From the IMG/VR virus record IMGVR_UViG_3300024259_002152, positions 186,001 to 250,000 of that record: DNA of 64,000 nt. The stretch is one strand, 5' to 3'. The translations under genes and the position numbers were made by a program. The notes under the pieces were generated by a model, which made no database searches, was not told where the DNA came from, and saw only the letters and a program-made list of their open reading frames with translations. Below are positions 1 to 64,000 of this stretch, one piece after another (positions within the stretch are counted from its first letter, which is position 1; the number at the start of each line of letters is the position of its first letter).

Positions 1-1
1 A

Positions 2-115
2 TCAATAAAGATTAGGTCGAAGGGTGACGAGTTGGTTAGAGCTTTTACTGTTATCAGGGGAGAAGATTTTAAAAAGGTTATAGAACCATTCATAAAGGTG
101 CGAAATGATATTTAA
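2..115 (+). CDS. 3' end of an upstream gene (partial, unidentified)
   Basis: Frame 2 is open from the window edge (SIKIRSKGDELVRAF...KVRNDI*) to TAA at 113-115 and overlaps the neuC start. Not in the ORF track. Confidence 0.5.
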   Translation, partial: SIKIRSKGDELVRAFTVIRGEDFKKVIEPFIKVRNDI

Positions 116-1238
116 AAAAATATGTTATATTACTTCCAGCCGTTCTGATTATGCTAAAGTAAAAAATCTTCTAAAACAAATAAACGAGGACGATGAGTTT
201 GAGCTGTACATAATAGCCACTAGCGCTCAAATTAAACAAAGATTTGGAGATGGTGTTCAAGAATTAATTGATGATGGTTTAACAATACATAAAAGAGTTG
301 ATTGTATGGTTGAGGGAGACAATAGGCTTGCAATGTTAAAATCATCAGCCATGGAAATATATGAATTAACGAATATTATAGATGAATTAAAACCTGATCT
401 TGGCCTAGTAGTTGGAGATCGTTTTGATATGTTGACTTCTGTATATGTTCTTTCTATGATGAATATACCAATTGCCCATATACAGGGGGGAGAAAAAACA
501 GGAACGATAGATGATGTTATAAGGGATGTTATGACCAAATTTGCTCATATCCATTTTGTTTCAAATGAAGATGCTAGGCAAAGAGTTGAGTCTTTATCGG
601 AAGATAGACAATACATTTATAATGTCGGTTGTCCTAGCTTTGATTATATAAAAAGTTTAGATATACCTGACGATATTGATTATAATATTTTATTGCCTTT
701 TTGTAAAGACGATATTGATATTAGTAAAAAAGATGATTATTTTATTGTAATCGTACACCCAAACGTGGCGATAGAAGAAGATATAGATATGAAAATAATC
801 TTAGATGCATTAGATAATTTTGAGAATAAAAAAGCTATTTTTTATCCAAATACAGATCCATTTCATCAAAAGATTATTAATGCTATTAATAGAAAACACG
901 ATTATATGAAATTTAAACATATCTCTATGGAATGTTTTATGATGTTACTTAAACATTGCAAATGTATGATTGGTAATTCAAGTAGTGGTATCCGAGAAAC
1001 GTGTTTTTTTGGTGTTCCAACAGTTAATATAGGTAGAAGGCAAGAAGGTAGACTGAGTGGAAAGAATGTAGTTAATGTTAAATGCTCTGAGGACGACATC
1101 GTTAGTGGAATAAAATCAGTTTATAATAAAACTTTTGAGCCAGAATATCTTTATGGTAATGGGGCTTCAAGTGATAAGATTGTGGATATTTTGAAATCTT
1201 ATGATAATTTTGAATATAAAAATATATGTATTAAATAA
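105..1238 (+). CDS. neuC: UDP-N-acetylglucosamine 2-epimerase (hydrolysing), NeuC family
   Basis: Motifs ITSSRSDY, GDRFDML, HIQGGEKTGTID, MIGNSSSGIRE, NIGRRQEGR, YGNGASS. Confidence 0.92.
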   Translation: MIFKKICYITSSRSDYAKVKNLLKQINEDDEFELYIIATSAQIKQRFGDGVQELIDDGLTIHKRVDCMVEGDNRLAMLKSSAMEIYELTNIIDELKPDLGLVVGDRFDMLTSVYVLSMMNIPIAHIQGGEKTGTIDDVIRDVMTKFAHIHFVSNEDARQRVESLSEDRQYIYNVGCPSFDYIKSLDIPDDIDYNILLPFCKDDIDISKKDDYFIVIVHPNVAIEEDIDMKIILDALDNFENKKAIFYPNTDPFHQKIINAINRKHDYMKFKHISMECFMMLLKHCKCMIGNSSSGIRETCFFGVPTVNIGRRQEGRLSGKNVVNVKCSEDDIVSGIKSVYNKTFEPEYLYGNGASSDKIVDILKSYDNFEYKNICIK

Positions 1239-1901
1239 ATGAAAACACTGGCAATATATTTAAATGTTAGAAAAAATAGTTCTAGATGCAAAAATAAACT
1301 TCTTAAATTTTTTGCAGGAACATGTTTGTTCGATATCGCCTTAAAGAAGCTAGAACAAGTGAGGTCGGATGAAAAATTTGTTTGTGCTTATGATAGAGAG
1401 TTTTTTGAATATCAACATAATTCTTCTATTAAACATTATGTTAGAAGTAAAGAATCTGTATCTATTGATGGGCCATTAACAAAAGTATTTGAATGTTATA
1501 ATTCTTTTCAGTCTGACTATGTTATGTTTCTCAATCCTTCTCATGCCCATTTAAGAGTAGATACGATACAATCTGCTGTAGATTTTTTTAAAGCATCTAA
1601 TTATGAGTCCATGACATCTGTAGAAAAGATTAATGACTGGATATTTGATAATGATGGGAAGTTATTATATCCTTCTGATTTGGCCCATGGAGATACTAAA
1701 AGAACAGATCCTTCATATAGGGCTGCACATGCTTTTCATATATATAGTAGAAAAAGATTTATAGATAATAATGGATTGATATGGCCATGGCTGAAAAATG
1801 ATCCTCATTTATTTGAAATATCAAAGATAGAATCTTTGGATGTTGATGATGAGGTTGATTTTAAAATTAGTGAGTCTGTATACCTAGCGCATCTCGATTA
1901 A
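1239..1901 (+). CDS. Divergent acylneuraminate (CMP-nonulosonate) cytidylyltransferase, NeuA-like
   Basis: N-terminal VRKNSSRCKNK (ARxGSKxxxxKN-like), C-terminal LDVDDEVDF; directly follows neuC. Confidence 0.72.
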   Translation: MKTLAIYLNVRKNSSRCKNKLLKFFAGTCLFDIALKKLEQVRSDEKFVCAYDREFFEYQHNSSIKHYVRSKESVSIDGPLTKVFECYNSFQSDYVMFLNPSHAHLRVDTIQSAVDFFKASNYESMTSVEKINDWIFDNDGKLLYPSDLAHGDTKRTDPSYRAAHAFHIYSRKRFIDNNGLIWPWLKNDPHLFEISKIESLDVDDEVDFKISESVYLAHLD

Positions 1902-2511
1902 GATTCCAAAACTGATCTTGTTGATATGAGTATATTTTTATATCTTTGTTTATTAAATATACCAAAATTAATTTAAGAAATTTTCTGCTTCTATTTGTTT
2001 TTTCGATGCCTATTTCTTTATCAGCCCCATTGAAATGATGCATAGTTGTCTCTGTAGGTCCATCAAAACCTATTATATGAATATTTTTTGGTTGAAAAAA
2101 TACAGACGACAATAGACAGGCAAAGCCAGACCCTCCTGTTTTATGATTTATATACCCGTTTTGATTAATGTTTATTGTTTTAGTACTTTTAACTTTGTGA
2201 TTATAGTTAAGTAAATAAACGTGGGTTTTGTCTATTTTTTCAGGTACTTTTATTTTTGGGCCAACTATAATATGGTGAGATTCTCCTGGTTTATGAGTTT
2301 TAAGATATTGTTTAAAGAATATCTTATCTAGGAAAAGCATATAATCTACTTCTTTGGTTATCGGAGCTTTACGATTGGAGGATATAGAAGTTGTTTCTTT
2401 ATTATTTAATAAAGTTTCTATTTGTTTCCGATAAATAAGTGATGACGGACCTCCTCCTATGATGATTAAATTATCATAATTAGGAGTAGTATCAAAATTT
2501 AATATTTTCAT
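1867..2511 (-). CDS. DUF115/MAF_flag10 (MptE-like) domain protein
   Basis: IIIGGGPSS near the N-terminus, GGSGFACLLSS...IHIIGFDG; the only sizeable minus-strand gene in the first 62 kb. Confidence 0.6.
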   Translation of the reverse strand: MKILNFDTTPNYDNLIIIGGGPSSLIYRKQIETLLNNKETTSISSNRKAPITKEVDYMLFLDKIFFKQYLKTHKPGESHHIIVGPKIKVPEKIDKTHVYLLNYNHKVKSTKTININQNGYINHKTGGSGFACLLSSVFFQPKNIHIIGFDGPTETTMHHFNGADKEIGIEKTNRSRKFLKLILVYLINKDIKIYSYQQDQFWNLNRDALGIQTH

Positions 2512-2528
2512 AAATATAAGGAATAAGT

Positions 2529-3293
2529 ATGTTATCTTTTAATAAGTATCGACAAAAATCTATCCTTTTCATAGGACCGGGAGAATCAAAACAATATATA
2601 GATATGGAAAAGGCAATGGGAGATTCAGATTATACTGCTAGTCTTAATGATGGTATTTTAGATTATTTGACGGATTTTTATTTTGTAGGAGAAAAATTCA
2701 TATATGATTATGTAGAAAAAAAAGCTGTGTCTTCTTTTTTTGACACAACAGAAAAAATCTTTTTGGGTCTTCATAAGGCTCATAAAACAAGGATTGATCG
2801 TGAGTATTTTGATAATAAACAAAATAATAAGACATTTCATTTTGTAAAATCCATATCAGCATTAAAAGAAGTTTATTCTTATAATCTGGATTTAATTAGA
2901 AGTTTCAATAAGAAGAATATGAGAGTTTTATCTAATTTGTTGAATCATTTTCCATGTAAAAAATGGGAATATATTAGAGCTAGAACTCTGGCAAATTCTT
3001 TACAAATTTTATATAATTTGGGTTTTGAAGAAGTTAGGTTAATAGGATTTATGGATTCTTTTAAGTTTACTAGGCAAAATTATGAAAATCAAAAAGGATA
3101 TATAAAAGAAGCCAGAAAAAAAATAAAAGTTGCTTCTCCTCAAGATAGAAATGAAACAGAATTGAAAACTAGTTTTGAATATCAGGCCCAAATACTTAAA
3201 ACAGTAGATTATGTTTATAAGCTAAATAAAAGGAGAATTTACAATATGTGTCCAAAGGAGAAAAGTCCTCAAAATATATTAGATTATAAATAA
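2529..3293 (+). CDS. DUF115/MAF_flag10-like protein
   Basis: ILFIGPGES, LANSLQILYNLGFEEVRLIGFMDS. Confidence 0.55.
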   Translation: MLSFNKYRQKSILFIGPGESKQYIDMEKAMGDSDYTASLNDGILDYLTDFYFVGEKFIYDYVEKKAVSSFFDTTEKIFLGLHKAHKTRIDREYFDNKQNNKTFHFVKSISALKEVYSYNLDLIRSFNKKNMRVLSNLLNHFPCKKWEYIRARTLANSLQILYNLGFEEVRLIGFMDSFKFTRQNYENQKGYIKEARKKIKVASPQDRNETELKTSFEYQAQILKTVDYVYKLNKRRIYNMCPKEKSPQNILDYK

Positions 3294-3310
3294 GTTGGGA
3301 GAACAATAAA

Positions 3311-4078
3311 ATGAAAGAAACATATATAGGGATTATACCTGCCAGATACCAGTCATCTAGATTTCCAGGAAAACCGTTATGTGATATTTTTGGTAAACCT
3401 ATGATTCAAAGAGTTTATGGGTCAATTATCGATTGGGATAAATGGAAAGCTGTTTATGTGGCTACCGATAATTTGCAAATTAAAGAAAAATGTGACGAAT
3501 TACAAATACCAGTGATCATGACTAAAGATACTCATACAGATTGTTTAGACAGGGCGGCAGAAGTTGCTGAATATTTAGAATCTAATAATAAAGGAGCAGA
3601 TAAATATATCGTTATTCAAGGAGACGAACCATTATTTAATGTAGATACTCTTAATACAGATTTATCCCCTTCTATTGTTAATTTCTATACTGAAGTACAT
3701 GATACATGTGATAAATATGATAGCAACGCTGTTAAGGTAGTTGTTTCTCGTAACGACAAGGCTCTTTATTTCTCGAGATATTCTATTCCCTATCATGATG
3801 AAAAGACAAAAAGGACTAACGATGAAGCAATTATTTTGAAACAAATAGGAGTTTATATGTTTACTGGGGAAATGTTAAAACTTTATAATGGTTTAAAGCA
3901 ATCTCCATTAGAGAATATGGAGGGTATAGGTTTAAATAGATTGTTGGAAAATGATATTGAAATTTATATGAGATATACTAAACATGATAGTATTAGCGTA
4001 GATACTCCTGAAGATAGAGACAGAATTGTAAAATTAATTAAACAATATCATTCTGATGGAGACTCTCATCTCGAATAA
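3311..4078 (+). CDS. kdsB: 3-deoxy-manno-octulosonate cytidylyltransferase (CMP-KDO synthetase)
   Basis: IIPARYQSSRFPGKPL, QGDEP, ALYFSRYSIPY, IGVY, SPLENMEG, SVDTPED. Confidence 0.92.
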   Translation: MKETYIGIIPARYQSSRFPGKPLCDIFGKPMIQRVYGSIIDWDKWKAVYVATDNLQIKEKCDELQIPVIMTKDTHTDCLDRAAEVAEYLESNNKGADKYIVIQGDEPLFNVDTLNTDLSPSIVNFYTEVHDTCDKYDSNAVKVVVSRNDKALYFSRYSIPYHDEKTKRTNDEAIILKQIGVYMFTGEMLKLYNGLKQSPLENMEGIGLNRLLENDIEIYMRYTKHDSISVDTPEDRDRIVKLIKQYHSDGDSHLE

Positions 4079-4169
4079 ATCAGAGGTATTGGAATGGGAA
4101 AAATATGGAGTGAAGTTATCAATAAGTTAAATCTGAAAAAAGTTGAGGAAAATGGTAGGGCAAATTTAT

Positions 4170-4871
4170 ATGGAAAAAGTTACTTTCACTACTACATCTT
4201 GTTGTAGAAGCGATTTACTCTATGAGACTTATAGTAGTTTTGTAAAGAATTTTGAAGGAATAGATTTTAATAAATCTATTTTATTTTTGAATCTAGATTA
4301 TTATGATGGTATAGGAGATATAGACAAAAGTATTACCGTGGCAAAGCAATTTTTTGGTGATGTAGTTCATAATATATCTGATGAGCCTAATTTTGCTAAA
4401 GCCGTTAAGTGGTGTTGGAGGCATAATTTTGATACTTCATATGTTTTTCATTTAGAGGAAGACTGGAAATTATTATCAAAAATTCATATAGAAAATATGA
4501 TTAATATTCTAGAAGGTGAAGATAAAAGTGTAATGAATGTAAGATTGAGACATCGGGGGAGGCTTCCAGAAGGTCGTTCTTCTGATATTACATTGTCTCC
4601 TTCATTATTTAAGAAAGAATTTTTAGAAATATGTGATTATATGCCCGATATATTTAATCCAGAAAAAGTAATAAGTAGATCATATTGCCTTGCAAGAAAA
4701 AAAATGTGTTCTATCTTAGAATTAGCTGTTATCAATTCTTATGTATTTACAAATTTAAATACTAATCTGGGTGAAAAAAATAATAGTATTGTAGAAGATA
4801 TAGGTAGATTATGGAAGAATGAGAATAAAATATATTTACATCCTAAGGGCACAGGATGGAGATTAGGGTAG
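4170..4871 (+). CDS. GT-A fold (GT2-like) glycosyltransferase
   Basis: TFTTTSCCRSDLLYET, YVFHLEEDW (DxD-equivalent). ATG at 4170 preferred to the track's TTG at 4143. Confidence 0.6.
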   Translation: MEKVTFTTTSCCRSDLLYETYSSFVKNFEGIDFNKSILFLNLDYYDGIGDIDKSITVAKQFFGDVVHNISDEPNFAKAVKWCWRHNFDTSYVFHLEEDWKLLSKIHIENMINILEGEDKSVMNVRLRHRGRLPEGRSSDITLSPSLFKKEFLEICDYMPDIFNPEKVISRSYCLARKKMCSILELAVINSYVFTNLNTNLGEKNNSIVEDIGRLWKNENKIYLHPKGTGWRLG

Positions 4872-4973
4872 GTATTTTAATTAGAAAAATACAGTAATAG
4901 ATGAAAAAATTCGATAAGAGAATGTTCTTTCATAAAAATATGAACATCTAATTGATGAGAGGGAAGTTTAAGA

Positions 4974-5954
4974 ATGCATTTAAAAGTATTGTGTTTATCT
5001 TCTTTTAAAAAGGGAACCGCTCTTACTAATTTGATAAATATGACTCATTATAATCATCCTGAAGTAGAATTTATTTCTTATGAGCATGGACAGAAAGGGC
5101 ATGTTTGGCTAGGGAATAACACAACCCTATTTGAAGGGGAATCAAAAATAAGAAAAGTTGTTTTTGTTTGTTCTGTTCCAACTATCAGAAAACGCAATAG
5201 AATGGATGGTTGGGAGAATATGGATCATGTTGTATATCTTTCTGATTTTTGTAAAAATATTATTGAATCTGATCATAAATCAAACAGTAACTCTAAACTT
5301 TTATTTTTTGGTGGGCTTCCTGTCGATAATGATTTAAATCCTATAGATAAGCCTCGACACATTGATGGTCCCATTCAATTTATAGCTATAGCTAAATGGT
5401 ATAAAAGACGCTACAAAAGGCTTAAGCAGATAATTAAGCTTTATAATAGTTATTTGAAAAAAGAATATCCTGGTTCTATATTAAATATTATTGGGGCTGA
5501 AGATTACAGGAAAGACGGAAACATACACTACTATAAAAAATCTTTTCATAACAAAAAATTAATAGATATTTTTAAAAAATCTCATATTCAATTAACTCCT
5601 ACTCCATTTGATACTGGTCCAAAAACTATAGCAGAATCTCTTCACTATAGAGTCCCGTTTATTTGTAGTAACAATTGTGCTGGAATAGAATATATAAAAG
5701 TTTTGGGTAAGTGCGGAATAGAGGTCGATACGGACCCCTATATATCTAGTTTGAGCGATTATAATAAATATCAACCACTCTCTATGGTATCAAAAAATAA
5801 ATTTCATGCTAGACCCATTCCTTATGAAGATTATTTTGAAGCAGTTAAGCAAATAATTAATAATTTTGAAGAGTATACTTCTTGGCAGTGGAATGATAAA
5901 TTTAATTATACAAAACAATCAGATAGTTTATACAATATACTCAAAGGCAAATAA
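4974..5954 (+). CDS. GT-B fold (GT4-like) glycosyltransferase
   Basis: C-terminal IQLTPTPFDTGPKTIAESLHYRVPFICSN resembles the ExFGxxxxEA motif. Confidence 0.7.
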   Translation: MHLKVLCLSSFKKGTALTNLINMTHYNHPEVEFISYEHGQKGHVWLGNNTTLFEGESKIRKVVFVCSVPTIRKRNRMDGWENMDHVVYLSDFCKNIIESDHKSNSNSKLLFFGGLPVDNDLNPIDKPRHIDGPIQFIAIAKWYKRRYKRLKQIIKLYNSYLKKEYPGSILNIIGAEDYRKDGNIHYYKKSFHNKKLIDIFKKSHIQLTPTPFDTGPKTIAESLHYRVPFICSNNCAGIEYIKVLGKCGIEVDTDPYISSLSDYNKYQPLSMVSKNKFHARPIPYEDYFEAVKQIINNFEEYTSWQWNDKFNYTKQSDSLYNILKGK

Positions 5955-6572
5955 ATGGAAAAAATAAAATTAACAGAACATGACAAGAGAGAGCTTTTAA
6001 AGATAGTTAAACTTACTAATAAAAAAAATAGAACAAGTCCATATCAAGCTATCGGAGATTTAAAAGGAACAAGAAAAACAGAATTTAGATACAAATTCAT
6101 GAATTTACCAGAGGATTTTGAAGGTAAATCAGTATTAGATATAGGATGTAATTTAGGGGCTATGTCATACATGGCTAAACAGAGAGGAGCAGGGAGGGTC
6201 GTTGGTATTGATTATAATACAACTCTTTTAGAAACATCATCTAGCATATTTAAAAGACACAATTATGATATATCCCTTATTGGTTACGATTTGAACACAC
6301 AAGGATTTGAGCCATTGGTAAAAATTTTGAGAGAAGAGAAATTCGATTATATATTTGCTTTATCAATTTATCATCATGTTGATGATAAGAAAGTTTTATG
6401 GAATATAATTAACAATTACTGTAGTGATATTTGTTGGTTTGAAGGGCATAAGAGAAATACTAAAGAAGAATTGGAAAAAGAGTTATTATCTAATCTTCAC
6501 GCAAAAAAAATAGAATTCATAGGAAATATAAAAGATCATGTTCGTAGATCAATTTTTAAATGCGTATTTTAG
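5955..6572 (+). CDS. Class I SAM-dependent methyltransferase
   Basis: EGKSVLDIGCNLG...VVGID, FDYIFALSIYHH. Confidence 0.85.
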   Translation: MEKIKLTEHDKRELLKIVKLTNKKNRTSPYQAIGDLKGTRKTEFRYKFMNLPEDFEGKSVLDIGCNLGAMSYMAKQRGAGRVVGIDYNTTLLETSSSIFKRHNYDISLIGYDLNTQGFEPLVKILREEKFDYIFALSIYHHVDDKKVLWNIINNYCSDICWFEGHKRNTKEELEKELLSNLHAKKIEFIGNIKDHVRRSIFKCVF

Positions 6573-6583
6573 AGAGCAAAAAA

Positions 6584-7180
6584 ATGAATAACGAAAGAAA
6601 AAGATTAAAACATCAAGCCAGATTAAAAAGAAGAGAAAAAAGGGCAAAAATATCAGCAAATATTCCTAAAGAAGTAAAAGTTATAGATATGCAATTAGTA
6701 TATTATCCATATCGTCAATGGCAAGATGCGTTTCAAAAATATTGGAGAGAAGGTGATGATACTGTTTTTAAAATCATAAATTCACCATGGGCTTTGTTTG
6801 TTGAAGATTATCTTATATCGGGAGATGAGATATTAAAAAATATAGATGATCATGTTGTTTCTAAATGGGGATTTGAAGCATTTGAAATAGCTAAAAAAAA
6901 TATAGATAATATTCATCCTAAGAAAATGGATAAAAAAAGTCATGCTCGAAGATCTGCAAATAGGTTGATCAATTTAACAAAAAGCATAAAAGAATATGGT
7001 TATTGCGGTGGAGCATATAATTCTAATGATAATCTTATTAATGTTATAAAGAATTATATAGCACCTAACGGAAATAAAGGGTTCAAATTATTATATGGTA
7101 ATCGTAGAGCAGCAGTTTGTTCTGGCTTGGGTATGAAAAAAATAAAAGTTAGATGTTGGGACTATTATAAAACTAGTTAA
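6584..7180 (+). CDS. Hypothetical protein with basic N-terminus and possible ParB/Srx-like C-terminal motif
   Basis: RKRLKHQARLKRREKR; FKLLYGNRRAAVCSGLGMKKIKV. ATG 6584 preferred to 6560. Confidence 0.45.
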   Translation: MNNERKRLKHQARLKRREKRAKISANIPKEVKVIDMQLVYYPYRQWQDAFQKYWREGDDTVFKIINSPWALFVEDYLISGDEILKNIDDHVVSKWGFEAFEIAKKNIDNIHPKKMDKKSHARRSANRLINLTKSIKEYGYCGGAYNSNDNLINVIKNYIAPNGNKGFKLLYGNRRAAVCSGLGMKKIKVRCWDYYKTS

Positions 7181-7206
7181 GCAAAAATAATTATATAGTT
7201 ATACAA

Positions 7207-7620
7207 ATGAAAAATAAAAAAATAGTATTTACTAACGGATGTTTCGATATTATTCATAGAGGTCATATTGACTATTTAGAAGAAGCAAAAAAATTGGGAG
7301 ATATTCTTCTAATAGGTTTGAATAGTGATGAATCAGTGAGAAAATTAAAAGGTGAAAATAGACCTATTAATAATGAAGAGGATAGAAAAAAAGTTTTACT
7401 GGCTTTGAAAAGTGTAGATGAGGTTATTATTTTTAATGAGGAAGACCCCTTAGAATTAGTAAAACAAATAAAACCAGATGTCATTGTCAAGGGGGGCGAT
7501 TGGAAAATAGAAAATATGATTGGTGCTGATTTTGTGATAGAAAATGGAGGAGAAGCATATTCTTTACCTTTCTATGATGGATATTCAACTACTAACATAT
7601 TGAATAAAATGAAAGATTAA
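7207..7620 (+). CDS. rfaE2: Stand-alone D-glycero-beta-D-manno-heptose 1-phosphate adenylyltransferase (HldE C-terminal/RfaE2 type)
   Basis: VFTNGCFDIIHRGH, GLNSDESVRKLKGENRPIN, VKGGDW, YSTTNI. Confidence 0.92.
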   Translation: MKNKKIVFTNGCFDIIHRGHIDYLEEAKKLGDILLIGLNSDESVRKLKGENRPINNEEDRKKVLLALKSVDEVIIFNEEDPLELVKQIKPDVIVKGGDWKIENMIGADFVIENGGEAYSLPFYDGYSTTNILNKMKD

Positions 7621-7663
7621 ATATGAATATTTTTATTGTTGATTGTTATGGAGGTTATTTATA

Positions 7664-8599
7664 ATGAATATATTAATAGGCACACATCCTTTTGGTCAGT
7701 GTGGAGAATTGCCAGTTAAACTGTTAAAAGAAACTGGATGGAATATAAAATATAATCCATTGGGGAGAAGATTAGAAGGTGATGAAGTAAAGGGTATGCT
7801 AAAAGGAATAGATGCTGTAATAGCTGGTACTGAACCTTATAATAAGGATACTATCCAATATGCTAAAGATTTGAAAGTTATTTCTAGAGCTGGTGTAGGA
7901 TTAGATAGTGTGGATTGTGAAGCATGTAAACAAAATAGAATTCAAGTAGCATACACTCCAGAAGCTCCGTCTGATTCCGTAGCAGATTTAACTATTGCTC
8001 AAATTTTTAATTTATTAAGGGGTTTACATCTTGCCAATCAATCGGCTAAAGATGGCGAGTGGGAAAGAATATTAGGTCTTTCTATTAAGCAGATTAATGT
8101 TGGGATACTAGGAGTGGGTAGAATAGGGGGTAGAGTTATTAATAGATTGAAACCTTTTGGTGCTAATATATTGGCTTGCGATATTGCTCCTAATAAGGAT
8201 ATAGATGGGGTTACATGGGTTGATAAAGAGGTTTTATTTGCGGAAAGCGATTTAATTTCTATTCATATTCCTTTGAATGAGGAAAATTATCATTTTATAA
8301 GCTCCAAAGAATTTGACATGATGAAAAAAGGAGCTTACATAATTAACACTTCGAGAGGTAGTATTATTAGAGAATCAGATCTTGAATCGTGTCTTGCAAA
8401 TAATCATTTGGCAGGAGCAGCATTAGATGTTTTTGAGAATGAACCTTATAGCGGGGTAATGCAAGACATGGACAATGTAATATTAACTGCTCATCTTGGA
8501 GCGTCCGATAGACGTTCGAAATACCTGATGGAATTAGGGGCAGTTGAGAATTGTGTAAATCTTCTTAGTGGTAATATTATTAAAGATATAGTTATATAA
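7664..8599 (+). CDS. D-isomer-specific 2-hydroxyacid dehydrogenase (SerA-like, no ACT domain)
   Basis: ISRAGVGLDSVD, GILGVGRIG, INTSRG, ALDVFENEP, TAHLG; GGAGG SD before ATG 7664. Confidence 0.88.
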   Translation: MNILIGTHPFGQCGELPVKLLKETGWNIKYNPLGRRLEGDEVKGMLKGIDAVIAGTEPYNKDTIQYAKDLKVISRAGVGLDSVDCEACKQNRIQVAYTPEAPSDSVADLTIAQIFNLLRGLHLANQSAKDGEWERILGLSIKQINVGILGVGRIGGRVINRLKPFGANILACDIAPNKDIDGVTWVDKEVLFAESDLISIHIPLNEENYHFISSKEFDMMKKGAYIINTSRGSIIRESDLESCLANNHLAGAALDVFENEPYSGVMQDMDNVILTAHLGASDRRSKYLMELGAVENCVNLLSGNIIKDIVI

Positions 8600-8630
8600 A
8601 AAATTAGTCTGATAAAACGAAAGATTAGAT

Positions 8631-9620
8631 ATGAATATTCTTATAACGGGGATCACTGGTTTTGTTGGTAGTCATCTAGCAGATTATTTATTAAAAGAAA
8701 CGGATGCGATGATACATGGTTTAACGAGATGGAGATCTCCAAAGGAGAATATTCTCCATTTGGTTGATCATGATAGAATTGTTTTAGAACATGGCGATTT
8801 AACTGATTTTTCTTCTTTATATAGAATTATTAAAAATGTCAGACCAAATTATATATTTCATTTAGCGGCTCAGTCTTATGTTCCATATAGTTTTAATGTC
8901 CCAGCAGCTACTTTAGATTCTAACGTAGTTGGCACTTGTAATTTGTTAGAGGTTATCAAGCTTGTAAAAATAGATGATGGTTATGACCCAATAGTGCATA
9001 TTTGTTCGTCTTCTGAAGTATATGGCCAAGTGAGAGAAGAAGATATTCCTATTAAAGAAGATTGTCCTTTTAGACCAGCTTCTCCTTATGCTGTTAGTAA
9101 AACAGGAGAAGATATGCTTGGGTTACAATACTGGGTATCATGGAACATCAAGACAATTAGAACAAGAATGTTTACGCATACTGGTCCACGAAGGGGAGAT
9201 GTTTTTGTAGTCGCTGCCTTTGCAAAACAAATAGCTAAAATAGAGGAGGGATTACAAAAACCTATTATTAAAGTAGGTAATTTAGATAGCGTAAGAACTT
9301 TTGCAGATGTACGAGATACTGTTAAGGCATATTGGTTACTTGTGAATAAATGTGATCCTGGAGATGTTTATAATATAGGTGGAAACATCACGATGACTAT
9401 CAGAGACATGTTGACGATGCTGCTTAATAAATCTTATAAATTAAAAGATATTAAAATAGAAGTTGATCCTAATCTTCTTAGACCTTCTGATGTTACATTA
9501 CAAGTTCCATGTGTTGATAAATTTGTAAATAAAACAGGATGGAAACCAGAAATAGAATTTGATAAAACATTACAAGATACTCTTGATTTTTGGAGAGAAT
9601 GCTGGAGAAGAAATGTGTAA
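8631..9620 (+). CDS. gmd: GDP-mannose 4,6-dehydratase/Rmd-like SDR
   Basis: ITGITGFVGSHL, HLAAQSYV, SSSEVYG, PASPYAVSK, RMFTHTGPRRG. Confidence 0.85.
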   Translation: MNILITGITGFVGSHLADYLLKETDAMIHGLTRWRSPKENILHLVDHDRIVLEHGDLTDFSSLYRIIKNVRPNYIFHLAAQSYVPYSFNVPAATLDSNVVGTCNLLEVIKLVKIDDGYDPIVHICSSSEVYGQVREEDIPIKEDCPFRPASPYAVSKTGEDMLGLQYWVSWNIKTIRTRMFTHTGPRRGDVFVVAAFAKQIAKIEEGLQKPIIKVGNLDSVRTFADVRDTVKAYWLLVNKCDPGDVYNIGGNITMTIRDMLTMLLNKSYKLKDIKIEVDPNLLRPSDVTLQVPCVDKFVNKTGWKPEIEFDKTLQDTLDFWRECWRRNV

Positions 9621-10563
9621 ATTTGTAGAATTTTATAAGAAAATGTATCTTATTAGAAAAGTAGAAGATATAATAAGAGATAACTACTATGACGATGAGA
9701 TGAAGACACCTATGCATATGTCAAAAGGTTCTGAGGCAATTGCTGTAGGAGTTTGCTCAGCATTAGGGAATAGAGGGCAATATTTTTCAACATATCGTTC
9801 TCATGCCCCATATTTAGCAAGCGGCGGGAACCTTAATGAATTTTTTGCAGAAATGTATGGGAAAAAAGAGGGGAAATACGCAGGGAAAGCTGGGTCAATG
9901 CACATAGCTTCTCCTAGTACTGGGCACATCTCTTCTTCTGCCATTGTCGCAAGTAATATTCCTGTAGCTGTTGGTGCAGCTTGGGCTAATAAAATACAGG
10001 ATAATGGGAAGATAGTAGTTGTATTTTTTGGAGATGGTGCGTTGGATGAGGGTGGTTTTTGGGAGAGTATCAACATGGCTTGTTTATGGAAACTTCCTAT
10101 AATTTTTGTATGTGAAGATAATAGGTTGGCGGTTCATACTCCTTCTTCTGAAAGGCAAGGATATAATGATATAATAAATGTTGTAAATAATTTTAAAATG
10201 AATACGATTTCTTGTAGCGGATTAGAAGTAGATTTTGTTGAATGTCAATCCAAAAAAGCCATCATGAGCATAGATACAAATGAGTTTCCATTTTTTTTAC
10301 GATTTAGTTATTTTAGATATTTAGAGCATGTCGGGGTAAATTCTGATCTAAAAGAAAGTTATAGAGAAAAAGACTCATGGTGGTTATATGGTGATGATGT
10401 TGATCCTGTTTCGATTATGAGGTGTAAATTAATTGACATGAATATAGATATTAAGAGTATTGAAGATCAGATTTCGAAAAAAGTTAATGCATCTCTTGAT
10501 TTTGCTAAAAATGATGAATTTTCAGATATAAGTGAAGTTTATAAGGATGTGTTTTATGGCTAA
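9613..10563 (+). CDS. ThDP-dependent dehydrogenase E1 alpha-like subunit (sugar-cluster type)
   Basis: STYRSH, GSMH, FFGDGALDEGGFWESINMA...VCEDN, RYLEHVG. ATG 9613 overlaps the gmd stop. Confidence 0.88.
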   Translation: MCKFVEFYKKMYLIRKVEDIIRDNYYDDEMKTPMHMSKGSEAIAVGVCSALGNRGQYFSTYRSHAPYLASGGNLNEFFAEMYGKKEGKYAGKAGSMHIASPSTGHISSSAIVASNIPVAVGAAWANKIQDNGKIVVVFFGDGALDEGGFWESINMACLWKLPIIFVCEDNRLAVHTPSSERQGYNDIINVVNNFKMNTISCSGLEVDFVECQSKKAIMSIDTNEFPFFLRFSYFRYLEHVGVNSDLKESYREKDSWWLYGDDVDPVSIMRCKLIDMNIDIKSIEDQISKKVNASLDFAKNDEFSDISEVYKDVFYG

Positions 10564-11602
10564 AATAAAAACTACTTTTAAAGATGCTATTAATCTTGCT
10601 CTTATTCAGGAGATGGAGAGGGATAAAACCGTTTTCATATATGGTATAGGAGTGCCTGACCATAAAAAGATTTTTGGGACAACTGCTAATTTGGTCGAGA
10701 AATTTGGAAAAAATAGATGTTTTGATACTCCTCTATCAGAAGACGCTCTTACTGGCATGGCATTAGGAGCAGCTCTTAACGGAATGAGACCTATTCTTGT
10801 GCATATGAGAGTAGATTTTTCTTTGCTCGCTATGAATCAATTAATAAATCAAATATCAGCTTTTAGATATATTTCTAATGGAGCATTTAAAGTTCCTATT
10901 GTCATAAGAAATATTATAGGAAGAGGGTGGGGGCAGGGTAGTCAGCATACTAAAACTATGCAATCTTTATTTGCTCATATTCCTGGTTTAAAAGTTGTTA
11001 TGCCAACTACTATAGAAGATGCTAAGGGGCTTACAGCAGCCGCTATAAGAGATAATAATCCAGTTATGCTTATGGAGCATAGATGGTTATATTTTCAAGA
11101 AGGAGAGGTCGAAGAAGAGCCATTTGTACTGCCTCTTAATGAAGCTAGTAAAATAAGAGATGGAAAAGATGTGACAATAGTAGCCACTTCGTGGATGAAT
11201 GTAGAGGCATTGAAAGCATCTGAGGTTATGGCTAGACGAGGAATTGAAGTTGAAATTATTGATGCACGATGCATATCGTCGGTAGATATGAGGACTATTA
11301 GTAGATCTATTCGTAAAACAGGTAGATGTATTATAGCAGATTATGATTGGGTACATTGTGGTTTTAGTGCTGAGTTAGCGGCTCAAATATATCATAAATG
11401 TATAAGTTCTTTGACCGAAAGGGTAGTTAGAATGGGTTTTATTCACACTCCGTGTCCTACTGCAAGACATTTGGAAAATGAATTTTATCCTAGTGCGATA
11501 AACATTATTAAGGAAATAGAAGATTTGTTTGATTTGGAAGAAATTAATCTAGATGGAGAAGAATTTTATAGTTATGAGAAAAAGTTTAAGGGGCCTTTTT
11601 AA
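10556..11602 (+). CDS. ThDP-dependent dehydrogenase E1 beta-like subunit
   Basis: RCFDTPLSE, GRGWGQGSQH, HIPGLKVVMP, GKDVTIVA. Confidence 0.88.
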   Translation: MAKIKTTFKDAINLALIQEMERDKTVFIYGIGVPDHKKIFGTTANLVEKFGKNRCFDTPLSEDALTGMALGAALNGMRPILVHMRVDFSLLAMNQLINQISAFRYISNGAFKVPIVIRNIIGRGWGQGSQHTKTMQSLFAHIPGLKVVMPTTIEDAKGLTAAAIRDNNPVMLMEHRWLYFQEGEVEEEPFVLPLNEASKIRDGKDVTIVATSWMNVEALKASEVMARRGIEVEIIDARCISSVDMRTISRSIRKTGRCIIADYDWVHCGFSAELAAQIYHKCISSLTERVVRMGFIHTPCPTARHLENEFYPSAINIIKEIEDLFDLEEINLDGEEFYSYEKKFKGPF

Positions 11603-12369
11603 TGTTGGAAGATAAGTGCAAATGGTTAAGAGGAGAGATTCTAAATATTCTCATGAGATCTGGGAAGGGACATGTTGGAGGTGCTCTTTCTTGCGTCGAA
11701 ATATTAATATCTCTTTATTATGGGGGTCTTATTGCTGGGGATAATAAGTTTATTCTTAGTAAAGGGCATGTGTCGATAGCTCTTTATCCTATTCTTCATG
11801 ATTTGGGCTATATCAGTGATGAAGATTACAAAGGATGTTATATGAATGGAAATGTGTTAGGGGGACATCCAGATATCAACATCAACGGAATAGAATTTGA
11901 CACTGGTTCATTAGGTCATGGTCTTGGTGTTGCTTGCGGTATGGCAATTGCCAATAAAAATAGGGATGTATACGTATTAATGGGAGATGGGGAGTGTAAC
12001 GAGGGTTCTGTGTGGGAATCTGTTTTATTCGCTGCCAAGCATAAATTAAATAATATTGTTTTAATTATAGATAAGAATAATATTTGTGCTACAGATTTTC
12101 TTAAAAATGCTTGTCCTTTGCGACAATTGAGCGGTCGTCTTCGTCAATGTGGGTGGGTTGTTGCCAATACTGATGGTCATGATGTAGAAAACATAATTTA
12201 CTCTATTAACATGCCAAAAAGGTTATGTTATGATCAACCATTGGCAATCATAGCCAAGACTATTAAAGGAAAAGGTATTTCTTATATGGAGAATAATCCA
12301 AAATGGCATCACGGGGTTCCAAGCAAAGAAGAGTTGGAGATAGCCAGGAGAGAGATAGATGGATCTTAG
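11602..12369 (+). CDS. Transketolase, N-terminal (ThDP-binding) subunit
   Basis: GHVGGALSCVEIL, FILSKGH, GGHP, TGSLGHGLG, GDGECNEGSVWE, TIKGKG. Confidence 0.92.
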   Translation: MLEDKCKWLRGEILNILMRSGKGHVGGALSCVEILISLYYGGLIAGDNKFILSKGHVSIALYPILHDLGYISDEDYKGCYMNGNVLGGHPDININGIEFDTGSLGHGLGVACGMAIANKNRDVYVLMGDGECNEGSVWESVLFAAKHKLNNIVLIIDKNNICATDFLKNACPLRQLSGRLRQCGWVVANTDGHDVENIIYSINMPKRLCYDQPLAIIAKTIKGKGISYMENNPKWHHGVPSKEELEIARREIDGS

Positions 12370-13303
12370 AGATGCTTTTTTTGATAGTTTATACAATTTA
12401 ATAAAAGATGATGATAATTTTTATTTTCTTACAGCAGATATGTGGGCATTTAGTCTGCAAAAGTTTAAAGACAAATTAAATGACAGATTTATAAATGTTG
12501 GTATAGCTGAGCAAAATATGATTAGTGTAGCAGCAGGTCTTGCCCAAGAAGGTAAAAAAGTATGTGTTTATACTATTACTCCATTTGTAACAGAAAGATG
12601 TTTTGAGCAAATTAAGGTTGATTTATGTTGTATGAATTTGCCAGTTATGATTGTTGGAATTGGCTCTGGTTTGACTTATAGTTATGACGGACCGACTCAC
12701 CATACACCATATGATATATCTTTAATGAGATCACTTCCTAATTTATCTATATATAGCCCTTCGACTCCGTTAGTTAATAAATATGTTGCAGAAATAGCAT
12801 ATCGAAATGAAGGTCCTTCTTATATTAGACTAGATAAGGGGAATTTTGAAGATATTTATGATAGTATTCCTTCTCAACAATCCATTGGTATTTTAGGTCC
12901 CTTAGAACCAGAATCTGATTTAGCTATTATGACTACTGGTTCTATAATTTATGAAGTAATAAAAATGATTCCATTTTTAAATCAGGATAAAGGGATTAAT
13001 ACAACTTTGACTGATATCTATCAAATCAAACCTCTAGATGAAGGAAGGTTAGTTAAAATTATATCTGGTCATAAAAGAGTAGTCGTTATAGAGGAACATT
13101 CTTCTATAGGTGGTCTCGGAAGTATTGTGAGTGAAGTTATGATAGATCATAAACTTTATAAGCCATTGATGAAAATTTCTCTCCCTGATGAATTTTGCAA
13201 AAAATATGGAGATAGAAACTGGATAAGAGCAGAATACGGCTTAGATAGTAGTTCTATTATGAATAAAATAATCTGTACGGAGAATGATATTAGTGAGCAA
13301 TAA
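12359..13303 (+). CDS. Transketolase, C-terminal (pyrimidine-binding) subunit
   Basis: DRFINVGIAEQNM, GPTHH, GPSYIRL, VIEEH..GGLGS. Confidence 0.92.
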   Translation: MDLRDAFFDSLYNLIKDDDNFYFLTADMWAFSLQKFKDKLNDRFINVGIAEQNMISVAAGLAQEGKKVCVYTITPFVTERCFEQIKVDLCCMNLPVMIVGIGSGLTYSYDGPTHHTPYDISLMRSLPNLSIYSPSTPLVNKYVAEIAYRNEGPSYIRLDKGNFEDIYDSIPSQQSIGILGPLEPESDLAIMTTGSIIYEVIKMIPFLNQDKGINTTLTDIYQIKPLDEGRLVKIISGHKRVVVIEEHSSIGGLGSIVSEVMIDHKLYKPLMKISLPDEFCKKYGDRNWIRAEYGLDSSSIMNKIICTENDISEQ

Positions 13304-14231
13304 AATATATGATTTAACAGTAGGAGAGTTCTCTAAATTTTTTGGAATAAATAATGAAGAAATGCCACCTGAGTGTGTAGAGATTATTAATAAGCATGAT
13401 TTCAGATATACCTGTTGCAGTAAAATAGAAAGAGATAGGATAATACTAAATTTTGTAAAAAAAATGGATAATAAAATTTATTCACTGTCTGGAAAATATC
13501 AGGAGGAGAGATGGGAAAAGGGGTGGGGAGAGAATTTAAAAAACTTTGTAGAAAATGATTTCGATACTAAATTTTTAATTCCCAAATATAATAAGCAGTC
13601 TTCTTACATAGTTCTAAAAGGGGATTATGTCAAACCTGTTGATTTAAATTTTGAAATCAATTTTATAGAGTTAATTAGGGCTTTTGTATTTTATAGGTAT
13701 TTAAAAGATCAAAATAGTATTCATGAATTTGGATGTGGTTCTGCATATAATTTAGTAGCTTTCTCAGAGATAGATCCAGATAAACAATATTATGGATATG
13801 ATTGGGTTCAACAGTCTATTTCTATTATAGATGCAGTAAGAAAACATCTTGGACATAATGTCCATGGTTCCATTTTTAACATGTTTGATCCTAATCGTGA
13901 TTTGCAAATAAATGGAGGTGTTGCTCTGACCATAGGTGCTCTTGAGCAACTAGGCTCTGATCATCATAAATTTATCGATTTTTTATTGGATAAACCTTTT
14001 TCAAGATATGTTCATTTGAATTCGATATCTGAATTATATGATTCCGATAACAGTCTTGTTGATTATTTGATTCGTCGATTTGAAAAAAGTAGAAATTATT
14101 GTAACGGATTTTTTGGCAGATTGCGTAAGTTGGAGAAAGATGGTGTGATAAACATCTTAAAAATGCAGAAAGTGAGTTGCGGAAGTAAGTATGGAGACGT
14201 TTATTCAATTACAGTTTGGGAGAAAACTTAA
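13284..14231 (+). CDS. Putative SAM-dependent methyltransferase
   Basis: SIHEFGCGSAYNL...YYGYDW (motif I/II-like), LTIGALEQL. Confidence 0.55.
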   Translation: MILVSNKIYDLTVGEFSKFFGINNEEMPPECVEIINKHDFRYTCCSKIERDRIILNFVKKMDNKIYSLSGKYQEERWEKGWGENLKNFVENDFDTKFLIPKYNKQSSYIVLKGDYVKPVDLNFEINFIELIRAFVFYRYLKDQNSIHEFGCGSAYNLVAFSEIDPDKQYYGYDWVQQSISIIDAVRKHLGHNVHGSIFNMFDPNRDLQINGGVALTIGALEQLGSDHHKFIDFLLDKPFSRYVHLNSISELYDSDNSLVDYLIRRFEKSRNYCNGFFGRLRKLEKDGVINILKMQKVSCGSKYGDVYSITVWEKT

Positions 14232-15335
14232 ATGCGATATTCAGTAATAGGTGAAGACTTAGTACCATTAATAGGGCAGGGAGGATCTATTATAGGAGAA
14301 GATCCATCTATTAATTACGATAGGATTCTTAAAACTGGGATAGATAATGGTCTTACATTTATTGATACGGCAGAAGTTTATACGGGGGGAGAATCGGAAA
14401 AAATTATAGGTAGAGCTATCAGTAAATGTAGAGAAAAAGTTTTCATTTGTACTAAAGTCTCTCCAAATCATCTACTATTTAACGACATTATCTCTTCTGC
14501 CGATAATAGTTTAAGAAGACTTAATATTGATACTATTGATTTGTACAAAATTCATTGGCCTAATAATCTTTTGTGTCCCGATGATATATTAAGAGCATTT
14601 GATGATCTCCACAGACATGGCAAGGTAAGATATTTTGGGGTGAGTAATTTTTTACCAATGGATTTTGAGAAATTCAACACTAAAGATACTCGTTTCGGTT
14701 CATTCGTATCCAATCAGATAGAATATAATTTATTTGATCGCTTTGCAGAAATAGGGATAATTCCATATTTTAAAAATAAAGATGTTAAAATAATTGCTTA
14801 TTCTCCTTTAAATAGGGGAAATATTTGTTCCGATAGCGAAGAGATATTAAAAGAACTATCTGCAAAATACCATAAGACGCCAGCCCAAATATCACTAAAT
14901 TGGCTGGCATCTCATGATATTATTTCTGTTCCTTTTTCTTCTAATATAGATCATATAGTAGAGAATGCTACATCTTGTGATTTTGAAATTGATGAACAAG
15001 ATATGGATTTAATTAATAAAGAAGTAAAGGGAAAATTGTTATTTAAAAAAGTATCTGAGATTCAAGTTGCTAAAAACGGTTTTGGAGGTCATAAGGTATA
15101 TAATACAAAGGAAGAGGCATTAGAAAATAGATATAATTTTTGTCCCAGTCCTAGGGATATATCAGATTATTTATTGTCTTTAAGTCGAGAAGAATTGAAT
15201 TATATTAAACCAGTTAGAGTTATGGATGAGAATGGAGTTTTGAATCTTATAGAAGGAAGAGTAAGATATTGGGGATGGAATATAGCTTTTGGAGATGATA
15301 TTCTCCTCCCCGTTTATATTGTAAAGAAAGGTTAA
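14232..15335 (+). CDS. Aldo/keto reductase with a ~100-aa C-terminal extension
   Basis: FIDTAEVY, TKVSP, IDLYKIHWP, GKVRYFGVSNF, NQIEYNL, AYSPL; the extension contains LIEGRVRYW. Confidence 0.85.
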   Translation: MRYSVIGEDLVPLIGQGGSIIGEDPSINYDRILKTGIDNGLTFIDTAEVYTGGESEKIIGRAISKCREKVFICTKVSPNHLLFNDIISSADNSLRRLNIDTIDLYKIHWPNNLLCPDDILRAFDDLHRHGKVRYFGVSNFLPMDFEKFNTKDTRFGSFVSNQIEYNLFDRFAEIGIIPYFKNKDVKIIAYSPLNRGNICSDSEEILKELSAKYHKTPAQISLNWLASHDIISVPFSSNIDHIVENATSCDFEIDEQDMDLINKEVKGKLLFKKVSEIQVAKNGFGGHKVYNTKEEALENRYNFCPSPRDISDYLLSLSREELNYIKPVRVMDENGVLNLIEGRVRYWGWNIAFGDDILLPVYIVKKG

Positions 15336-16096
15336 TGATGGATAATACTGAGTTGGGTGCTAAGGTATATTCTGATAAAGATGAATTAGAAGCAAGGTCA
15401 AAAATAGTTAAATTATTAAAAGAATGTCCTATTCCAAACGATGAGATATTAGATAATTTAGGATTATTTCTTACTTCTAAAAATCTGTCAAGGATATTTT
15501 TTATGAATCATATTTACAAGCAGATTGTGGATGTCCCAGGGGTTGTTTTAGATATGGGAACAAGGTTTGGTAATAATATGTGTTTATTTTCAACTTTTAG
15601 AAGTATGTACGAGCCATTTCATAGACATAGAAAGGTTATAGGTTTCGATACTTTTGACGGTTTTCCAGAAGTAACTAAAGAAGATGGGAATTCTAATTTG
15701 ATGGAAAGGGGGAATTTAAAAGTGGGAGAAAAATATTACAGTTATCTTAATAATATTTTGGAAAATAAAAAATTAAACGAGCCTCTTCCTCATATCAAAA
15801 AATATAATTTAATAAAAGGAAATGCTATTGAAAAGTTAGGTGAATATCTTGAAAAACATCCTCAAACTATCATCGCATTGGCATATTTTGATTTCGATTT
15901 ATACAAACCGACCAAGATGTGTCTAGAAATGATAAGGTCGTTTATTACTAAGGGATCGATTTTAGCTTTCGACGAATTAAATGATGAAGATTCTCCTGGA
16001 GAAACTGTGGCTCTGAAAGAAGTATTTGGTTTGGAAAATATTAGATTAAAAAGAATATCAAATGTATCTAGGGCTTCTTATTTTGTTGTGGAGTAA
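15335..16096 (+). CDS. TylF/MycF-like sugar O-methyltransferase
   Basis: PGVVLDMGTRFG, IGFDTFDGFP, FDFDLYKPT, GSILAFDEL. Confidence 0.78.
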   Translation: MMDNTELGAKVYSDKDELEARSKIVKLLKECPIPNDEILDNLGLFLTSKNLSRIFFMNHIYKQIVDVPGVVLDMGTRFGNNMCLFSTFRSMYEPFHRHRKVIGFDTFDGFPEVTKEDGNSNLMERGNLKVGEKYYSYLNNILENKKLNEPLPHIKKYNLIKGNAIEKLGEYLEKHPQTIIALAYFDFDLYKPTKMCLEMIRSFITKGSILAFDELNDEDSPGETVALKEVFGLENIRLKRISNVSRASYFVVE

Positions 16097-17053
16097 ATGG
16101 TAAATTTTAGAAGAGGAAAGTATGTTGTTTTTGGAGGTTCTGGGCTTATAGGGACATCTGTTCTGTCTTTGTTGAAAGATAAAGATGGGATTGATGTGGT
16201 GTCTACTTATTTTCAAAATACTCCAAAAGTATTAGCGAAGAATATTTACCATGTTCAGAAAGATTTAAGAGGATGCTCTTGCGATGACATATTGTATGGT
16301 GCCGATTATGTCATTCTCTTGGCCTCTAATATAGTTCTTCCATCTTTATCTGAGAAAGAAATTATTAATAAAAATACCGATAATTTGGTTATAACATCTA
16401 GGGTTCTAGAATCTTGTTATCAAGCGAAAATCAAAAGGGTGGTCTGGGCCAGTAGCACTACTGGATTTCCAGACAAAAATGGGAAACTAAAAGAAGAAGA
16501 GATGTTCGTTGGGGACCCAATAGATAAATATTTTTACCTTGGATGGGTGAATAGGTTTATGGAAAAGGTTTGTTTATTTTATGCTAATAAGATCAAACAT
16601 AAAATGAGAATTTCAATTATAAGACCTACTTGCGTATATGGGGAGAATGAGGGGTTTAATTCCGATAAGTGTCATATGCTTCCGACTATGGTAAAAAAAA
16701 TCATAGATGGAGAGCATATAACAATATGGGGAAACGGAGAAAAAATAGTTGATCTTATTCATGCGGACGATGTTGCCGAGATATGTGTTTTGCTATTAGA
16801 TTCGTCTAATGATTTTCAAGTTTTTAATATTGGCACAGGTAAATATTATAGTGTTAATGATATTATAGACATTATTTGTAAGCTAGAGAATATAAATGAC
16901 TTGTCCATTGATAGGGTTGAAACAGAAAAACTGGATAGTAGCAGATTATTTTCTGTGGAAAAGATGGAAAAAGAAATAAAATTTACTCCTCGTATTGGTA
17001 TTGATAGTGGCATAAAAAGATTAATTAGTGAGTATAAAAAACATCATGGTTAA
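16097..17053 (+). CDS. NAD-dependent epimerase/reductase (GDP-fucose-synthase-like SDR), paralogue 1
   Basis: FGGSGLIG, IRPTCVYG, HMLPTMV, WGNG; the YxxxK position reads LGWVN. Confidence 0.8.
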   Translation: MVNFRRGKYVVFGGSGLIGTSVLSLLKDKDGIDVVSTYFQNTPKVLAKNIYHVQKDLRGCSCDDILYGADYVILLASNIVLPSLSEKEIINKNTDNLVITSRVLESCYQAKIKRVVWASSTTGFPDKNGKLKEEEMFVGDPIDKYFYLGWVNRFMEKVCLFYANKIKHKMRISIIRPTCVYGENEGFNSDKCHMLPTMVKKIIDGEHITIWGNGEKIVDLIHADDVAEICVLLLDSSNDFQVFNIGTGKYYSVNDIIDIICKLENINDLSIDRVETEKLDSSRLFSVEKMEKEIKFTPRIGIDSGIKRLISEYKKHHG

Positions 17054-18374
17054 AATAAGTTTCATAGTGCCGACATGGCAATATTTTTCGAATCCATTTA
17101 AGTTGCAGCCGTTACTGGAATTATATTTTTCTACAATAATTAGAGAAGAATTTTCCTCAGATTCTATTTTAATTGATATTATAGATCTTAGAGATTATAG
17201 AAAGCAAAAATTAGATGATGATAATTTAGATTATGATGTTTTTTGTGATTCTATTATACCGCAAAGAGATATCTATTTTTATTGGAGTCCTAAAACTGCC
17301 GATTTTTATGAAGTTGAAAGAGTAGTTAAACTATTAAGGGATAAATATCCAGAGTCTAAACATGTAGCTGGTGGAACTCATGTGGACAATTTTATAGAAG
17401 AATGTTCTTTAATTTTTGATGCAGTAGTAAATGGCCCAGGAGATAGAAGTTTTAGTAGATATATAGATGATTATATTAATGGTTTGACATCTAAAGTTTA
17501 TAAGGACGATTGGAAAGATGTGCATTATAAGGATTTCCCATTTCCAAAAAGAGATTTTTTGCCATTATCATCAATAGTTAATAGAGAGTTATTTACAGAA
17601 TATGGAGGTCTTCTCGGGACTTCTGTATTATTCTCGAGAGGTTGCCCTTTTCAATGTAAATTTTGTGTTTACAATATCCCCAATCGTTTGCAAACTAAAA
17701 CTCCTGGGGATATAAAAGCAGAGATTAATTATTTGAAAGATAATTATCATGTTGAGGCTATTAATGTAAGAGACGAAATGTGTATCGGAATGTCTGAAAA
17801 AATATATATTCCGTTTCTTCATGCTATAGGTGATAGTGACGTGGTGTGGAGGGGTCAAACAAGGGTTGGCATAAATAATAATCTTATATCTTTGGCCAAG
17901 GATAGTGGCTGTGTTGAATTGGTTCTCGGAGTGGAGAGTGTGTGTCAAAATGTTTTAGATGGTATAAATAAAAATCAAACCATCGAACAGTCTATTGATA
18001 CTATTAGATATTGTAAAGAAGTCGATATTAAGACAAGGATAAATTTAATATTAGGATTGCCTGGAGAGCCTCTCGACATTGTGGATAGAACCATTAAATT
18101 TTTTGAGGATTATAAGCCCAATTATGTTAGTATTTCTGGGTTGTGTCCTGTGCCAGGATCTGATATATTTAAGAATCCGAAAAAATATGGAATAAAATAC
18201 ATAGATCGTGATTGGAGCAAGCATTCTCATCTAATGTTTCGATATGGGGAGGATGAAGAGGGTGGATTACCATTCGAATACGATGATATTGAAAACTCTT
18301 TTTCCAGAAAAGAAATAATTGCGAATATAAAGGTATTGCAGGAATATTTGAGGCAAAATAATATGTCCTATTAA
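17046..18374 (+). CDS. B12-binding radical SAM protein 1
   Basis: VAGGTH in the N-terminal domain, SRGCPFQCKFC (CxxxCxxC), LGVES, ILGLPGE, PVPGS. Confidence 0.85.
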   Translation: MVKISFIVPTWQYFSNPFKLQPLLELYFSTIIREEFSSDSILIDIIDLRDYRKQKLDDDNLDYDVFCDSIIPQRDIYFYWSPKTADFYEVERVVKLLRDKYPESKHVAGGTHVDNFIEECSLIFDAVVNGPGDRSFSRYIDDYINGLTSKVYKDDWKDVHYKDFPFPKRDFLPLSSIVNRELFTEYGGLLGTSVLFSRGCPFQCKFCVYNIPNRLQTKTPGDIKAEINYLKDNYHVEAINVRDEMCIGMSEKIYIPFLHAIGDSDVVWRGQTRVGINNNLISLAKDSGCVELVLGVESVCQNVLDGINKNQTIEQSIDTIRYCKEVDIKTRINLILGLPGEPLDIVDRTIKFFEDYKPNYVSISGLCPVPGSDIFKNPKKYGIKYIDRDWSKHSHLMFRYGEDEEGGLPFEYDDIENSFSRKEIIANIKVLQEYLRQNNMSY

Positions 18375-18388
18375 GAAAGGTATATAAT

Positions 18389-19378
18389 ATGATTTCACAG
18401 GAAGTGTTAGAAAGTTTTGGAAGTAAATCTTGTTTAGTTACTGGAGGAACTGGGCTCATAGGCAGACAGGTGGTTAAAATATTATGTGATGCTGGTGCTA
18501 ATGTTACAATTATATCTTTAGATGATATCGATGTTGACAAAAGAGCTATACATTTGGCAGGAGACTTATGCGATTTTAATATTTGTAGGCAAATAACGGC
18601 AGGTAAGGATTATGTGTTTCATATAGCTGGGATAAAAGGATCAGTAAAAGTTACTAGGGAAAAACCATCTAGTTTTTTTGTTCCTTTACTTATGATGAAT
18701 ACCAATATTCTAGAAGCTTGTAGAATTAATAATGTTAAGAAGGTAGTATATACGAGTTCTGTAGGGGCTTATTCTAGCGCTGAGGTATTTAAAGAAGATG
18801 AGAACTTAACAGGAGAACCTATGGACTTGTTCCCTGGATGGGCTAAAAGAATGGCCGAAAAACAAATTGAATCATATGCTATTCAATATGGTTTAAAGAA
18901 CTTTGCAGTTGTTAGACCTGCTAATATATATGGGCCAGGAGACAACTTTGATCCAGATAATGCTATGGTTATTCCTACTCTTATGCAAAGAATATATAAG
19001 AAGGAAGATCCTGTAATTATTTGGGGAGATGGCTCTGCTATAAGGGATTTTGCTTATAGTAAAGATATTGCTGAGGGAATTGTTCAAGCTTTGTGTCATG
19101 GTACTGAAGGAAAATTTGTGAACCTTGGAAGTGGAAAAGGAGTCACAATCAGAGAATTAGTGGAGGCTCTTCATAGCTTTTTAGATTTTAATTATGAGTT
19201 TGATACTAGTAAACCTTCTGGTTTTCCTAGAAGGGTAATGGATATTTCTTTGGCTGAAAAGATGATATGTTACAACCCTTCAACGTCTTTAGTTGACGGG
19301 CTTAAAGAAACATGGGAGTGGTTCGTGAATAATGCCGATGAATATAAAAATAGAAAAAACTATTTTACGGAAGAATAA
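18389..19378 (+). CDS. NAD-dependent epimerase/reductase (GDP-fucose-synthase-like SDR), paralogue 2
   Basis: TGGTGLIG, FHIAG, VRPANIYGPGDNF, WGDGSAIRDF; the YxxxK position reads PGWAK. Confidence 0.85.
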   Translation: MISQEVLESFGSKSCLVTGGTGLIGRQVVKILCDAGANVTIISLDDIDVDKRAIHLAGDLCDFNICRQITAGKDYVFHIAGIKGSVKVTREKPSSFFVPLLMMNTNILEACRINNVKKVVYTSSVGAYSSAEVFKEDENLTGEPMDLFPGWAKRMAEKQIESYAIQYGLKNFAVVRPANIYGPGDNFDPDNAMVIPTLMQRIYKKEDPVIIWGDGSAIRDFAYSKDIAEGIVQALCHGTEGKFVNLGSGKGVTIRELVEALHSFLDFNYEFDTSKPSGFPRRVMDISLAEKMICYNPSTSLVDGLKETWEWFVNNADEYKNRKNYFTEE

Positions 19379-19379
19379 G

Positions 19380-19910
19380 ATGAAGGCAGAAAAAACGAAT
19401 TTACCAGGGGTTTTATTATTTGAACATGAGTGTTTTGAAGATCATCGTGGCACTTATGAAGAATTGTATAATAAAATCAAATTTGATGAAGTATGTCAAG
19501 AATATATTGGTTATACAATAAGTTTTTTAGAAACTAATATAGCATTATCTTCTAAACATGTGTTGAGAGGTATTCATGGAGATGACAGGACTTGGAAATA
19601 TGTAACTTGTTTAAAAGGAAAATATTTTATTAATGTTTTGTGTTATGATAAAGTATCTGAATATTATGGGAAGCACCAAAGTTTTGTTCTGAGCGAACAA
19701 AATAAGAAACAACTTCTTATACCTCCTCTCCATGGTCATGGTTATGTTGTTATGAGTGAGGAAGCCATTTTCTATTATCAACAATCTTGTACTTATAGAG
19801 GTATGGGAGAGCAATTTACCATTAGGTATAATGATGAAAGATTTAATATGTGGTGGCCTATTAAAAATCCAATTTTATCTCAAAGAGATGAGGCTGGAAA
19901 GGTGGTTTAG
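19380..19910 (+). CDS. rmlC: dTDP-4-dehydrorhamnose 3,5-epimerase family (cupin)
   Basis: FEDHRG, HVLRGIHG, LIPPLHGHGY, WPIKNPILSQRD; ATG 19380. Confidence 0.88.
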   Translation: MKAEKTNLPGVLLFEHECFEDHRGTYEELYNKIKFDEVCQEYIGYTISFLETNIALSSKHVLRGIHGDDRTWKYVTCLKGKYFINVLCYDKVSEYYGKHQSFVLSEQNKKQLLIPPLHGHGYVVMSEEAIFYYQQSCTYRGMGEQFTIRYNDERFNMWWPIKNPILSQRDEAGKVV

Positions 19911-19928
19911 TAAAAAAGAAAGGGAATT

Positions 19929-20891
19929 ATGTTTTTTAAAGATAAAAATATTTTAGTAACAGGGGCATCTGGATTTACGGGAACTAATCTTATTAAAAGA
20001 TTGCTAGAAGAAGGTTCTAATGTCAGGGGGGTATTGCATCATAAAGAACCTCAAACTGATTTTGATTCTAATAAAATTAGTTATATGTGGGGTGATTTAA
20101 CTAATAAAGAAGATTGCAAAAAAGTAGTAGATGGAATTGATTATGTTTTTATGTGCTCTGCAAATACATCTGGTGCGGCAGTTATGGAAAGTACCCCTTT
20201 GGCTCATGTTACTCCAAATGTGATTATGAACGCTTTAATGCTAGAAGCTGCTTATGAGGCAGGGGTAAAAAAGTTTATGTTTATGAGTAGTACGACCGTA
20301 TATCCTATTTCTGAATATCCTTTGAAAGAAGATGATATTAGTGACGAGTTTTATAGTAAATATTTTTTTGTTGGGTGGATGAAAAGATTTTCAGAAATTA
20401 TGTGTGAAATGTATGGCAGCAAAATCAAAAAACCAATGACAACAATAATAATTAGACCAGGGAATTTGTATGGAGATTATGATGATTATGAGTGGGATAC
20501 TTCTCATTCGACTGCTGCTTTAATTAGAAGGGTAGTAGAAAGACATGATCCATTGGTGGTTTGGGGAGATGGAAGTGATTTAAAAGATATTACTTATATC
20601 TCTGATTTGATTGATGGAATAATTACTTCTATGGAGAATATCGAAAAATTTACTATTATTAATATAGCTAGCGGTAAATCTTATAGTATTAAAGAAACAT
20701 TAAATACCATTCTGGAAGTAGATGGCTATACAGATGCTAATGTGGAATACGATTTAACTAAACCCACTATGATTCCTAAAAGATTGATAGATATAACTAA
20801 GGCGAAAGAGTTGATAGATTTTAAACCTAAATTTGATTTGAGGTCCGGTATAGAGAGGACCATAAAACATTATAGAGAAAATAATAAATAA
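19929..20891 (+). CDS. NAD-dependent epimerase/reductase (GDP-fucose-synthase-like SDR), paralogue 3
   Basis: TGASGFTG, IRPGNLYG, HSTAALIRR, WGDGS; the YxxxK position reads VGWMK. Confidence 0.85.
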   Translation: MFFKDKNILVTGASGFTGTNLIKRLLEEGSNVRGVLHHKEPQTDFDSNKISYMWGDLTNKEDCKKVVDGIDYVFMCSANTSGAAVMESTPLAHVTPNVIMNALMLEAAYEAGVKKFMFMSSTTVYPISEYPLKEDDISDEFYSKYFFVGWMKRFSEIMCEMYGSKIKKPMTTIIIRPGNLYGDYDDYEWDTSHSTAALIRRVVERHDPLVVWGDGSDLKDITYISDLIDGIITSMENIEKFTIINIASGKSYSIKETLNTILEVDGYTDANVEYDLTKPTMIPKRLIDITKAKELIDFKPKFDLRSGIERTIKHYRENNK

Positions 20892-20919
20892 TGGAAGAAT
20901 TTTTTAAAGGGCAAATAAT

Positions 20920-22305
20920 ATGAAAAATAATTTGGATTTGTTACTAGTAGAACCATGTTTAGATTGGAAGATAAATTTAAAAAGAAAAAAGGGCATGAGA
21001 ATTACTAAGAAGGAGGATGTTAAAGAAGGACTGAAAATATCTACGGCATATCTTATAGCGTCAATTAAAAATAAAGGCTTTAAGGTAAAGTTTATAGATA
21101 TGACTTTGGAAGAAATGAATGCAGATGATCTGATAGAGTATATTAGAAATAATTCTCCCACAATTGTTGGTATGCCTGCTTTTACTTTTCAAATTCCAGT
21201 AGTAATTCAATTATTTTCTCAAATAAAAAAAGCTTTTCCAAATATCATTTTATGTATCGGGGGGTGTCATGTCTCTGCGTTGCCTGAAAGAACATTAGAA
21301 GAGTGTCCTGATGCTGATTTCGTGATTCAGGGAGAAGCAGAAACTAGTATGCCAATGATTATTGAGAGAATCAATGCTGATAAGGACATTTCAGATATAT
21401 CTGGAGTGATTATAAGAGGTCAAAAAAATTCTAATGATGTATTTTTTGAGGATGTTAATAATCTTCCATTTCCAGCGTGGGAAGAATTTAGAATAAATAA
21501 AGATTTACACAATATGAAAAAACCGTGGTTGCCGATAACAACAGGTAGGGGATGCCCTTTTAGATGCGTTTTTTGTTGTAGGCAGTCTGGGGATCATTGT
21601 AGGAGGAGAACTGTGGAATCGGTAATGGAGGAAATAGAAAGAAATATAAGAGACTTCGATTGTAATACAATAAGTTTTATGGATGAAACCTTTATTTTGA
21701 ATAAACGATGGACGGACCATTTTTTGGATTCTATGCTTTCTTCTGGACTGAATAAAAAAATTAAATGGTTATGTGGGACTAGAGTTAATTCAGTGTCATT
21801 AGAATTACTTAAAAGAATGAAAGAAGCAGGTTGTTTTTCTGTTTTTTACGGATTTGAGAATGCTGATGAAAATGTGTTAGATATCATTAAAAAAGGTACT
21901 ACTCCTAAACAGATGCAAAATGCTGTAGAATGGACAAAACAATCGAAGATAGCCCCTCTAGGGTCATTTATAGTAGGTTTGCCAGGGGAGTCTAAAAGCA
22001 CTGTTCTTAAAACAATTGAATTTGGTACAAATTTAGATTTATATTCCATAACATTTCAGATAGCAGTCCCATATCCTGGTACTGAACTTAGAGAAATGGC
22101 TCTTGCGGGAGAATATGGTATGAGGGTAATGTCGGATGATTGGGCAGAATATATAGCTAACGATCATGATATTTATGGAAGGGGAAAGATAGGGCATTTA
22201 GAAAGTGTTGATTTACCATGGCAAGTAAGAAGAGAGTTACAGAAATATGGATATAGTAAAAATCCGAAAAAAGATTTATCAGAATACATACGGTCTTTAA
22301 GTTAA
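20920..22305 (+). CDS. B12-binding radical SAM protein 2
   Basis: CIGGCHVSALP, TGRGCPFRCVFC, MDETF, YGFEN, IVGLPGE, PYPGT. Confidence 0.9.
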   Translation: MKNNLDLLLVEPCLDWKINLKRKKGMRITKKEDVKEGLKISTAYLIASIKNKGFKVKFIDMTLEEMNADDLIEYIRNNSPTIVGMPAFTFQIPVVIQLFSQIKKAFPNIILCIGGCHVSALPERTLEECPDADFVIQGEAETSMPMIIERINADKDISDISGVIIRGQKNSNDVFFEDVNNLPFPAWEEFRINKDLHNMKKPWLPITTGRGCPFRCVFCCRQSGDHCRRRTVESVMEEIERNIRDFDCNTISFMDETFILNKRWTDHFLDSMLSSGLNKKIKWLCGTRVNSVSLELLKRMKEAGCFSVFYGFENADENVLDIIKKGTTPKQMQNAVEWTKQSKIAPLGSFIVGLPGESKSTVLKTIEFGTNLDLYSITFQIAVPYPGTELREMALAGEYGMRVMSDDWAEYIANDHDIYGRGKIGHLESVDLPWQVRRELQKYGYSKNPKKDLSEYIRSLS

Positions 22306-22329
22306 ATAAAAATATAGGAGATATGTAAC

Positions 22330-22764
22330 ATGGAAAGAAAATGGTTACCAAATTTTTCGGAATTAATCGACAGATTGTCGATTCATCAACTAAAAGAAGT
22401 TTTTCTCCCAGAGCATAAGGATAAATATGCTAAAGAGATGAAAGATATTGAGAATGATATTGATATTATTATTAAAGAGAATGATATTAAAATAACTGGA
22501 AAAATGATTAGAACTATTATTATAATGGCACAGATGAATGAGCATATTTGGTATAATGAGTCAAAAGCAAGAAGCGGAGTTGATCAAGATGTTAATTTGC
22601 TTAAACTTACTCATGGGATCAATGGCCTGCGTAATAGGGCTGGTAACTATCTTCTTGAACAGATAGGAGATTGCGAAAAAAGAGATTGGAAGACTGATTG
22701 TCTAGCGGCAGAATTTAAAGATTGGGAAACCAGTTTATTCGATGATGATCTATCATCTGAATAA
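22330..22764 (+). CDS. Conserved hypothetical protein (DUF6165-like helical)
   Basis: SELIDRLSIHQLK...NEHIWYNES...NGLR pattern; AGGAG SD. Confidence 0.5.
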   Translation: MERKWLPNFSELIDRLSIHQLKEVFLPEHKDKYAKEMKDIENDIDIIIKENDIKITGKMIRTIIIMAQMNEHIWYNESKARSGVDQDVNLLKLTHGINGLRNRAGNYLLEQIGDCEKRDWKTDCLAAEFKDWETSLFDDDLSSE

Positions 22765-22866
22765 GGAACAAAAGTTTTTTTAAGAATGTTATCATAGATG
22801 AAATTAATTAGAGATTTATACATGGGCGATACAAAATAAACAAAAATATTTTTAATGGAGAATAAA

Positions 22867-23661
22867 ATGCAAAAAGTGGGTATTATAGGTTATGGGATAA
22901 TAGGTCAAGCAGTAGCTAAGCTATTTACAGGCAAAGCACAGTTGTGTATATATGATTCTAATCCTAGAACTATTTTTAACACAGAAGAGCACAAAAAATC
23001 TATTAATAATTGTAATATAGCTTTTATATGCGTTCCTACTCCTCATAATCAATATGATGGTTTAGATATGTCCATTGTGGAGAGAGTGGTAAAAGAGTTG
23101 AATCCAGGAATATTTGTATGTTGTTCTGCTTTACAACCTGGCACAGCAGATAACTTAACAAAAGAATATAGAAAAAAAATAGTTGTTCAACCAGAATATT
23201 TTGGAGAGACTACCAATCATCCTCTTACTAACTTATCTCAAAGTCCATTTCTGATTTTAGGAGGAGAGAATAAAGATGTAGGTGAAGTTATAAGATTATA
23301 TCAAAAAGTATATAACGCGAGTGTGAGAATAAGAAAGGTAACAGCTTTAGAAGCAGAAGTGATCAAACTTTCAGAGAATAGAGCCATAGCATATAAAGTC
23401 GCTCAGTGTCAAGAACTATACGATGTTTGTCAAAAATCAGGGGTTGATTATGAAACTATTAGACAGGCAGTTTATGGCGATGACCCTAGGTTTAATTTGT
23501 GGTGGACTTTTGTATATGATGATAATAGGGGATTAAATTCTAAATGCATTCCTAAAGATGTTTATGGATGGCACAAATGGGCAGAAGATGCTGGGATAAA
23601 CCCAGAGCTTACCGGAAGTTTATTAGAATATAATAATACTTTGATAAAGAAAGATAAATAA
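22867..23661 (+). CDS. Short UDP-glucose/GDP-mannose dehydrogenase family protein 1 (divergent)
   Basis: IIGYGIIG, FICVPTP, QPEY, EVIKLSEN, SKCIPKD; no C-terminal domain. ATG 22867 has a GGAG SD (track start 22855). Confidence 0.75.
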   Translation: MQKVGIIGYGIIGQAVAKLFTGKAQLCIYDSNPRTIFNTEEHKKSINNCNIAFICVPTPHNQYDGLDMSIVERVVKELNPGIFVCCSALQPGTADNLTKEYRKKIVVQPEYFGETTNHPLTNLSQSPFLILGGENKDVGEVIRLYQKVYNASVRIRKVTALEAEVIKLSENRAIAYKVAQCQELYDVCQKSGVDYETIRQAVYGDDPRFNLWWTFVYDDNRGLNSKCIPKDVYGWHKWAEDAGINPELTGSLLEYNNTLIKKDK

Positions 23662-23663
23662 AT

Positions 23664-24512
23664 ATGAAAAATACAATCGGCGTGATTGGTTGCGGTTTTG
23701 TTGGAAAGGCGGTGACGAAAGGATTCGCGCAATTTTCGGACGTGAAGATATATGATATAGATGAGAAAAAATCAACCCACAATTTTGAAGAAGTAATAAG
23801 TTGTGAGTTTGTATTTTTATGTTTGCCAACTCCTATGATTTCCGCAGAAGGTGGAAAAACTAATTTAACTATATTTGAAAAATGTATTGCAGATATAGAT
23901 AATATTAAAGATAGAAATAAGGGCTCTATTTATATTATTAAATCTACAGTGCCAATAGGAACGACTAAAAGACTATCTGCACAATACCCACATATGCATT
24001 TAGTGCATTGTCCAGAATTTTTAACAGCTCGTTCCTATCTGATTGATTTTATTTGTCCATCTAGGAATATAGTTGGATGTGAAAATATATTTGTAGGGGG
24101 GAAAGTTAAAAGCTTGTTAGAAGATAGATTTCCAGGAACTCTATGTATAATGATGACATCTCAAGAGTCTGAAACAGTTAAATATATGTCAAATGCCTTT
24201 TTGGCAACCAAAGTTATGTTTTTTAACGAGATGAAATTACTAACTGATAAAAAGAATTTATCCTGGGACAAAATTTTAGAAGGAGTTATGAGTGATGGAA
24301 GAATAGGGACATCGCACTATCAAGTGCCAGGGCATGATGGGCAAATGGGATTTGGGGGTGTGTGTTTTCCTAAGGATATTAATTCTTTGATTGATACAAT
24401 GGAAAAGAGCGGTATTGATCCGATAGTTTTAAAGGCAGTGTGGGAACAAAATAAAAAGATCAGAAAAAATTGGGGTTGGGAAAATGATACTTCTGCTGTC
24501 ATGAAAGATTAA
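23664..24512 (+). CDS. Short UDP-glucose/GDP-mannose dehydrogenase family protein 2
   Basis: VIGCGFVG, LPTP, KSTVPIGT, CPEFL, ETVKYMSNAFLATKV, GFGGVCFPKD; ends soon after PKD. Confidence 0.88.
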   Translation: MKNTIGVIGCGFVGKAVTKGFAQFSDVKIYDIDEKKSTHNFEEVISCEFVFLCLPTPMISAEGGKTNLTIFEKCIADIDNIKDRNKGSIYIIKSTVPIGTTKRLSAQYPHMHLVHCPEFLTARSYLIDFICPSRNIVGCENIFVGGKVKSLLEDRFPGTLCIMMTSQESETVKYMSNAFLATKVMFFNEMKLLTDKKNLSWDKILEGVMSDGRIGTSHYQVPGHDGQMGFGGVCFPKDINSLIDTMEKSGIDPIVLKAVWEQNKKIRKNWGWENDTSAVMKD

Positions 24513-24520
24513 TAGTAAGT

Positions 24521-25360
24521 ATGCATTTAAACAGGAAGAAAATCAAACAAAATAAATTGAAGATTTCTCCTAGGGGAGGGAAAAAAAAGAAGATAAAAAT
24601 AGCTGATCCAAAACCAGTTGTTAGACCCGTCAAAAGATCTAAAAAGAAAAATAAACAATTAAGAATTAGTAAGACATCTGGTTTAAATAGTATAGATATT
24701 AAGAATTTTGGGGATAAGTCACTTTATAAACCAATTCGTGAATGGAAAAGCTTATTAGAAGGACAAGCAGCTTTTATATTGGGGAATGCTCCCAGCATAA
24801 CGAGACAGAATCTAGATATTTTGAATCCGTATTTTACGATAGGTGTTAATAGGATATTATATATTTTTACTCCGACTATATTGATTTGGCAAGATATTCA
24901 GATGTGGAATAGCGAAAAGAAAAAAATAGCTAATAATAAATCGTTAAAAATATGTAATAGCGTTAGTGATCCTCGTAAGGCATTTCTAAATTTTAAAGTT
25001 AAGGGTGGAAATTTTAAATTCGGGAATGATCCTTCCATATTGCATGGTACAGGGAATACTACAGCTTTAGCAGCTCAACTAGCTGTTAATTTAGGTTGTT
25101 CGGATATAATTTTATTAGGAACAGATTGTCAATATCAATCTGGAAAAACAGATTTTTATGGCAAGAATAAAGATCATAAATCATATACGTTAAAAATGTG
25201 TAACGTGGCTATGGAGTGGATGAGAGACAATTGTCCTATTCCTGTACATAATTGTAGTAAGAATAAGCTCTGGCCTGAAGAAAATATAGTAGATGTTATA
25301 AAAAAATTAGGCCCTAAGAAACTAAATAGAAAAGAATATATTAGAAAGTTTAAACGATAA
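24521..25360 (+). CDS. DUF115/MAF_flag10-like protein with Lys/Arg-rich N-terminus
   Basis: FILGNAPSI, TIGVNR, GNTTALAAQLAVNLGCSDIILLGTDCQY. Confidence 0.7.
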   Translation: MHLNRKKIKQNKLKISPRGGKKKKIKIADPKPVVRPVKRSKKKNKQLRISKTSGLNSIDIKNFGDKSLYKPIREWKSLLEGQAAFILGNAPSITRQNLDILNPYFTIGVNRILYIFTPTILIWQDIQMWNSEKKKIANNKSLKICNSVSDPRKAFLNFKVKGGNFKFGNDPSILHGTGNTTALAAQLAVNLGCSDIILLGTDCQYQSGKTDFYGKNKDHKSYTLKMCNVAMEWMRDNCPIPVHNCSKNKLWPEENIVDVIKKLGPKKLNRKEYIRKFKR

Positions 25361-25623
25361 TGTATGGAATAGATTTTAATAATCAATTAGTTGATTACTT
25401 ACTAGATGATGATAGAAAAATTCCTAAAGCACATCTAGAAGGGGTATGTAAAATCGAGCAAAAAGATAAAACATGTCGATTTATTGCTTTGTCAAAGATA
25501 GGATATGTGTGCATGAAAAAAAGTCCTGCTAAGGTTAAGCTAGATGAAATGGCAAAAGATGGAAATATGGTGGCACAGTCCGACAACTGCGAGGGGTTGG
25601 GAGATATATATGGTAAAAGTTAA
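25360..25623 (+). CDS. Small Cys-containing hypothetical protein
   Basis: 87-aa ORF coupled to both neighbours; four Cys (VCK, TCRF, VCMK, DNCEG). Confidence 0.6.
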   Translation: MYGIDFNNQLVDYLLDDDRKIPKAHLEGVCKIEQKDKTCRFIALSKIGYVCMKKSPAKVKLDEMAKDGNMVAQSDNCEGLGDIYGKS

Positions 25624-26473
25624 TAATAAAAAGACTTTAAAAGTGAAAAAGAAGACGGTAAACTTAAAAAGTAAAGCAGTTAAGAAGAAAGCAGTTAAGA
25701 AGAAAGCAGTTAAGAAGAAAGCAGTTAAGAAGAAAGCAGTTAAGAAGAAAGCAGTTAAGAAGAAAGCAGTTAAGAAGAAAGCAGTTAAGAAGAAAGCAGT
25801 TAAGAAGAAAGTAGTTAAGAAGAAAGCAGTTAAGAAGAAAGCAGTTAAGAAGAAAGCAGTTAAGAAGAAAGCAGTTAAGAAGAAAGCATTTAAGAAGAAA
25901 GCAGTTAAGAAGAAAGTAGTTAAGAAGAAAGTAGTTAAGAAGAAAGTAGTTAAGAAGAAAGCAGTTAAGAAGAAAGCAGTTAAGAAGAAAGCAGTTAAGA
26001 AGAAAGCAGTTAAGAAGAAAGCAGTTAAGAAGAAAGCAGTTAAGAAGAAAGCAGTTAAGAAGAAAGTAGTTAAGAAGAAAGTAGTTAAGAAGAAAGTAGT
26101 TAAGAAGAAAGCAGTTAAGAGAGTTGCTAAACAAAAGGCTGTTAAAAAGAAAACAACTAGGAAAAAGGAAGTAAAAAAGAAAGCTAGAAAAAGAGTTTCT
26201 AGAAAGAAAATATTAATGGAAGATATTTATTCGATTATCAATAAGGCTCAATTTGGTAAAAGAAAAATAACATTTGTGACTGATCTGGCTGATGCTCCAA
26301 CCATAGAGAACAATATTAAAGATGTGGAGTTAAAATACGATAAAGTAGAGATGAAAACACAAGTAGTTTTTACTTTATACCCTAATGAGAAGAAATATGA
26401 TGAAGTAATGGATACTATACATTTTGATATTATGGACGATGAAATACCTGATATTGGACAAATTTTTGGATAA
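25610..26473 (+). CDS. Histone H1-like lysine-rich repeat protein with acidic C-terminal domain
   Basis: (A/V)VKKK pentapeptide x29 followed by a unique ~115-aa tail; ATG 25610 with GGAG SD. Confidence 0.75.
   Translation: MVKVNNKKTLKVKKKTVNLKSKAVKKKAVKKKAVKKKAVKKKAVKKKAVKKKAVKKKAVKKKAVKKKVVKKKAVKKKAVKKKAVKKKAVKKKAFKKKAVKKKVVKKKVVKKKVVKKKAVKKKAVKKKAVKKKAVKKKAVKKKAVKKKAVKKKVVKKKVVKKKVVKKKAVKRVAKQKAVKKKTTRKKEVKKKARKRVSRKKILMEDIYSIINKAQFGKRKITFVTDLADAPTIENNIKDVELKYDKVEMKTQVVFTLYPNEKKYDEVMDTIHFDIMDDEIPDIGQIFG
25676..26120 (+). repeat. Tandem 15-bp repeat G(C/T)AGTTAAGAAGAAA, 29 full units plus a partial unit
   Basis: Directly visible; variants are GCA/GTA and one GTT>TTT; no spacers. Confidence 0.98.
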
Positions 26474-26525
26474 GTCCTTTGTTAATAAGTACTTATGTTA
26501 ATTTTCTATATTGTTAAAAAAACAT

Positions 26526-26553
26526 TTGAAAGTGAAAATGAATACTTTATAAT
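26526..26553 (+). promoter_or_regulatory. Sigma70-type promoter, motif copy 1
   Basis: TTGAAA-GTGAAAATGAATACTT-TATAAT (16-nt spacer), intergenic. Confidence 0.7.
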
Positions 26554-26621
26554 GATAGTTGGTATGAAATGTAGAGATATTGTCCAAAAGTAAGCAGTAG
26601 CAGATAGGATGAAGCATAAAA

Positions 26622-27509
26622 GTGAAAGATGAACAATTATTAAATAATTCCCTCTTATATCCTGATTTTCTTTGTGAGTCAGGTAGCCATTTATATGGAA
26701 TGGTTACGCCTACATCAGATTATGATTTGAGGGGATTTGTATTTCCTCCATTTTCATATCTTGTTGGGATTAAGAAATTTGAGTGCCAAGAAATGGAAGG
26801 AGATAAGAAAATTTATAGTGCTGCTCATTTTCTTAGATTGGCAATGAAGGGAGATCCTCAATGTTCGGAAAGTTTTTTTGCAAATAAAGAGAATATTGTG
26901 CAATGTTCGGAATTGGGCAAAGAAATAATGGATCTAAAGGATGATATTATTAGTAATGCCATTTATGGAAGAATCATGGGATATAGTACAGGAGAATGGC
27001 GTAAGGCAATGGCGGTTAAATTAGTTTCGACTAAATTTAATAAAACTAAAAAAGAGATTATAAATGATGTGCGTAATCATTGGACTCTTAATAAAGAGAA
27101 TATGGATAGGATTATCGAAATTCTCGATTCCGTAGATAAGAAAAAATGTGTTTCTTCAATGACTGGTCTTGGGGCTAAAAGAAAGGCAGATATTGAGCAA
27201 TATGGTTTTTGCAGGAAGAGTGCTGCCCATTCGATTCGTCTTGTAAGGCAGTTGACAGAGCTTATGGAAACGGGAACGATGACATTTCCTCGCCCCGATA
27301 AGGATGTGCTTTTAGATATCAGGAACGGTAAATACACAAAAGAAGATATGGAAGTAATGCATGATGAATCTGTTGCCCAAGCAGAAAGAATGCGTGATAA
27401 GTCTGTCCTTCCTGATAGGCCTAATGAAAAAAGAGTTTGGAAAAAGTATTCAGAGTTAGTTGCAAATGTTATCCAGAAGGATGTAAAATTTTTGCAACTT
27501 GTACAATAA
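26622..27509 (+). CDS. DNA polymerase beta-superfamily nucleotidyltransferase (phage type)
   Basis: ESGSHLYGMVTPTSDYDLRG (GS...DxD), KSAAHSIRL, LLDIRNGKY. Confidence 0.85.
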   Translation: MKDEQLLNNSLLYPDFLCESGSHLYGMVTPTSDYDLRGFVFPPFSYLVGIKKFECQEMEGDKKIYSAAHFLRLAMKGDPQCSESFFANKENIVQCSELGKEIMDLKDDIISNAIYGRIMGYSTGEWRKAMAVKLVSTKFNKTKKEIINDVRNHWTLNKENMDRIIEILDSVDKKKCVSSMTGLGAKRKADIEQYGFCRKSAAHSIRLVRQLTELMETGTMTFPRPDKDVLLDIRNGKYTKEDMEVMHDESVAQAERMRDKSVLPDRPNEKRVWKKYSELVANVIQKDVKFLQLVQ

Positions 27510-27535
27510 TGTTGTTATTTTGTTAGGATGGTAAT

Positions 27536-27940
27536 ATGGAACAGAAGAGAAATTTCAGAGGATTAAAAAAATATGAATCTTTGTTGAAAACAATTTGTAT
27601 GGTAGATGATTATGGTCATTTACCCGAGGCGGAATGGGAGGGTTGTTTAGGGATAGCTTGTGTTATTTCTGTGATAGAAGGAGCGACTCCTAATCTATTT
27701 TCTTTGTCAAAACATCTAGATATTCCTCATTATAATATCAATCTACAAAATGCTTTTGAGAGATTGAGAATTAGCGGTATATTTAATGCTAGACATGATA
27801 TCAAAAATGATCCTTTATTAATTGGAAATGGAGTTGATGGCAAATGGAGAACTGCTGCTGAGGCAGAAAGGGGAGCGTGGTGCCATGTCTCAGGGGTTGC
27901 TGGGGGACTCATTGGTCTAGGAAAAACGCTTGAAAAGTGA
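27536..27940 (+). CDS. Hypothetical protein
   Basis: 134-aa ORF with protein-like composition; no family recognised. Confidence 0.55.
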   Translation: MEQKRNFRGLKKYESLLKTICMVDDYGHLPEAEWEGCLGIACVISVIEGATPNLFSLSKHLDIPHYNINLQNAFERLRISGIFNARHDIKNDPLLIGNGVDGKWRTAAEAERGAWCHVSGVAGGLIGLGKTLEK

Positions 27941-27957
27941 AAGTAAAGTAGTATAAT
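27930..27957 (+). promoter_or_regulatory. Sigma70-type promoter, motif copy 2
   Basis: TTGAAA-AGTGAAAGTAAAGTAG-TATAAT; overlaps the stop of the preceding gene. Confidence 0.75.
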
Positions 27958-27995
27958 AAGTAGTATATTAGTTGTTATTTTATTAGGAGAACCAT

Positions 27996-28211
27996 ATGAG
28001 AGTTCAAAAAAGAAGAGTTAATACGAAAAGACACACAATTGGCTGGAAAATTGGCGGAAAATGGGTATCGCGTAGAGATGCCTGGGACCTTGCTCGACAA
28101 GGGAGGGTCGAAGGGGTTGTTGCTTGTCGAGGGGAAAGTGGAGTATATATTCAATCACACCCTAATGCATCGACGAGACTTTATGACCTTGATGAGGTTG
28201 TAGACGCTTAG
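27996..28211 (+). CDS. Small DUF3892-like protein
   Basis: WVSRRDAWDLARQGRVEGV...YIQSHPN...LYDL; AGGAG SD. Confidence 0.55.
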   Translation: MRVQKRRVNTKRHTIGWKIGGKWVSRRDAWDLARQGRVEGVVACRGESGVYIQSHPNASTRLYDLDEVVDA

Positions 28212-28277
28212 AAGGTATAGGAAAATATTGTTTTTCATCCTCCTCCGTGGCATGGGCGTGTAAATTTTTACATTTAT

Positions 28278-29885
28278 GTGCCTATGCTATTTTTATTAAG
28301 GGCTTTAAAATTGTTTTATAATACTCCTGAAGAAGTGCGATATTATTTAGACATCTATAAAAGCTCGTATGAACCAAAAATATTATGTCAAAATGATAAA
28401 GTAAAATATTTTTTTCAGAGAATACAAAAAGAACTTTTTTATTACACTTCCGATGAAAATATAAATCTTATCGATTTTGATGAATTTTCTATTGTTGACA
28501 ATATAAATAGAAATTTTCAAATTTTGCAGATAGGGACATTTGCAGCTCCTCGATTTGTTTGGTCATGTTGGTTAGGATTATTTTTATTACAAAGTCAAAT
28601 TATATATAGTGCTCAGAAAACTCAAGGACCTAATGGAGATACTGTATGGGGAGCGTATCTTAAAACAGTTGTAAGAGATCCTAATGAATTTTTTAAAGAT
28701 TTCTGTCAAAATACGATTGGTGTTGGATATGAAAATGCTAGTTGCGATGGAATGCTATTGCAATTTAATTGGAAAGATATGAATGAATATCTTCATATTA
28801 TAGATAATGAGGATTTTCCAGGTTATAAATGTAAAGTGCAATATTTCAGATTTGATAGTAGAGGGGAAAATAATCATGATTATAATGCAAAGTTATTTAT
28901 AAAAGCGAAAAATAGATTAAGAAAATTTTTATGGGATAATAGTCGTGGGTTTGAGGGATTTGATATATTATTTAACTATTTCGGGGAAATGGGGCTTAAT
29001 GCGGTTCCTTTAGATAACTTTTGTCATTTTTCTTATAAAGAATTGAATCATAAAACTAAAGCATCTGATATAATAAAAATATTAGCTAAAAAGGGTCTTA
29101 CGATATCTTCTCAAAGGGCTAAAAATATACAAACATTTATTGGTGGAATTGTGAGAGATCCATCTTTTACCAATTTTAATTCTATTGGTTTTAGAAGGCT
29201 TATAATAGGAAAATCTATTATTCCAGAGATTGAAGAAAAAAATAGTCATTCTATATCTGTATATTTAACGAGTTTACCAGGGAACAGACGTTCTATATTA
29301 AATACTACTAAAAAAGAAGTTCTGAAAAGATACGGCTATAGTTGTTTTAATAAGGGTAAAAGCGAATTTGATAGTTATGAGTGTGCTTCAGAATATATGC
29401 GTATAAGGACTTGTGCGAAGGTGTTTGGTATGCAATCTAATGAATATATAACTAGTGGGGGCTCAGTGGTATCATGCATCAGAGAACTTAGAAGGAAAAC
29501 AAATTGGGATATTATTTGGGACACATTTGAATTAGATAAAAAAATGTCGTATCATTTTCATCATGTTGTTTTTAAAAAAACTCTTTTATCTAAAGGAGCA
29601 GATTGGATAGATTGTAATGATAGAGCATTTCTTATCCCCATGAATAGTCATGAGCATATTAAAACTCCTCATAATAATGAATATGAAACTACTATCTATA
29701 TGATTCAAAAAGGATGGATCTCTTATTCAGAAGCTTGCTATTTATGGAAAAATATTATGGAAAGAATAATTTCTATGACTCCTCCTGGCGTTAGGGAGAA
29801 TAGCGATCTTATCGGTTATCTCAATACATTAGTTGGTGAATTTTTAAGGGAAGGAATAGATGGCAAAATATCTAGTAATTGTTGA
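28278..29885 (+). CDS. Large hypothetical protein, possible C-terminal HNH-like motif
   Basis: 535 aa; FHHVVFKK...CND...LIPMNSHEHIKTPH near the C-terminus. Confidence 0.45.
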   Translation: MPMLFLLRALKLFYNTPEEVRYYLDIYKSSYEPKILCQNDKVKYFFQRIQKELFYYTSDENINLIDFDEFSIVDNINRNFQILQIGTFAAPRFVWSCWLGLFLLQSQIIYSAQKTQGPNGDTVWGAYLKTVVRDPNEFFKDFCQNTIGVGYENASCDGMLLQFNWKDMNEYLHIIDNEDFPGYKCKVQYFRFDSRGENNHDYNAKLFIKAKNRLRKFLWDNSRGFEGFDILFNYFGEMGLNAVPLDNFCHFSYKELNHKTKASDIIKILAKKGLTISSQRAKNIQTFIGGIVRDPSFTNFNSIGFRRLIIGKSIIPEIEEKNSHSISVYLTSLPGNRRSILNTTKKEVLKRYGYSCFNKGKSEFDSYECASEYMRIRTCAKVFGMQSNEYITSGGSVVSCIRELRRKTNWDIIWDTFELDKKMSYHFHHVVFKKTLLSKGADWIDCNDRAFLIPMNSHEHIKTPHNNEYETTIYMIQKGWISYSEACYLWKNIMERIISMTPPGVRENSDLIGYLNTLVGEFLREGIDGKISSNC

Positions 29886-31860
29886 ATCTCCTAAAAAGAC
29901 AGGATATATTAAGAAATTCCTGGGAAAAGATTATGATGTGACAGCTTCAGTGGGGCATATAGCAGATCTACCGAAGAAAAAAATCGGAGTGAGTATAAAA
30001 GATGATTTTAAACCAACCTACGAAGTAAATGCTGATAAAAAAGATGTAGTTAAAAATATAATAGCTAAAGCTAAAAAAGCAGAACTTGTCTATATAGCAA
30101 CCGATCTTGACAGAGAGGGTGAGGGCATCGCTCAACATATAGCTAATATACTTCCGCAAGGAACTAGTTACAAAAGAATAGTTTATGGTTCAGTTACGAA
30201 AAAAGCAGTAGAAGATGCTATAAAAAATGCTGGAGAGATTAATGGAGATATGGTTGATAGCTATGAATGTAGGAGGATACTTGATAGACTATGCGGCTAT
30301 AAGGCGTCCTTTCCCGTTACTCAAGCTACAGGTGGCCCTTCAGCAGGTAGAGTGCAAAGTGCAGCTTTAAGAGTGCTTGCCGAAAGAGAAAAAGAAATAC
30401 AAAGTTTTGTTCCTCAAGAATATTGGCCTATCGAAGTAGAATTAGAAAGGGAGAATGGAGAAAGAGTAATAGCCATTGTTAAAGTCCCGAAACCTCTGGA
30501 TATAAAGAATGAAAGTGAAGCTAATGCTATTATAGATGTTCTGAAAAAGGAGAAATGGACTGTCTCTAAATATGAAGCAAAAGAAAAATCTAATAGAGCT
30601 TATGCTCCATTCATAACATCTACTCTATATCAGGCAGCTTCTTCTGTTCTTGGTTGGGGGTCTAAAAAAACAGCTTCAGTAGCTCAAATGCTATATGAAC
30701 AAGGAAGCATCACGTATATTCGTAGCGACTCAACATATATTGTTCCTGACTTCGTAGAAGGAATTAGAAGTACAATCCCCACAAAATACGGATGTGATTA
30801 TTTATCTAATAAAATTAATACGTGGTCGAATAAGGCGTCTGCCCAGGAAGCTCATGAAGCTATTAGAATCACCGATACTGCCATAGAGAATGTGGGTGGT
30901 GGGGATACTCGAAAGCTCTACGAACTCATATGGAGACGAACTGTGGCTTCTCAGATGGCAAATATGGTGCAGTTTGCAGGTAGTGCTGAGTTTGATTGTG
31001 ATAAATATAAATTCGGAGCTAATGGAAGTAGAGTTATCTTTGATGGGTGGAAAAAAGTATGGACTTATGGGTCATATTCTGACTCAGTTTTGCCAGAATT
31101 TGTAGTCGGAGAAGAACTGAAACTTGTAAATGTAACAACTGAACAAAAATTTACTTCTCCTCCACCAAGATACTCAGAATCTTCTCTCACAAAAGAATTA
31201 GAAAAAAGAGGAATTGGTCGTCCTAGTACATATGCTTCTATCCCTAATACCTTATTTGCCAGAGGGTATATAGAAAAACAGAAAAATATTATTCATACAA
31301 CGGAGATGGGAGTTAGAGTATCTGATTTTTTAATAGGAGTTGATTTTTGTTTTGTAGATCTAGACTTCACAAAATCTATGGAAGATGATCTTGATAAAAT
31401 AGCCAATAAACAAGCTTGTAAATTACAAGTTTTGACATGTTTTTGGGATAGATTGAAAAGTGATATTGAAAATGCTAAAAAGAAGAGGGAAGAAGATAGT
31501 CAGACTGATTATAAGTGTCCAGAGTGTGGGGCTAATCTCTTAAGAAAGCATAGTAAGTATGGACCATTCTATGCTTGCTCTAACAGAACTAATAAAACCA
31601 TAGAATGTCAATATAAATGTCAGATAGGTGAAAATGGAGAACCATTTGAGCCTCCTAAACCAGAGGTAGAAGAAAGTAGTTTTAATTGCCCTAGTTGTGG
31701 AGAGCTATTGCTTAAAAAGACAAGTAAGAAAAATTGGGAATATCTCAGTTGCCGCAACTGGAATAAGACGGAAGAATGCAAAGGATTTTTTGACAAAGAT
31801 AGTGCGGAGAAAATAGTATTTAAAAAGAAAAAATTTAAAAAATGGAAAAAGAAAAAATGA
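29860..31860 (+). CDS. topA: DNA topoisomerase I (type IA) with C-terminal Zn ribbons
   Basis: LVIVESP, SVGHI, ATDLDREGE, SAGRVQS, ITYIRSDS (catalytic Tyr), QEAHEAIR, GIGRPSTYA, CPECG/CPSCG. Confidence 0.96.
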   Translation: MAKYLVIVESPKKTGYIKKFLGKDYDVTASVGHIADLPKKKIGVSIKDDFKPTYEVNADKKDVVKNIIAKAKKAELVYIATDLDREGEGIAQHIANILPQGTSYKRIVYGSVTKKAVEDAIKNAGEINGDMVDSYECRRILDRLCGYKASFPVTQATGGPSAGRVQSAALRVLAEREKEIQSFVPQEYWPIEVELERENGERVIAIVKVPKPLDIKNESEANAIIDVLKKEKWTVSKYEAKEKSNRAYAPFITSTLYQAASSVLGWGSKKTASVAQMLYEQGSITYIRSDSTYIVPDFVEGIRSTIPTKYGCDYLSNKINTWSNKASAQEAHEAIRITDTAIENVGGGDTRKLYELIWRRTVASQMANMVQFAGSAEFDCDKYKFGANGSRVIFDGWKKVWTYGSYSDSVLPEFVVGEELKLVNVTTEQKFTSPPPRYSESSLTKELEKRGIGRPSTYASIPNTLFARGYIEKQKNIIHTTEMGVRVSDFLIGVDFCFVDLDFTKSMEDDLDKIANKQACKLQVLTCFWDRLKSDIENAKKKREEDSQTDYKCPECGANLLRKHSKYGPFYACSNRTNKTIECQYKCQIGENGEPFEPPKPEVEESSFNCPSCGELLLKKTSKKNWEYLSCRNWNKTEECKGFFDKDSAEKIVFKKKKFKKWKKKK

Positions 31861-32264
31861 ATAAAAAATATGTAAATATAGCTCATTATGATGACAGGGG
31901 AGATCCATCTCCCCCTAATAATTACCGTCCTGAATTAGTAGTTGGTAATTATACCTTTCTTTTAGAGGGTTGTAGAGATGCTTATAATGGTTGTATGCCC
32001 GTAAAAGAGGCATCAAAAATAGCTTATAAAATAGGTTCTCTTTTAAAATTAGAAGTTAAGGACTCGTGGTCGGTAGATACTGAAGTTGTTGGGAAAATAG
32101 AGATATATTATATTTATAAAAATGGCGATAAAATCGCCTATGCCATTGAAAGGAAACCTTATTCCAAAGAACAATGGGATCTTTATATTGGGGAAAATAA
32201 AGAATGTCAAGAATGTGGATCATTAGATGAATGTTTTGAGGTTTTACAAACAAAGGCGAAATGA
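31857..32264 (+). CDS. Hypothetical protein
   Basis: ATGA overlap with the topA stop; CxxC near the C-terminus. Confidence 0.55.
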   Translation: MNKKYVNIAHYDDRGDPSPPNNYRPELVVGNYTFLLEGCRDAYNGCMPVKEASKIAYKIGSLLKLEVKDSWSVDTEVVGKIEIYYIYKNGDKIAYAIERKPYSKEQWDLYIGENKECQECGSLDECFEVLQTKAK

Positions 32265-32279
32265 AATAGAAAAATTCTG

Positions 32280-32489
32280 ATGAAAAAGAACAAAACAATG
32301 GCACGAAAACCACGTAAAGATCGTCATATTTATGATACTAATAGAACGATGGCACGAAGACCTAAAAGAGGTAGTGGATGGTGTAGCAGTTGCGACAGGG
32401 CAATAGTTGGTAATGGTCAAAAATGTCCTGTTTGTAAGGTGAGAAGTGGAACAAGAGGTGATAAAAAAGGAGATAATGAAGAAGAGTGA
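32280..32489 (+). CDS. Small basic Zn-ribbon protein
   Basis: CSSCD...CPVCK; internal duplication MARKPRK/MARRPKR. Confidence 0.55.
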   Translation: MKKNKTMARKPRKDRHIYDTNRTMARRPKRGSGWCSSCDRAIVGNGQKCPVCKVRSGTRGDKKGDNEEE

Positions 32490-32742
32490 TATAAAAATGT
32501 TAGAAGATTTTGATAATCATTTAATTGAATGGACAGAAGAATTTGAAAAAATGATTATAGAAAATATTTGTCCTAAATGTGAGTGGGAGCCAGATTGTGG
32601 TGATTATATAATTTCATATGGTCCGAAGGAATATTCTTACCATTTATCTTTATTATCTTCTTTTCCTCAATATGTTTGGGCTGAGGTCTATGAATGTCCC
32701 AATTGCAATACGGTATTTAAAGTTGAAGCTGAATCTATATAA
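32476..32742 (+). CDS. Small Zn-ribbon protein
   Basis: CPKC...CPNC; AAGGAG SD before ATG 32476. Confidence 0.6.
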   Translation: MKKSDIKMLEDFDNHLIEWTEEFEKMIIENICPKCEWEPDCGDYIISYGPKEYSYHLSLLSSFPQYVWAEVYECPNCNTVFKVEAESI

Positions 32743-32758
32743 TAGAAAAAGAATAAAA

Positions 32759-33445
32759 ATGAAATATCCAATTCCAAAAGATACATATAAGAAAGTAGAA
32801 ATAGATAAAAATATAAGTGTTACAGGTTTTAGATCTACAACTTATGATTTTCAAGATAAACTTATTCCTGATCTTATTCAATTAACTATTCAAACAGATA
32901 CTCATGATGCATCTTTTAAATTTAATATTCGTGGGAGAGATAAAATACTTGAGTTAAAAGAAGTGATTGAGTTTGCATTAGAAATAGATGAAGAAAGGGA
33001 AAGAATTAGACGTGAAAATAATAAAAAGGTAAATGAAGAAATAAGAGATCGTGCAATAGAAAGAGATAAAAAAGCAAATAGAAAAAATGGAGATAGCAAT
33101 GTTCCACGAAATTTAGAAGAATGTTTATCTTTATTTGAAGATTTTTTTACGCCTGAAGGGATTAAAGAAATAAAAAAGATGGACGAAAGAGATATGTGTG
33201 TTTTGCATCATGAAATAGGAAGATGGTTGAGGAATAATTGGGGACTTTGGAGAACTGAATCTAATTTGTGCAAATGGTTTCAAGAACAGGGAGTTTTCCA
33301 TCCAGATGATATGTCTGATATTATTTTGAAATCATTTTGGAGAAAAATGAATGATAAATCTATTAAATTAGATGAACAGATACAATGTTGTAAAATATAT
33401 TGGGAAAAAAGAAACAAATCAGATGATAAAACTTTCGGACATTAA
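32759..33445 (+). CDS. DUF6794-like domain protein
   Basis: HHEIGRWLRNNWGLW...GVFHPDDMSDIILKSFWR; ATG 32759. Confidence 0.7.
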   Translation: MKYPIPKDTYKKVEIDKNISVTGFRSTTYDFQDKLIPDLIQLTIQTDTHDASFKFNIRGRDKILELKEVIEFALEIDEERERIRRENNKKVNEEIRDRAIERDKKANRKNGDSNVPRNLEECLSLFEDFFTPEGIKEIKKMDERDMCVLHHEIGRWLRNNWGLWRTESNLCKWFQEQGVFHPDDMSDIILKSFWRKMNDKSIKLDEQIQCCKIYWEKRNKSDDKTFGH

Positions 33446-34280
33446 AAATATAGCGACTATCATAAAGACAAAATATGGTAATAATCTTTATAAGATGAAT
33501 TTTATATTTTGTGTTCAAAAAGATGCTAATTCATATTTTATTTTCCAAGAAATTCAAGGAATGCCAATTAGAAGAATCGTTTATCATGAATCAAATAATT
33601 CAGTTACTTTTACAGCTAGTTGGTCAGCATGGGCTAATCCATTTGCTATAGTAGCAGATGCTAATTGTGAGCAAATAGAAAATTGGAAAGATGTATTAGA
33701 TAGAAGTAGACCATATAATTCTTATATAGATGTCGAAGGAGGGTTTAATAAACAAGAATGGAAATCAGTTGATAAGATAAATAGAACAGAAAAAAAGAAA
33801 CGCCATAAGCATAAGACAGATACTTTTGTTGAGTTTAGAGTTGATAGGATACAAAGAGCAATTTTTAATGAGTGGGGTTTTGAACTATATAGTCCTACTA
33901 TTAGCATGATAGGTTTCAAATCACGACATTCTTTTCCACATGAAGTTTTTGACGTGCCAGGAACTTCTGACGACGAATTTGACGATGATGGTCCTACATT
34001 AGATGAGAATGAAGTTTTTGCATATGTAACAACGTGGCAAGGAGGAACGTTTCGTATCACAGAATTTGAAAACAATTCTGACGAAATATCTCAAATATCA
34101 GCAGAATCTAATGCATTTTTCAATTATGATCTATCAAGCTATTGGGATATAAATGAGAGTGATGAAGAAAATGAGAAATTCGATGAAGAGATGGCAAGTG
34201 TGTTTCTTGATGAGAGAGAAGATGATGAAACTATTTTTGATGTTGGGCAGAAAAAAGTAAATTTATATTTTGACGATTAA
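33423..34280 (+). CDS. Hypothetical protein with acidic C-terminus
   Basis: Long ORF; ATG 33423 overlaps the upstream gene end. Confidence 0.55.
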   Translation: MIKLSDIKNIATIIKTKYGNNLYKMNFIFCVQKDANSYFIFQEIQGMPIRRIVYHESNNSVTFTASWSAWANPFAIVADANCEQIENWKDVLDRSRPYNSYIDVEGGFNKQEWKSVDKINRTEKKKRHKHKTDTFVEFRVDRIQRAIFNEWGFELYSPTISMIGFKSRHSFPHEVFDVPGTSDDEFDDDGPTLDENEVFAYVTTWQGGTFRITEFENNSDEISQISAESNAFFNYDLSSYWDINESDEENEKFDEEMASVFLDEREDDETIFDVGQKKVNLYFDD

Positions 34281-34301
34281 AAACTTATAGGAGTAAATAG
34301 T

Positions 34302-34835
34302 ATGAATGAATTAGAAGGTATCAGATTGTTTTTGAGCGGACCTATCGATCGGGTTAAAGATGATGGAGTTGGATGGAGAAAAGAATTTCAAGACAAATGT
34401 AAAAAATTACAATTGCCTTTTGATTTTTTCGACCCTTGTCATAAACCAAAAGGGATGGGGTCAGAAATAGGAGATGAAAAAATTAGAATACAGAATTTGA
34501 TGAAAAAAAGAAAATGGGAGCAAGCCCAATCTGAAGTTAAAGTATTCGGAAGATACGACTTAAGGATGGTAGATCTTAGTCATGTTCTTGTTCTTTATTG
34601 TGATATTGACGTCCACCTCTGTGGGTCGTATGAGGAATTCGTAACGGCAAAAAGGCAGCATAAGCCCTGTTTTGTTATTATGGGGGAAGGACAATCGAAA
34701 TATGATATCCCTTCATGGCTTATTCAGCATGTGGATGAAGATGAGGTGTTTAATAATGTAGATGAGTGTGTTGAGCACCTTAAACTGATACATGAAGGTA
34801 AAATAGTTCCTGATGATAGATGGGTGATAGTGTAG
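34302..34835 (+). CDS. Nucleoside 2-deoxyribosyltransferase/nucleotide hydrolase-like protein
   Basis: LFLSGPID, FFDP, YDLRMVDLSHVLV, GSYEEFVTA..QHKP. Confidence 0.72.
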   Translation: MNELEGIRLFLSGPIDRVKDDGVGWRKEFQDKCKKLQLPFDFFDPCHKPKGMGSEIGDEKIRIQNLMKKRKWEQAQSEVKVFGRYDLRMVDLSHVLVLYCDIDVHLCGSYEEFVTAKRQHKPCFVIMGEGQSKYDIPSWLIQHVDEDEVFNNVDECVEHLKLIHEGKIVPDDRWVIV

Positions 34836-34843
34836 ATTTGTAT

Positions 34844-34872
34844 TTGCAAAGTGAAAGTGAATGGATAATAAT
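34844..34872 (+). promoter_or_regulatory. Sigma70-type promoter, motif copy 3 (degenerate)
   Basis: TTGCAA-AGTGAAAGTGAATGGA-TAATAAT. Confidence 0.55.
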
Positions 34873-34924
34873 GATTGACAGAATGAAACGTGTCTTAAAA
34901 TAGATCAAACATAGGAGATTAAAC

Positions 34925-35374
34925 ATGGCACAAGAAAAGCCTAATTACGAAGTAAATGATGAGTTTAATAATATGGCAGTTCAACTTGTCGAAAAGTATG
35001 CAGAAAAGTTTGACAATATTGAAGTTGGCAAAGTTTGCTGTGTTAATTTAACGAACAAAGATCGTAAAGAAGTAGAAGGAGCAGTAGATCGAATATGGAA
35101 GCTCAAAGCAGTCAAGATGCCTGAAGCTATTCATAATCCTTTCGGGTGGTATGTGATCCTTCATTCCAATGATTGGGACGATATGAGCGACAAGCATAAA
35201 CTTGCCCTTGTAGCTGATGTTCTGCATGGAATACCAAATGAGACAGATAACGATGGTAGAGTTAATCCTTGTAACGTTAAGGGCTATCTTCCTGTCTTCG
35301 AGACCTTAGGAATCAAATATCTTGATGATCCTGATATTCCTCATCTTCTTGATGAAGATGTCGTATGGAAGTAG
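34925..35374 (+). CDS. Phage metallopeptidase-like (PhageMetallopep) protein with degenerate metal site
   Basis: WYVILHSNDWDDMSDKHKLALVADVLHGI matches the family pattern except that HELxH is replaced. Confidence 0.55.
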   Translation: MAQEKPNYEVNDEFNNMAVQLVEKYAEKFDNIEVGKVCCVNLTNKDRKEVEGAVDRIWKLKAVKMPEAIHNPFGWYVILHSNDWDDMSDKHKLALVADVLHGIPNETDNDGRVNPCNVKGYLPVFETLGIKYLDDPDIPHLLDEDVVWK

Positions 35375-35377
35375 ACT

Positions 35378-35596
35378 ATGTATAGAATAGATAAATTTTT
35401 ACAATACTACAATAGTCTCAAGGGTGTTGATATGGAAATCTCTCCAGGGGTTTGGGTCCATGCCCGACCCCTACCATTTTATTATAGTCTTTTCACAAAA
35501 GGATTTTGGAGAGAAAGAAAACAAAGAAAAAAAGATGCTAGAGCTGTCCTGAGGGGAGAAGCAATAGCAGTGACATGGAATTTAGATAAGGATTAA
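35378..35596 (+). CDS. Small hypothetical protein
   Basis: 72-aa ORF in operon spacing. Confidence 0.55.
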   Translation: MYRIDKFLQYYNSLKGVDMEISPGVWVHARPLPFYYSLFTKGFWRERKQRKKDARAVLRGEAIAVTWNLDKD

Positions 35597-35598
35597 AA

Positions 35599-36057
35599 AT
35601 GGCAAAGTTTCAATTATGGTCAAGAGATGAGTATGGACAAGGTAGCATTATAATGACCTCAGAAGATATAGATGAGGTTATTAAGAGAGGTAAGCAGGAA
35701 GTTACTGATCTTAATGTTCAAAATGCTTTAACTTCTACTGATAGAGAAAATAACTGGGAAGCATATTTTGTAAATGTCAAAACTTCGGCAAAACGTTCTC
35801 AAACAAAATATGCTTATGGATCAACTGATGTTCATACTAAGGATAGGGTTTATGCTATTGCAGATAGTGGTGTAAAATCTATTATACTTTCGGAAGTTCC
35901 GAAAGCAGTTGTTGAGATTTATCTTGGTAATATTTCTACGAAGAGAAAAGAGGAGAAAGATTGGATCGGGACAGATTTGAGAGCCAGACCAATTGACAAT
36001 GTAGATCATCCTGATTTACAAGGTAAGACATTGTTTTTTGTTAAGAAGGTTGGATAA
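35599..36057 (+). CDS. Hypothetical protein
   Basis: 152-aa ORF with SD, coupled to the next gene. Confidence 0.6.
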   Translation: MAKFQLWSRDEYGQGSIIMTSEDIDEVIKRGKQEVTDLNVQNALTSTDRENNWEAYFVNVKTSAKRSQTKYAYGSTDVHTKDRVYAIADSGVKSIILSEVPKAVVEIYLGNISTKRKEEKDWIGTDLRARPIDNVDHPDLQGKTLFFVKKVG

Positions 36058-36473
36058 TGGCAAAAAAATTTGATAGTGTAAAAGATAGTGGAGCGCGTGA
36101 GGAATTCTCTACAGGAGCCAGGAGAGATACGCAGGAAGGTAAGGGACGTTTTGACTTGTTGCCTATTAATGCGATGTTTCGGTTGTCTCGTCATTTTGAG
36201 AACGGAGCCGTGAAATATGGAGATTCAAATTGGCTCAAGGGTATACCCTTAAAGAGGTATTTAGATTCCCTATTAAGGCATACTTTCAAATTTGCGGGAG
36301 GTTTAGAAGGGGAAGATCATCTGTGTGCGATTATCTGGAACGCTTGTTGTTTATTGGAAACTCAAGAACTTATTAGACAAGGAAAATTGCCAAAAGAACT
36401 TGATAATTTGCCAGATCCCGTTTTGGACCCAAAGGAATTTAATGAGGAGATAAGAGATTCTGATTCCAAGTAA
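36057..36473 (+). CDS. dATP/dGTP diphosphohydrolase-domain protein (DUF5664)
   Basis: KDSGAREEFSTGARRD..GKGRFDLLP, GAVKYGDSNWLKGIP, YLDSLLRH, EDHL..IIWNA. Confidence 0.88.
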   Translation: MAKKFDSVKDSGAREEFSTGARRDTQEGKGRFDLLPINAMFRLSRHFENGAVKYGDSNWLKGIPLKRYLDSLLRHTFKFAGGLEGEDHLCAIIWNACCLLETQELIRQGKLPKELDNLPDPVLDPKEFNEEIRDSDSK

Positions 36474-36550
36474 TTAAAATGAAGGATTTTTTTCAATATA
36501 GTCGTTCAGCGATTAATAGGACGACGAAATCAAATAGAAAGGTTATGTAA

Positions 36551-36841
36551 ATGAAAAATTTAACTATCGGTATCGACGTTAATGGTATTGGAATAATAGA
36601 GATGTCTGTAATAGCTTTGCAGGTTTATGATAGGAAAGAAATAACAAAGGAACAATTGTCAAAAATTATCGAAATAGATTTTGATAAAGGGGAACGAACT
36701 GGCAAAGGTTATCCAGGAGATAGTGCCACACCATGCGCATTGTCTCATTTAGTAATACAACTGTATGATAGGGAGTTGATAACAAAAAACATTTTGTTAA
36801 AAATGCTATTTGGAATGGAAGCAGAGGTCCAAAATGATTAA
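36551..36841 (+). CDS. Hypothetical protein with internal duplicated motif
   Basis: LQVYDRKEITKEQL and IQLYDRELITKNIL recur. Confidence 0.55.
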   Translation: MKNLTIGIDVNGIGIIEMSVIALQVYDRKEITKEQLSKIIEIDFDKGERTGKGYPGDSATPCALSHLVIQLYDRELITKNILLKMLFGMEAEVQND

Positions 36842-37151
36842 AGTTAAAGAAGCAGAAGTATGTCTTTCAGAGACAACGGTTAGGGAATTATTAAGAGCAA
36901 TCGAAGAAGCGAAGAAGACTATTGTTTTCTCAGGAGAGATGAAACCCATGCCTGATGGGGATATGTCCACATATCAATATGAATTGGAGCAAAGAAAAAG
37001 AGGAAATATCATAGTCTCTTCTCCTCATGGAGATATAAAATTTAGAGTTGAGGTAGAAACCCTCCCTAATACTCAAGAAAGTTTAGGATACAAATTAGAA
37101 AAACCGAAAGAACTAGAAGAGTCTAATTGGTCTGATGTAAGTATTTATTGA
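36834..37151 (+). CDS. Hypothetical protein
   Basis: ORF coupled to the upstream gene; ATG 36834. Confidence 0.5.
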   Translation: MIKVKEAEVCLSETTVRELLRAIEEAKKTIVFSGEMKPMPDGDMSTYQYELEQRKRGNIIVSSPHGDIKFRVEVETLPNTQESLGYKLEKPKELEESNWSDVSIY

Positions 37152-37168
37152 AAGTGAAGGAATAAAAA

Positions 37169-37396
37169 ATGAAAGTTTGGATAAGCAGAGATAACATGGA
37201 TAGTGTAAGGGATATTATAAAAGTATGGGAAAGAAAACCCAACAAGACAAGCGATAGTTGCTTTTATGATTCAATTTCTAGTAGCTCAGGGTGGTTAATC
37301 ATGTCTGCGAATGATTTTAAGGAGAGGTTTGGTTTCCGTCCTCGCAAAGGAAGCTGTAAAGAATATAATCTAGTGCTGGCAGCCCTTCGTAGATAG
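37169..37396 (+). CDS. Small hypothetical protein
   Basis: 75-aa ORF, AAGGA SD. Confidence 0.55.
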   Translation: MKVWISRDNMDSVRDIIKVWERKPNKTSDSCFYDSISSSSGWLIMSANDFKERFGFRPRKGSCKEYNLVLAALRR

Positions 37397-37408
37397 AAGA
37401 TAATAAAA

Positions 37409-37828
37409 ATGACATTTAGTAAAACTCTATTAACAGAAATTCAACAAAAAGTTCATCCAAATTGTGTAATATGCAGTCAGAATAACCCAAAAGGATTAAA
37501 ATTAGATTTTAAATTATCAGATGATGGAAGTATTTCATCTATATTTAATTTTGGTAAAGAATACGAAGGGCATAGTGGTGTTTTACATGGGGGCATAATT
37601 TCAGCTATTTTAGATGGAGCCATGGGTAATTGTTTATTTGCTCATGGGCACGTAACTTACACAGCAGATTTTCGTTTACGTTTCAAACATGCGGTCCTTA
37701 TAGGTAAACCTTTAACAGCACATGCGTGGATCACCAAAGTTAGACCGCCTCTATATAAAACCAAAGCAGAAATTTATCAAGACACTATGATAAAAGTAAT
37801 TGCAACCGCTAAATTTATGGAGAAGTAA
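37409..37828 (+). CDS. PaaI-family thioesterase (HotDog fold)
   Basis: HPNCVICSQNNPKGL, GHSGVLHGGIISAILDGAMG, TADFRLRFK. Confidence 0.88.
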   Translation: MTFSKTLLTEIQQKVHPNCVICSQNNPKGLKLDFKLSDDGSISSIFNFGKEYEGHSGVLHGGIISAILDGAMGNCLFAHGHVTYTADFRLRFKHAVLIGKPLTAHAWITKVRPPLYKTKAEIYQDTMIKVIATAKFMEK

Positions 37829-37831
37829 AAA

Positions 37832-38080
37832 ATGAAAATTATTATGGTTCTCTATCCTGATTGGGATGCTATTTATGTAGATGGTATTTGTAAAAAAGAG
37901 AATGATAATTTAAGTGCGGGAGATATTCTTGAAATATTGGAAAATTATCTTCCCTGTTCTATAGAGAGTATCGAAACAAAAGAGGTAGATGAGGGGTGGT
38001 GGGAACAAAGATATAATAAAGGTATAGATTGCTACCCTGAAAAAATTGAAGATATAGTTTTTCAGAATGAGGAAAGTTGA
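37832..38080 (+). CDS. Small hypothetical protein
   Basis: 82-aa ORF; DWDAIYVDG motif. Confidence 0.55.
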   Translation: MKIIMVLYPDWDAIYVDGICKKENDNLSAGDILEILENYLPCSIESIETKEVDEGWWEQRYNKGIDCYPEKIEDIVFQNEES

Positions 38081-38296
38081 ATGAAAGTTAATTTTAAAAA
38101 GCCAGAAAACGGGAATAAGGACAATGATGCTCTTTTAGATTATGAGATAATTGACTCTAAAGATAAAAACACTTTAGAGATATGGCATCACAACGCAGAT
38201 GATGGTTATTATTCTTATGGTTTTGAAGTAACAGGAACAGATGAAGAAATAAAAGTTATTAAAGAATTTTGTGATAAAATTACGGAGGCTAAATAA
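38081..38296 (+). CDS. Small hypothetical protein
   Basis: 71-aa ORF abutting both neighbours. Confidence 0.55.
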   Translation: MKVNFKKPENGNKDNDALLDYEIIDSKDKNTLEIWHHNADDGYYSYGFEVTGTDEEIKVIKEFCDKITEAK

Positions 38297-39406
38297 GTGA
38301 AAGTTGAAACCCCCTTATCTCTCAAGTATCGTCCTAAAAAATTATCTCAGGTAGTAGGGCAACCAGTAGTAGTTAGAGCATTTACTAATGCTTTCAAAAT
38401 AAATAATCTGCATCATGCTTATATTCTAGCAGGTCAATTTGGTTGCGGAAAAACGACAGTTGCTAGAATTGTTGCGGCAACTGAAAATTGTTTAGAGAAT
38501 AAAAAAGATCCATGTGGTAAGTGTAATAATTGTCAAGAAATTTTTGCTGGGAAATCCTATGAAGTTCTTGAGATAGATGCGGGAAGTGAAGGTAAGGTTG
38601 ATAATATCAGAGCATTACACAAATCTTTACATCAATGTCCCGTAGAATGCAAAACAAAATATGTTATTATTGATGAGGCACATTCTTTAACAGGTTCAGC
38701 AGCAGAAGCGTCTTTAAAGATGATAGAGGAACCTCCTCCTATGGTTAGATTTATCTTAGCCACTACTGAGCCACAGGCGTTTAAGGAAACCATTCATAGT
38801 CGTTGCATTATGTGGAGTTTCAACAAGGTTGGTAGGGCTGATATATTCAGTCATTTGCAAAATATTTCTCAGCAGGAGCAAATTGGTTGTGATGATAAAA
38901 CTCTTCAATTAATTGCCAGATATTCCAAAGGGTCAGTGAGAAATTCTTTACAACATCTTCAGAAAATTATGAATTATGTGGGAGATGATTCAATAACATA
39001 TGAATCTGCGGTAGAAGCTCTTGGAGTGATAGATGATGTATTATATTTTGATCTTTTCGATGGCATTATAGCAAAAGATGCCATGAAATGCTTTATGACT
39101 ATTAACAAGATATTTTGCGATGGTAAAGAAGCTAAATTGGTTATAGATGGAGTTTATGAGCATTTGAATAATTTGCTGGTTACGAGGACATGTCGAAAAG
39201 ATCTAGATTCTTTTGATTTTACACAGGAAGAAGCTAAGAGATATATACATCAAAACTCTACAATAGCTAAGAGTGGTGGAGATGATATACTAAGAATGAT
39301 GAACCTATTAAGCAATGTCTCATTTGGGGTAGAGTATAGTTTAAATCCAGCACAATTGCTGAATAAGTTTGCGGTAGAATCTATCCGTATGTTTGCTAAA
39401 AGATAG
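38297..39406 (+). CDS. dnaX: DNA polymerase III gamma/tau-like clamp-loader ATPase (gamma-length)
   Basis: KYRP...VVGQ, HAYILAGQFGCGKTT, PCGKCNNC, EIDAGS, IIDEAH, FILATTE, IHSRC. Confidence 0.92.
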   Translation: MKVETPLSLKYRPKKLSQVVGQPVVVRAFTNAFKINNLHHAYILAGQFGCGKTTVARIVAATENCLENKKDPCGKCNNCQEIFAGKSYEVLEIDAGSEGKVDNIRALHKSLHQCPVECKTKYVIIDEAHSLTGSAAEASLKMIEEPPPMVRFILATTEPQAFKETIHSRCIMWSFNKVGRADIFSHLQNISQQEQIGCDDKTLQLIARYSKGSVRNSLQHLQKIMNYVGDDSITYESAVEALGVIDDVLYFDLFDGIIAKDAMKCFMTINKIFCDGKEAKLVIDGVYEHLNNLLVTRTCRKDLDSFDFTQEEAKRYIHQNSTIAKSGGDDILRMMNLLSNVSFGVEYSLNPAQLLNKFAVESIRMFAKR

Positions 39407-39427
39407 CAAAAATGAACTTTAATACAA

Positions 39428-39474
39428 TTTCAATCATATGTCGATATAAATGTGTGATTTATATATGATTGAAA
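39428..39474 (+). promoter_or_regulatory. Inverted repeat/hairpin abutting the sigma-factor SD
   Basis: TTTCAATCATAT (39428-39439) / ATATGATTGAAA (39463-39474) is a perfect 12-bp IR; inner ATAAAT/ATTTAT stem; contains TCGATATAAA. Confidence 0.6.
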
Positions 39475-39483
39475 GGAGTTCAT

Positions 39484-40203
39484 ATGGGTAAACGCAGACC
39501 CGTTAAGCGGATCTTTGGCCCACTTGAAAAACTAGAATATGAAGATTTAGTAGATGTTGTAAGAGGTAGATCGAGAACTAAAAGGAAAAATAACGCTTAT
39601 AATGAGATAGAGAAAAGAATAAAAGTCAAAGTATTTTATATTACAAGGCAATTTTATATTCCTGGTCTTAATTTTGATGATATATTGCAAGAAGCTTTGT
39701 TTGCTTTAAGATTTAAAGCTATTCCTGATTATGATAAAGATAAAGGACATGGTGATCGACCTTATCCTTTTGACAAATTCGCTATGCTTTGTATCAGGAG
39801 GCATCTATCAACTTTATTAAAAAGTAGTTTTCGTAATAAAGAGAAGGCCCTAAATACTAGTTTTTCTTTGGATCAAGATAGAAGTACCCACGATGACGAA
39901 AATTTATATTTAGTAGATATTCTTTCTGTCACAAAAGGTTCGTTAGTTGATAAGGTTGGACAGCAAGAGTATTATCGTAATTTGATAGAGAGATTATATA
40001 AAAGACTCTCCAAGTTGGAGAAAAATGTCTTTGTTTTGTATACTTGTAGATATTCATATGATGAAATAACTGATAAAATTAATAAGTTTTATAAGTCCCG
40101 AGGTAGAAAAAGAAAAGTAAATGTTAAAAGTGTGGACAACGCTTTGAGTCGAATTAAAATAAAAGCTAAAGAGATTTTTGATAAATATGATGGAGAGATA
40201 TAG
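39484..40203 (+). CDS. Sigma-70 family (SigH-like) RNA polymerase sigma factor
   Basis: FYIPGLNFDDILQEAL, FAMLCIRRHLSTLLK...KEKALN.S.SLD, SYDEI, KSVDNALSRIK; AGGAG SD before ATG 39484. Confidence 0.85.
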   Translation: MGKRRPVKRIFGPLEKLEYEDLVDVVRGRSRTKRKNNAYNEIEKRIKVKVFYITRQFYIPGLNFDDILQEALFALRFKAIPDYDKDKGHGDRPYPFDKFAMLCIRRHLSTLLKSSFRNKEKALNTSFSLDQDRSTHDDENLYLVDILSVTKGSLVDKVGQQEYYRNLIERLYKRLSKLEKNVFVLYTCRYSYDEITDKINKFYKSRGRKRKVNVKSVDNALSRIKIKAKEIFDKYDGEI

Positions 40204-40238
40204 TAAACAGGGGTAGTAAAAAATGATTTAAAAAGAAA

Positions 40239-40266
40239 TTGAAAAGTGAAAACAATCCCATATAAT
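40239..40266 (+). promoter_or_regulatory. Sigma70-type promoter, motif copy 4
   Basis: TTGAAA-AGTGAAAACAATCCCA-TATAAT. Confidence 0.75.
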
Positions 40267-40308
40267 AAAGTAGTAAGAATTGTAGATATTTTCCACAAGG
40301 AGTAAAGT

Positions 40309-41616
40309 ATGATTTTCGAAGTTAATAGAGAAGAATTCACAAGGGCTATTAAACCCGCTGTAGAGATTGCAACCAAAAACACACTCAAGGATTTCAAATA
40401 TGAGAATTTATTAACGATAAAAGCTGAACAGGATCAGGTTGTTTTGGTTTCTTATGGAGGCACATTAAGTATTGTCGCTCCTATATCAGGAAATAATTTT
40501 GGAGCACTAGATTATAGTTGCGAAGAAGAAGGGCAAACTACTGTTTATGCTGATGACTTATTGACATTTATGCAATCTCTTCCTAAAAGCTACGACAAAG
40601 TAAAGATTTCATTAGTGTCTAATCAGCTTAAATTATCTTCCGCTTCAAAGAAAACTGACGGCAAGAAGGCTAGTTCAGAACGATCTATGCCTACGGTGAC
40701 TGATATTGTTCGTCTTCCAAAAATTGGGACAACTTTTGACCAAGATATTGAATTGGATAGAGAGGTTTTTGTAAATGGTATTGATAGCGTCCTGTTTGCT
40801 CCAGCATACGAAGAAAAATATTTTTCTTATATGTGTATGTTATTTGAAGCAAGTTCTGGCACAGATCAAGAGATGAGATTTTCAGCAGGTTCAGGAGGAA
40901 GGTTTGCGATTAAATCTGTTAAAGGCAAGAATATAGTGCTGAATCAGAATGAAGCGAAGATGATTTTTCCAAAGAACAGTCTTTCTTCTATATTTAAGAT
41001 TTTATCAAGCGCAACAGAATCTTCCATTCGTATTAAATCTATAGGCGTAGATCAAACAAAAAATATTTCTGAGCAAATTCTGGTTGAGTGTGATGGAATG
41101 ACTATATGTGTATTTGGATTAGAGCATTTTACTAAATATCCTGATTTAAGTAAAATTTTAGCACATCAATATTCTAATAGAGTTTATAGTAGTTTGGAAG
41201 ATTGGCAGTCTATTGAGAAGACAATTGAGGGAACACGACACAGATGGAATGATAGTATTCATAATACGGAGATCATCATTGAAGAGAGTGATGAAGTTTT
41301 TAAAGTAACTCCTAAAACTCCTCATGCGAGTCCTACATTTATTGGAATGGTAGATACAAATGATTGTATTATCAAGGGTGATAAGATATGGTTCTGTTGT
41401 AATTCTGATTACCTGAGAGAGATGGTTGTTCAAGGTGGGGGTAAGGGTCGTATTCAGTTGAATTTTGAAAGTCAGTCGATATTGGAAGGGATAACAGATG
41501 ACAAACAGGCTCAGAAAATGATGAAACCAGTCCTGGTCAAATTTCCAGAAAATGTTGATGACGCCAAAAATACTGTTGATAACTTTTATATGTTCTTCTC
41601 AATTTCTACTAAATAA
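40309..41616 (+). CDS. dnaN: Divergent DNA polymerase III beta sliding clamp
   Basis: MIFEVNREEF N-terminus, KYPDLSKI and CNSDYL motifs at DnaN-like positions, size and context next to dnaX. Confidence 0.65.
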   Translation: MIFEVNREEFTRAIKPAVEIATKNTLKDFKYENLLTIKAEQDQVVLVSYGGTLSIVAPISGNNFGALDYSCEEEGQTTVYADDLLTFMQSLPKSYDKVKISLVSNQLKLSSASKKTDGKKASSERSMPTVTDIVRLPKIGTTFDQDIELDREVFVNGIDSVLFAPAYEEKYFSYMCMLFEASSGTDQEMRFSAGSGGRFAIKSVKGKNIVLNQNEAKMIFPKNSLSSIFKILSSATESSIRIKSIGVDQTKNISEQILVECDGMTICVFGLEHFTKYPDLSKILAHQYSNRVYSSLEDWQSIEKTIEGTRHRWNDSIHNTEIIIEESDEVFKVTPKTPHASPTFIGMVDTNDCIIKGDKIWFCCNSDYLREMVVQGGGKGRIQLNFESQSILEGITDDKQAQKMMKPVLVKFPENVDDAKNTVDNFYMFFSISTK

Positions 41617-41635
41617 CGTTGTAATGTGATTTGAA

Positions 41636-42808
41636 ATGAATAAGGTAATAGTTTTAGAAGGTAATATAATTGAACGTAAAAGAGTCCTTAAAAAAATTAA
41701 GGACTCTTTTATGGACGATTACGAAACAGTAGTCTTCGATAAAAAAGATTCGTACGACTGTGTTTCTCATGCTCTTACCGAGATTTCATGTTTTTCTGGA
41801 GATAAGTTATTTATTATGAGAGGGCTTCCTGCCGTTGATGCTCCTACTGATGCTCAGGCAAGAACTAAAGTTTTAAATTATTTAAAAAAACTATTTCCCA
41901 CAATTCCTGCGGGAAATGTTCTAGTAATGGATAATATTGGCATATCTGGAGAATCATTTTTAAAGGAAGTTAGAAAATATGGAGAAGTTCATAAGTTTCA
42001 GCAAAAGATTAATAAATCTGATGGTAATCAAATAGCTAGTAGCTATTTTAAAAATAAGAAGATTGTGATTGACGATGCCATTTCTCAACTTTTGGTAGAT
42101 TCGTTAAATTTTAATGGTGATGAAATAGATGTTGATAAATTATATTTGATTTTGAAGAAATTTTATCAATACGTTTATGGGAAAAATAAGATAGTTAAAG
42201 AAGATGTATATGCTATTTGTTCTTCTAAAGAATTTATTATTTGGTCCCTTTATAATATGTTAGATGATGTTAGTTCTTCCGAAGATAAGAATATTGGGTC
42301 TATTATCAGTTTTATTTATAATCATTTGGATAATGCTAAGTATTTTGAACATGAAGTAGTAATGATTTTAAGAGCGATGATATGGAGATATGGCTTATTA
42401 TTGCTGGCCAAGAGTGAAGTAAATAATAAAAGATCTCAGCAGGAAATTAGTGATAATATCTCTAATATAATTAAATTAGAGAGTCATGGTAGATCTTATA
42501 AGATACAAATGAATCCCAAAACGTCTAAAGACGCGTCTATTCCTGAGTATTCGAAGAAAATGATCAACTCTGTGATGAATAGTTATTATGGTAGGGCTCC
42601 ATTAGCTTGTTATACCTACGGGCAGTTATTGTTGATATATTATACTGCTATAAAGACTCTTTTAAAGATAAGATCTGGTTGCACTGGATCTGAGATAAGG
42701 ATAGCAATATCCATTATGATTTCAGTCGTTTGTGGGATAATAACCAAACAAAATACGATAGATGGCATATTGGAGCACAAAAAACTTATATATGGAATTA
42801 ATAGATAA
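41636..42808 (+). CDS. Divergent DNA polymerase III delta (HolA)-like subunit
   Basis: VIVLEG N-terminus, LTEISCFSGDKLFI (L..lPfF.++rlv-like), IWSLYNML; context after dnaX and dnaN. Confidence 0.5.
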   Translation: MNKVIVLEGNIIERKRVLKKIKDSFMDDYETVVFDKKDSYDCVSHALTEISCFSGDKLFIMRGLPAVDAPTDAQARTKVLNYLKKLFPTIPAGNVLVMDNIGISGESFLKEVRKYGEVHKFQQKINKSDGNQIASSYFKNKKIVIDDAISQLLVDSLNFNGDEIDVDKLYLILKKFYQYVYGKNKIVKEDVYAICSSKEFIIWSLYNMLDDVSSSEDKNIGSIISFIYNHLDNAKYFEHEVVMILRAMIWRYGLLLLAKSEVNNKRSQQEISDNISNIIKLESHGRSYKIQMNPKTSKDASIPEYSKKMINSVMNSYYGRAPLACYTYGQLLLIYYTAIKTLLKIRSGCTGSEIRIAISIMISVVCGIITKQNTIDGILEHKKLIYGINR

Positions 42809-43080
42809 TGGAAGAAATTTATAAAAGTGTACTACTATTGATCCATTCTCTAACTCAATTGTCTGGAACGACTTACAAGTATAAAGAGGAGCCGAATGAG
42901 GAGAATGGGGAAAAAATAGTTACAATAGTAGATAAATGTGAAAATAAGTTCTTGAAAGTGAAAGAAGAAATAGTTAGAATGGTTCAAGAAGTAGAAGATG
43001 GTCAAAAAACAGAAGAGATAGAAGAAACAGAAGAGATTGAGACAATCCCTACAGAACAAGGTTTTTTAATAAAGGAATAA
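42808..43080 (+). CDS. Acidic hypothetical protein
   Basis: 90-aa ORF, coupled start. Confidence 0.5.
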   Translation: MEEIYKSVLLLIHSLTQLSGTTYKYKEEPNEENGEKIVTIVDKCENKFLKVKEEIVRMVQEVEDGQKTEEIEETEEIETIPTEQGFLIKE

Positions 43081-43086
43081 CATATC

Positions 43087-43281
43087 ATGGCAGGATTCAA
43101 AACAATTAAAGTGCTGATTAATGATGATGGAACAGTCGAATTTGACCAAGTTGGATGGACAGGAAAGAAGTGCGCAAATGACATTCAATCATTAATCGAT
43201 GCTATGGGAGAAGAAAAATCAGTACAGAAAAAAGATGAATATTATAAGGACAATAAGGTTCAGATTCAACAAAGATTTTAA
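43087..43281 (+). CDS. DUF2997-like small protein
   Basis: IKVLINDDGTVEFDQVGWTGKKC...DEYY pattern. Confidence 0.7.
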   Translation: MAGFKTIKVLINDDGTVEFDQVGWTGKKCANDIQSLIDAMGEEKSVQKKDEYYKDNKVQIQQRF

Positions 43282-43292
43282 AGGATAGATTT

Positions 43293-43712
43293 ATGCCATT
43301 TAAAAAAGTTATAACATCGGACGGTCAGCCTATAGTTATAGGAACAACTCTTGGCGAGGATATTAAATTCCCTCCTGGTTTTTGCTATAGAATAGGAGGG
43401 CTTATCTACACAGTTAAAGAAGATGTGACACAAGATCGAAGCTCTCCTATGAGAGAGATAAGTGTTAGTGATGGTTCAACAGAAATTATGACTGTAGCTA
43501 GTATTACTAATGATTTGAAAGCTCATGGGTGTCAAGTTATGCCAATGGATAAGAGATTTGCTAAAAAAGAAGAGACTCAGACAGAAGAAGTAGAAGTAGT
43601 TGAGAAAAAGATCTCAAAAAAAAAGCCTCAAAAAACGAGCGTCCAAAAAAAAGTGGTCAGGGATAAAAAGGTGGCCAAGAAGGTAACCAAGAAAACCAAT
43701 GGAACTAAGTAA
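43293..43712 (+). CDS. Hypothetical protein with Lys-rich C-terminal tail
   Basis: ...KKISKKKPQKTSVQKKVVRDKKVAKKVTKK. Confidence 0.55.
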   Translation: MPFKKVITSDGQPIVIGTTLGEDIKFPPGFCYRIGGLIYTVKEDVTQDRSSPMREISVSDGSTEIMTVASITNDLKAHGCQVMPMDKRFAKKEETQTEEVEVVEKKISKKKPQKTSVQKKVVRDKKVAKKVTKKTNGTK

Positions 43713-43905
43713 GATTGCATTAGATATCCTCCCAAGTGGTCATATAAGATTTAGACGGGGAGATAGAGAATATAACAAGCGGATGAGAGAAATCATATCG
43801 TTCGTTGTTGATAATGACGAGACTGTTTTGAGAGAGATAGATGATTTCTTAATAGGATCAGAAGATGTAGAATTGTTAATAGGGGATACAATTCTCTGCG
43901 GATGA
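43699..43905 (+). CDS. Small hypothetical protein
   Basis: 68-aa ORF overlapping the upstream stop. Confidence 0.55.
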   Translation: MELSKIALDILPSGHIRFRRGDREYNKRMREIISFVVDNDETVLREIDDFLIGSEDVELLIGDTILCG

Positions 43906-43928
43906 TTATTCTATTTTGTTCTTTTTTC

Positions 43929-43950
43929 ACATCGCTCTCGACTGCGATGT
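43929..43950 (+). terminator. Stem-loop (possible terminator)
   Basis: ACATCGC / GCGATGT followed by TCTTT. Confidence 0.4.
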
Positions 43951-43958
43951 TCTTTAAT

Positions 43959-43992
43959 ATAGCCATATGGTTTAGATCATATGGCTATTTTT
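43959..43992 (+). terminator. Intrinsic terminator-like hairpin with TTAG loop
   Basis: ATAGCCATATG-GT-[TTAG]-AT-CATATGGCTAT followed by a T-run. Confidence 0.65.
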
Positions 43993-44001
43993 ATGAAATG
44001 A

Positions 44002-44046
44002 ATCTCCTAAGTCGATATATATAAAAAGTATATTGATTTAGGAGAT
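44002..44046 (+). promoter_or_regulatory. 18-bp hairpin sequestering the resolvase ribosome-binding site
   Basis: ATCTCCTAAGTCGATATA (44002-44019) pairs with TATATTGATTTAGGAGAT (44029-44046), with 2 G-U pairs; the right arm holds AGGAG. Confidence 0.7.
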
Positions 44047-44683
44047 GAGTGTGGCTAATAAATTTGAAGTTATTATAGGCGTAGATCCAGGAGTAGTTGG
44101 TGGCATATCTATTATTTATAAAAATGGAGTAATTGATATTAATAGAATACCAGTAAAAAAGGTAGTAGTTAATAAGAAAAATAAAAAAACCTATGATTTA
44201 GTTGGTATATCCGAGATATTTGAACCATTTATTAATAAAAAAGTTTTATTTGTCCAAGAGAAAGTATCATCACATCCTGGGGAAGGAAGCGTATCGGCGT
44301 TCAATTTCGGTCGATCTTCGGGATATACTATCGGTATGGCTCATGCTTTGGGTTTCGAGGTAGTAGAGGTGACTCCTCAAGCTTGGAAGAAACACTTTCC
44401 AGAGCTTGTTACTCAAGAGATATTAGTAAAAAAAGAAGAGATTAAGAAATTAAGAGTATTATCTAAAACATTAAAGGATAAACCCTCCCAAAAATTGAAT
44501 AAAAAAGAGATAGATAAGCTAAATAGGCAAATTAAGACGTTAGCCAAAGAAGAAGCTAGGAGTTTAGCTTCTTCTCTATATCCTCAATCAGCAGGTGAAT
44601 TTAAGCAGAAAAATAGTGATGGGATAGCAGAGAGCCTATTAATCTCATTATATGGTAGGGATAATCAAAATGAATTGGTTTAA
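44045..44683 (+). CDS. RuvC-like Holliday junction resolvase (phage type) with a coiled-coil insertion
   Basis: IIGVDPGVVGG, QEKV...GSVSAFNFGRSSG, VTPQAWKK, DGIAESLLI. GTG at 44051 fits SD spacing better than ATG 44045. Confidence 0.82.
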   Translation: MSVANKFEVIIGVDPGVVGGISIIYKNGVIDINRIPVKKVVVNKKNKKTYDLVGISEIFEPFINKKVLFVQEKVSSHPGEGSVSAFNFGRSSGYTIGMAHALGFEVVEVTPQAWKKHFPELVTQEILVKKEEIKKLRVLSKTLKDKPSQKLNKKEIDKLNRQIKTLAKEEARSLASSLYPQSAGEFKQKNSDGIAESLLISLYGRDNQNELV

Positions 44684-45032
44684 ATTTGCAAAAGATTTTG
44701 GTGATAGAAATACGATTAATTCTAAAATAAGGTATCTCAAGATACTAAAAGAAACGATATCTTCTAATTCTAAAATAGTTTTTCAGAGTGGTAAAACAGC
44801 TAAGGATTCGACCTATAGTATCATAACGTCGTCTAAAATTACGTCTTATCCCTCATTGCATGAGGTTCTAATACGAGCAGATTCTTTAGTATTAGATAGT
44901 CCTTGGAAATTTGGAGAATTATGTAGTGATGCCATTAACAAAATAGATCAATTAATATATGCTCTTATAGAAGAGAGAAAAGAGATTACTTATGAAGGAA
45001 AGAAAAAGGGGCCTAAGAAAGGTTGGGTATAA
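44670..45032 (+). CDS. Hypothetical protein with N-terminal MNWFKFAK motif
   Basis: ATG 44670 overlaps the resolvase end. Confidence 0.6.
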   Translation: MNWFKFAKDFGDRNTINSKIRYLKILKETISSNSKIVFQSGKTAKDSTYSIITSSKITSYPSLHEVLIRADSLVLDSPWKFGELCSDAINKIDQLIYALIEERKEITYEGKKKGPKKGWV

Positions 45033-45691
45033 TGTCAAAGAAAAATGATGTGGAACAACATTCTGTCGTAGTAACTAATGCTCCAAATGCAAATGTCGTC
45101 CCGTATTTGTTCAGTTTAGATAGAATAGAAAAAACAAATTGTAATTTATGTCAATGTGAATTTAGGGATGAAGCTGAAGATATCTATGAGAATCAAAAAA
45201 GAAAAAACTATTCGGAGATAAAAAGAAGATTAAAACAAAACCATGATTTTGATGCAACGGTTGGTGGTATAAAAAATCATATGTTGTTTCATTATAAAGC
45301 TGCTCAAAATAATGCTGCTTTGCAGGAATATGCTGAAGATGTGCAGCAATGGGTTAATATGCAGACCAATAAGCTGGTAGCGATGAAATCAAGGATAGCA
45401 GTGCTAGAAAGAGAAATGTTTACTCTTGGTAAAGAGAGTGAAGAATTAGATATTTCTGAAAGAAGAAAAAATGCCGAAACAATGAAAAAATTAGCAGAAA
45501 CTATTCTTACTTATGAAAATAAATTATCAGAATATCAGGAAGAGGTAAAACCTGTGAATCTTGTATTTAATCAGTTAAAAGTCATTGTCAATGATGAGCT
45601 TGCACATGTTGATAATATCAAAACAAGGACTGTGGTAAGCACTATTTTGAAAAGATTGAATGATAGTGTCGGAGAGATGATGATTGAATAA
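45032..45691 (+). CDS. Hypothetical protein: CxxC...HxxxH putative Zn/HTH region plus coiled coil
   Basis: CNLCQC...IKNHMLFH followed by a long heptad-rich region. Confidence 0.5.
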   Translation: MSKKNDVEQHSVVVTNAPNANVVPYLFSLDRIEKTNCNLCQCEFRDEAEDIYENQKRKNYSEIKRRLKQNHDFDATVGGIKNHMLFHYKAAQNNAALQEYAEDVQQWVNMQTNKLVAMKSRIAVLEREMFTLGKESEELDISERRKNAETMKKLAETILTYENKLSEYQEEVKPVNLVFNQLKVIVNDELAHVDNIKTRTVVSTILKRLNDSVGEMMIE

Positions 45692-45864
45692 TGAAAGTAT
45701 GGAATTTTAAAAAACAAAAGATAGAGAATGGGACAGAGTCTCCTGGTTGTAATAGTGTAGATGGAGTTAAAGATTATAAGCCCGTCTTTATGAGTTATAA
45801 GGAGAACGGAGAAAATAGAGTAATTTCAATTAAGGACAATCAAAATGAAACAGATAGAAAGTGA
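45691..45864 (+). CDS. 57-aa ORF missed by the track
   Basis: ATG overlaps the upstream TAA; MKVWNFKKQKIENGTESPGC...NETDRK*; fills the gap and overlaps the next start. Confidence 0.5.
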   Translation: MKVWNFKKQKIENGTESPGCNSVDGVKDYKPVFMSYKENGENRVISIKDNQNETDRK

Positions 45865-46033
45865 AAGTTTAATATATACTCAGAAGAATATTGTGGTGGG
45901 AGATAGAAAGAGAAATGTTATTACTATTGATAAAAAGCCAGGGGCTCAACTGGGTCAAAAAGTAGTGGATAATAAGGTTGTGACAGTAAAGAAAAGAAAA
46001 TGTAGCGGTTGCTCGAGGAGAAGGAAAGGGTAA
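45845..46033 (+). CDS. Small basic hypothetical protein
   Basis: 62 aa ending KKRKCSGCSRRRKG. Confidence 0.55.
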   Translation: MKQIESESLIYTQKNIVVGDRKRNVITIDKKPGAQLGQKVVDNKVVTVKKRKCSGCSRRRKG

Positions 46034-46034
46034 C

Positions 46035-48548
46035 GTGAATAAAGATTTTATCTTATCGGTTTTGAAGAAAGTGAGATTTTTGTTTCCTTTCGTGGTGGAC
46101 TCACCTCATGAGGTTCTTGGGGAGTTGGCGCAAATAATTCCATCTCGATATATGATATTTCCTTGTGATATTATAGATCTTAGACAGTTTATTAGAGAGG
46201 ATAAGATTTCATCTTCGAATCCTATACTGTTTTTTTCTCAAAAATTTGCAGATAAATATTTGAAAGAATATTCAGTGTTTTTAGTTCTTGACTCTCATGT
46301 AGATGTTGTGAATGATCTATACGGAGGTGTTCAAGTTAATTATTGCGATGAACTCCCTTTGTCTCATCTACTTGTTAGAATCCTTATTAACGAACCATCT
46401 GCAAATAACTCTTTCGATGTTGTTAAAAACTTAATGGAAGAATTTAATTTAGGGGTAGAATGTTTGGTATCAAATAGTGTTCCTGGTATTTCTGGTCCTA
46501 GCAAAAAATTGTCATATATAATAGAACCTAAAAAGGCACAAAGAACTATAGGTGTTCCTTCAGACCTCCCTCTTACTCCAAAAGAAAACGATATATTTGA
46601 GTTCTTGAGACAAGTTAAAAAAGATTACAATCTTGATATTCAAATGAGGGTGGCAGGAGGATGGGTCAGAGATAAGATTCTTGGTAAAGAAAGTGATGAT
46701 ATAGATATAGCTGTAGATATGCCAGGTTATGATTTTGCTAAATTGGTGGCCCAAGCTGCCTTTAAGAGCAATATATCTCATGACCCTAAAGCGTATAATG
46801 TTAGTTTAGACAAAGATGCAGACCCAGCCACGAGAGTTGATGATGACAATCTGATGGTAGGGGCTGTAGATTTATTTGGTCAGAAAATAGAATTTGTTCC
46901 AATGAGAACAGAGCACTATCCTGATCCTCAAAGCAGAAAACCTAAAATTACCACAACGAATGATCCAAGAGAAGATGTGAAAAGAAGAGATCTTACAATC
47001 AATTCTATTTATTATAATATAGATACTGGTCAAGTAGATGATTTTGTAGGAGGAGTAGAGGATTTAGGTTTGGAAAGCGGAAAAATGATATTAAGAACAC
47101 CAGATGATGCCAAAAAAACTTATGAAGAAGATCCATTAAGGTTGCTGAGAGCTTTGCGCTTTCATAGTCGTTATCCCAATAGCGAATTAGATCCAGATAT
47201 AATCAAATCAATGTCAGACCCAGACATACAAGAATCTTATGTCAAGAAAGTTGCTGCGTCAAGAGCTGGACCTGAGATAATGAAAATGTTAGTGGGGGAT
47301 AATCCTACTGCATCTTTAAAACTATTATTTGAGAGCGGTTTATATAGGAAAGTTTTTGATGTTCCTGCAATGGGGAATATTAATCCTGATGGTATAGAGA
47401 TGGATCAAAAATCTCCTTATCACAAATATAGTTTATTAGATCATACGATAGAAGTGGTGTCTAATCTTAATAGTATTATGAAAGAGAATGAAGAGCCCGA
47501 TGATATGAGAGGACTTATGAATCTTGCTGCTGTTTTTCATGATTTCGGAAAAATGGATAACAAAGTTGCAAGACCTCATAAACGTCCAAGAGTTCCTGGA
47601 CATACTACTTATGTTGGGCACGAAAGAAGCTCAGAAGATATGGCAGAAGCCATATTGAAATCTATTAACGTGCCAAAAGAAAAAAGAAATTTAGTTAATA
47701 CTGTTATTAAAACACATATGTATCCTCATGATGCTTCGGATTGGAGTAGTAAAAATAAAGGTCCAGGTAATTTTATTGAAAAATTAAAAATAAAAGGCAA
47801 AGGTGGAGTAGATGATTTGTGGAAGTATGTGTTTTATCATGGTCAAGCTGATGCCATGTCGTCTAATCCTGAGACATATGATGAGCAAAAATATAATCAA
47901 GGAAAAGAGTGGTTTGAGCAATATCGTTCTGAACCATCGACAGAATTTACCAGATTTCAAGGAACGTTAATAGATGGTAACGTAGTGGATAATCTCAGGC
48001 AGCAAATAGAGCAGCAGAGACAAGTTCGTATCAGAAAAAACATTATCAGTGATGCTTTACATTTTATTTTACAACAGCAATATACAGGTAATATTGATAT
48101 GTCTTTTGCTTCATTGCCAGAAGGAGCAGATAGAGAGAAAGCTATGAATAAGTCTATTAATGATGCTACTAATAAAGTCAAAGGGTGGATGCTTAATGTG
48201 CATAATAAATATTTAGAACCACCTAAGGGAGGACAGGTTATGGGGTCTAATTGGTTTAAAAAAGTAAAAACTGCACAAGTAGCTGCTCTATCAGGAGATG
48301 TGCAAACTCAAGATCCAGAGATAAAGAAAGGTCCAAAAGAAGCTCTTCCAAAATATCAAGTTGGTATGAAGGTAAGAGATAGAAGAAATTCTGTATCTCA
48401 ACAACAGACCTATGGGGTGGTAGAAGCAATAAAAGGTAATAAAATGAAGATAGTTTGGAATCCTGATAGTAAAGAAAAAAGACAAGAAGAAGTTGTCGAT
48501 ATGGTGGAAAATACTGAAATTTTATCTTTAATTGTTGCGGAGGTATAA
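46035..48548 (+). CDS. cca: Class II CCA tRNA nucleotidyltransferase with HD domain and N- and C-terminal extensions
   Basis: RVAGGWVRD...DDIDIA, EFVPMRTE, DVKRRDLTINS, EDPLRLLRALRF, LLDHT, FHDFGK, YVGHE. Confidence 0.9.
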   Translation: MNKDFILSVLKKVRFLFPFVVDSPHEVLGELAQIIPSRYMIFPCDIIDLRQFIREDKISSSNPILFFSQKFADKYLKEYSVFLVLDSHVDVVNDLYGGVQVNYCDELPLSHLLVRILINEPSANNSFDVVKNLMEEFNLGVECLVSNSVPGISGPSKKLSYIIEPKKAQRTIGVPSDLPLTPKENDIFEFLRQVKKDYNLDIQMRVAGGWVRDKILGKESDDIDIAVDMPGYDFAKLVAQAAFKSNISHDPKAYNVSLDKDADPATRVDDDNLMVGAVDLFGQKIEFVPMRTEHYPDPQSRKPKITTTNDPREDVKRRDLTINSIYYNIDTGQVDDFVGGVEDLGLESGKMILRTPDDAKKTYEEDPLRLLRALRFHSRYPNSELDPDIIKSMSDPDIQESYVKKVAASRAGPEIMKMLVGDNPTASLKLLFESGLYRKVFDVPAMGNINPDGIEMDQKSPYHKYSLLDHTIEVVSNLNSIMKENEEPDDMRGLMNLAAVFHDFGKMDNKVARPHKRPRVPGHTTYVGHERSSEDMAEAILKSINVPKEKRNLVNTVIKTHMYPHDASDWSSKNKGPGNFIEKLKIKGKGGVDDLWKYVFYHGQADAMSSNPETYDEQKYNQGKEWFEQYRSEPSTEFTRFQGTLIDGNVVDNLRQQIEQQRQVRIRKNIISDALHFILQQQYTGNIDMSFASLPEGADREKAMNKSINDATNKVKGWMLNVHNKYLEPPKGGQVMGSNWFKKVKTAQVAALSGDVQTQDPEIKKGPKEALPKYQVGMKVRDRRNSVSQQQTYGVVEAIKGNKMKIVWNPDSKEKRQEEVVDMVENTEILSLIVAEV

Positions 48549-48549
48549 A

Positions 48550-49440
48550 ATGTTACAGGTTGGTTATGGAGGTTATTATTTGGTAGGGGGCAACGTAACA
48601 GAATATGTCGATTCTCCGACATATTATGAGCCTGGTTTTAATGTTATGTACCCAATAGAAATAGCCGCTCCTAAGTCAGATCGTTTTTTCATTCTTATCA
48701 GGAAAAGAGAAGATGAGTCGGGAGATGGTTTTGCCAATTTGGTTGCTACAAATGTTTCAGCGACAGCAGTTGACGCCACTAATGGAGAAAGTCTATTAGT
48801 AAGGACTTCTAATAACACTTTACATCCCGCTTGGAATCAAGATCCATCTTCTACTACTCCTGTTCTCCTACAGATAGATAATCAGTTGGACATGGTTAAT
48901 ACTATTTTAAGAGTAAGAGTAATTGATTGTAAAGTGAAAGATTCGACAGATAATAGTTTTATCAATTTTAGAGTGATTATAGAAGAAGATCCTGAAGATT
49001 TATATTTCAATTATATTCCTGTGCATAGGAGAATATATCCCGATAGAAATACTTTTAGTATTGCTGGTAGGTCAGCATATGTAACATTAAGAAATGATAG
49101 CGATGCTTATTTATTAGTGTCCCCCTATGCTTGGTTAAAGGAAGACACAAAGGATAAGTCAGATTTTTCTTATCCTCAAGATACATTTTATTATCAAATA
49201 GAGAATACTTACAATAGCGAAGACTTTACATTTGCATTATCAAGTTATAGTGATTCTTTTGTGGCTGAACATGTGTCTGTGTTAAATGTCCCAGGGAACA
49301 AAAAAGTAGCTCTTATTTTAATAGATAATGCTATTTATGATTATATATTTCAGTTGAGAAGTGGCGTAAGTTTAGTAATATCTGTTGTGGGAGAACTTAG
49401 TGGTATAGAAGATACGTTTACGGTCAACCTTAATGTATAG
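48550..49440 (+). CDS. Beta-rich hypothetical protein (possibly structural)
   Basis: GGAGG SD before ATG 48550; aromatic, Asn/Thr-rich composition. Confidence 0.55.
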   Translation: MLQVGYGGYYLVGGNVTEYVDSPTYYEPGFNVMYPIEIAAPKSDRFFILIRKREDESGDGFANLVATNVSATAVDATNGESLLVRTSNNTLHPAWNQDPSSTTPVLLQIDNQLDMVNTILRVRVIDCKVKDSTDNSFINFRVIIEEDPEDLYFNYIPVHRRIYPDRNTFSIAGRSAYVTLRNDSDAYLLVSPYAWLKEDTKDKSDFSYPQDTFYYQIENTYNSEDFTFALSSYSDSFVAEHVSVLNVPGNKKVALILIDNAIYDYIFQLRSGVSLVISVVGELSGIEDTFTVNLNV

Positions 49441-49449
49441 GAGCGGGTA

Positions 49450-49962
49450 ATGGGATGGTTTAAAGAGTCACAAAATGAAAATTTTATAGAAAAAGTAAAG
49501 GATATTTTAAAAAAACATTCTTTCACTAACGCAATATCTAACTACTATCATATTCCCATTAGTGAAGTCGATACTCATCTAGAAATAGAGGTGTGTGATC
49601 TTCATGGGAAATTTGCAGAAGGAAATGGTAAATTAATAAGAATAGATAAAAAGTTGTTAGATAATGACTTCTTTGATGAAAATTTTCACTTTGTGATCCA
49701 CGAATTTTTCCATTGGTTGAAGAGAAGGTCAGAAAATAAATTTTACTTCAACGATCCAGAAGAAGTCCAAAGTTTTGTTTTGCAGATGGCTTGGAATTTG
49801 ATAAATGGGAAAAGCGAAGAAGAAGTAACTAGAAAGATTTATCCCATCATTAAGGCTCATTTTAAAGATCAAAATAAATTTGAAGATGTATTTACAGAAA
49901 TGTTAAATAAAGCAATTAATCTCTATCAGATTTATCAGAGAGGGGGAGAATTTTCGATTTAA
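49450..49962 (+). CDS. Putative zincin metallopeptidase with N-terminal MGWFKESQ motif
   Basis: VIHEFFHW (HExxH) with downstream DPEEVQSF. Confidence 0.65.
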   Translation: MGWFKESQNENFIEKVKDILKKHSFTNAISNYYHIPISEVDTHLEIEVCDLHGKFAEGNGKLIRIDKKLLDNDFFDENFHFVIHEFFHWLKRRSENKFYFNDPEEVQSFVLQMAWNLINGKSEEEVTRKIYPIIKAHFKDQNKFEDVFTEMLNKAINLYQIYQRGGEFSI

Positions 49963-49992
49963 ATATAAATAGATATTTTTTACGGAGATATT

Positions 49993-50709
49993 ATGAAAAG
50001 AATAAAAGTAACGCATTTTTTGCAAGATCCTGCACTTTGTGCAGTAGCCGCAGTCGCTGTTGTAGCAAATTTTTATAATCCAGAGATAACTTATGAGCAT
50101 GTGAAGAAAGTGGCTCATAGAAAAATTAGTAAAAAAATATCCGATGATGGACTATATTCTTCTCAAATATGTATGCTCCTTAATCTTCTAGGATTTCAGA
50201 ATGTATCTTTAGTTACTAGTGATTTTTCATGTATAGATTATTCCTGGTGTGATTATGGAAAAAGAAAGATGAAAGAAGTCCTAGAACAATCAATTTATAC
50301 TAAAAAAGAGAAAGAAGAGAGAGCTTTAACCAAAAATCTTTATAAATGGTATACGTTACAAGGTTATAACAATAGTATTAAAATTGATTATAATTTTGGC
50401 AGGTATATTAGAAAGCAATTAAATAAAAGAAAGCCTCTCATTTTGTCTTTTAATTGGACTATGTTTTTTAAGTTTGCTAAAGAGGGAGAAGTCGGACCAG
50501 ATCCAATAAATGGGGAGTCTGAGGAGCATGCTGTAGTTGCGAATGGTTATGATAAAAATGGAGTATGGGTAGTGGACTCTCATCATAATTACTACACCTA
50601 TAATAGGAAAAAGTATAGAAGAGGTTTTTACAAGATATCTTGGGAAAATTTATTCACTATTATGGGTGAGGGAGATGTGATTATTCCTAATGATTATTAT
50701 ATTGAATAA
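49993..50709 (+). CDS. C39-like (papain-fold) cysteine peptidase
   Basis: HFLQDPALCAVAA (Gln/Cys), KPLIL, EHAVVANGYD...VVDS (His/Asp). Confidence 0.78.
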   Translation: MKRIKVTHFLQDPALCAVAAVAVVANFYNPEITYEHVKKVAHRKISKKISDDGLYSSQICMLLNLLGFQNVSLVTSDFSCIDYSWCDYGKRKMKEVLEQSIYTKKEKEERALTKNLYKWYTLQGYNNSIKIDYNFGRYIRKQLNKRKPLILSFNWTMFFKFAKEGEVGPDPINGESEEHAVVANGYDKNGVWVVDSHHNYYTYNRKKYRRGFYKISWENLFTIMGEGDVIIPNDYYIE

Positions 50710-50721
50710 GAGAAAATATTT

Positions 50722-52296
50722 ATGGCTTTTGACAGATATGTAGAGGGGTTTGATCAGTGCGAGCCTCCTGTATGTCCTGAAGATATAGTTATAACTATTA
50801 TCAGTGTTAGTTGCACAGAAGACAAGATGCTGCATGTAGAATGGTTGGTTACCGATAAATATAATAGAGATATTAATGGTAACTATTTAGCATGGTCTTG
50901 TGATAATCAGGATTTAGATACTACTGTTTTTCCTTCCATAGGTCCTACTTCTTATGTCTCTTATTTTGATATCTCTAGCTGTATGGGGATTATTTATTTT
51001 AAAATAAAGGTAAGAATTGGAACTACTTTTTTTGAGGGGGATTTAGAAGCGTTCGATACAGCACTATGTACGTCAAGCGATACAGCAGTTCCAGCATCAT
51101 GGTGCGGGGATTGTCCTGATGGAGTTTCTACACCTCCTCCATATCTACTGTATGTGATATCATCTACTGTTCCTTCATATCCTACATATTTTGACTATGC
51201 AGGGTTATGCTGGTATGTAGATGATAATGAGAATGAAATTTCTATAAGGGATTTGCCAGAAGGAGCTATTTTAACTGGAGCAAGTGAAATATATTCATCT
51301 TGTGAAGACTGTTGCTTACAATTAGATTGTCCTAGTCCTTGGGTAGAATTGCCAGCAGATATTCAAGCATTTGCGGGAGAAAAGGTGGGAGTCTTTTATT
51401 TTGAATATCAGACTTATGATGTTGCAGATCAGTTATTCGTTATTAGGAACTTTTTTGAGCCAGATGATTGTCTCACTGATGATGATGGAAATCTTTTACC
51501 TCCCCCTGATAATAAGATACTATTTGATACGGGTTGTGTGAGTACTAATTTACAGGATTGTCCATCTTTTTTCGTAGATGATCCCCTCTGTATGGATTTT
51601 GCTGCTGCTACTTATGGTTTTTGTGTTAGGGTTAGGGAGGGAGAGTTACCAATAGGTATTCTTAATGTTTGTAATTGTAATGATACCGAAGGCACTTATT
51701 GGAGAATATGTAGTATAGATCCTGATCGCAACATTTCTAATTGGGAAGGTGGAGATGAATGTTTATGCACGGATATGAGTTCTTCAAGCAGTTCTAGCTT
51801 AAGTAGTTCAAGTAGTTCAAGTTCAAGTTCAAGTTCAAGTAGTTCTAGTTCTAGTAGTTCTAGTTCTAGTTCTAGTAGCTCTAGTTCTAGTAGTTCTAGT
51901 TCTAGTTCTAGTTCTAGTTCTAGTTCTAGTAGTTCTAGTAGTTCTAGTAGTTCTAGTTCTAGCAGTTCTAGTTCTAGTAGTTCTAGTAGTTCTAGTAGTT
52001 CAAGTAGTTCAAGTAGTTCTAGTAGTTCTAGTAGTTCAAGTTCAAGTAGTTCTAGCAGTTCGAGTTTAAGTAGTTCGAGTAGCTCTCAAAACTTATGGTA
52101 TCATGCGGCTACAGGATGGACGGGGTCAGGATGCACAGGTATACCTGCTGGTTTGGTGCTCATCTGTCTTCCATCAGGTGTTGCGAATGGAAGATGTTAT
52201 AATGGAAGCTTCTCGGGTCTTCCGAGCGGATGCACAACCCTCGGACCAACAACTCCGTGCTCTGCAATAGATGGGACATATACTGGACCTTGTTAG
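50722..52296 (+). CDS. Cys-rich protein with poly-Ser tract and unique C-terminal tip (paralogue A1)
   Basis: MAFDRYVEGFDQCEPPVCP N-terminus; ~350-aa conserved Cys-rich region; Ser tract; ~70-aa Cys/Gly/Thr tip. Confidence 0.8.
   Translation: MAFDRYVEGFDQCEPPVCPEDIVITIISVSCTEDKMLHVEWLVTDKYNRDINGNYLAWSCDNQDLDTTVFPSIGPTSYVSYFDISSCMGIIYFKIKVRIGTTFFEGDLEAFDTALCTSSDTAVPASWCGDCPDGVSTPPPYLLYVISSTVPSYPTYFDYAGLCWYVDDNENEISIRDLPEGAILTGASEIYSSCEDCCLQLDCPSPWVELPADIQAFAGEKVGVFYFEYQTYDVADQLFVIRNFFEPDDCLTDDDGNLLPPPDNKILFDTGCVSTNLQDCPSFFVDDPLCMDFAAATYGFCVRVREGELPIGILNVCNCNDTEGTYWRICSIDPDRNISNWEGGDECLCTDMSSSSSSSLSSSSSSSSSSSSSSSSSSSSSSSSSSSSSSSSSSSSSSSSSSSSSSSSSSSSSSSSSSSSSSSSSSSSSSSSSSSSSSSSSSSSSSSSLSSSSSSQNLWYHAATGWTGSGCTGIPAGLVLICLPSGVANGRCYNGSFSGLPSGCTTLGPTTPCSAIDGTYTGPC
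51778..52086 (+). repeat. Poly-Ser coding tract (103 codons: 101 Ser, 2 Leu by hand count)
   Basis: Mosaic of AGT TCT, AGT AGT TCT, AGT TCA and AGT TCG units. Confidence 0.95.
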
Positions 52297-52327
52297 GTGT
52301 AAAAATATTAAATAAGAGAAAAATAAT

Positions 52328-54010
52328 ATGTTAGATTGTCAAGTAATAACAGAAAACGATGATATCTTTATTTGTAAAAAGATGGGAGAAAGAACCCATT
52401 TTAAAGATTTTAAAATACACAAATCTCAATGTGAGCAGTGCGTGAAAGATGAAGAAATAGTGCTAAGACAGTTTGAAAATAATTTTTATTTTAGCTGTTT
52501 GATAAGTGTCGATCAAATAGATAAATTAGAGAATAAAGAAGAGATTATAGAAAATACTTTAGAATATTTTAGGCATTCTGAAAATGATCCAGATTTAGTA
52601 AATAAATTAAAATCTATGTTATTCTATTTTGTTATGAATCCTAGATTTAAATTTGATCCTATGGACAAATTGAGGTTGGAATATATTTTAAATAATATTG
52701 AAAATTTGAATTTATCGGAATCAATGGAAAGTTTTATTAACGATGATGAAAATTTATATAATTTTTATAAAAAGAACTTATTGGATTTAATGAGTAGTAA
52801 TATAGATGTTTTTAAAAATAGTATTAAACAACAATTAGAAATGGTGGTCGTTACAAAAGATTTTGCTATTCGATTTTTTGGGGAAAATAAAGACAAATTT
52901 GATGATGCTTTTTGTGCCGATTTTCATAAGTCTTTAAAAGAGTATGATAATAATATGGGGAGGATGAAGAAAGATCCTAATTTCGTTCCTGTTTTTAAAG
53001 TATCTTTAATAGATAAAATAAAGGGGGCAAAAGAAGCATTTAAAAGAATAGTAAAGAAATCTAAAGAAGAAGGAAAAGATGCTTTATGGATCAGCGAGAA
53101 AAAAATAATAGAAAGGCAAGTTTGTTGTACTACCTGCACGGATGGAGGAAGTTGTCCTTATTGTGGTTGCCAGATAAAGAAATCATGGTTTTTACCGCTA
53201 GGAAAATCAGAATTGTCAACTGAGGGCTGTCCCAATCTCAATACTTATCCCCATCTTAAAATCTTTCCCTCAAAAAATTATTGGGAAGTGTGTGAAGAAA
53301 AAACTTCTGTGATTATAGTCGCAAGAAATGAAGAAAATTTGAATAAAACTCTTGGAAGTCTTATTGCTAATGCAACAGGAGAAATAGAAATATTAGTTGG
53401 ATTAGATGGGTGCAGATATGATGTTATAAATAATGAAAAAGTTGCTACTTTACAATTTAATCAACATATAGGTAGGAGAAAAATATCTAATCAATTAGTT
53501 AAGTTGGCTACTGGGAAATACTTATTTGAAGTTGATGCTCATTGTGCTGTTTCTTATGGGTGGGATACTAGGTTAAAATGTGTGTGTGATGATAATATTA
53601 TTGTCGGATGTTCTGTTAATTCTATCGATGAAAAATTATGGGGATGTGATGAGGATATTAAATGGGTGGGAGGGAAAATAATAGAAGATGCAAAATGGAA
53701 ATGGGATAAAATTGATAATAATGTTGAGAAGATAGAAGAGGTAGAGAGTTTTAATGCTTGCGGATGGATGATAAGAAAAGATTATTTTGAAAAATTAGAT
53801 GGTCATGATGAAGATCTTGGAGAATGGGGATGGGAGAATGTTGAGTGGACATTAAAGAATAAATCTAATAGTGGTAGAATTATTATAAGAACAGATGTTA
53901 TAGTATCACATCTGTTTCGGAAACAGTATCCCTATGAAATAAAAGGATTAAAGTATAATGATGTAATACAAATATTAAAAAATAAAGACATTTACAAACA
54001 GGGTGTCTAA
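52328..54010 (+). CDS. Glycosyltransferase with polypeptide-GalNAc-transferase-like GT-A domain and Cys-cluster N-terminal region
   Basis: TSVIIVARNE, DAHC (DxH), WGWENVE, SHLFRK; upstream CCTTC...CPYCGC...GCP cluster. Confidence 0.78.
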   Translation: MLDCQVITENDDIFICKKMGERTHFKDFKIHKSQCEQCVKDEEIVLRQFENNFYFSCLISVDQIDKLENKEEIIENTLEYFRHSENDPDLVNKLKSMLFYFVMNPRFKFDPMDKLRLEYILNNIENLNLSESMESFINDDENLYNFYKKNLLDLMSSNIDVFKNSIKQQLEMVVVTKDFAIRFFGENKDKFDDAFCADFHKSLKEYDNNMGRMKKDPNFVPVFKVSLIDKIKGAKEAFKRIVKKSKEEGKDALWISEKKIIERQVCCTTCTDGGSCPYCGCQIKKSWFLPLGKSELSTEGCPNLNTYPHLKIFPSKNYWEVCEEKTSVIIVARNEENLNKTLGSLIANATGEIEILVGLDGCRYDVINNEKVATLQFNQHIGRRKISNQLVKLATGKYLFEVDAHCAVSYGWDTRLKCVCDDNIIVGCSVNSIDEKLWGCDEDIKWVGGKIIEDAKWKWDKIDNNVEKIEEVESFNACGWMIRKDYFEKLDGHDEDLGEWGWENVEWTLKNKSNSGRIIIRTDVIVSHLFRKQYPYEIKGLKYNDVIQILKNKDIYKQGV

Positions 54011-55839
54011 TGGCTTTTGACAGATATGTAGAGGGGTTTGATCAGTGCGAGCCTCCTGTATGTCCAACGGATATAACGATTGAGATTATTAATGTTGTGT
54101 GTGTATCTAATACTTTATATGTTACATGGAGTATTGTAGATAATACCAGCCAGAATTTACTAGATAATCTTAATTCCAATGATCTGCTATGGTCTTGTGA
54201 TAATCAAGATTTTGATAATATTGTTTCTCCTGGATACTCTTCTACCAATATTTATACTGTTTCTTTTGATGTTTCCACTTGTGATGGAGTCATTTATTTA
54301 AAAGTAAAAGCAAAAATAGTTACTACTTTTTTTGAAAGTGGTATAGAAACATTTGATACATCGGGATGTATTGATGTTAGTAATCTAGCAGTTCCTGCAA
54401 TTTGGTGTGGAGATTGTCCTGATATAGTTTCTACTCCTCCTCCATATTTATTATATGTGAGATCTTCTACTGTCCCTTCGTACCCTACATATTTTGATTA
54501 CGGAGGTTTATGCTGGTATGTAAATAGCAGTAATAATGAGATTATGATAGAAGATTTACCAGTAGGGGCCATTTTGACTGGAGCAAGTGAAATATATTCA
54601 TCTTGTGAAGACTGTTGCTTACAATTAGATTGTCCTAGTCCTTGGGTAGAATTACCATCAGACATTCAAGCATTTAATGGAGAAAAGGTAGGAGTCTTTT
54701 ATTTTGAATATAAAACTTATCTCGTTGCTGATAGAATATATGTAGTTAGAAATTTTGATCCAGATGATTGTGATGCAGAAGGACCTTGGACTCCTCCGTC
54801 TGAAAAAATATTATTTGATACAGGTTGTGTAAGTACTAGTGCAGGTCCTTGTCCATCTTTTTTTGTAAGTGATCATTTGTGTTTAAGTTATGGTTCTTCT
54901 ACTTATGGTTTTTGCGTTCGGGTTAGGGAGAGCGAGTTACCTATAGGTCTTGTTAATGATTGTAACTGTAATGATGAGACTACAGATACTAATTGGGAAA
55001 TATGTAGTGTAGATCCTGATGGTGTTATCTCTAATTGGGAAGGTGGGAACGATTGTTTGTGTGAAGATGCCATGTCTTCCAGTAGTTCAAGTTCAAGTAT
55101 AAGCTCAAGCAGTTCAAGCAGTTCAAGTAGTTCAAGCAGTTCAAGTAGTTCAAGTTTGAGTAGCTCGAGTAGTTCTAGCTCGAGTAGTTCTAGTTCAAGC
55201 AGTTCTAGTTCAAGTAGTTCTAGTTCAAGCAGTTCTAGTTCAAGTAGCTCTAGTTCAAGTAGCTCTAGTTCTAGTAGCTCTAGTTCAAGTAGTTCTAGTT
55301 CAAGTAGTTCGAGTTCGAGTAGTTCGAGTTCGAGTAGTTCGAGTTCGAGTAGTTCGAGTTCGAGTAGTTTTAGTAGTTCGAGTTCAAGTAGTTCGAGTTC
55401 AAGTAGTTCGAGTTCAAGTAGTTCGAGTAGCTTAAGTTCGAGTAGTTCGAGTTCAAGTAGTTCGAGTAGCTCAAGTTCGAGTAGCTCAAGTCACGCTGCT
55501 GAGGGTTGTCCCGCTACGTGTGGAGATTGTAGCGAAACTTATAATGTAGAAATAACAGGTTTTACTACTAGTCCTGAGCATAATATTTCTACCACCGTTA
55601 CACGAATTAGTGGATGTCAATGGATAACTGCTGGGATGGGTTTCGGAATGGCAGGAGCAGCTATTGAATGTGCTGGAGGAGTATGGGTAGTGCGTGAATA
55701 TTATTTATTCCCATATGTAATGGCTATAATTCCATCTGGTACAGAACCTCTCGCTTATACTAATGATTGCCCTACTACTAATTCTCCATATAACTTACTA
55801 AGTGCCATAGGAGATACTGGGATAGCAACGGTATCTTAA
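54010..55839 (+). CDS. Cys-rich protein with poly-Ser tract and unique C-terminal tip (paralogue A2)
   Basis: First 56 nt identical to A1; same Cys framework; different ~115-aa tip. Confidence 0.8.
   Translation: MAFDRYVEGFDQCEPPVCPTDITIEIINVVCVSNTLYVTWSIVDNTSQNLLDNLNSNDLLWSCDNQDFDNIVSPGYSSTNIYTVSFDVSTCDGVIYLKVKAKIVTTFFESGIETFDTSGCIDVSNLAVPAIWCGDCPDIVSTPPPYLLYVRSSTVPSYPTYFDYGGLCWYVNSSNNEIMIEDLPVGAILTGASEIYSSCEDCCLQLDCPSPWVELPSDIQAFNGEKVGVFYFEYKTYLVADRIYVVRNFDPDDCDAEGPWTPPSEKILFDTGCVSTSAGPCPSFFVSDHLCLSYGSSTYGFCVRVRESELPIGLVNDCNCNDETTDTNWEICSVDPDGVISNWEGGNDCLCEDAMSSSSSSSSISSSSSSSSSSSSSSSSSSLSSSSSSSSSSSSSSSSSSSSSSSSSSSSSSSSSSSSSSSSSSSSSSSSSSSSSSSSSSSSSSSSSSSSSSFSSSSSSSSSSSSSSSSSSSSLSSSSSSSSSSSSSSSSSSSHAAEGCPATCGDCSETYNVEITGFTTSPEHNISTTVTRISGCQWITAGMGFGMAGAAIECAGGVWVVREYYLFPYVMAIIPSGTEPLAYTNDCPTTNSPYNLLSAIGDTGIATVS
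55075..55491 (+). repeat. Poly-Ser coding tract (139 codons, 135 Ser by hand count)
   Basis: AGT/AGC-TCN mosaic with I, L, F, L interruptions. Confidence 0.95.
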
Positions 55840-55880
55840 AAGATAAAAAGGAAAAATTGTACAAAATGAGGAACAAAAAT

Positions 55881-55920
55881 ATGTTAGACTGTTAAATAAA
55901 AACAGAAAATGGTAATATTT
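55881..55920 (+). pseudogene. 5' remnant of a second copy of the glycosyltransferase gene
   Basis: ATGTTAGACTGTTAAATAAAAACAGAAAATGGTAATATTT vs 52328 ATGTTAGATTGTCAAGTAATAACAGAAAACGATGATATCT: 32/40 identical, MLDC*IKTENGNI vs MLDCQVITENDDI. Confidence 0.65.
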
Positions 55921-55946
55921 GAGAAATAAAAAAGGAACAAAATATT

Positions 55947-56996
55947 ATGACTTTTAATAGATATACAGAAGGATTTGATCAATGCGGACCGCCATCATGT
56001 CCTGAGGATGTGATAGTAGAAATTACAAATAAGACATGCACTAATGATAACACATTGCATATAGAATGGACTGTCGTAGACAGGTATAACAGAAATCTAG
56101 ATCTAAATTCTGTTTTATGGTCTTGTGATAATCAGAATTTTAATAATACTTCTTACCCAGAAAATGATTTTCAGCCATATGAAACTTCTTTTGATGTTTC
56201 TAGTTGTGAAGGTATTATTTATTTAAAAGCAAAGGTAAGAATTGGTACAACTCTTATAGAAAGTAAGGTAGAAACATGCGATACGGCTTTGTGTGATACA
56301 ATTAGTAATCTAGCAGTTCCTGCAATTTGGTGTGGAGATTGTCCTGATACTGTTTCTAATCCTCCTTTATACTTATTGTATGTGAGATCTATGACTGTCC
56401 CTTCATATCCTGCATATTTTGATTACGGAGGGTTTTGCTGGCATTTAACTAATGATAATAACGAGGTATCTACGGATGATTTACCAGAAGGGGCTATTTT
56501 AACTGATATAGATACCTCTTATCTATATTGCAATGATTGTTGTTTAAAATTAGATTGTCCCAGTTCGTGGGTGGAGTTGTCGGCTGATGCCCAAGAAACC
56601 CCAGGAGAAAGGGTGGGAGTTTTTTACTTTGAATATCAAACGACTATTTGTCCTGATAGATTTTATGTTATTAAGAATTTTGTGGATAGTGATTGCACTG
56701 CTGCGGGGGCATGGACTCCAGAGTCAGATAAAATATTATTTGATACGGGTTGTATCGCAACTAGTTTAGAAGAGGGTCCATCATTTTTTGCTGGTAATCA
56801 TTTATGTTTAGATTATGGAGAGCCCACATATGGTTTTTGTTTAACTGTTAGAGAGGGAGATTTACCTATAGGTATTGTTAATGATTGCGATTGTTCAGAT
56901 AATTGCAATACTACTTGGAAAATATGTAGTGTAGATCCTGATGGTAGCATTCTTAATTGGGAAGGTAGTAATGAATGTCTATGTGAGGAAATTTAG
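55947..56996 (+). CDS. Cys-rich paralogue A3 lacking the Ser tract and tip
   Basis: MTFNRYTEGFDQCGPPSCP; 25 Cys by hand count; ends CLCEEI* exactly where A1/A2 enter poly-Ser. Confidence 0.8.
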   Translation: MTFNRYTEGFDQCGPPSCPEDVIVEITNKTCTNDNTLHIEWTVVDRYNRNLDLNSVLWSCDNQNFNNTSYPENDFQPYETSFDVSSCEGIIYLKAKVRIGTTLIESKVETCDTALCDTISNLAVPAIWCGDCPDTVSNPPLYLLYVRSMTVPSYPAYFDYGGFCWHLTNDNNEVSTDDLPEGAILTDIDTSYLYCNDCCLKLDCPSSWVELSADAQETPGERVGVFYFEYQTTICPDRFYVIKNFVDSDCTAAGAWTPESDKILFDTGCIATSLEEGPSFFAGNHLCLDYGEPTYGFCLTVREGDLPIGIVNDCDCSDNCNTTWKICSVDPDGSILNWEGSNECLCEEI

Positions 56997-57019
56997 GTTT
57001 TCACTAGTTAAAAAATATT

Positions 57020-57385
57020 ATGGAGTATCAAACAATGACGTTTAAAAATATATGTAAAAATTATTTTGATAGGAATAAAAAATATCTGCTATCAGATCAC
57101 ATTATTTACGAGATGAATGGGGCTGTGTTATGTAAGACAAGCAATGCTATTTTTGATTTTCATGAAATAGCAATAAAAAATATTATAGATTATTGCAAAG
57201 AGGCAGGATATGAAAAAATAGATAAAGTAGTTTTTGTTTCTTCTTATGATGTAGATATTGTTGAAGATGCTCCCAAATTACAACTAAAAATGCAAGCTGA
57301 TTCTAAAATAAGTATAATAAAAGAAAATGACAGATTTATAGCAATGGTTTGTATTGGAGAATGGGTGGAGATTAATGAAAAATAA
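57020..57385 (+). CDS. Hypothetical protein
   Basis: 121-aa ORF. Confidence 0.55.
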   Translation: MEYQTMTFKNICKNYFDRNKKYLLSDHIIYEMNGAVLCKTSNAIFDFHEIAIKNIIDYCKEAGYEKIDKVVFVSSYDVDIVEDAPKLQLKMQADSKISIIKENDRFIAMVCIGEWVEINEK

Positions 57386-59459
57386 TATAAAACAGAGTAT
57401 ATTCTTAGTGGGTTTTTTAATCATTTTTATTTCTTTTGTGCTGTCATGGAGGGTATTGACTTATAAAAAACTAGAAAATACTATTGTATTGAATACTCAA
57501 GAGAGGCTAGTGACTGTCGTTGAATCGGAATCAGTAATTATCAGTCAATTGATAAATAATTATTTTGTAGAGGACGATTGGTTGGCATTTATGAATGATT
57601 TCAATGGGAGAACGGGAAAAATAGGAAAAGATGGATATATGTGGATAATAGATGATAAGGGAATAGTAAAATATCATCCATATCAACAATACATCGGTAA
57701 AAGTGCAATTATTTTAAGAAGGAATATATTGGATGATGGAGGTTGTAAGAATTTTGAAGATATTATTGGTAGAATGAAAAGAGGAGAAAAAGGATATGGA
57801 GATTATACATCTATTTGGAGCAATAAAGATCAAAAAAAAGTGAAAAAAATAGTAGCATTTTGCCCTCTTGAAGTAAATAAAAACAAATGGTCGATTGCTG
57901 TTTCTATTGGTTATGTGGAGATCTCGTCTCCTATAGTCATAAATAAATATATGGATATTTTCGGCGTAATTGTTATATTTATTTTTACTTGTATTGTGGG
58001 TTATATTTTTTATAAGAAACAAAAGAAAATAGATGAAACAAGTATATTTGTTCAAACAGAACACGAGTTAAGGGAAAGTAAAGATTTTATAAGAAGAGTT
58101 ATTGATACTATTCCTCTTTTAGTTTTTGTAAAAGATTATGAGGGACATTACATATTAGCTAATCAAACATTGGCAGACATGCTAGGCGTAACAGTAGAAA
58201 AAATAGAGGGGAAAAAAGACATCGATTTCATGGGTAGCACTGAGGTTGAGGAAGCAAATCGGTATACAGATGCAGATAAAAAAGTCATTACAACTCAGGA
58301 AGAGATGCATATTTATGAAGAAAAATCTACGGACTCTAAGGGCAATATCGTATATTTTAACACAATAAAATATCCTTTAACTATTGGGGAGAAATCTGAT
58401 TACGTTCTAGGAGTATCTACTAATATCACAGAAAGAAAAATGGCAGAAGAGAAAATAGAGTCTTTGGCAAAATTTCCAGGAGAAAATAGCAATCCAGTGT
58501 TGAGAATAGATCATGATGGCAAACTTATTTATGCTAATAATGCTAGTGAAGCTTTATTAGAACTATGGGGTAGTAACGTGGGAGGATATGTGCCATCATC
58601 TTTTACTCATATAATAAAAGAGTGTTTGTTAGAGCATATAGTAAAAACTAAAGATATAAAAATTAATGGTAATATTTTGACATTGAGTTTCACTCCTATC
58701 CGTGATGATTATATTAATATTTATGGATCAGATATCACAGACATAAAAGCAGCAGAAGAAGAATTGAGAAAAGCAAACGAGGGGTTAGAGGAATTTGCTT
58801 ATATTACTTCTCATGATTTACAAGAACCATTAAGAACTGTTTTTGCATATTCTCAGTTATTGAAAAATTCTTGTTACGATAGATTGAGTGAAGAAGAACA
58901 AAAATTTCTTAACTATTTAATGAGCGGCAGCCAACGGATGAAGATACTTGTAAAAGAGTTGCTTGATTACTCAAGAGTTGGGAAAAGTCGAGATGCATCA
59001 GGAATTGAAAGAGTGAATATAGGGATGTTATTGGATGAGATCTTTGAAGACTCTCAAGTATATATTAAAGAAACAAATGCTATTATTACTGTTCAAAAAC
59101 ATATGCCTACAATTATTGGTTCTCGTTTGAGAATAAAACAGTTATTTCATAATCTAATTAGTAATGCATTGAAATTTAGAGGACAACAACAACCTATCAT
59201 AAAAATAGGTTATCGCGAGTTAGATGATGCAAATTATTGGGAGTTTTATGTTGAAGATAATGGGATAGGAATTGATCCTCAATTTCATGATCGTATTTTT
59301 GGTATTTTTAAAAGGTTGTATTCTAGAGAAGAATATCCTGGAACAGGTATAGGATTAGCTTTGTGTAAAAAGATTGTAGAAACTCATGCAGGTGATATAT
59401 GGGTAGAGTCTGAAGCGAATAAAGGGACTATAATCTATTTTACAATTGCTAAATCATAA
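57375..59459 (+). CDS. Membrane sensor histidine kinase (TM-Cache-TM-PAS-PAS-HisKA-HATPase)
   Basis: Two hydrophobic segments; GYMWIIDDKGIVKYHP; EEFAYITSHDLQEPLR; NLISNALKF; DNGIGID; GTGIGLALCKKIV. Confidence 0.92.
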   Translation: MKNNIKQSIFLVGFLIIFISFVLSWRVLTYKKLENTIVLNTQERLVTVVESESVIISQLINNYFVEDDWLAFMNDFNGRTGKIGKDGYMWIIDDKGIVKYHPYQQYIGKSAIILRRNILDDGGCKNFEDIIGRMKRGEKGYGDYTSIWSNKDQKKVKKIVAFCPLEVNKNKWSIAVSIGYVEISSPIVINKYMDIFGVIVIFIFTCIVGYIFYKKQKKIDETSIFVQTEHELRESKDFIRRVIDTIPLLVFVKDYEGHYILANQTLADMLGVTVEKIEGKKDIDFMGSTEVEEANRYTDADKKVITTQEEMHIYEEKSTDSKGNIVYFNTIKYPLTIGEKSDYVLGVSTNITERKMAEEKIESLAKFPGENSNPVLRIDHDGKLIYANNASEALLELWGSNVGGYVPSSFTHIIKECLLEHIVKTKDIKINGNILTLSFTPIRDDYINIYGSDITDIKAAEEELRKANEGLEEFAYITSHDLQEPLRTVFAYSQLLKNSCYDRLSEEEQKFLNYLMSGSQRMKILVKELLDYSRVGKSRDASGIERVNIGMLLDEIFEDSQVYIKETNAIITVQKHMPTIIGSRLRIKQLFHNLISNALKFRGQQQPIIKIGYRELDDANYWEFYVEDNGIGIDPQFHDRIFGIFKRLYSREEYPGTGIGLALCKKIVETHAGDIWVESEANKGTIIYFTIAKS

Positions 59460-59509
59460 GGGTATTATATGTAATAACTTATAGTAAATAAAGTTTATTA
59501 TTTTTTATG

Positions 59510-59537
59510 TTGAAAAGTGAAAGTGTAGTGGTATAAT
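59510..59537 (+). promoter_or_regulatory. Sigma70-type promoter, motif copy 5
   Basis: TTGAAA-AGTGAAAGTGTAGTGG-TATAAT with an AT-rich upstream tract. Confidence 0.78.
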
Positions 59538-59572
59538 ATTTTTATTAAAGTATTTTGCTGTTGTTTGTCGAA

Positions 59573-59625
59573 TAGTAAGATAGTTAGTTTAGTTTAGTCT
59601 AGTTTAGTTTAGTAAGGAGTTACAA
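59573..59625 (+). repeat. (T)TTAG tandem-repeat leader running into the SD
   Basis: TAG TTAG TTTAG TTTAG TCTAG TTTAG TTTAG TAAGGAGTTACAA-ATG. Confidence 0.9.
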
Positions 59626-60243
59626 ATGAAAAAAAACAAGGCGGAATTAGTGTTTATTGTGGACCGTTCCGGCTCCATGATGTCAATTGCTTCTGATATG
59701 CAGGGAGCAATCAAGTCAGTTCTATCAGACCAAAAGAAAAACCTCAAAGGTGATATAAATGTGACCTTTGTACGTTTTGACTCTGAATACGAGGAAGTAT
59801 TCAGTGGTCGATCTATCAATGATGTTTCTGAAACGGATTTAGAAATTAATCCAAGAGGAATGACATCTTTGTTGGATGCAATGGGAAAAACTCTTAATAC
59901 TTTTGAAAGAAGATTTTCTGAAACAGATGAGAAGAATAGGCCTAAGAGGGTTTTATTCCTTATTATTACTGATGGACAAGAAAATAATAGCAAAGAGTAT
60001 TCGAGAGATAAAGTTTTTGGCATGATTAAAACTTTGGAAAGAGATCACGAATGGGGATTTACTTTTATTGGTGCTAACCAAGATGCTATTTCTGAAGGTA
60101 GTAGTATTGGTGTAGCAAGAGGAAAATCTCTTAATTATGCAGCTTCGACGAAGGGAGTTAGGTGTATGGCACGATCTGTTAGTAATTTTACAGCAGATTA
60201 TCTTGAGAGTGGTGATGCAAGTTACTCTGACGGTGATGAGTAA
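59626..60243 (+). CDS. von Willebrand factor A domain protein
   Basis: VDRSGSM (DxSxS MIDAS), PRGMTSLLDA, ITDGQENNSKEY, FTFIGANQDA. Confidence 0.9.
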   Translation: MKKNKAELVFIVDRSGSMMSIASDMQGAIKSVLSDQKKNLKGDINVTFVRFDSEYEEVFSGRSINDVSETDLEINPRGMTSLLDAMGKTLNTFERRFSETDEKNRPKRVLFLIITDGQENNSKEYSRDKVFGMIKTLERDHEWGFTFIGANQDAISEGSSIGVARGKSLNYAASTKGVRCMARSVSNFTADYLESGDASYSDGDE

Positions 60244-60245
60244 TT

Positions 60246-60283
60246 TTTAGTTTAGTTTAGTTTAGTTTAGTAAGGAGTTACAA
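60246..60283 (+). repeat. (TTTAG)5 leader plus identical TAAGGAGTTACAA SD block
   Basis: Shares 29 bp AGTTTAGTTTAGTAAGGAGTTACAAATGA with 59601-59629. Confidence 0.9.
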
Positions 60284-61153
60284 ATGAGTTATGATCAGAA
60301 AATCCAGTCCGCTCGTAAAGTCATTGACGAGCATAATGCAAATGCTGACAATCAAATCAATTTTGAGGAATTTACCAAAAAGCTTATTAATTTGGGAGGT
60401 TCTTCAGAAGAATCTCTAAAAGCAGTGAGTTGGGAAGATTTACAAGATTGTGGACTTCCTAAAATTATTGCTAGGAGATTAACATTTCTCTTCAGGCAAG
60501 ATTCCGACAATGAGGGAGGTAAATCTACTTATGTCTCTGAAAAGAAAGTTGGAACACTTTCTTATAGGGAGTTAGTAGAACGCTACAATCCAAAAGATGT
60601 TAAAAATCCTGTGGGCAAAAGATTAAAAGATCTTTCGGATAACAAGAAGTTTATTGTTTTCGATGATAATAGTAAAGTTATTATTGATGAAACAATAAGG
60701 TTGCTGGAAGATATTGTTAATGGGTTGCCTGAAGTAGAAACGGCTTTTGTGAATAAAAGACCTCTTCAAACCTATAGCGTTGGAGAGCGTCCTGATTTTT
60801 ATGCAGAAGAAAATCCGATTTATCCTGGGAGAGCATTACGTTCTAATGAAACGTGCGATCAAACAGGGCGTTCTTGGCAAGGGGTTTCTATAGAAATCCG
60901 TCAATTACTATATTTGGCTATTGACACAGATGAATTTGTCATTTCGTCTGTATCGGATGCTCACGATATCTTAGATAAAGTTTTATCAAAAGAGTGCTCT
61001 TTTGATAGGTTGAGAGGAAGATATCCTGAAGCATCTAAGGCTTTTGATGAGGCTAGTAAAATCGGGACACTTCCTCTTCTGAAAATCAAAATAGGGGATC
61101 ACGGAAGTGCAGAAAAAGGTAATAATCCTTTTGGTAGGAACACTATCTATTAA
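60284..61153 (+). CDS. Hypothetical protein, possible SAM/HhH-like helical motif
   Basis: SWEDLQDCGLPKIIARRL. Confidence 0.55.
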   Translation: MSYDQKIQSARKVIDEHNANADNQINFEEFTKKLINLGGSSEESLKAVSWEDLQDCGLPKIIARRLTFLFRQDSDNEGGKSTYVSEKKVGTLSYRELVERYNPKDVKNPVGKRLKDLSDNKKFIVFDDNSKVIIDETIRLLEDIVNGLPEVETAFVNKRPLQTYSVGERPDFYAEENPIYPGRALRSNETCDQTGRSWQGVSIEIRQLLYLAIDTDEFVISSVSDAHDILDKVLSKECSFDRLRGRYPEASKAFDEASKIGTLPLLKIKIGDHGSAEKGNNPFGRNTIY

Positions 61154-61164
61154 TATTAATTATG

Positions 61165-61195
61165 GGTGGGCAGCTTAGGTTGCCCACCTTTATTT
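61165..61195 (+). terminator. Intrinsic terminator-like hairpin with TTAG loop
   Basis: GGTGGGCAGC-[TTAG]-GTTGCCCACC-TTTATTT. Confidence 0.7.
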
Positions 61196-61207
61196 AGGAG
61201 ATATAAT

Positions 61208-62467
61208 ATGTCACAAGAAATGTCAGTAAAACAAGATTTAAAATGTATTTTTAATATGCCTGAGCAATTAAATAGCTCGTTTGATAGAGATCAAGAGGAA
61301 TTTCATAGTCTACCTCCTCATGCTCCCGTAGATGTTTATCCTGTAGATGAATATGAAAGTTGCCCCGCAAATTGGACACATGGTTCTGATGTGGCAAGTA
61401 GTTATTTTGTTGGAGTAAAAGAAAAACATGGCATGTGGTTAGATTTTAATGAGTGTTTTTATCATACTCATGATGTCGCGATTGTTATTTCAATTCAAGG
61501 TATTAATCCAATAACAGGACAAAAGATGGTAGCAGAAAAAGCTCTAAAGTTGGAGCAATATCATAAAAAATGTCCTATTCATAATGTTGATTATAAACAA
61601 GATAGATATTGTGAGAAGTGTGGGTTCAAATGGCCAGGACAAAATTATCTTGCCACCACAGGAACACCTGAAATGATGTTGTGGTTAGATGGTTTTAGAA
61701 CTCCAGAAGGAACAGTAAGGCAATACATTTTTACAGAAGATGAAATCAGGGGAGTGGCTTCTCAATTAATTGGTAAAGAAAGAGTATTTGCCATAGGTAT
61801 TGCTTATTATCTGAGTAAAAATAAAAAACCTTATACCCTACAACGTCCTGAAGAAAGAGTATTTACAGATAGTTATGCAGGACGTAAGTTTTTTAGTCCT
61901 ATGCATACCTCGGGGAATTGGAGTAAGGCTGCTCGCATCGGTGCGAGTGGATGTGATTCTAAGTCCTCGGGTTCTGATATAAAGATGGAGGCACTTGATC
62001 TATCTGATGAAATATCCATGCTTTTTGATGATTCTCCGAGTTATACAGAATCTTTAGGTGTAGATGATTCTGATATGATGATAGGAGCTTCAGATAATGA
62101 TGATTTATCGACCAACGGATTATTGAAGGGGATAATTACCCCTGATGCGGGAGATGATGGAGATAGAGCTACGGTTTGTACTGTGAACGGTTCGGCAATG
62201 CCTTCTTCCTCTACTCCTACTTCGAGTTCTGCTTTGAGACAAAGAAAGTCCATTACTCCTGTCAAGCAATTAGAGATAGGCGCAGGAGCATTAATACAAC
62301 AACGTGTTTATGATGATCCTAAGGTATTGACTTATTGGGAAGAAAAACCTGCTGGTATGATTTATATCAATTACTGCGATGAAGAAACAAAGAAACGAAT
62401 TTTAGATGCTGGTAGAAGAGCAGATGAAAAAGACGGATTTATGCAGGATATTAAAGTAGGTGGATGA
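61208..62467 (+). CDS. Conserved-looking hypothetical protein with a low-complexity middle
   Basis: GMWLDF...QGINPITG, WLDGFRTPEGTVRQY, IGAGALIQQRVYDD...W; AGGAG SD before ATG 61208. Confidence 0.6.
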   Translation: MSQEMSVKQDLKCIFNMPEQLNSSFDRDQEEFHSLPPHAPVDVYPVDEYESCPANWTHGSDVASSYFVGVKEKHGMWLDFNECFYHTHDVAIVISIQGINPITGQKMVAEKALKLEQYHKKCPIHNVDYKQDRYCEKCGFKWPGQNYLATTGTPEMMLWLDGFRTPEGTVRQYIFTEDEIRGVASQLIGKERVFAIGIAYYLSKNKKPYTLQRPEERVFTDSYAGRKFFSPMHTSGNWSKAARIGASGCDSKSSGSDIKMEALDLSDEISMLFDDSPSYTESLGVDDSDMMIGASDNDDLSTNGLLKGIITPDAGDDGDRATVCTVNGSAMPSSSTPTSSSALRQRKSITPVKQLEIGAGALIQQRVYDDPKVLTYWEEKPAGMIYINYCDEETKKRILDAGRRADEKDGFMQDIKVGG

Positions 62468-62494
62468 TAGGGCTCAATAGAGAGAGCAGGACAT

Positions 62495-62537
62495 AAAGGG
62501 ACTATTTTTTACATAATGTGGGAATAGTCCCTTTTAT
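62495..62537. terminator. Bidirectional terminator between convergent genes
   Basis: AAAGGGACTATT (62495-62506) / AATAGTCCCTTT (62523-62534). Confidence 0.72.
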
Positions 62538-62947
62538 ATTGATACAGATTTTAAAGTTGCAAAAGTTAAAGCTCTTGAGAGATCTTTTGTTTGTATTTCA
62601 TCTTTGATAAGATAGTCTTTGATACCTAGTAGCCATGCTTTTCTACCAACGGAGTAATCTTCTAATCCTGTTAAGACAATAACTGGTGTGTTCTGGTTGT
62701 GTTTTTCTAGGTGCTCTAATGTAGTTTCTACTGTTTCTATCCCATCTGTTTCGGGCAATCCTAAGTCAAGGATGATAGCATCGAAAGTAGTCGAGGCCAT
62801 TTTTTTAAGTCCATCTTGTAGGCAATTTGATTCATCACAAACCATTACTCTTCCGTTCATTTGTTTAAGATGATTAATGATTAGATCTCTATCTTCTTTA
62901 CTGTCATCTATTATTAATATCTTCATTTTACTCAATGTCCTTTCCAT
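62534..62947 (-). CDS. Stand-alone response regulator receiver domain
   Basis: ILIIDDSKED, ILDLGLPETDG, PVIVLTG, DYLIK. Confidence 0.88.
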   Translation of the reverse strand: MERTLSKMKILIIDDSKEDRDLIINHLKQMNGRVMVCDESNCLQDGLKKMASTTFDAIILDLGLPETDGIETVETTLEHLEKHNQNTPVIVLTGLEDYSVGRKAWLLGIKDYLIKDEIQTKDLSRALTFATLKSVSI

Positions 62948-63398
62948 CTATAAAGCAAAAATTGTTATTATTGGGCAATTCATTTGATTTAAACCAATAC
63001 TTTCCTATAAGACCAACTTTATCATATAACTCTTGAATATCAAAAGTTTTAGTGATATATGAGTTGGCATGTAATTTGTATGTTTCTTCTATGTCAGGAG
63101 GAAAATCAGAAGTGGTGAATATAATAACTGGTATTACTTTATAGGCGTCATCAGTTTTAATAATTTTTAATATTTCTTTGCCATTAATATTTGGTATATT
63201 TATATCTAAAATAATGATATGGGGAGTTGGAGCAGACTCAAAGTTGCCTTTTTTATAGAGAAAATTTAAAGCATCGCTTCCATTACTAATATTTATCACA
63301 TCTAATGAAAGATTTGGGATCTTAGATAGAGCTTGTCTAAGTAGCTCAAAATCGGCTTCATTATCCTCTATAGATAATATTGTAAATCTCTTAGCCAT
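62928..63398 (-). CDS. Stand-alone Rcp1-type response regulator
   Basis: IEDNEAD, ILDINIPNINGKEIL, IPVIIFTTS...DIEETYKLHANSYITK. Confidence 0.92.
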   Translation of the reverse strand: MAKRFTILSIEDNEADFELLRQALSKIPNLSLDVINISNGSDALNFLYKKGNFESAPTPHIIILDINIPNINGKEILKIIKTDDAYKVIPVIIFTTSDFPPDIEETYKLHANSYITKTFDIQELYDKVGLIGKYWFKSNELPNNNNFCFIDGKDIE

Positions 63399-63473
63399 AT
63401 TTTTAGATTCCTAATTCATATGGGAACGAATACTTATAGATTTCAGTATTTTTACTTGGAATCCTTTTTTTAT

Positions 63474-63501
63474 TTGAAAGTGAAAATAAGTTGATTATAA
63501 T
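63474..63501 (+). promoter_or_regulatory. Sigma70-type promoter, motif copy 6
   Basis: TTGAAA-GTGAAAATAAGTTGAT-TATAAT. Confidence 0.75.
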
Positions 63502-63539
63502 GTGAAAATGAATAAAACTTATAGATATAAGGAGAAAAT

Positions 63540-64000
63540 ATGAATAAAGGTAATATTCCTGTGATAAATATTAGTGGAAAAACCATCCCTGAGGCTTGGG
63601 AAAAGGCTGTTTTGGCTGTTTGGGAGAGTGGTTCGAAAGTGAAAACCCAATATGATAAACCAGAAGATCCCCCAAGTTGTGACGCTACGGTTATTGTGAC
63701 AGTGGAGAATCCTTTTGCTGAGCCAAGAATTCATAAGAATTTTCCTGGGGGCCCAGAGGAGTTAGAATCTTATAGACAAGAGGTTGTAGAGGGCATACAT
63801 GATCATTGGATTAATCCTGAGGAGAAAAAATGGACTTATACATATCATGAGAGATTATTTAGATATACTCCTTGTGAAGATTTAAGTAAATCTGATTCTC
63901 CTCGTCCTTTTATACCTATTGACCAGATACAATATATCATAGATTATATGGCTAAATCAGGCTATACAAGACGAGCACAAGCCATTACGTGGCAGCCTAC
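63540..64000 (+). CDS. thyA: Thymidylate synthase family protein (5' part; runs off the window; not in ORF track)
   Basis: Hand translation MNKGNIPVINISGKTIPEAWEKAV...WTYTYHERLF...IDQIQYII...TRRAQAITWQP; AAGGAG SD. Confidence 0.8.
   Translation, partial: MNKGNIPVINISGKTIPEAWEKAVLAVWESGSKVKTQYDKPEDPPSCDATVIVTVENPFAEPRIHKNFPGGPEELESYRQEVVEGIHDHWINPEEKKWTYTYHERLFRYTPCEDLSKSDSPRPFIPIDQIQYIIDYMAKSGYTRRAQAITWQP

What the first reader, a model, noticed from the sequence alone, without database searches (positions are those of the whole stretch)
26526..63501. Six-copy promoter motif TTG(A/C)AA-(A)GTGAAA-...-TATAAT defines a regulon
Seen at 26526, 27930, 34844 (degenerate), 40239, 59510 and 63474, in or at the edge of intergenic gaps, with a 16-nt spacer in the five clean copies and an extra conserved GTGAAA right after the -35. 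Downstream genes are the nucleotidyltransferase, DUF3892-like, metallopeptidase-like, clamp, vWA operon and thyA. None occurs in the glycan cluster or the Cys/Ser cassette. Established: this resembles the sigma70/sigmaA consensus TTGACA-17-TATAAT. Inference: early promoters for host RNA polymerase carrying an element-specific activator or repressor box.
Basis: partly seen in the sequence, partly recalled or inferred. Interest (0 to 1): 0.6.

Follow-up and report, generated by a model that had tools for sequence, protein, structure and literature searches.

The report
Boxed promoter class of marine megaphage
The repeated motif is real: it is a conserved class of bacterial-type promoters, carrying an extra AAGTGAAA box, that heads the replication, nucleotide, tRNA and sigma-factor operons of an uncultivated marine giant phage and its relatives.

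Summary
The window is part of a 350,866-bp IMG/VR phage contig from seawater. It has no RNA polymerase gene but several sigma-factor genes.

- **Counts.** TTGAAA(A)GTGAAA-N9/10-TATAAT occurs 5 times exactly in the window (0.1 expected). Genome-wide there are 14 exact copies and 28 with up to 2 mismatches, against 0 and 0.4 in simulations. All lie on the gene strand and almost all are intergenic.
- **Conservation.** Two syntenic relatives (298 kb, 548 kb) carry 24 and 37 copies, many at orthologous positions. The motif is conserved there while flanks and spacer have diverged.
- **Promoter features.** The -10 varies as sigma-70-type -10 elements do. TTG sits 16-17 bp upstream. An ATG lies exactly 6 nt after the -10 in 12 of 89 sites, including a leaderless DNA polymerase gene.
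- **Genes served.** Helicase, DNA polymerase, SSB, clamp, ThyA, tRNAs, and every phage sigma gene found.

I therefore read these as host-holoenzyme promoters at the top of a sigma cascade. The GTGA core of the box is the most invariant part, so it is a selected protein-binding site. Whether it activates or represses is unresolved. No MotA/AsiA homologues were found and no RNA data exist. This is a new variant of a known kind.

The parts
26526..26553 (+). Class-1 promoter: TTGAAA-GTGAAA-N10-TATAAT. Predicted start near 26560. Drives the RlaP-type nucleotidyltransferase gene at 26622-27509.
   Evidence: Sites at the orthologous position in G001 (124586) and G002 (236507).
27930..27957 (+). Class-1 promoter: TTGAAA-A-GTGAAA-N9-TATAAT. 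It overlaps the last codons of ORF 27536-27940 and drives a 71-aa ORF (27996-28211) and larger ORFs after it.
   Evidence: Orthologous sites at G001 126036 and G002 237974. DUF3892 match only faint.
34844..34872 (+). Degenerate class-1 promoter: TTGCAA-A-GTGAAA-N10-AATAAT, 17-nt spacer. It heads a run of + strand genes from the metallopeptidase-like ORF (34925) to the clamp loader (38297-39406) and the SigH-type sigma gene.
   Evidence: Orthologous site at G002 246167. No + strand terminator predicted between 34872 and 39469.
39469..40203 (+). Phage sigma factor of the SigH type. The likely start is residue 6, at 39484. It is preceded at 39440-39447 by GTCGATAT, which resembles a sigma-28/SigD -10.
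   Evidence: NCBIfam PRK08295/SigH models, E 6e-24 to 4e-20, below equivalog cut-offs. Pfam Sigma70_r2 weak. Atlas neighbours are viral and Bacillota sigma clusters. GTCGATAT is conserved before the orthologues in G001 and G002.
40239..40266 (+). Class-1 promoter: TTGAAA-A-GTGAAA-N9-TATAAT. Drives the beta-clamp-like gene at 40309-41616.
   Evidence: Orthologous site at G001 140286.
42952..42980 (+). Probable internal class-1 promoter: TTGAAA-GTGAAA-N11-TAGAAT. It lies inside the 3' end of ORF 42808-43080 and upstream of the gene at 43087.
   Evidence: Present at the same place in G001 (142987) and G002 (253503). Its flanks are coding, so conservation is less telling here.
59510..59537 (+). 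Class-1 promoter: TTGAAA-A-GTGAAA-N9-TATAAT with TG at -15/-14. Drives the vWA operon (59626-62467).
   Evidence: Orthologous sites at G001 156707 and G002 269305/541244.
63474..63501 (+). Class-1 promoter: TTGAAA-GTGAAA-N10-TATAAT. It sits in a divergent gap after - strand genes and drives the ThyA-like gene starting at 63540.
   Evidence: Orthologous sites at G001 160627 and G002 272568.

Best explanation
**What it is.** The motif is a clade-conserved class of strong bacterial-type promoters.
- The -35 is TTGAAA, or TTGACA in a subclass.
- The spacer is 16-17 bp and the -10 is TATAAT.
- Transcription starts about 7 nt after the -10.

**What it drives.** It heads the non-structural operons of an uncultivated marine giant phage: replication, nucleotide metabolism, tRNAs, assorted enzymes and the phage's own sigma-factor genes.

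**Who reads it.** The phage has no RNA polymerase of its own. These promoters are read by host core polymerase with a primary-type sigma, which at the start of infection is the host's housekeeping sigma. That places the class at the top of a cascade. The phage sigmas it produces (SigH-type, minimal RpoD/ECF-like; FliA-type and SigW-like in the complete relative) would then read the other promoter classes.

**The box.** AA(A)GTGAAA(G) begins in the 3' half of the -35 and ends 9-11 bp before the -10 (5-7 bp in the TTGACA subclass). It is a separate asymmetric protein-binding site kept by selection. Most likely a phage-encoded regulator docks there to switch the whole class together.

**Shown:** occurrence, strand and position, geometry, conservation, gene content.

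**Inferred:** host sigma use, timing, and that a regulator binds the box. The sign of regulation is open. I lean slightly to a shut-off or class-marking site over a strict activator, because the box position varies by half a helical turn.
For: **Occurrence**
- 5 exact copies in the window against 0.1 expected.
- 14/21/28 sites in the contig against 0/0/0.37 simulated, and none on the other strand.
- 13 of 14 exact sites are intergenic, while only 5.7% of the contig is intergenic.

**Relatives**
- A scan of 2.9 million viral contigs finds multi-copy use only in G001 (298 kb) and G002 (548 kb, 100% complete). Single copies occur in fragments G003 and G005 of further relatives.
- G001 and G002 are syntenic with the window's contig. 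Orthologous proteins are 64% and 53% identical.
- About 17 of 28 sites have a counterpart at the orthologous position.
- Motif columns are 0.7-1.0 identical there. Flanks, the rest of the spacer and the downstream sequence are 0.3-0.5 identical.

**Promoter character**
- Mismatches in the -10 fall on positions 3 and 5, never on A2 and rarely on T6. This is the sigma-70-family pattern.
- TTG is present in 44 of 53 box-plus-(-10) sites.
- TG at -15/-14 occurs in 25 of 89 sites.
- ATG lies exactly 6 nt after the -10 in 12 of 89 sites, against 0-6 at any other offset. These include the DNA polymerase gene in G000 and G001.

**No phage polymerase.** PF00562, PF00623 and PF00940 give no match in G000-G002. 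The PF00940 search rang in none of the 14 control genomes, so that blank does not show absence.

**Genes served.** Helicase, DNA polymerase, SSB, clamp, ThyA, peptide deformylase and glycosyltransferases lie directly behind sites. The tRNA array lies further downstream of one.

**Sigma genes.** All lie behind class-1 or class-1b sites in all three genomes.

**Box**
- The GTGA core has 1 mismatch in 356 positions. It is more invariant than the -35 or the -10.
- It occupies offsets 9-11 from the -10, or 5-7 in the TTGACA subclass.

Against: - There is no transcript evidence. Every run holding this DNA is a seawater DNA metagenome.
- The host is unknown, so its housekeeping promoter consensus is assumed.
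- Timing rests on cascade logic alone. A second abundant class (TTCCAGACAA) is clustered among small ORFs and tRNAs. By analogy with T4 and SPO1 host-takeover regions it could be the true immediate-early class, which would make this class 'middle'.
- The minimal sigma just behind a perfect site has an RpoD-like region 2. It could itself read these promoters.
- Sites with a perfect box but weak -35 or -10 are commoner than the reverse. That fits a positive recognition element as well as an operator.
- No candidate box-binding protein was identified.
- Pfam may miss very divergent phage polymerases.
Confidence: 0.6

Rival explanations
1. The class is read by a phage sigma rather than the host sigma. 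The minimal 183-aa RpoD-like sigma encoded just behind a perfect site would replace the host sigma. It would recognise TATAAT plus a bipartite upstream element (TTGAAA + GTGAAA) and amplify its own synthesis. Host sigma would give only the first spark.
For: - The sigma gene follows a perfect site in G000, G001 and G002.
- Its region 2 scores best against RpoD/RpoS models and its region 4 against Sigma70_r4.
- The box is the most invariant part of the motif.
Against: - The box lies 9-11 bp from the -10, or 5-7 bp in the TTGACA subclass. That is too close and too variable for a sigma region-4 contact, which needs about 16-18 bp.
- The -35 and -10 already match the housekeeping consensus.
- Box-less canonical TTGACA-17-TATAAT promoters also exist in these genomes.
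Confidence: 0.2
2. These are middle promoters of a T4-like sigma-appropriation type. A phage activator binds the box and recruits a modified host holoenzyme. The clustered TTCCAGACAA class would be the true early class.
For: - The box is an asymmetric 8-10 bp element about 10 bp upstream of the -10. From textbook knowledge, the T4 MotA box lies about 12 bp upstream.
- The genes served (replication, nucleotide metabolism, tRNAs) and the copy number (about 28) resemble T4 middle promoters.
- Sites with a perfect box and a weak -35 exist.
- The TTCCAGACAA class is clustered at about one per kb among small ORFs.
Against: - No MotA (PF09158) or AsiA (PF09010) homologue was found in G000-G002.
- TTG at -35 is retained in 44 of 53 sites, unlike T4 middle promoters.
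- Box position varies by up to 6 bp between subclasses.
- All phage sigma genes lie behind this class.
Confidence: 0.15
3. The box has no function of its own. The copies share it because a promoter cassette was duplicated around the genome.
For: Some promoter classes in this genome do travel with duplicated leaders. Examples are class-2 sites with identical downstream sequence and the repeated TTTAG leader.
Against: - The spacer after the box and both flanks are unrelated between copies.
- The box is kept at orthologous sites across genomes whose proteins are only 53-64% identical.
- GTGA has 1 mismatch in 356 positions.
Confidence: 0.03

Closest known systems
Strong early promoters of large lytic phages read by host housekeeping holoenzyme (T4 early, SPO1 early, T5)
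   Same: Near-consensus -35 and -10, an A/T-rich stretch upstream, and many copies on the gene strand. They carry extra class-specific conserved positions beyond the host consensus. They serve genes expressed before the structural genes, and the phage lacks its own polymerase.
   Different: Here the extra conservation is a discrete AA(A)GTGAAA box inside the spacer. It is more invariant than the -35 or -10 and tolerates several offsets. Timing is not measured. (The comparison rests on textbook knowledge, not on a tool result.)
T4 middle promoters (MotA box plus sigma-70 -10; MotA/AsiA sigma appropriation)
   Same: An asymmetric box about 10-12 bp upstream of a sigma-70-type -10. About 30 copies lie in front of replication, nucleotide and tRNA genes.
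   Different: The -35 TTG is retained. No MotA or AsiA homologue was found. The box sequence is unrelated and sits a few bp closer to the -10.
SPO1-type sigma cascade (phage sigmas gp28, gp33/34 redirect host core polymerase)
   Same: There is no phage polymerase but several phage sigma genes. Distinct promoter classes exist. The sigma genes are transcribed from housekeeping-type promoters.
   Different: The sigmas here are of SigH, FliA/WhiG, ECF and minimal RpoD-like types, not gp28 or gp34 relatives. Matching each sigma to a class is tentative.

Membership tests
Sigma-70/sigma-A (housekeeping) type promoter | -35 element TTGACA-like | tested here: met
   TTGAAA in class 1a and TTGACA in class 1b. 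TTG is present in 44 of 53 box-plus-(-10) intergenic sites.
Sigma-70/sigma-A (housekeeping) type promoter | Spacer of 17 +/- 1 bp | tested here: met
   16 bp in 52 sites and 17 bp in 37 of 89.
Sigma-70/sigma-A (housekeeping) type promoter | -10 TATAAT with A2 and T6 most conserved | tested here: met
   Mismatches per position over 89 sites are 4, 0, 16, 5, 11, 2. The scan itself allowed any position to vary.
Sigma-70/sigma-A (housekeeping) type promoter | Transcription starts 6-8 nt after the -10 and depends on the housekeeping sigma | not testable with these tools
   No RNA runs hold this DNA. The only support is indirect: ATG exactly 6 nt after the -10 in 12 of 89 sites, including long ORFs.
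T4 middle promoter / MotA-AsiA sigma appropriation | Activator box about 12 bp upstream of the -10 | tested here: inconclusive
   The box ends 9-11 bp (class 1a) or 5-7 bp (class 1b) before the -10. The layout is similar and the sequence unrelated.
T4 middle promoter / MotA-AsiA sigma appropriation | No conserved -35 element | tested here: not met
   TTG is retained at -35 in 44 of 53 sites.
T4 middle promoter / MotA-AsiA sigma appropriation | MotA and AsiA genes present | tested here: not met
   PF09158 and PF09010 give no match at E up to 1 in G000, G001 and G002. Divergent analogues cannot be excluded.
Dimeric-repressor operator overlapping a promoter (lambda-like) | Palindromic site of about 14-20 bp | tested here: not met
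   The conserved block is asymmetric, AA(A)GTGAAA(G), and always in one orientation. The rest of the spacer is not conserved.

The most novel reading that the evidence does not exclude
The AAGTGAAA box is the docking site of a so far unrecognised phage factor. This could be a non-MotA appropriator or a domain of a minimal phage sigma. It would let the phage keep its own housekeeping-type promoters running, or shut them all off, independently of host promoters. That would be a new promoter architecture at the top of a four-tier sigma cascade in a half-megabase marine phage that has no polymerase of its own.
Probability: 0.25. Interest if true: 0.7.

Novelty: new variant of a known kind. Interest (0 to 1): 0.5.

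Why it matters
Gene regulation in uncultivated giant phages is almost unknown. This work gives a concrete, conserved promoter grammar for a marine clade of about 0.3-0.55 Mb genomes.

- It defines transcription units.
- It shows the clade relies on host core polymerase plus a set of its own sigma factors.
- It singles out a short box that can be tested with synthetic DNA and purified proteins, without culturing the phage.
- If the box proves to be a new kind of class switch on housekeeping-type promoters, it would add to the few known ways phages re-programme host polymerase.

If not, it remains a useful annotation feature and an ordinary strong-promoter class.

Tried and rejected
- **Nucleotide search of cultured phages:** no match for window 40300-48000.
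- **Protein searches of cultured phages:** only about 34% identity for the clamp loader and nothing for the small sigma. There is no cultured relative to borrow transcript data from.
- **Sequencing runs:** only seawater DNA metagenomes, with no RNA.
- **Literature:** searching the box sequence returned only interferon-element papers. The phage G and Mar_Mega_1 papers give no curated promoter motif.
- **Bacterial genomes:** the exact-motif scan gave scattered hits, nearly all one per genome, and no host lead. Two marine single-cell Bacteroidetes contigs with a hit share no sequence with the phage.
- **G004** (128 kb) carried one hit but is not a real relative.
- **Distant relatives through DNA polymerase:** The search for related loci returned only G001 and G002.
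- **Iterative position-weight matrix:** a first attempt over-fitted and found only the seeds. I replaced it with mismatch counting.
- **Rfam:** only tRNAs.
- **Terminator scan:** no terminator directly upstream of the window's sites.
- **Box as an overlapping second -35:** rejected, because the position where its -10 would lie is not conserved.
- **Host identification:** not achieved. The SigH-type sigma has Bacillota-like neighbours, but this is only a hint.


Full report
**1. Where the window lies**

The window is bases 186001-250000 of a single 350,866-bp contig.
- It is an IMG/VR virus record, linear, and 73% complete by CheckV.
- It has 33% G+C, and about 90% of its ORFs are on the + strand.
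- All public runs holding this DNA are seawater metagenomes. None is RNA.
- No cultured phage is close. A nucleotide search found nothing, and the clamp loader is at most about 34% identical to anything in the phage collection.

**2. The observation**

*In the window*
- TTG(A/C)AA-N16-TATAAT occurs five times, at 26526, 27930, 40239, 59510 and 63474, all on the + strand. Shuffles give 0.10 expected.
- Each copy carries GTGAAA directly after the -35, or after one extra A.
- A generic sigma-70 scan of 25-64 kb does not find more promoter-like sites than shuffles overall. Its only 11/12 matches are these five.
- The 'degenerate' copy at 34844 is TTGCAA-A-GTGAAA-N10-AATAAT.
- All six sit in or at the edge of ORF gaps.
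- A seventh likely copy at 42952 lies inside the end of a small ORF. A hit at 48927 is doubtful.

*In the whole contig*
- I scored 18 positions: TTGAAA, an optional A plus GTGAAA, and TATAAT at 16 or 17 bp.
- There are 14, 21 and 28 sites at up to 0, 1 and 2 mismatches on the + strand and none on the - strand.
- Sixty second-order Markov simulations of the + strand gave 0, 0 and 0.37.
- Thirteen of the 14 exact sites are intergenic, although only 5.7% of the contig is intergenic.

DUF3892 is only a faint match.

**3. Relatives**

- I scanned 2.9 million viral contigs for one exact variant. Multiple copies occurred on only two other contigs: G001 (297,710 bp) and G002 (547,943 bp, 100% complete).
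- Both are syntenic with the window's contig. They are about 75% and 69% identical at the nucleotide level where alignable. They share 223 and 262 reciprocal-best proteins at 64% and 53% identity.
- They carry 24 and 37 sites, almost all on the gene strand.
- Fragments G003 and G005, at about 55% amino-acid identity, also carry the motif.
- About 17 of the 28 G000 sites have a site at the orthologous position in G001, G002 or both.
- In 43 pairwise comparisons anchored on the -10, the -35/box block and the -10 are 0.7-1.0 identical. The upstream flank, the spacer between box and -10, and the transcribed side are 0.3-0.5 identical, close to background for this composition.
- The motif is therefore kept by selection and is not a relic of duplication.
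The composite motif is not a general bacterial habit.

**4. Anatomy**

*Geometry over 89 sites*

| Spacing | bp | Sites |
|---|---|---|
| -35 to -10 | 16 | 52 |
| -35 to -10 | 17 | 37 |
| box to -10 | 10 | 57 |
| box to -10 | 9 | 22 |
| box to -10 | 11 | 10 |

*Mismatches*

| Element | Total | Per position |
|---|---|---|
| -35 (TTGAAA) | 24 | 5, 2, 5, 11, 1, 0 |
| Box (GTGAAA) | 16 | 1, 0, 0, 0, 9, 6 |
| -10 (TATAAT) | 38 | 4, 0, 16, 5, 11, 2 |

- The -10 pattern is that of sigma-70-family -10 elements.
- Within the box, GTGA has a single mismatch in 356 positions.
- The last two A's of the -35 hexamer are also nearly invariant. The conserved block is really AA(A)GTGAAA(G), overlapping the 3' half of the -35.
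- TG at -15/-14 occurs in 25 of 89 sites.
- TTG is present in 44 of 53 intergenic box-plus-(-10) sites.
- An A- or T-rich stretch lies just upstream of the -35.

*Subclass 1b.* It has a canonical TTGACA, then 2-4 nt, then AGTGAAA or AGTAGAA, then 5-7 nt, then TATAAT. A handful of box-less canonical TTGACA-17-TATAAT sites also exist.

**5. Indirect evidence for the start site**

- ATG lies exactly 6 nt after the -10 in 12 of 89 sites. Every other offset from 0 to 29 has 0-6. The A of that ATG is the seventh base, the textbook +1, and A is the commonest base there (54%).
- Four of these ATGs open long ORFs: DNA polymerase in G000 and G001, a glycosyltransferase, and a 119-aa ORF present in both genomes. 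Those genes would be leaderless.
- In G002 the polymerase gene instead has a 24-nt leader with a ribosome-binding site.

**6. What the class drives**

- Directly downstream lie a helicase operon, DNA polymerase, SSB, the clamp, ThyA, peptide deformylase with a radical-SAM enzyme, glycosyltransferases, the RlaP-type nucleotidyltransferase, AAA ATPases and the vWA operon. One site lies about 740 nt upstream of the 31-tRNA array.
- The block of very large ORFs without family matches at 25-92 kb is probably the virion module. It has a single site, at 20507, just upstream of the block and none within it.

**7. Who reads it**

*Polymerase.* No beta (PF00562), beta-prime (PF00623) or T7-type (PF00940) polymerase domain is found in G000, G001 or the complete G002. 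The PF00940 search rang in no control genome, so that blank is weak evidence.

*Sigma genes*
- G000 has a 183-aa minimal sigma with regions 2 and 4. Its region 2 is most like RpoD.
- A NUDIX gene follows it, and then a 238-aa ORF with an ECF-like region 4.
- This operon starts 32 nt after the perfect site at 266754. G001 and G002 have the same arrangement.
- The window's ORF 39469-40203 is a SigH-type sigma (NCBIfam E 6e-24). It lies in the gene run headed by the 34844 site, with no predicted + strand terminator in between.
- G002 also has a FliA/WhiG-type sigma (E 9e-49) behind a degenerate boxed site, and a SigW-like sigma behind a class-1b site.

*Inference.* Every phage sigma gene found lies behind this class. 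The class must therefore be readable before any of them is made, which means by host holoenzyme. This is an inference, not a measurement, and it is my only basis for calling the class early.

**8. Other promoter classes** (outside the finding, but they frame it)

- **Class 2:** aaaaTTCCAGACAA-yG-TTT...TAnanT. It has 23, 51 and about 32 copies in G000, G001 and G002. It is confined to regions of 30-60 kb with about one site per kb, among small ORFs, the tRNAs, an RNA ligase, helicase- and recombinase-like genes.
- **GTCGATAT(A)** with TAAA/TAAT about 15 bp upstream. It resembles the sigma-28/SigD consensus (from textbook knowledge). It is conserved in front of the SigH-type sigma gene in all three genomes.
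- **AAAGGATTT-N14-15-GAATAT.** It resembles the SigH consensus and lies in front of several ORFs in the putative virion region.

The last two are tentative. Together they suggest a cascade: boxed housekeeping-type promoters, then phage sigmas, then later classes.

**9. The box**

- It is asymmetric and always in one orientation. It is the most invariant part of the motif and is specific to this clade.
- It is too close to the -10 to be a -35 element for any sigma-70-family protein.
- It is not palindromic, so it is not a classic dimeric operator.
- Its layout recalls the T4 MotA box. However, the -35 is kept and no MotA or AsiA homologue is found.
- Its position shifts by up to 6 bp between subclasses. 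That fits steric shut-off or class marking better than a rigid activator contact.
- On the other hand, sites with a perfect box and a weak -35 or -10 outnumber the reverse. That fits a positive element.
- I cannot decide the sign. I can say it is a selected protein-binding site. No candidate binding protein was identified.

**10. Verdict**

- The timing and the role of the box remain inferences.
- The scale was underestimated. This is one promoter class, with about 28 copies per 351 kb, conserved across a clade of marine giant phages.
- It is a new variant of a known kind. Interest is moderate. It would rise if the box proved to be a new way of controlling housekeeping-type promoters.

No read-laying was done because no RNA run exists.

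Noticed in passing
G000 285,804-349,559 (loci L105-L108); also G001 244-283 kb and G002 (reverse strand) 361-390 kb: A second promoter-like class, aaaaTTCCAGACAA-yG-TTT...TAnanT. It has 23, 51 and about 32 copies in the three genomes, nearly all on the gene strand. It is clustered at about one per kb among small ORFs, tRNAs, an RNA ligase and helicase/recombinase-like genes. Some copies share identical leaders. It could be the true immediate-early class.
   Followed up: partly
window 39440-39447; also window 44012 (G000 230012), G000 8481 and 151432: GTCGATAT(A) lies 20-60 nt before start codons, with TAAA/TAAT about 15 bp upstream. It resembles the sigma-28/SigD -10 (GCCGATAT). It is conserved in front of the SigH-type sigma gene in G000, G001 and G002, and G002 encodes a FliA/WhiG-type sigma. 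Some copies are part of AT-rich inverted repeats.
   Followed up: partly
G000 19135, 25172, 52630, 95821, 262825, 346606: AAAGGATTT-N14-15-GAATAT starts right after the stop codon of the preceding gene, in front of several ORFs including a 1002-aa one. It resembles the SigH promoter consensus and would fit the SigH-type sigma in the window. Enrichment is modest: 6 of 31 intergenic in G000 and 17 of 59 in G002.
   Followed up: partly
window 59586-59625 and 60245-60285: Two consecutive genes of the vWA operon are preceded by a (TTTAG)n pentamer repeat followed by the identical leader TAAGGAGTTACAAATG. This looks like a duplicated translation-initiation cassette.
   Followed up: no
G000 116507-116544; G001 33644-37685: The DNA polymerase gene starts with ATG exactly 6 nt after the -10, so it appears leaderless in G000 and G001, but it has a 24-nt leader with a ribosome-binding site in G002. 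In G001 the polymerase reading frame is split into 347-aa and 615-aa parts by two inserted ORFs.
   Followed up: no
G000 327,905-338,016: An array of 31 tRNA genes lies on the + strand. A class-1 site at 327162 and a box-less TTGACA-17-TATAAT at 327274 lie upstream, and four class-2 sites lie inside the array.
   Followed up: partly
G000 283301, 304853, 340836; G001 214433, 221521, 259862, 263048; G002 (reverse strand) 318029, 326989: Subclass 1b: canonical TTGACA, 2-4 nt, AGTGAAA or AGTAGAA, 5-7 nt, TATAAT. A few canonical promoters without any box also exist (for example G001 68603 and G002 434066).
   Followed up: partly
G001 200240 and 257046: An inverted copy of the box (CACTTTTCACTTTTCAA or CTTTCACTTTT) lies 10-25 nt upstream of the promoter's own box. 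The pair could form a hairpin or a two-site arrangement. It was seen at only these two sites.
   Followed up: no
G000 35547-36452: A 301-aa ORF with an HNH nuclease domain and a weak match to the IscB RNA-guided endonuclease model (E 2e-7, far below cut-off).
   Followed up: no

What the first reader, a model, noticed from the sequence alone, without database searches (positions are those of the whole stretch)
44002..44053. T4-gene-49-style RBS-sequestering hairpin on a RuvC-like resolvase
Seen: an 18-bp stem (16 Watson-Crick + 2 G-U) buries AGGAG and the first ATG, and the left arm and loop contain TCGATATATATAAAA. Established: T4 gene 49 (endonuclease VII, a junction resolvase), e and soc are translationally blocked on early transcripts by such hairpins and released by a late promoter inside them. 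Inference: the same timing logic arose convergently for an unrelated resolvase fold, which also independently supports a lytic-phage identity.
Basis: partly seen in the sequence, partly recalled or inferred. Interest (0 to 1): 0.7.

Follow-up and report, generated by a model that had tools for sequence, protein, structure and literature searches.

The report
Conserved ribosome-site-hiding hairpin before phage resolvase
A strong RNA hairpin that hides the ribosome-binding site of a Holliday-junction resolvase gene is real and is kept in every related marine giant phage examined, so it very probably blocks translation, but whether a promoter inside it releases the block, as in phage T4, could not be shown.

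Summary
Window 44002-44046 folds into a 19-bp hairpin (16 Watson-Crick pairs, 3 G·U; -25 kcal/mol, z -7.4) whose 3' arm contains AGGAG (44040-44044).

The buried ATG (44045) abuts the Shine-Dalgarno sequence. Relatives and the database gene call place the real start at GTG 44051, six bases after AGGAG.

The gene is a MOC1/RuvC-type resolvase. The host genome is a 351-kb uncultivated seawater jumbo phage.

All 14 related leaders, including one from a 548-kb phage, keep a 14-23 bp hairpin that sequesters the Shine-Dalgarno sequence. They show compensatory changes and + strand-specific G·U pairs. In 12 of 14 an intrinsic terminator ends 5-12 nt upstream.

A translational block on full-length leaders is well supported (about 0.85). 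The T4 gene-49 logic of an internal promoter is plausible but unproven (about 0.4).

- **For an internal promoter:** the terminator leaves no other room for a promoter. The 5'-arm box GTCGATAT plus a TATAAA-like run is conserved beyond what pairing needs. The box recurs in a hairpin before the phage's SigH-like sigma gene.
- **Against:** TATAAATA is not enriched in this genome. None of its three recurrent promoter-like motifs is present in the leader. No RNA data exist.

I file it as a new member of a known kind.

The parts
43959..43993 (+). Intrinsic terminator (stem 43959-43988 followed by a T-run), ending about 9 nt before the hairpin
   Evidence: Terminator scan. It folds at -15 kcal/mol. 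An equivalent terminator with a different stem sequence is present in 12 of 14 related leaders.
44002..44020 (+). 5' arm of the hairpin. It holds the anti-Shine-Dalgarno CTCCT (44004-44008) and the conserved box GTCGATAT (44011-44018).
   Evidence: TCGAT is present in 11 of the 12 aligned relatives, and is kept in L062 where GTC is unpaired.
44021..44027 (+). Loop. Together with the end of the 5' arm it forms the run TATATATAAAAA (44016-44027), the candidate -10 region of a hypothetical internal promoter. The predicted transcription start would be about 44025-44035.
   Evidence: Read directly from the sequence. This is inference only: no match to a validated promoter class of this genome.
44028..44046 (+). 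3' arm of the hairpin, containing the Shine-Dalgarno AGGAG (44040-44044) and the non-conserved ATG (44045-44047)
44051..44683 (+). MOC1/RuvC-like Holliday-junction resolvase gene, 210 aa, starting at GTG six bases after AGGAG
   Evidence: PHROG 1770 at E 1.4e-23. The family profile matches MOC1 structures at E 3e-24. The database gene call is 210 aa and the relatives' ATG aligns here. D12, E70, D190 and E194 are invariant in 67 homologues.
43902..44024 (+). 40-codon ORF that overlaps the stop of the upstream gene and ends in the hairpin loop. Considered as a coupling leader peptide and rejected.
   Evidence: Listed. Not conserved: the closest relative L001 has no start codon in any frame across the 5' arm.
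39428..39478 (+). Second, weaker hairpin of the same style in front of the sigma-factor gene. The same box appears as GTCGATATAAATG (39440-39452), partly bulged out of the stem.
   Evidence: Covariance-model hit of 21.9 bits. The fold is -21 kcal/mol. The box is conserved in L073 and L075, both with an exact TATAAATA.
39484..40203 (+). SigH-like sigma-70 family factor gene, lying between the clamp-loader and beta-clamp genes
   Evidence: NCBIfam SigH-type models at E 6e-24; PDB 3mzy sigma-H at E 1e-5; weak Pfam hits to sigma-70 regions 2 and 4. Neighbouring genes.

Best explanation
The element is a cis-acting mRNA leader hairpin that controls translation of a MOC1/RuvC-type Holliday-junction resolvase in an uncultivated marine jumbo phage.

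**Step 1, well supported (about 0.85).** On any transcript that carries the whole leader, the 5' arm (CTCCTAAGTCGATATAT) pairs with the 3' arm. This locks AGGAG into a stem of about -23 kcal/mol, so 30S subunits cannot bind and the resolvase is not made.

**Step 2, inferred.** An intrinsic terminator 9 nt upstream stops most transcription coming from the early-type promoter at 42952. Only rare read-through RNAs reach the gene, and those are translationally silent.

**Step 3, inferred (about 0.4).** Productive mRNA starts at a promoter embedded in the 5' arm and loop: the conserved GTCGATAT box followed by a TATAAA-like run. The transcription start would be about 44025-44035. This RNA lacks the 5' arm, leaves the Shine-Dalgarno sequence free, and also serves the genes downstream. 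That is the logic of T4 genes 49, e, soc and I-TevI, applied here to a resolvase of a different fold. Which polymerase holoenzyme would read that box is unknown.

The confidence given (0.42) is for the whole three-step scheme. Step 1 alone stands at about 0.85.
For: **Structure.**

**Conservation of the fold.** 14 of 14 related leaders keep a 14-23 bp hairpin with the Shine-Dalgarno sequence in the 3' arm, at 42-79% protein identity and including a 548-kb phage.

**Compensatory changes**.
- L062: T-A to G-C.
- L067: A-T to C-G.
- L065: A-T to T-A.
- L066: a paired G/C insertion.
- L064 and L016 have quite different sequences but the same fold.

**Strand specificity.**
- The + strand fold is more stable than the - strand fold in 13 of 14 leaders, with 36 G·U pairs in total.
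- The covariance model scores 68.7 bits on + against 32.2 on -.

**Terminator.** It is conserved in position, not in sequence, in 12 of 14 leaders.

**Room for a promoter.**
- The early-type promoter at 42952 lies upstream of that terminator.
- The next candidate motif matches downstream are only at 45858 and 48931, inside ORFs and beyond the resolvase gene.
- A promoter for the resolvase gene itself has nowhere else to sit.

**The box.**
- The lower stem and the GTCGAT box are conserved far more than the flanks.
- GTCGAT is kept where it is unpaired (L062).
- The same box sits in a second hairpin before the sigma gene in three phages.
- Five of nine upstream CGATAT sites lie 38-42 nt before a start codon.

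**Genome context.**
- Hairpins that sequester the Shine-Dalgarno sequence are in excess genome-wide.
- Others precede HNH and LAGLIDADG endonucleases and a DNA methylase, the same gene types that T4 controls this way (PMC2988022).
- In at least seven other leaders the anti-Shine-Dalgarno segment lies within or just after the recurrent motif AAAGGWTTT, upstream of a predicted start.
Against: - There are no transcript data: no RNA run was listed.
- TATAAATA is neither strand-biased nor enriched upstream of starts.
- No sigma-70-type promoter is found in 43996-44050.
- None of the three recurrent motif classes of this genome occurs in the leader.
- The distance between TCGA and the TATAAA-like run varies between relatives.
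- Some leaders (L067, L016) have no TATAAA-like run.
- In L076 the best -10-like hexamer sits too close to the Shine-Dalgarno sequence to give a useful mRNA.
- TCGA followed by AT-rich sequence shows no strand asymmetry in intergenic DNA (7 against 5). CGATAT is only about twofold enriched (p about 0.04).
- The phage sigma factor is SigH-like with regions 2 and 4, not gp55-like.
Confidence: 0.42

Rival explanations
1. Permanent throttle, with no switch. The terminator and the hairpin together simply keep a potentially toxic junction nuclease at a very low, constant level. The few ribosomes that catch the hairpin breathing on read-through transcripts make all the resolvase the phage needs.
For: - No promoter can be recognised in the leader.
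- The terminator-plus-hairpin tandem is conserved as a unit.
- Other such hairpins in the genome precede nucleases and a methylase.
- From my own knowledge, junction resolvases are toxic when over-expressed.
Against: - A stem of about -23 kcal/mol should cut initiation by orders of magnitude, which is harsh for a constant setting.
- It does not explain why GTCGAT and both G·U pairs are conserved at the sequence level when any pairing bases would serve.
- It does not explain why the box recurs unpaired in the sigma leader.
- The resolvase gene and its immediate downstream neighbours would then depend wholly on terminator read-through.
Confidence: 0.22
2. RNase III-type processing site. The long perfect stem is cut by the host double-strand RNase, as at the T7 R-sites and in the lambda N leader. 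Cutting separates the 5' arm from the Shine-Dalgarno sequence and activates translation, and leaves a protective hairpin end on the upstream RNA.
For: - The stems are 14-23 bp and nearly perfect.
- The two G·U pairs are conserved at fixed positions in the lower stem, as expected for a protein-recognised helix.
- The element sits at an operon boundary directly after a terminator.
Against: - No RNase III gene was found in the phage, and the host is unknown.
- Several relatives have stems of only 14-17 bp, short for that enzyme.
- Processing still needs read-through of the terminator.
- Nothing here tests cleavage.
Confidence: 0.13
3. Operator for a trans-acting regulator. The GUCGAUAU box, shared by the resolvase and sigma-factor leaders, is bound by a phage or host protein or small RNA. 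Binding stabilises or opens the hairpin and so co-regulates the two genes after transcription.
For: - The box is conserved in 13 of 14 resolvase leaders and 3 of 3 sigma leaders.
- It is paired in one context, and bulged or in the loop in the other.
Against: No candidate regulator was identified. A DNA-level reading of the box as a promoter or operator fits the same data. The box is short and AT-rich.
Confidence: 0.12
4. DNA-level palindrome. The inverted repeat would be a protein-binding site or cruciform with no RNA function.
For: The sequence is an inverted repeat, and the - strand also folds at -12.9 kcal/mol.
Against: - All the imperfections are G·T on the + strand, which would be C·A mismatches on the other strand. 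There are 36 G·U pairs across the leaders.
- The + strand is more stable in 13 of 14 leaders.
- The repeat always ends on the Shine-Dalgarno sequence, and the arms covary in the way RNA does.
Confidence: 0.04

Closest known systems
T4 translational hairpins of genes 49, e, soc and I-TevI (also segB, and mobE of phage Aeh1)
   Same: A stable hairpin sequesters the Shine-Dalgarno sequence of a gene that is needed late or is harmful, here a junction resolvase. The 5' arm carries an AT-rich TATA-like run. Similar hairpins in the same genome precede homing endonucleases. The hairpin is conserved among relatives.
   Different: No T4-type late promoter (TATAAATA) is used in this genome, and no gp55-like factor was identified. 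No internal transcription start has been shown. An intrinsic terminator sits directly upstream. The resolvase has the RuvC/MOC1 fold, not that of endonuclease VII.
RNase III-processed leaders of T7 early genes and lambda N
   Same: A long stem at a gene boundary occludes the ribosome-binding site.
   Different: The stems here are perfect, without the internal loops typical of T7 sites. Cleavage was not tested, and no phage RNase III was found.
MOC1 / RuvC Holliday-junction resolvases
   Same: The family profile matches solved MOC1 structures at E 3e-24 over residues 6-119. Acidic residues are invariant at four positions.
   Different: There is a lysine-rich insertion of about 65 residues (roughly residues 120-185). 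No Pfam model matches.

Membership tests
T4-type RBS-sequestering hairpin with an internal late promoter | A stable RNA helix contains the Shine-Dalgarno sequence and/or the start codon | tested here: met
   19 bp, -25 kcal/mol, z -7.4; AGGAG lies in the 3' arm. The same holds in 14 of 14 relatives.
T4-type RBS-sequestering hairpin with an internal late promoter | A promoter lies inside or just 3' of the 5' arm, so that its transcript cannot form the helix | tested here: inconclusive
   A conserved GTCGATAT box and a TATAAA-like run sit in the 5' arm and loop. They match no promoter class of this genome, and there are no RNA data.
T4-type RBS-sequestering hairpin with an internal late promoter | The promoter is of the T4 late type (TATAAATA, read by gp55) | tested here: not met
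   The window has TATAAAAA. TATAAATA occurs 47 times on + and 51 on -, and 8 against 7 times near starts. The sigma factor found is SigH-like. A gp55 homologue was not specifically searched for.
T4-type RBS-sequestering hairpin with an internal late promoter | Longer transcripts from upstream promoters run through the leader and are translationally silent | not testable with these tools
   An early-type promoter at 42952 lies upstream, but a terminator intervenes. Read-through cannot be measured here.
Structured cis-regulatory RNA | Pairing is kept through sequence change in relatives, on one strand only | tested here: met
   Three aligned pairs change on both sides, one paired insertion occurs, and two relatives have divergent sequences with the same fold. 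The sample is small: 14 sequences.
Intrinsic terminator (the upstream element) | A G+C-containing stem-loop followed by a T-run | tested here: met
   present in 12 of 14 relatives.
RuvC/MOC1 resolvase family (the regulated gene) | Sequence-profile membership and conserved catalytic acidic residues | tested here: met
   PHROG 1770 at E 1.4e-23. MOC1 structures at E 3e-24. D12, E70, D190 and E194 are invariant. Their mapping onto the MOC1 active site was not checked on a structure.
RNase III processing site | A double-stranded stem of about two helical turns that is cleaved by RNase III | not testable with these tools
   Stem length is 14-23 bp. No phage RNase III was found. Cleavage was not tested.

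The most novel reading that the evidence does not exclude
The GTCGATAT box is a new regulatory signal of a clade of 300-550 kb marine phages. It would be either a promoter class read by an unidentified holoenzyme form or an RNA operator. It sits inside hairpins that hide the ribosome-binding site and ties expression of the phage's SigH-like sigma factor to that of its junction resolvase. The genome-wide set of such hairpins, many with the anti-Shine-Dalgarno segment in or next to a promoter-like motif, would then mean this lineage times translation by promoter choice on a far larger scale than T4 does.
Probability: 0.2. Interest if true: 0.6.

Novelty: new member of a known kind. Interest (0 to 1): 0.4.

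Why it matters
Control of translation by hiding the ribosome-binding site in long transcripts is textbook for T4 but has hardly been looked for outside cultivated T-even phages. Here the same design sits on a different resolvase fold. It is conserved across an uncultivated clade of marine jumbo phages. It is also one of a dozen or so such leaders in a single genome, several of them before nucleases. That gives a concrete, testable handle on gene timing in phages that have no cultured host, and a short conserved box to test as a promoter or operator.

Tried and rejected
- **Leader-peptide coupling.** The 40-codon ORF 43902-44024 ends in the loop, so its translation would open the 5' arm. It is not conserved: L001 has no start codon in any frame there. 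Rejected.
- **Repeated element.** Fuzzy searches and a covariance-model scan of the whole 351-kb genome find one strong copy only. The weaker hits are other hairpin leaders.
- **T4 late promoter as a genome-wide class.** No enrichment.
- **A general promoter class of TCGA followed by AT-rich sequence.** No strand asymmetry and only about twofold enrichment of CGATAT. Not established.
- **Methylation or restriction meaning of TCGA.** TCGA is not notably avoided (ratio 0.73). No support.
- **SigH-type promoter in the leader.** A GAAT at 44000-44003 has no matching -35 element and is absent from relatives. Rejected.
- **Transcript evidence.** No RNA run was listed.
- **Population variants.** Contigs of four other seawater DNA runs are identical over 43850-44250, so they add nothing.
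- **Phage collection searches.** Nucleotide search of the phage collection found nothing, and protein search found only distant hits.
- **Plain MAFFT plus RNAalifold.** This recovered only 5 pairs because the loops misalign. A covariance-model alignment and per-sequence folds were used instead.

Full report
**What is there.**
- The window is bases 186001-250000 of a 350,866-bp seawater metagenome contig. It has 33% G+C, about 93% of ORFs lie on the + strand, and IMG/VR classes it as a virus record.
- At 44002-44046 the + strand RNA folds into a single hairpin. The 19-bp stem pairs 44002-44020 with 44028-44046, with 16 Watson-Crick pairs and 3 G·U. The loop is 7 nt.
- The energy is -25 kcal/mol against -7.7 ± 2.3 for shuffles (z -7.4). 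It also forms in a 221-nt context.
- An intrinsic terminator ends 9 nt upstream (stem 43959-43988 plus a T-run).

**The start codon.**
- The ATG follows AGGAG with no spacer.
- In the closest relative (79% protein identity) that triplet is AAT, and its ATG aligns with GTG 44051.
- The public gene call is also the 210-aa product from GTG 44051.
- The real start therefore lies six bases after AGGAG, just outside the main stem.
- The Shine-Dalgarno sequence, not the start codon, is what is consistently buried.

**The gene.**
- There is no Pfam hit, but PHROG 1770 (Holliday junction resolvase) matches at E 1.4e-23.
- A profile of 67 homologues matches solved chloroplast MOC1 resolvases at E 3e-24.
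- D12, E70, D190 and E194 are invariant.
- It is a RuvC/MOC1-fold resolvase with a lysine-rich insertion.

**Conservation.**
- I recovered 13 further leaders: L001 and L016 from IMG/VR, L062-L071 from public assemblies, and L076 from a complete 548-kb phage. Protein identity to the window ranges from 42% to 79%.
- All 14 fold into a 14-23 bp hairpin of -10.7 to -22.9 kcal/mol with the Shine-Dalgarno sequence in the 3' arm.
- Pairing is kept through change on both sides at three aligned pairs and through one paired insertion. L064 and L016 have largely different sequences with the same fold.
- The + strand fold beats the - strand fold in 13 of 14 leaders, and the stems hold 36 G·U pairs.
- A covariance model scores 68.7 bits on the + strand and 32.2 on the - strand.
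- This is an RNA element of the sense strand, not a DNA palindrome.
- Twelve of the 14 leaders have a terminator ending 5-12 nt upstream. The terminator stem sequences differ freely, which shows that the intergenic DNA has diverged.
- Gene order around the locus is conserved.

**What the hairpin does.** A stem of this strength over the Shine-Dalgarno sequence should block initiation on any RNA that carries both arms. I hold this at about 0.85. How the block is relieved is the open question.

**Evidence for the T4-like answer (an internal promoter).**
- *Room for a promoter.*
  - The early-type promoter at 42952 (TTGAAA, 17 nt, TAGAAT) feeds three small genes and then meets the terminator.
  - Between the terminator and the Shine-Dalgarno sequence there are only about 50 nt, nearly all hairpin.
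  - Past the leader, the only candidate promoter-like matches are at 45858 and 48931, inside ORFs and beyond the resolvase gene.
  - A promoter for the resolvase gene itself can only overlap the 5' arm.
- *Conservation beyond pairing.*
  - The lower stem is conserved at the sequence level far beyond what pairing requires. CTCCTAAGTCGATA is identical in the window and in the 548-kb phage, where the protein is only 50% identical.
  - TCGAT is present in 11 of 12 aligned leaders.
  - It remains in L062, where GTC is unpaired, and in L069, where its partner is mutated.
- *A second copy of the box.*
  - The same box, GTCGATATAAAT(G/A), lies in a second hairpin directly before the phage's sigma-factor gene (window 39428-39478). 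There it is bulged or in the loop.
  - It is conserved in two other phages, both with an exact TATAAATA.
- *Position of CGATAT.* Five of the nine CGATAT sites upstream of genes lie 38-42 nt before the start codon.
- *The design is common in this genome.*
  - Hairpins that sequester the Shine-Dalgarno sequence are about threefold in excess.
  - Others precede an HNH endonuclease, a LAGLIDADG endonuclease and a DNA methylase.
  - In at least seven leaders the anti-Shine-Dalgarno segment lies within or just after a recurrent motif, AAAGGWTTT, upstream of a predicted start.

**Evidence against it.**
- TATAAATA is not used as a class here.
- The genome's three clear intergenic motifs are absent from the leader. 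They are:
  - TTGAAA-GTGAAAGT...TATAAT, about 40 sites;
  - AATTCCAGACAA[CT]G, 22 sites, all at 285-350 kb;
  - AAAGGWTTT.
- The sigma-70 scan finds nothing in the leader.
- The spacing between TCGA and the TATAAA-like run varies between relatives, and some relatives have no such run.
- In L076 the best TATAAT would start transcription inside the Shine-Dalgarno sequence.
- The wider motif of TCGA plus AT-rich sequence is not statistically established.
- No RNA run could be listed, and DNA contigs from other samples show no variants.
- I put the internal promoter at about 0.4.

**Rivals.**
- A permanent throttle on a toxic nuclease (0.22).
- Activation by RNase III-type cleavage (0.13). No phage RNase III was found.
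- A trans-acting factor that binds the box (0.12).
- A DNA palindrome (0.04), disfavoured by the G·U pattern.
- A leader peptide ending in the loop (ORF 43902-44024). It is not conserved and is rejected.

**Comparison with what is known.**
- T4 genes e, soc, 49 and I-TevI are the documented precedents (PMC3014915 section 29; PMC2988022 section 12).
- This element shares the defining helix and its conservation.
- It fails the T4-specific feature, a TATAAATA late promoter.
- The key feature, an internal start, remains untested.
- It works like the T4 hairpins at the level of sequestration. Membership in the full dual-transcript scheme is not established.
- The claim that the hairpin supports a lytic lifestyle does not follow from it.

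**Verdict.** This is a real, conserved, strand-specific translational control hairpin. It is a new member of a known kind, of moderate interest, with a testable conserved box shared with the sigma-factor leader.

Noticed in passing
window 39484-40203: A SigH-like sigma-70 family factor gene (NCBIfam E 6e-24) sits between a DnaX-like clamp loader (38297-39406) and a beta-clamp-like gene (40309-41616). It has its own leader hairpin carrying the GTCGATATAAAT box.
   Followed up: partly
window 26529, 27934, 34848, 40243, 42952, 59514, 63477, and about 35 more sites in the genome: A strong promoter-like class, TTGAAA-GTGAAAGT-N-TATAAT, lies upstream of many genes. AAAGTGAA occurs 20 times in intergenic DNA against 1 expected. 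It looks like a sigma-70-type early promoter with a conserved spacer word.
   Followed up: partly
G000 285806-349561 (outside the window): A second motif class, AATTCCAGACAA[CT]G(A/C)GTTT, has 22 copies, all on the + strand. They lie 30-230 nt, mostly 30-90 nt, before mostly small genes in the last 65 kb of the contig, near tRNA genes. It is probably a separate temporal promoter class.
   Followed up: partly
G000 2166, 19134, 22257, 25171, 31603, 52629, 95820, 346605; window 36482: The motif AAAGGWTTT lies 62-82 nt before start codons. Twelve bases further on there is often nnn(G/T)AAT. From memory this resembles the Bacillus sigma-H promoter consensus, so these may be the phage sigma's promoters. 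The T-run of the motif often pairs with the downstream ribosome-binding site.
   Followed up: partly
G000 334892-334943, 142740-142801, 295055-295125, 151420-151476, 263080-263150: Other hairpins that sequester the Shine-Dalgarno sequence precede an HNH endonuclease, a LAGLIDADG endonuclease, an N6/N4 DNA methylase, a two-domain glycosyltransferase and a papain-like protease.
   Followed up: partly
window 59575-59620 and 60247-60280: Tandem (T)AGTTTAGTT repeats directly before the ribosome-binding sites of two adjacent genes (starts at 59626 and 60284). Both leaders end in the same ...GTTTAGTAAGGAGTTACAAATG.
   Followed up: no
whole genome G000: The palindromes CCGG (0.13 of expectation), GTAC (0.22) and ACGT (0.33) are strongly avoided, which suggests restriction avoidance. 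The coding strand has a strong G over C excess (20.8% against 12.1%).
   Followed up: no
window 46035-48548: An 837-aa CCA-adding/poly(A) polymerase-family enzyme with an HD domain and long N- and C-terminal extensions. It is conserved downstream of the resolvase in all relatives.
   Followed up: no
window 44410-44600 (resolvase residues about 120-185): A lysine-rich insertion of about 65 residues, relative to MOC1/RuvC, is conserved across the 67 homologues. Its function is unknown.
   Followed up: no
L065 917-1336: One relative carries an extra gene of the T4 endonuclease V type (Pfam Pyr_excise) inserted just upstream of the terminator-hairpin-resolvase unit. The unit itself is left intact.
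   Followed up: no

What the first reader, a model, noticed from the sequence alone, without database searches (positions are those of the whole stretch)
44670..49475. Shared N-terminal 'WFK' peptide on three unrelated proteins: possible targeting signal
Seen: MNWFKFAK (44670), MGSNWFKKVKTAQ (internal ATG 48240 in the CCA ORF) and MGWFKESQ (49450) begin otherwise unrelated sequences; MKVWNFKK (45691) may be a variant. Established: T4 internal proteins share a ~10-aa N-terminal capsid-targeting sequence. Inference: M-x(1-3)-W-(F/Y)-K-x(1-4)-(A/S)-(Q/K) is a packaging or scaffold-binding tag for proteins carried in the virion, perhaps removed by the neighbouring proteases.
Basis: partly seen in the sequence, partly recalled or inferred. 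Interest (0 to 1): 0.62.

Follow-up and report, generated by a model that had tools for sequence, protein, structure and literature searches.

The report
Shared N-terminal tag on phage effectors
A clade of huge bacteriophages starts dozens of otherwise unrelated enzymes with the same eight-residue peptide (Met-Asn-Trp-Tyr/Phe-Lys-Lys-Ala-Gln); it behaves like an address label, possibly one that loads these enzymes into the virus particle, but its function has not been tested.

Summary
The window lies in a 351-kb phage record. Three window proteins begin M-x(1-3)-W-F-K: a four-helix-bundle protein, a small module nested in the CCA-enzyme ORF, and a zincin-like metallopeptidase. The fourth candidate (45691) is a non-conserved ORF and is rejected.

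The consensus M-N-W-Y/F-K-K-A/S-Q is held in 117/120 and 70/71 homologues of two of these families. It heads about 20 proteins in a complete 548-kb relative and 50 non-redundant proteins overall, often in tandem arrays. It is nearly absent from 596 Gb of prokaryote genomes. Conservation stops at residue 8, synonymous codons vary, and AlphaFold leaves the tag unpacked, so it looks like a portable peptide read by a common partner.

The tagged proteins are typical counter-defence or "polyvalent-protein" domains: ART-PolyVal, zincin, SLT, HicA, P-loop kinase, 2H/Acb1-like and cREC.

The internal ATG at 48240 is a likely real start. It has the best Shine-Dalgarno match of all in-frame ATGs in four orthologues, and the module is a separate gene in relatives.

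A T4-CTS-like packaging role is the best guess (about 0.35) and is unproven. There is no evidence that neighbouring proteases remove the tag.

The parts
44670..44693 (+). Tag copy A: MNWFKFAK, the first 8 codons of gene A
   Evidence: The orthologues begin MNWFK or MSWYK. 70 of 71 database homologues carry M-x-W-[FY]-K, and W3 is invariant.
44670..45032 (+). Gene A: a 120-aa protein of unknown function with a four-helix-bundle fold, tagged
   Evidence: AF2 mean pLDDT is 86.5. Residues 1-10 are coil with pLDDT 58. Foldseek finds only generic four-helix bundles. There is no Pfam or PHROG hit.
46035..48548 (+). CCA-adding-type nucleotidyltransferase ORF (PolyA_pol head, RNA-binding and HD domains). 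Its last ~100 residues are module B.
   Evidence: Pfam hits PF01743, PF12627 and PF01966. Orthologues at 52-60% identity are present in G001-G003.
48225..48233 (+). Internal Shine-Dalgarno sequence AAGGGAGGA, 6 nt before the ATG at 48240
   Evidence: Its anti-SD duplex energy is -11.3 kcal/mol, the best of 26 in-frame ATGs. The equivalent ATG is also ranked first in G001, G002 and G003, although the encoded flanking residues differ.
48240..48278 (+). Tag copy B: MGSNWFKKVKTAQ, a two-residue-longer variant (W-F-K-K-V-K-T-A-Q)
   Evidence: It is conserved as M-x(1-3)-N-W-[FY] in at least 15 of 19 fused homologues.
48240..48548 (+). Nested in-frame gene B: a 102-aa tagged module, possibly an SH3-like barrel (a lead only)
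   Evidence: It is a separate gene in relatives. In L091 1637-1963 (starts MRNWYKK, 108 aa) no CCA gene is present. P0312 follows a stop codon. The ESM Atlas gives only weak SH3-type leads.
49450..49473 (+). Tag copy C: MGWFKESQ
   Evidence: 117 of 120 homologues start M-[NGS]-W-[FY]-K. M1, W3 and K5 are invariant alongside the catalytic H84, E85 and H88.
49450..49962 (+). Gene C: a 170-aa minimal zincin-like metallopeptidase (HEFFH), tagged
   Evidence: AF2 mean pLDDT is 85, with residues 1-4 below 50. The weak best Foldseek hits are minigluzincins, SprT and IrrE. The G004 orthologue gives a weak Tox-MPTase3 hit.
49993..50709 (+). Untagged neighbour: a C39-like cysteine peptidase, syntenic with gene C in all five genomes. 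It is context, not a shown part of the system.
   Evidence: Pfam PF13529 at 6e-11. Q11, C16, H179 and D195 are conserved. Synteny.
45691..45864 (+). Rejected candidate: a 57-aa ORF starting MKVWNFKK
   Evidence: It has no W-[FY]-K and no conserved counterpart in G001-G003.

Best explanation
The peptide M-N-W-Y/F-K-K-A/S-Q is a portable eight-residue N-terminal address tag. It is used by one clade of huge phages (about 200-550 kb) to mark a variable set of accessory enzymes. It works at the protein level and at, or very near, the free N-terminus. It is probably read in trans by one common phage-encoded partner.

On this reading the phages have taken apart the multi-domain 'polyvalent proteins' of other phages into single-domain genes, and each gene needs its own ticket.

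Shown: the tag exists, it is conserved, it is portable, it is position-specific, and it sits on effector-type domains. The start at 48240 is a nested gene.

Inferred: a common receptor exists. Guessed: the destination is the virion.

The confidence given (0.35) is for the virion-packaging function. For the weaker claim, a peptide-level tag recognised by a shared partner, I would give about 0.8.
For: (1) Conservation.
- W3 is invariant, and M1 and K5 are invariant or at least 90% conserved, in two deep families. They are as conserved as the catalytic HExxH.
- The logo from 50 non-redundant tagged proteins carries information only at residues 1-8 and then falls to background.

(2) Selection acts on the peptide, not the DNA.
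- Asn is coded AAT 25 times and AAC 19 times. GCA/GCT, CAA/CAG and AAA/AAG all vary.
- Lys is replaced by Arg through both AGA and CGT, Tyr by Phe, and Ala by Ser.

(3) Portability.
- The tag heads at least 15 unrelated families.
- The same ART-PolyVal domain occurs without the tag in cultured Brevibacillus, Dickeya, Pectobacterium and Cronobacter phages. Their alignments begin at residue 6-13 of the tagged protein.

(4) N-terminal position matters.
- Met is two residues before Trp in 44 of 50 tagged proteins.
- In the CCA-B fusion, an ATG with the best SD match of 26-30 in-frame ATGs is kept in four orthologues despite divergent flanking residues.
- A Met precedes the tag in at least 15 of 19 fused homologues.

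(5) The tag is not part of the folds. AF2 gives pLDDT 57-58 for residues 1-10 and 86-96 for the adjoining blocks, in two different folds.

(6) The cargo is of the kind predicted or known to travel with phage DNA.
- Pfam finds ART-PolyVal, zincin peptidase, SLT, HicA, AAA_33 kinase, 2H/Acb1-like, cREC, HTH and DUF5661.
- PMC5512222 describes these as domains of polyvalent proteins.
- PMC3012670 describes the T4 precedent.

(7) Distribution.
- The tag is virus-restricted and lineage-restricted: at least 15 further IMG/VR contigs, beyond the window's genome and its four relatives (19 relatives in all), against one real hit in 596 Gb of prokaryote contigs.
- Arrays lie beside an HK97-like capsid gene in L074, and beside capsid-like ORFs recognised only by similarity to it in L081 and L085 (no Pfam hit).
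Against: - No proteomic or structural result places a tagged protein in a virion.
- No receptor was found, and the capsid, scaffold and portal of the window's genome could not even be annotated.
- The tag has no similarity to the T4 CTS and no conserved protease site at its end.
- Some tagged proteins are odd cargo: an aldo/keto reductase, HTH proteins, and an SLT protein with a transmembrane helix directly after the tag.
- In L074 the array is transcribed divergently from the structural genes. That would also fit early, non-packaged effectors.
- Internal tag copies without a start codon exist in fused proteins, so an N-terminal position is not absolute.
Confidence: 0.35

Rival explanations
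1. The tag is a docking peptide for a destination inside the infected cell rather than the virion. It would bring diverse early effectors to one hub, such as the ribosome or tRNA-repair machinery, the inner face of the membrane, or a phage-built compartment or scaffold protein.
For: - All the evidence for a trans-recognised tag also fits this reading.
- Many of the cargo proteins act on RNA or translation: the CCA-enzyme module, cREC, a PNK-like AAA_33 kinase, 2H phosphoesterase, HicA and ART.
- The W-Y-K-K chemistry suits a membrane interface or RNA.
- One tagged SLT protein has a transmembrane helix straight after the tag, which would keep the tag cytoplasmic.
- The L074 array is divergent from the late structural genes.
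Against: - The strict identity of residues N2, A7 and Q8 is more than simple membrane or RNA affinity would need.
- No hub candidate was identified.
- There is no precedent known to me for such a shared docking peptide in phages.
Confidence: 0.25
2. The tag is a processing or turnover signal. It would be a recognition site for a phage peptidase (the tagged zincin C or the adjacent C39-like enzyme), or a pro-degron whose trimming exposes Trp/Tyr and so times the destruction of the effectors.
For: - A tagged zincin and a C39-like cysteine peptidase sit side by side in all five genomes.
- C39 enzymes are leader-peptide peptidases.
- In multi-module proteins the tag marks module junctions, where cleavage would release the domains. 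PMC5512222 proposes this for polyvalent proteins.
- Cutting before W3 would create a classical bacterial N-degron (my own knowledge of the ClpS pathway).
Against: - There is no double-glycine site and no conserved residue after position 8.
- A cleavage site placed two residues from the N-terminus releases nothing.
- The conserved internal start of module B argues that a free N-terminal tag is wanted, rather than a junction to be cut.
Confidence: 0.15
3. The tag is mainly a cassette-boundary sequence. A short conserved stretch at the start of every module would let modules be swapped, fused or split by recombination, as at the VENN or Rhs junctions of polymorphic toxins. The peptide itself would have little function.
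For: - Tagged genes form tandem arrays.
- The same 'Y-x-D-I-G-H' module occurs alone and also as the C-terminus of a 721-aa neighbour, with the tag at the junction.
- Module B is free in some phages and fused to the CCA gene in others.
- Two tag copies lie 37 nt apart in different frames at one gene junction in G002.
- PMC5512222 noted cassette-like small ORFs near polyvalent genes.
Against: - 15-24 nt with variable synonymous sites is poor recombination homology.
- Every cassette has its own start codon, and often its own SD.
- Purifying selection holds W3 and K5 across more than 100 homologues that sit in fixed synteny and are not being shuffled.
Confidence: 0.1
4. The tag is a translation-initiation feature: an mRNA or nascent-peptide 'ramp' that boosts or co-regulates the expression of accessory genes.
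For: - The motif is tied to the start codon (Trp is residue 3 in 44 of 50 tagged proteins) and is A/U-rich.
- ATATAA lies within 25 nt upstream of 18% of tagged starts against 6% of other starts. This hints at short leaders or a shared promoter.
Against: - Substitutions are conservative at the amino-acid level, not the nucleotide level: Lys to Arg through CGT, Tyr to Phe, Ala to Ser.
- Copies are kept inside fused ORFs without any start codon.
- SD strength at tagged starts is about the same as at other genes.
- An invariant UGG has no known role in initiation.
Confidence: 0.08

Closest known systems
Capsid targeting sequence (CTS) of phage T4 internal proteins IPI, IPII, IPIII and Alt
   Same: Both are short (about 10 aa) N-terminal peptides shared by otherwise unrelated proteins. 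The proteins are often anti-defence proteins encoded in variable loci. [quoted passage not shown]
   Different: There is no sequence similarity: the T4 CTS as I recall it is acidic and ends in a Glu cleavage site, whereas this tag is basic, with an invariant Trp and no Glu. The phage lineage is different. Packaging and cleavage are demonstrated for T4 and are untested here. This system has many more tagged families (about 20 per genome).
Polyvalent proteins of phages and conjugative elements (Iyer, Burroughs, Anand, de Souza and Aravind 2017, PMC5512222)
   Same: The domain repertoire is the same: ART-PolyVal, zincin-like metallopeptidase, SLT/lysozyme, 2H, Pol-beta nucleotidyltransferase, and kinase-like domains. 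The predicted role is counter-defence at the moment of DNA entry.
   Different: Polyvalent proteins join 2-15 domains in one polypeptide. Here most domains are separate genes, each with its own tag, and only a few are fused. My term searches of the paper's text found no mention of a shared N-terminal or Trp-containing motif.
Encapsulin cargo-loading peptides
   Same: They are short terminal peptides that direct unrelated enzymes into an HK97-fold shell encoded nearby. Tag arrays lie next to an HK97-like capsid gene in L074, and next to capsid-like ORFs in L081 and L085.
   Different: Encapsulin peptides are usually C-terminal and have a different consensus (from my knowledge). The contigs here are fragments of huge tailed-phage genomes, not nanocompartment operons.
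Junction motifs of polymorphic toxin cassettes (CdiA VENN, Rhs PxxxxDPxGL)
   Same: Both are conserved short motifs at the boundary before a variable module. Arrays of alternative modules lie next to larger genes, and fused and free forms of the same module both occur.
   Different: The toxin motifs are internal, and their orphan cassettes generally lack their own translation start. Here the motif is at the N-terminus of independently initiated genes.
In-frame nested genes of phage head operons (for example lambda C/Nu3); relevant only to the 48240 start
   Same: A smaller protein is made from an internal SD plus ATG, in frame with the C-terminal part of a larger ORF.
   Different: Here the nesting arose by fusion of a formerly separate tagged gene to a CCA-enzyme gene. 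Expression from the internal start is inferred, not measured.

Membership tests
T4-type capsid targeting sequence | An N-terminal peptide of about 10 residues shared by otherwise unrelated proteins of one phage | tested here: met
   The same 8-residue tag heads 50 non-redundant proteins. There is no similarity beyond it.
T4-type capsid targeting sequence | Sequence similarity to the T4 CTS consensus, ending in a prohead-protease site (L/I-x-E) | tested here: not met
   The logo is M-N-W-Y-K-K-A-Q, with no conserved Glu and background-level information from residue 9 onward. The T4 consensus is quoted from my own knowledge.
T4-type capsid targeting sequence | Tagged proteins are present in the virion, and the tag is sufficient to package a foreign protein | not testable with these tools
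   There is no cultured relative in INPHARED and no proteomic data. This needs virion mass spectrometry and reporter fusions.
Polyvalent proteins (PMC5512222) | Carries domains of the polyvalent repertoire (ART-PolyVal, zincin MPTase, SLT, 2H and others) | tested here: met
   Pfam hits are PF18760 at 8e-15, SLT, 2_5_RNA_ligase2/Acb1, cREC_REC, HicA and AAA_33. The zincin fold of gene C is supported.
Polyvalent proteins (PMC5512222) | 2 to 15 such domains in a single polypeptide | tested here: not met
   Most tagged genes encode one domain of 75-310 aa. Only a few larger proteins carry two tag copies.
Double-glycine leader peptides cleaved by C39 peptidases | An N-terminal leader of 15-30 residues ending in Gly-Gly or Gly-Ala before the mature protein | tested here: not met
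   The conserved part is 8 residues and has no Gly-Gly. The catalytic domains begin 9-25 residues from the N-terminus.
Sec/Tat/lipoprotein signal peptides | A hydrophobic h-region after a basic n-region, followed by a signal-peptidase site | tested here: not met
   No hydrophobic stretch follows the tag in 49 of 50 cases. Globular domains follow directly. The one exception is an SLT protein with a transmembrane helix.
Polymorphic-toxin cassette junctions | The motif is internal, at the junction between a constant region and a variable C-terminal domain, and orphan cassettes lack their own start | tested here: not met
   A few internal junction copies exist, but most copies follow an ATG and are independent genes.
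CCA-adding enzyme / poly(A) polymerase family (the ORF that contains site B) | PolyA_pol head domain plus an RNA-binding region | tested here: met
   PF01743 at 1.9e-24, PF12627 at 4e-6, and HD at 5e-4. The tagged module B lies outside these domains.

The most novel reading that the evidence does not exclude
The eight residues are a sequence-readable 'effector address code' for a whole lineage of huge phages. On this reading, any ORF that begins M-N-W-Y-K-K-A-Q is a protein loaded into the head and co-injected with the DNA. The complete injected arsenal, about 20 enzymes per genome with many of unknown fold, could then be read directly from metagenomes. The tag could also be used to load foreign cargo. 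It would be a second, independently evolved capsid-targeting system that replaces the polyvalent-protein strategy with tagged single-domain genes.
Probability: 0.3. Interest if true: 0.85.

Novelty: new variant of a known kind. Interest (0 to 1): 0.72.

Why it matters
If the tag is an address label, it gives a one-line rule for listing the accessory or counter-defence proteins of an uncultured clade of 200-550-kb phages. About half of these proteins have no recognisable family. It would show that the 'deliver many activities at once' problem, which other phages solve with giant polyvalent proteins, can also be solved with a shared ticket on separate genes.

It would also provide a minimal eight-residue handle for cargo loading or co-localisation.

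Whatever the function turns out to be, the finding corrects the annotation of the CCA-enzyme gene, which holds a nested tagged gene. It also fixes the true start codons of genes A and C and their homologues.

Tried and rejected
- Complex prediction. The C39-like peptidase (alignment A3) was folded with tagged protein A (alignment A2). The score was 0.01, which the tool reports as no verdict. It is not evidence either way.
- Literature strings. The terms MNWYK, MNWFK, NWYKK and NWFKK returned only dengue-epitope coincidences. A keyword search for packaged or co-injected anti-defence proteins with N-terminal signals found nothing that describes this motif.
- PHROGs gave no hits for A, B, C, D or E. 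It gave almost none for large tagged proteins or for the structural region of G000, so the scaffold, portal and protease could not be named.
- Capsid search. Pfam Phage_capsid gave no hit in G000. The L074 capsid protein matched only a 32-residue stretch.
- The ESM Atlas gave nothing for A and only weak SH3-type leads for B.
- PDB sequence search. D gave only a non-significant NEK1 kinase N-lobe match (E = 0.31) and E gave none. 'Kinase-like' for D therefore remains a lead.
- Co-occurrence of C39 with tag arrays in other contigs. It was present in 2 of 5, but these are 14-42% fragments, so the result is uninformative.
- 45691 MKVWNFKK is rejected.
- G002 72532 (D-W-Y-K inside an NAD-ligase HhH-BRCT region) and L084 (inside a glycosyltransferase) are chance matches.
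- The idea that the tag-bearing contigs of 47-104 kb are ordinary-sized phages is rejected. CheckV rates the five that were checked (47-87 kb) as 14-42% complete.

Full report
**Setting.** The window is bases 186001-250000 of a 350,866-bp IMG/VR virus record, G000 (73% complete, about 33% GC, genes almost all on one strand). Around the finding, the plus-strand genes are:
- a putative RuvC-like gene (my reading of the sequence; no Pfam hit);
- gene A (44670-45032);
- a 218-aa protein and two small ORFs;
- an 837-aa CCA-adding-type nucleotidyltransferase (46035-48548; PolyA_pol head, RNA-binding and HD domains);
- a 296-aa protein;
- gene C (49450-49962);
- a C39-like cysteine peptidase (49993-50709).

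This gene order is kept in four related huge-phage records: G001 (298 kb), G002 (548 kb, complete), G003 (219 kb) and the more distant G004 (188 kb).

**Checking the observation.** A scan of the whole genome found two more genes that begin the same way: G000 294472-295050, starting MNWYKRANLQ, and G000 10431-9736 on the minus strand, starting MNWYKKVKISS.

The orthologues of A, B and C in the relatives keep the peptide while the rest of each protein diverges to 37-80% identity.
- In the 5.8-billion-protein collection, 117 of 120 homologues of C and 70 of 71 homologues of A begin M-[NSG]-W-[FY]-K.
- In the alignments, M1, W3 and K5 are as invariant as the HExxH catalytic residues of C.

The statistics are clear.
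- W[FY]K is preceded by Met within four residues in 27 of 84 cases, against a 9% background (p = 2e-9). NW[FY]K is so preceded in 15 of 19 cases.
- MNW[FY]K occurs 18 times and its reverse never.
- The DNA pattern has 15 hits against 0 for the backwards control in the four relatives.
- The 24-nt pattern for MNWYKKAQ has 12 IMG/VR stretches against 0 for its reversal.

The fourth, tentative case at 45691 is not conserved and does not fit the motif.

**Anatomy of the tag.** I compiled 50 non-redundant tagged N-termini from five genomes and 12 further loci.
- The logo is M1 (88%), N2 (88%), W3 (100%), Y4 (90%; otherwise F), K5 (88%; otherwise R), K6 (62%), A7 (64%; S 18%) and Q8 (56%; K 16%). From residue 9 the information content is at background.
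- Synonymous codons vary freely, and the replacements are conservative at the protein level. Lys becomes Arg through both AGA and CGT. Selection therefore acts on the peptide.
- The catalytic domains begin almost at once. The first strand of the ART domain is at about residue 9, and the P-loop strand at about residue 12.
- AlphaFold2 models built on 54-sequence alignments give two unrelated folds: a four-helix bundle for A and a zincin-like alpha/beta protein for C. In both, the first ten residues have pLDDT 57-58 against 86-96 for the adjoining blocks.

A segment that is the most conserved part of a protein but is not packed into its fold is the signature of a short linear motif read by something else.

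**The 48240 start is a nested gene.**
- In G000, G001, G002 and G003 the ATG before the tag has the strongest anti-Shine-Dalgarno pairing of all 26-30 in-frame ATGs of the CCA ORF (-11.3, -8.4, -8.2 and -8.8 kcal/mol). The residues that encode that stretch differ between the genomes.
- An exhaustive phmmer search with the 102-aa module found it at the C-terminus of 770-850-aa enzymes and also as proteins of about 100 aa. In at least 15 of 19 fused forms a Met lies 1-4 residues before N-W.
- Two contexts prove that the module can be an independent gene. In L091 the order is RuvC-like, an A homologue (which begins M-W-Y-K-K-A-K), the 218-aa homologue, a 58-aa gene, then module B alone (108 aa, starting MRNWYKK), then the 296-aa homologue. 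There is no CCA gene at all. In another contig the module follows a stop codon.

So module B was a tagged gene that became fused in frame to a CCA-enzyme gene, and its own ribosome-binding site and start codon were retained. This argues that the tag is wanted at a free N-terminus. G004 shows the counter-example: a fused copy (N-N-W-Y-K) without a start codon.

**How widespread the tag is, and what it sits on.**
- G002 has 17 clear copies, plus variants such as M-N-W-H-K, M-N-W-Y-S/N-R and M-N-W-Y-R. Most lie in clusters at 5-9, 32, 58-62 and 114-122 kb.
- G000 and G002 are colinear except that G002's first 165 kb, which holds those clusters, has no counterpart in the incomplete G000 record. 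G000 probably has more tagged genes than the five seen.
- Other IMG/VR contigs show back-to-back arrays of 4-8 small ORFs that all begin with the tag. The five of these contigs that were checked are 14-42% fragments of large genomes.
- In 596 Gb of bacterial and archaeal genomes the pattern has only two hits. One is chance. The other is a 19-kb phage-like contig binned into a MAG, with five tagged ORFs in a row.

Pfam recognises about half of the tagged proteins. The hits are ART-PolyVal, AAA_33 P-loop kinase, SLT transglycosylase, HicA, cREC receiver, 2H phosphoesterase/Acb1-like, HTH_23, DUF5661 and aldo/keto reductase, with weaker Tox-MPTase3 and KTSC hits. This is essentially the domain vocabulary of the 'polyvalent proteins' described by Iyer et al. 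(PMC5512222). Those authors predict that such proteins enter the host with the DNA and are processed by embedded zincin peptidases.

The same ART domain (47% identical) occurs in cultured Brevibacillus phages without the tag. Across the cultured phages the alignments start only at residue 6-13. The tag is therefore an add-on specific to this clade.

Some larger proteins carry a tag at the N-terminus and another at an internal module junction. One recurrent module (motif Y-x-D-I-G-H) is found both free and as the C-terminus of its 721-aa neighbour.

**Mechanism.**
- What is shown: the tag is a conserved, portable, position-specific peptide that is not part of the folds it precedes. It marks a lineage-specific set of effector-type genes.
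- What follows by inference: one common partner recognises it (about 0.8).
- What that partner does is open. I rank virion packaging first (0.35) for three reasons. First, the T4 capsid-targeting sequence is the one established case of a ~10-residue N-terminal peptide shared by unrelated, rapidly varying anti-defence proteins (PMC3012670). Second, the cargo types are those thought to travel with phage DNA. Third, splitting a polyvalent protein into single genes creates exactly the need for a ticket on each one.
- Weak extra support: arrays sit beside an HK97-like capsid gene in L074, and beside capsid-like ORFs in L081 and L085 that I recognised only by similarity.
- Against it: no virion data, no receptor, no cleavage motif, some unlikely cargo, and an array transcribed divergently from the structural genes.

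The rivals are intracellular docking (0.25), a processing or degradation signal (0.15), a recombination junction (0.10) and a translation ramp (0.08). They are set out with their evidence in the rival explanations. The fused and free forms, and the duplicated tag at one G002 junction, show that modules are shuffled at tag boundaries. I take this to be a consequence of the shared sequence rather than its purpose.

**Comparison and novelty.** The system works like the T4 CTS and, more loosely, like encapsulin cargo peptides. It is not a member of either family, because the sequence and the cleavage-site features are not met. I found no description of the motif in the literature I could search. 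I cannot exclude one in papers that the library does not hold. I class it as a new variant of a known kind.

**Limits.** Hosts are unknown. G002 is deposited inside a 'Candidatus Asgardarchaeia' MAG and L085 inside a 'Halanaerobium' MAG; either may be a binning artefact. Gene starts were inferred from ORFs, Shine-Dalgarno pairing and conservation, not from data. The read-mapping tools were not used.

Noticed in passing
window 50722-52296, 54010-55839, 55947-56996: Three paralogous proteins share a different N-terminal peptide (M-A/T-F-D/N-R-Y-V/T-E-G-F-D-Q-C, followed by a Cys/Pro-rich stretch). The first (50722-52296) carries a very long poly-serine tract; the other two were read only at their N-termini. 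This is a second 'shared N-terminus' family right next to the finding.
   Followed up: no
window 59608 and 60266: Two adjacent genes are each preceded by the same upstream stretch, which translates as F-S-K-E-L-Q before the Met. One of the genes begins like a vWA-domain protein. This is a repeated intergenic or ribosome-binding element.
   Followed up: no
window 46035-48548 (internal start at 48240): The CCA-enzyme ORF contains an in-frame nested gene with its own strong SD. In relatives that lack the CCA gene, the module is a separate gene. Annotation pipelines will miss it.
   Followed up: yes
G000 29210-36449 (outside the window): A 77-aa ORF (30137-30367) resembles only the first ~30 residues of the HK97-like capsid protein of L074. 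It is flanked by two paralogous Zn-finger genes (29210-30133 and 35544-36449). The capsid gene may be interrupted by mobile elements, or it may be too divergent to recognise.
   Followed up: partly
L081 2-439, 999-1268, 1268-1582 and 447-989: Three small ORFs have twin-arginine-like N-termini (M-N/K-R-R-S-F) joined to pieces that resemble capsid-protein segments. A C39 peptidase gene lies between them.
   Followed up: no
G002 (the record behind L005) and L085: The complete 548-kb relative is deposited at NCBI as part of a 'Candidatus Asgardarchaeia' MAG. A 19-kb tag-bearing contig is deposited in a 'Halanaerobium' MAG. The true hosts are unknown, and the genes use bacterial-type SD sites.
   Followed up: no
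G002 114885-114934 (minus strand); L013 14881-14934: Two copies of the tag lie 37 nt apart in different frames. One forms the last 18 codons of a PcfJ-like 525-aa ORF and the other starts the next gene. This looks like a scar of recombination at the tag.
   Followed up: partly
25 nt upstream of the tagged starts (for example G000 294447-294471): ATATAA-type sequences lie directly upstream of 18% of tagged start codons, against 6% of other starts. This may be a shared promoter with a very short leader.
   Followed up: partly
G002 5359-5829 (minus strand): A tagged HicA-toxin homologue is immediately preceded by a 77-aa ORF that begins with a tag variant (M-N-W-Y-S-R). Both members of a possible toxin-antitoxin-like pair may therefore carry the tag.
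   Followed up: no
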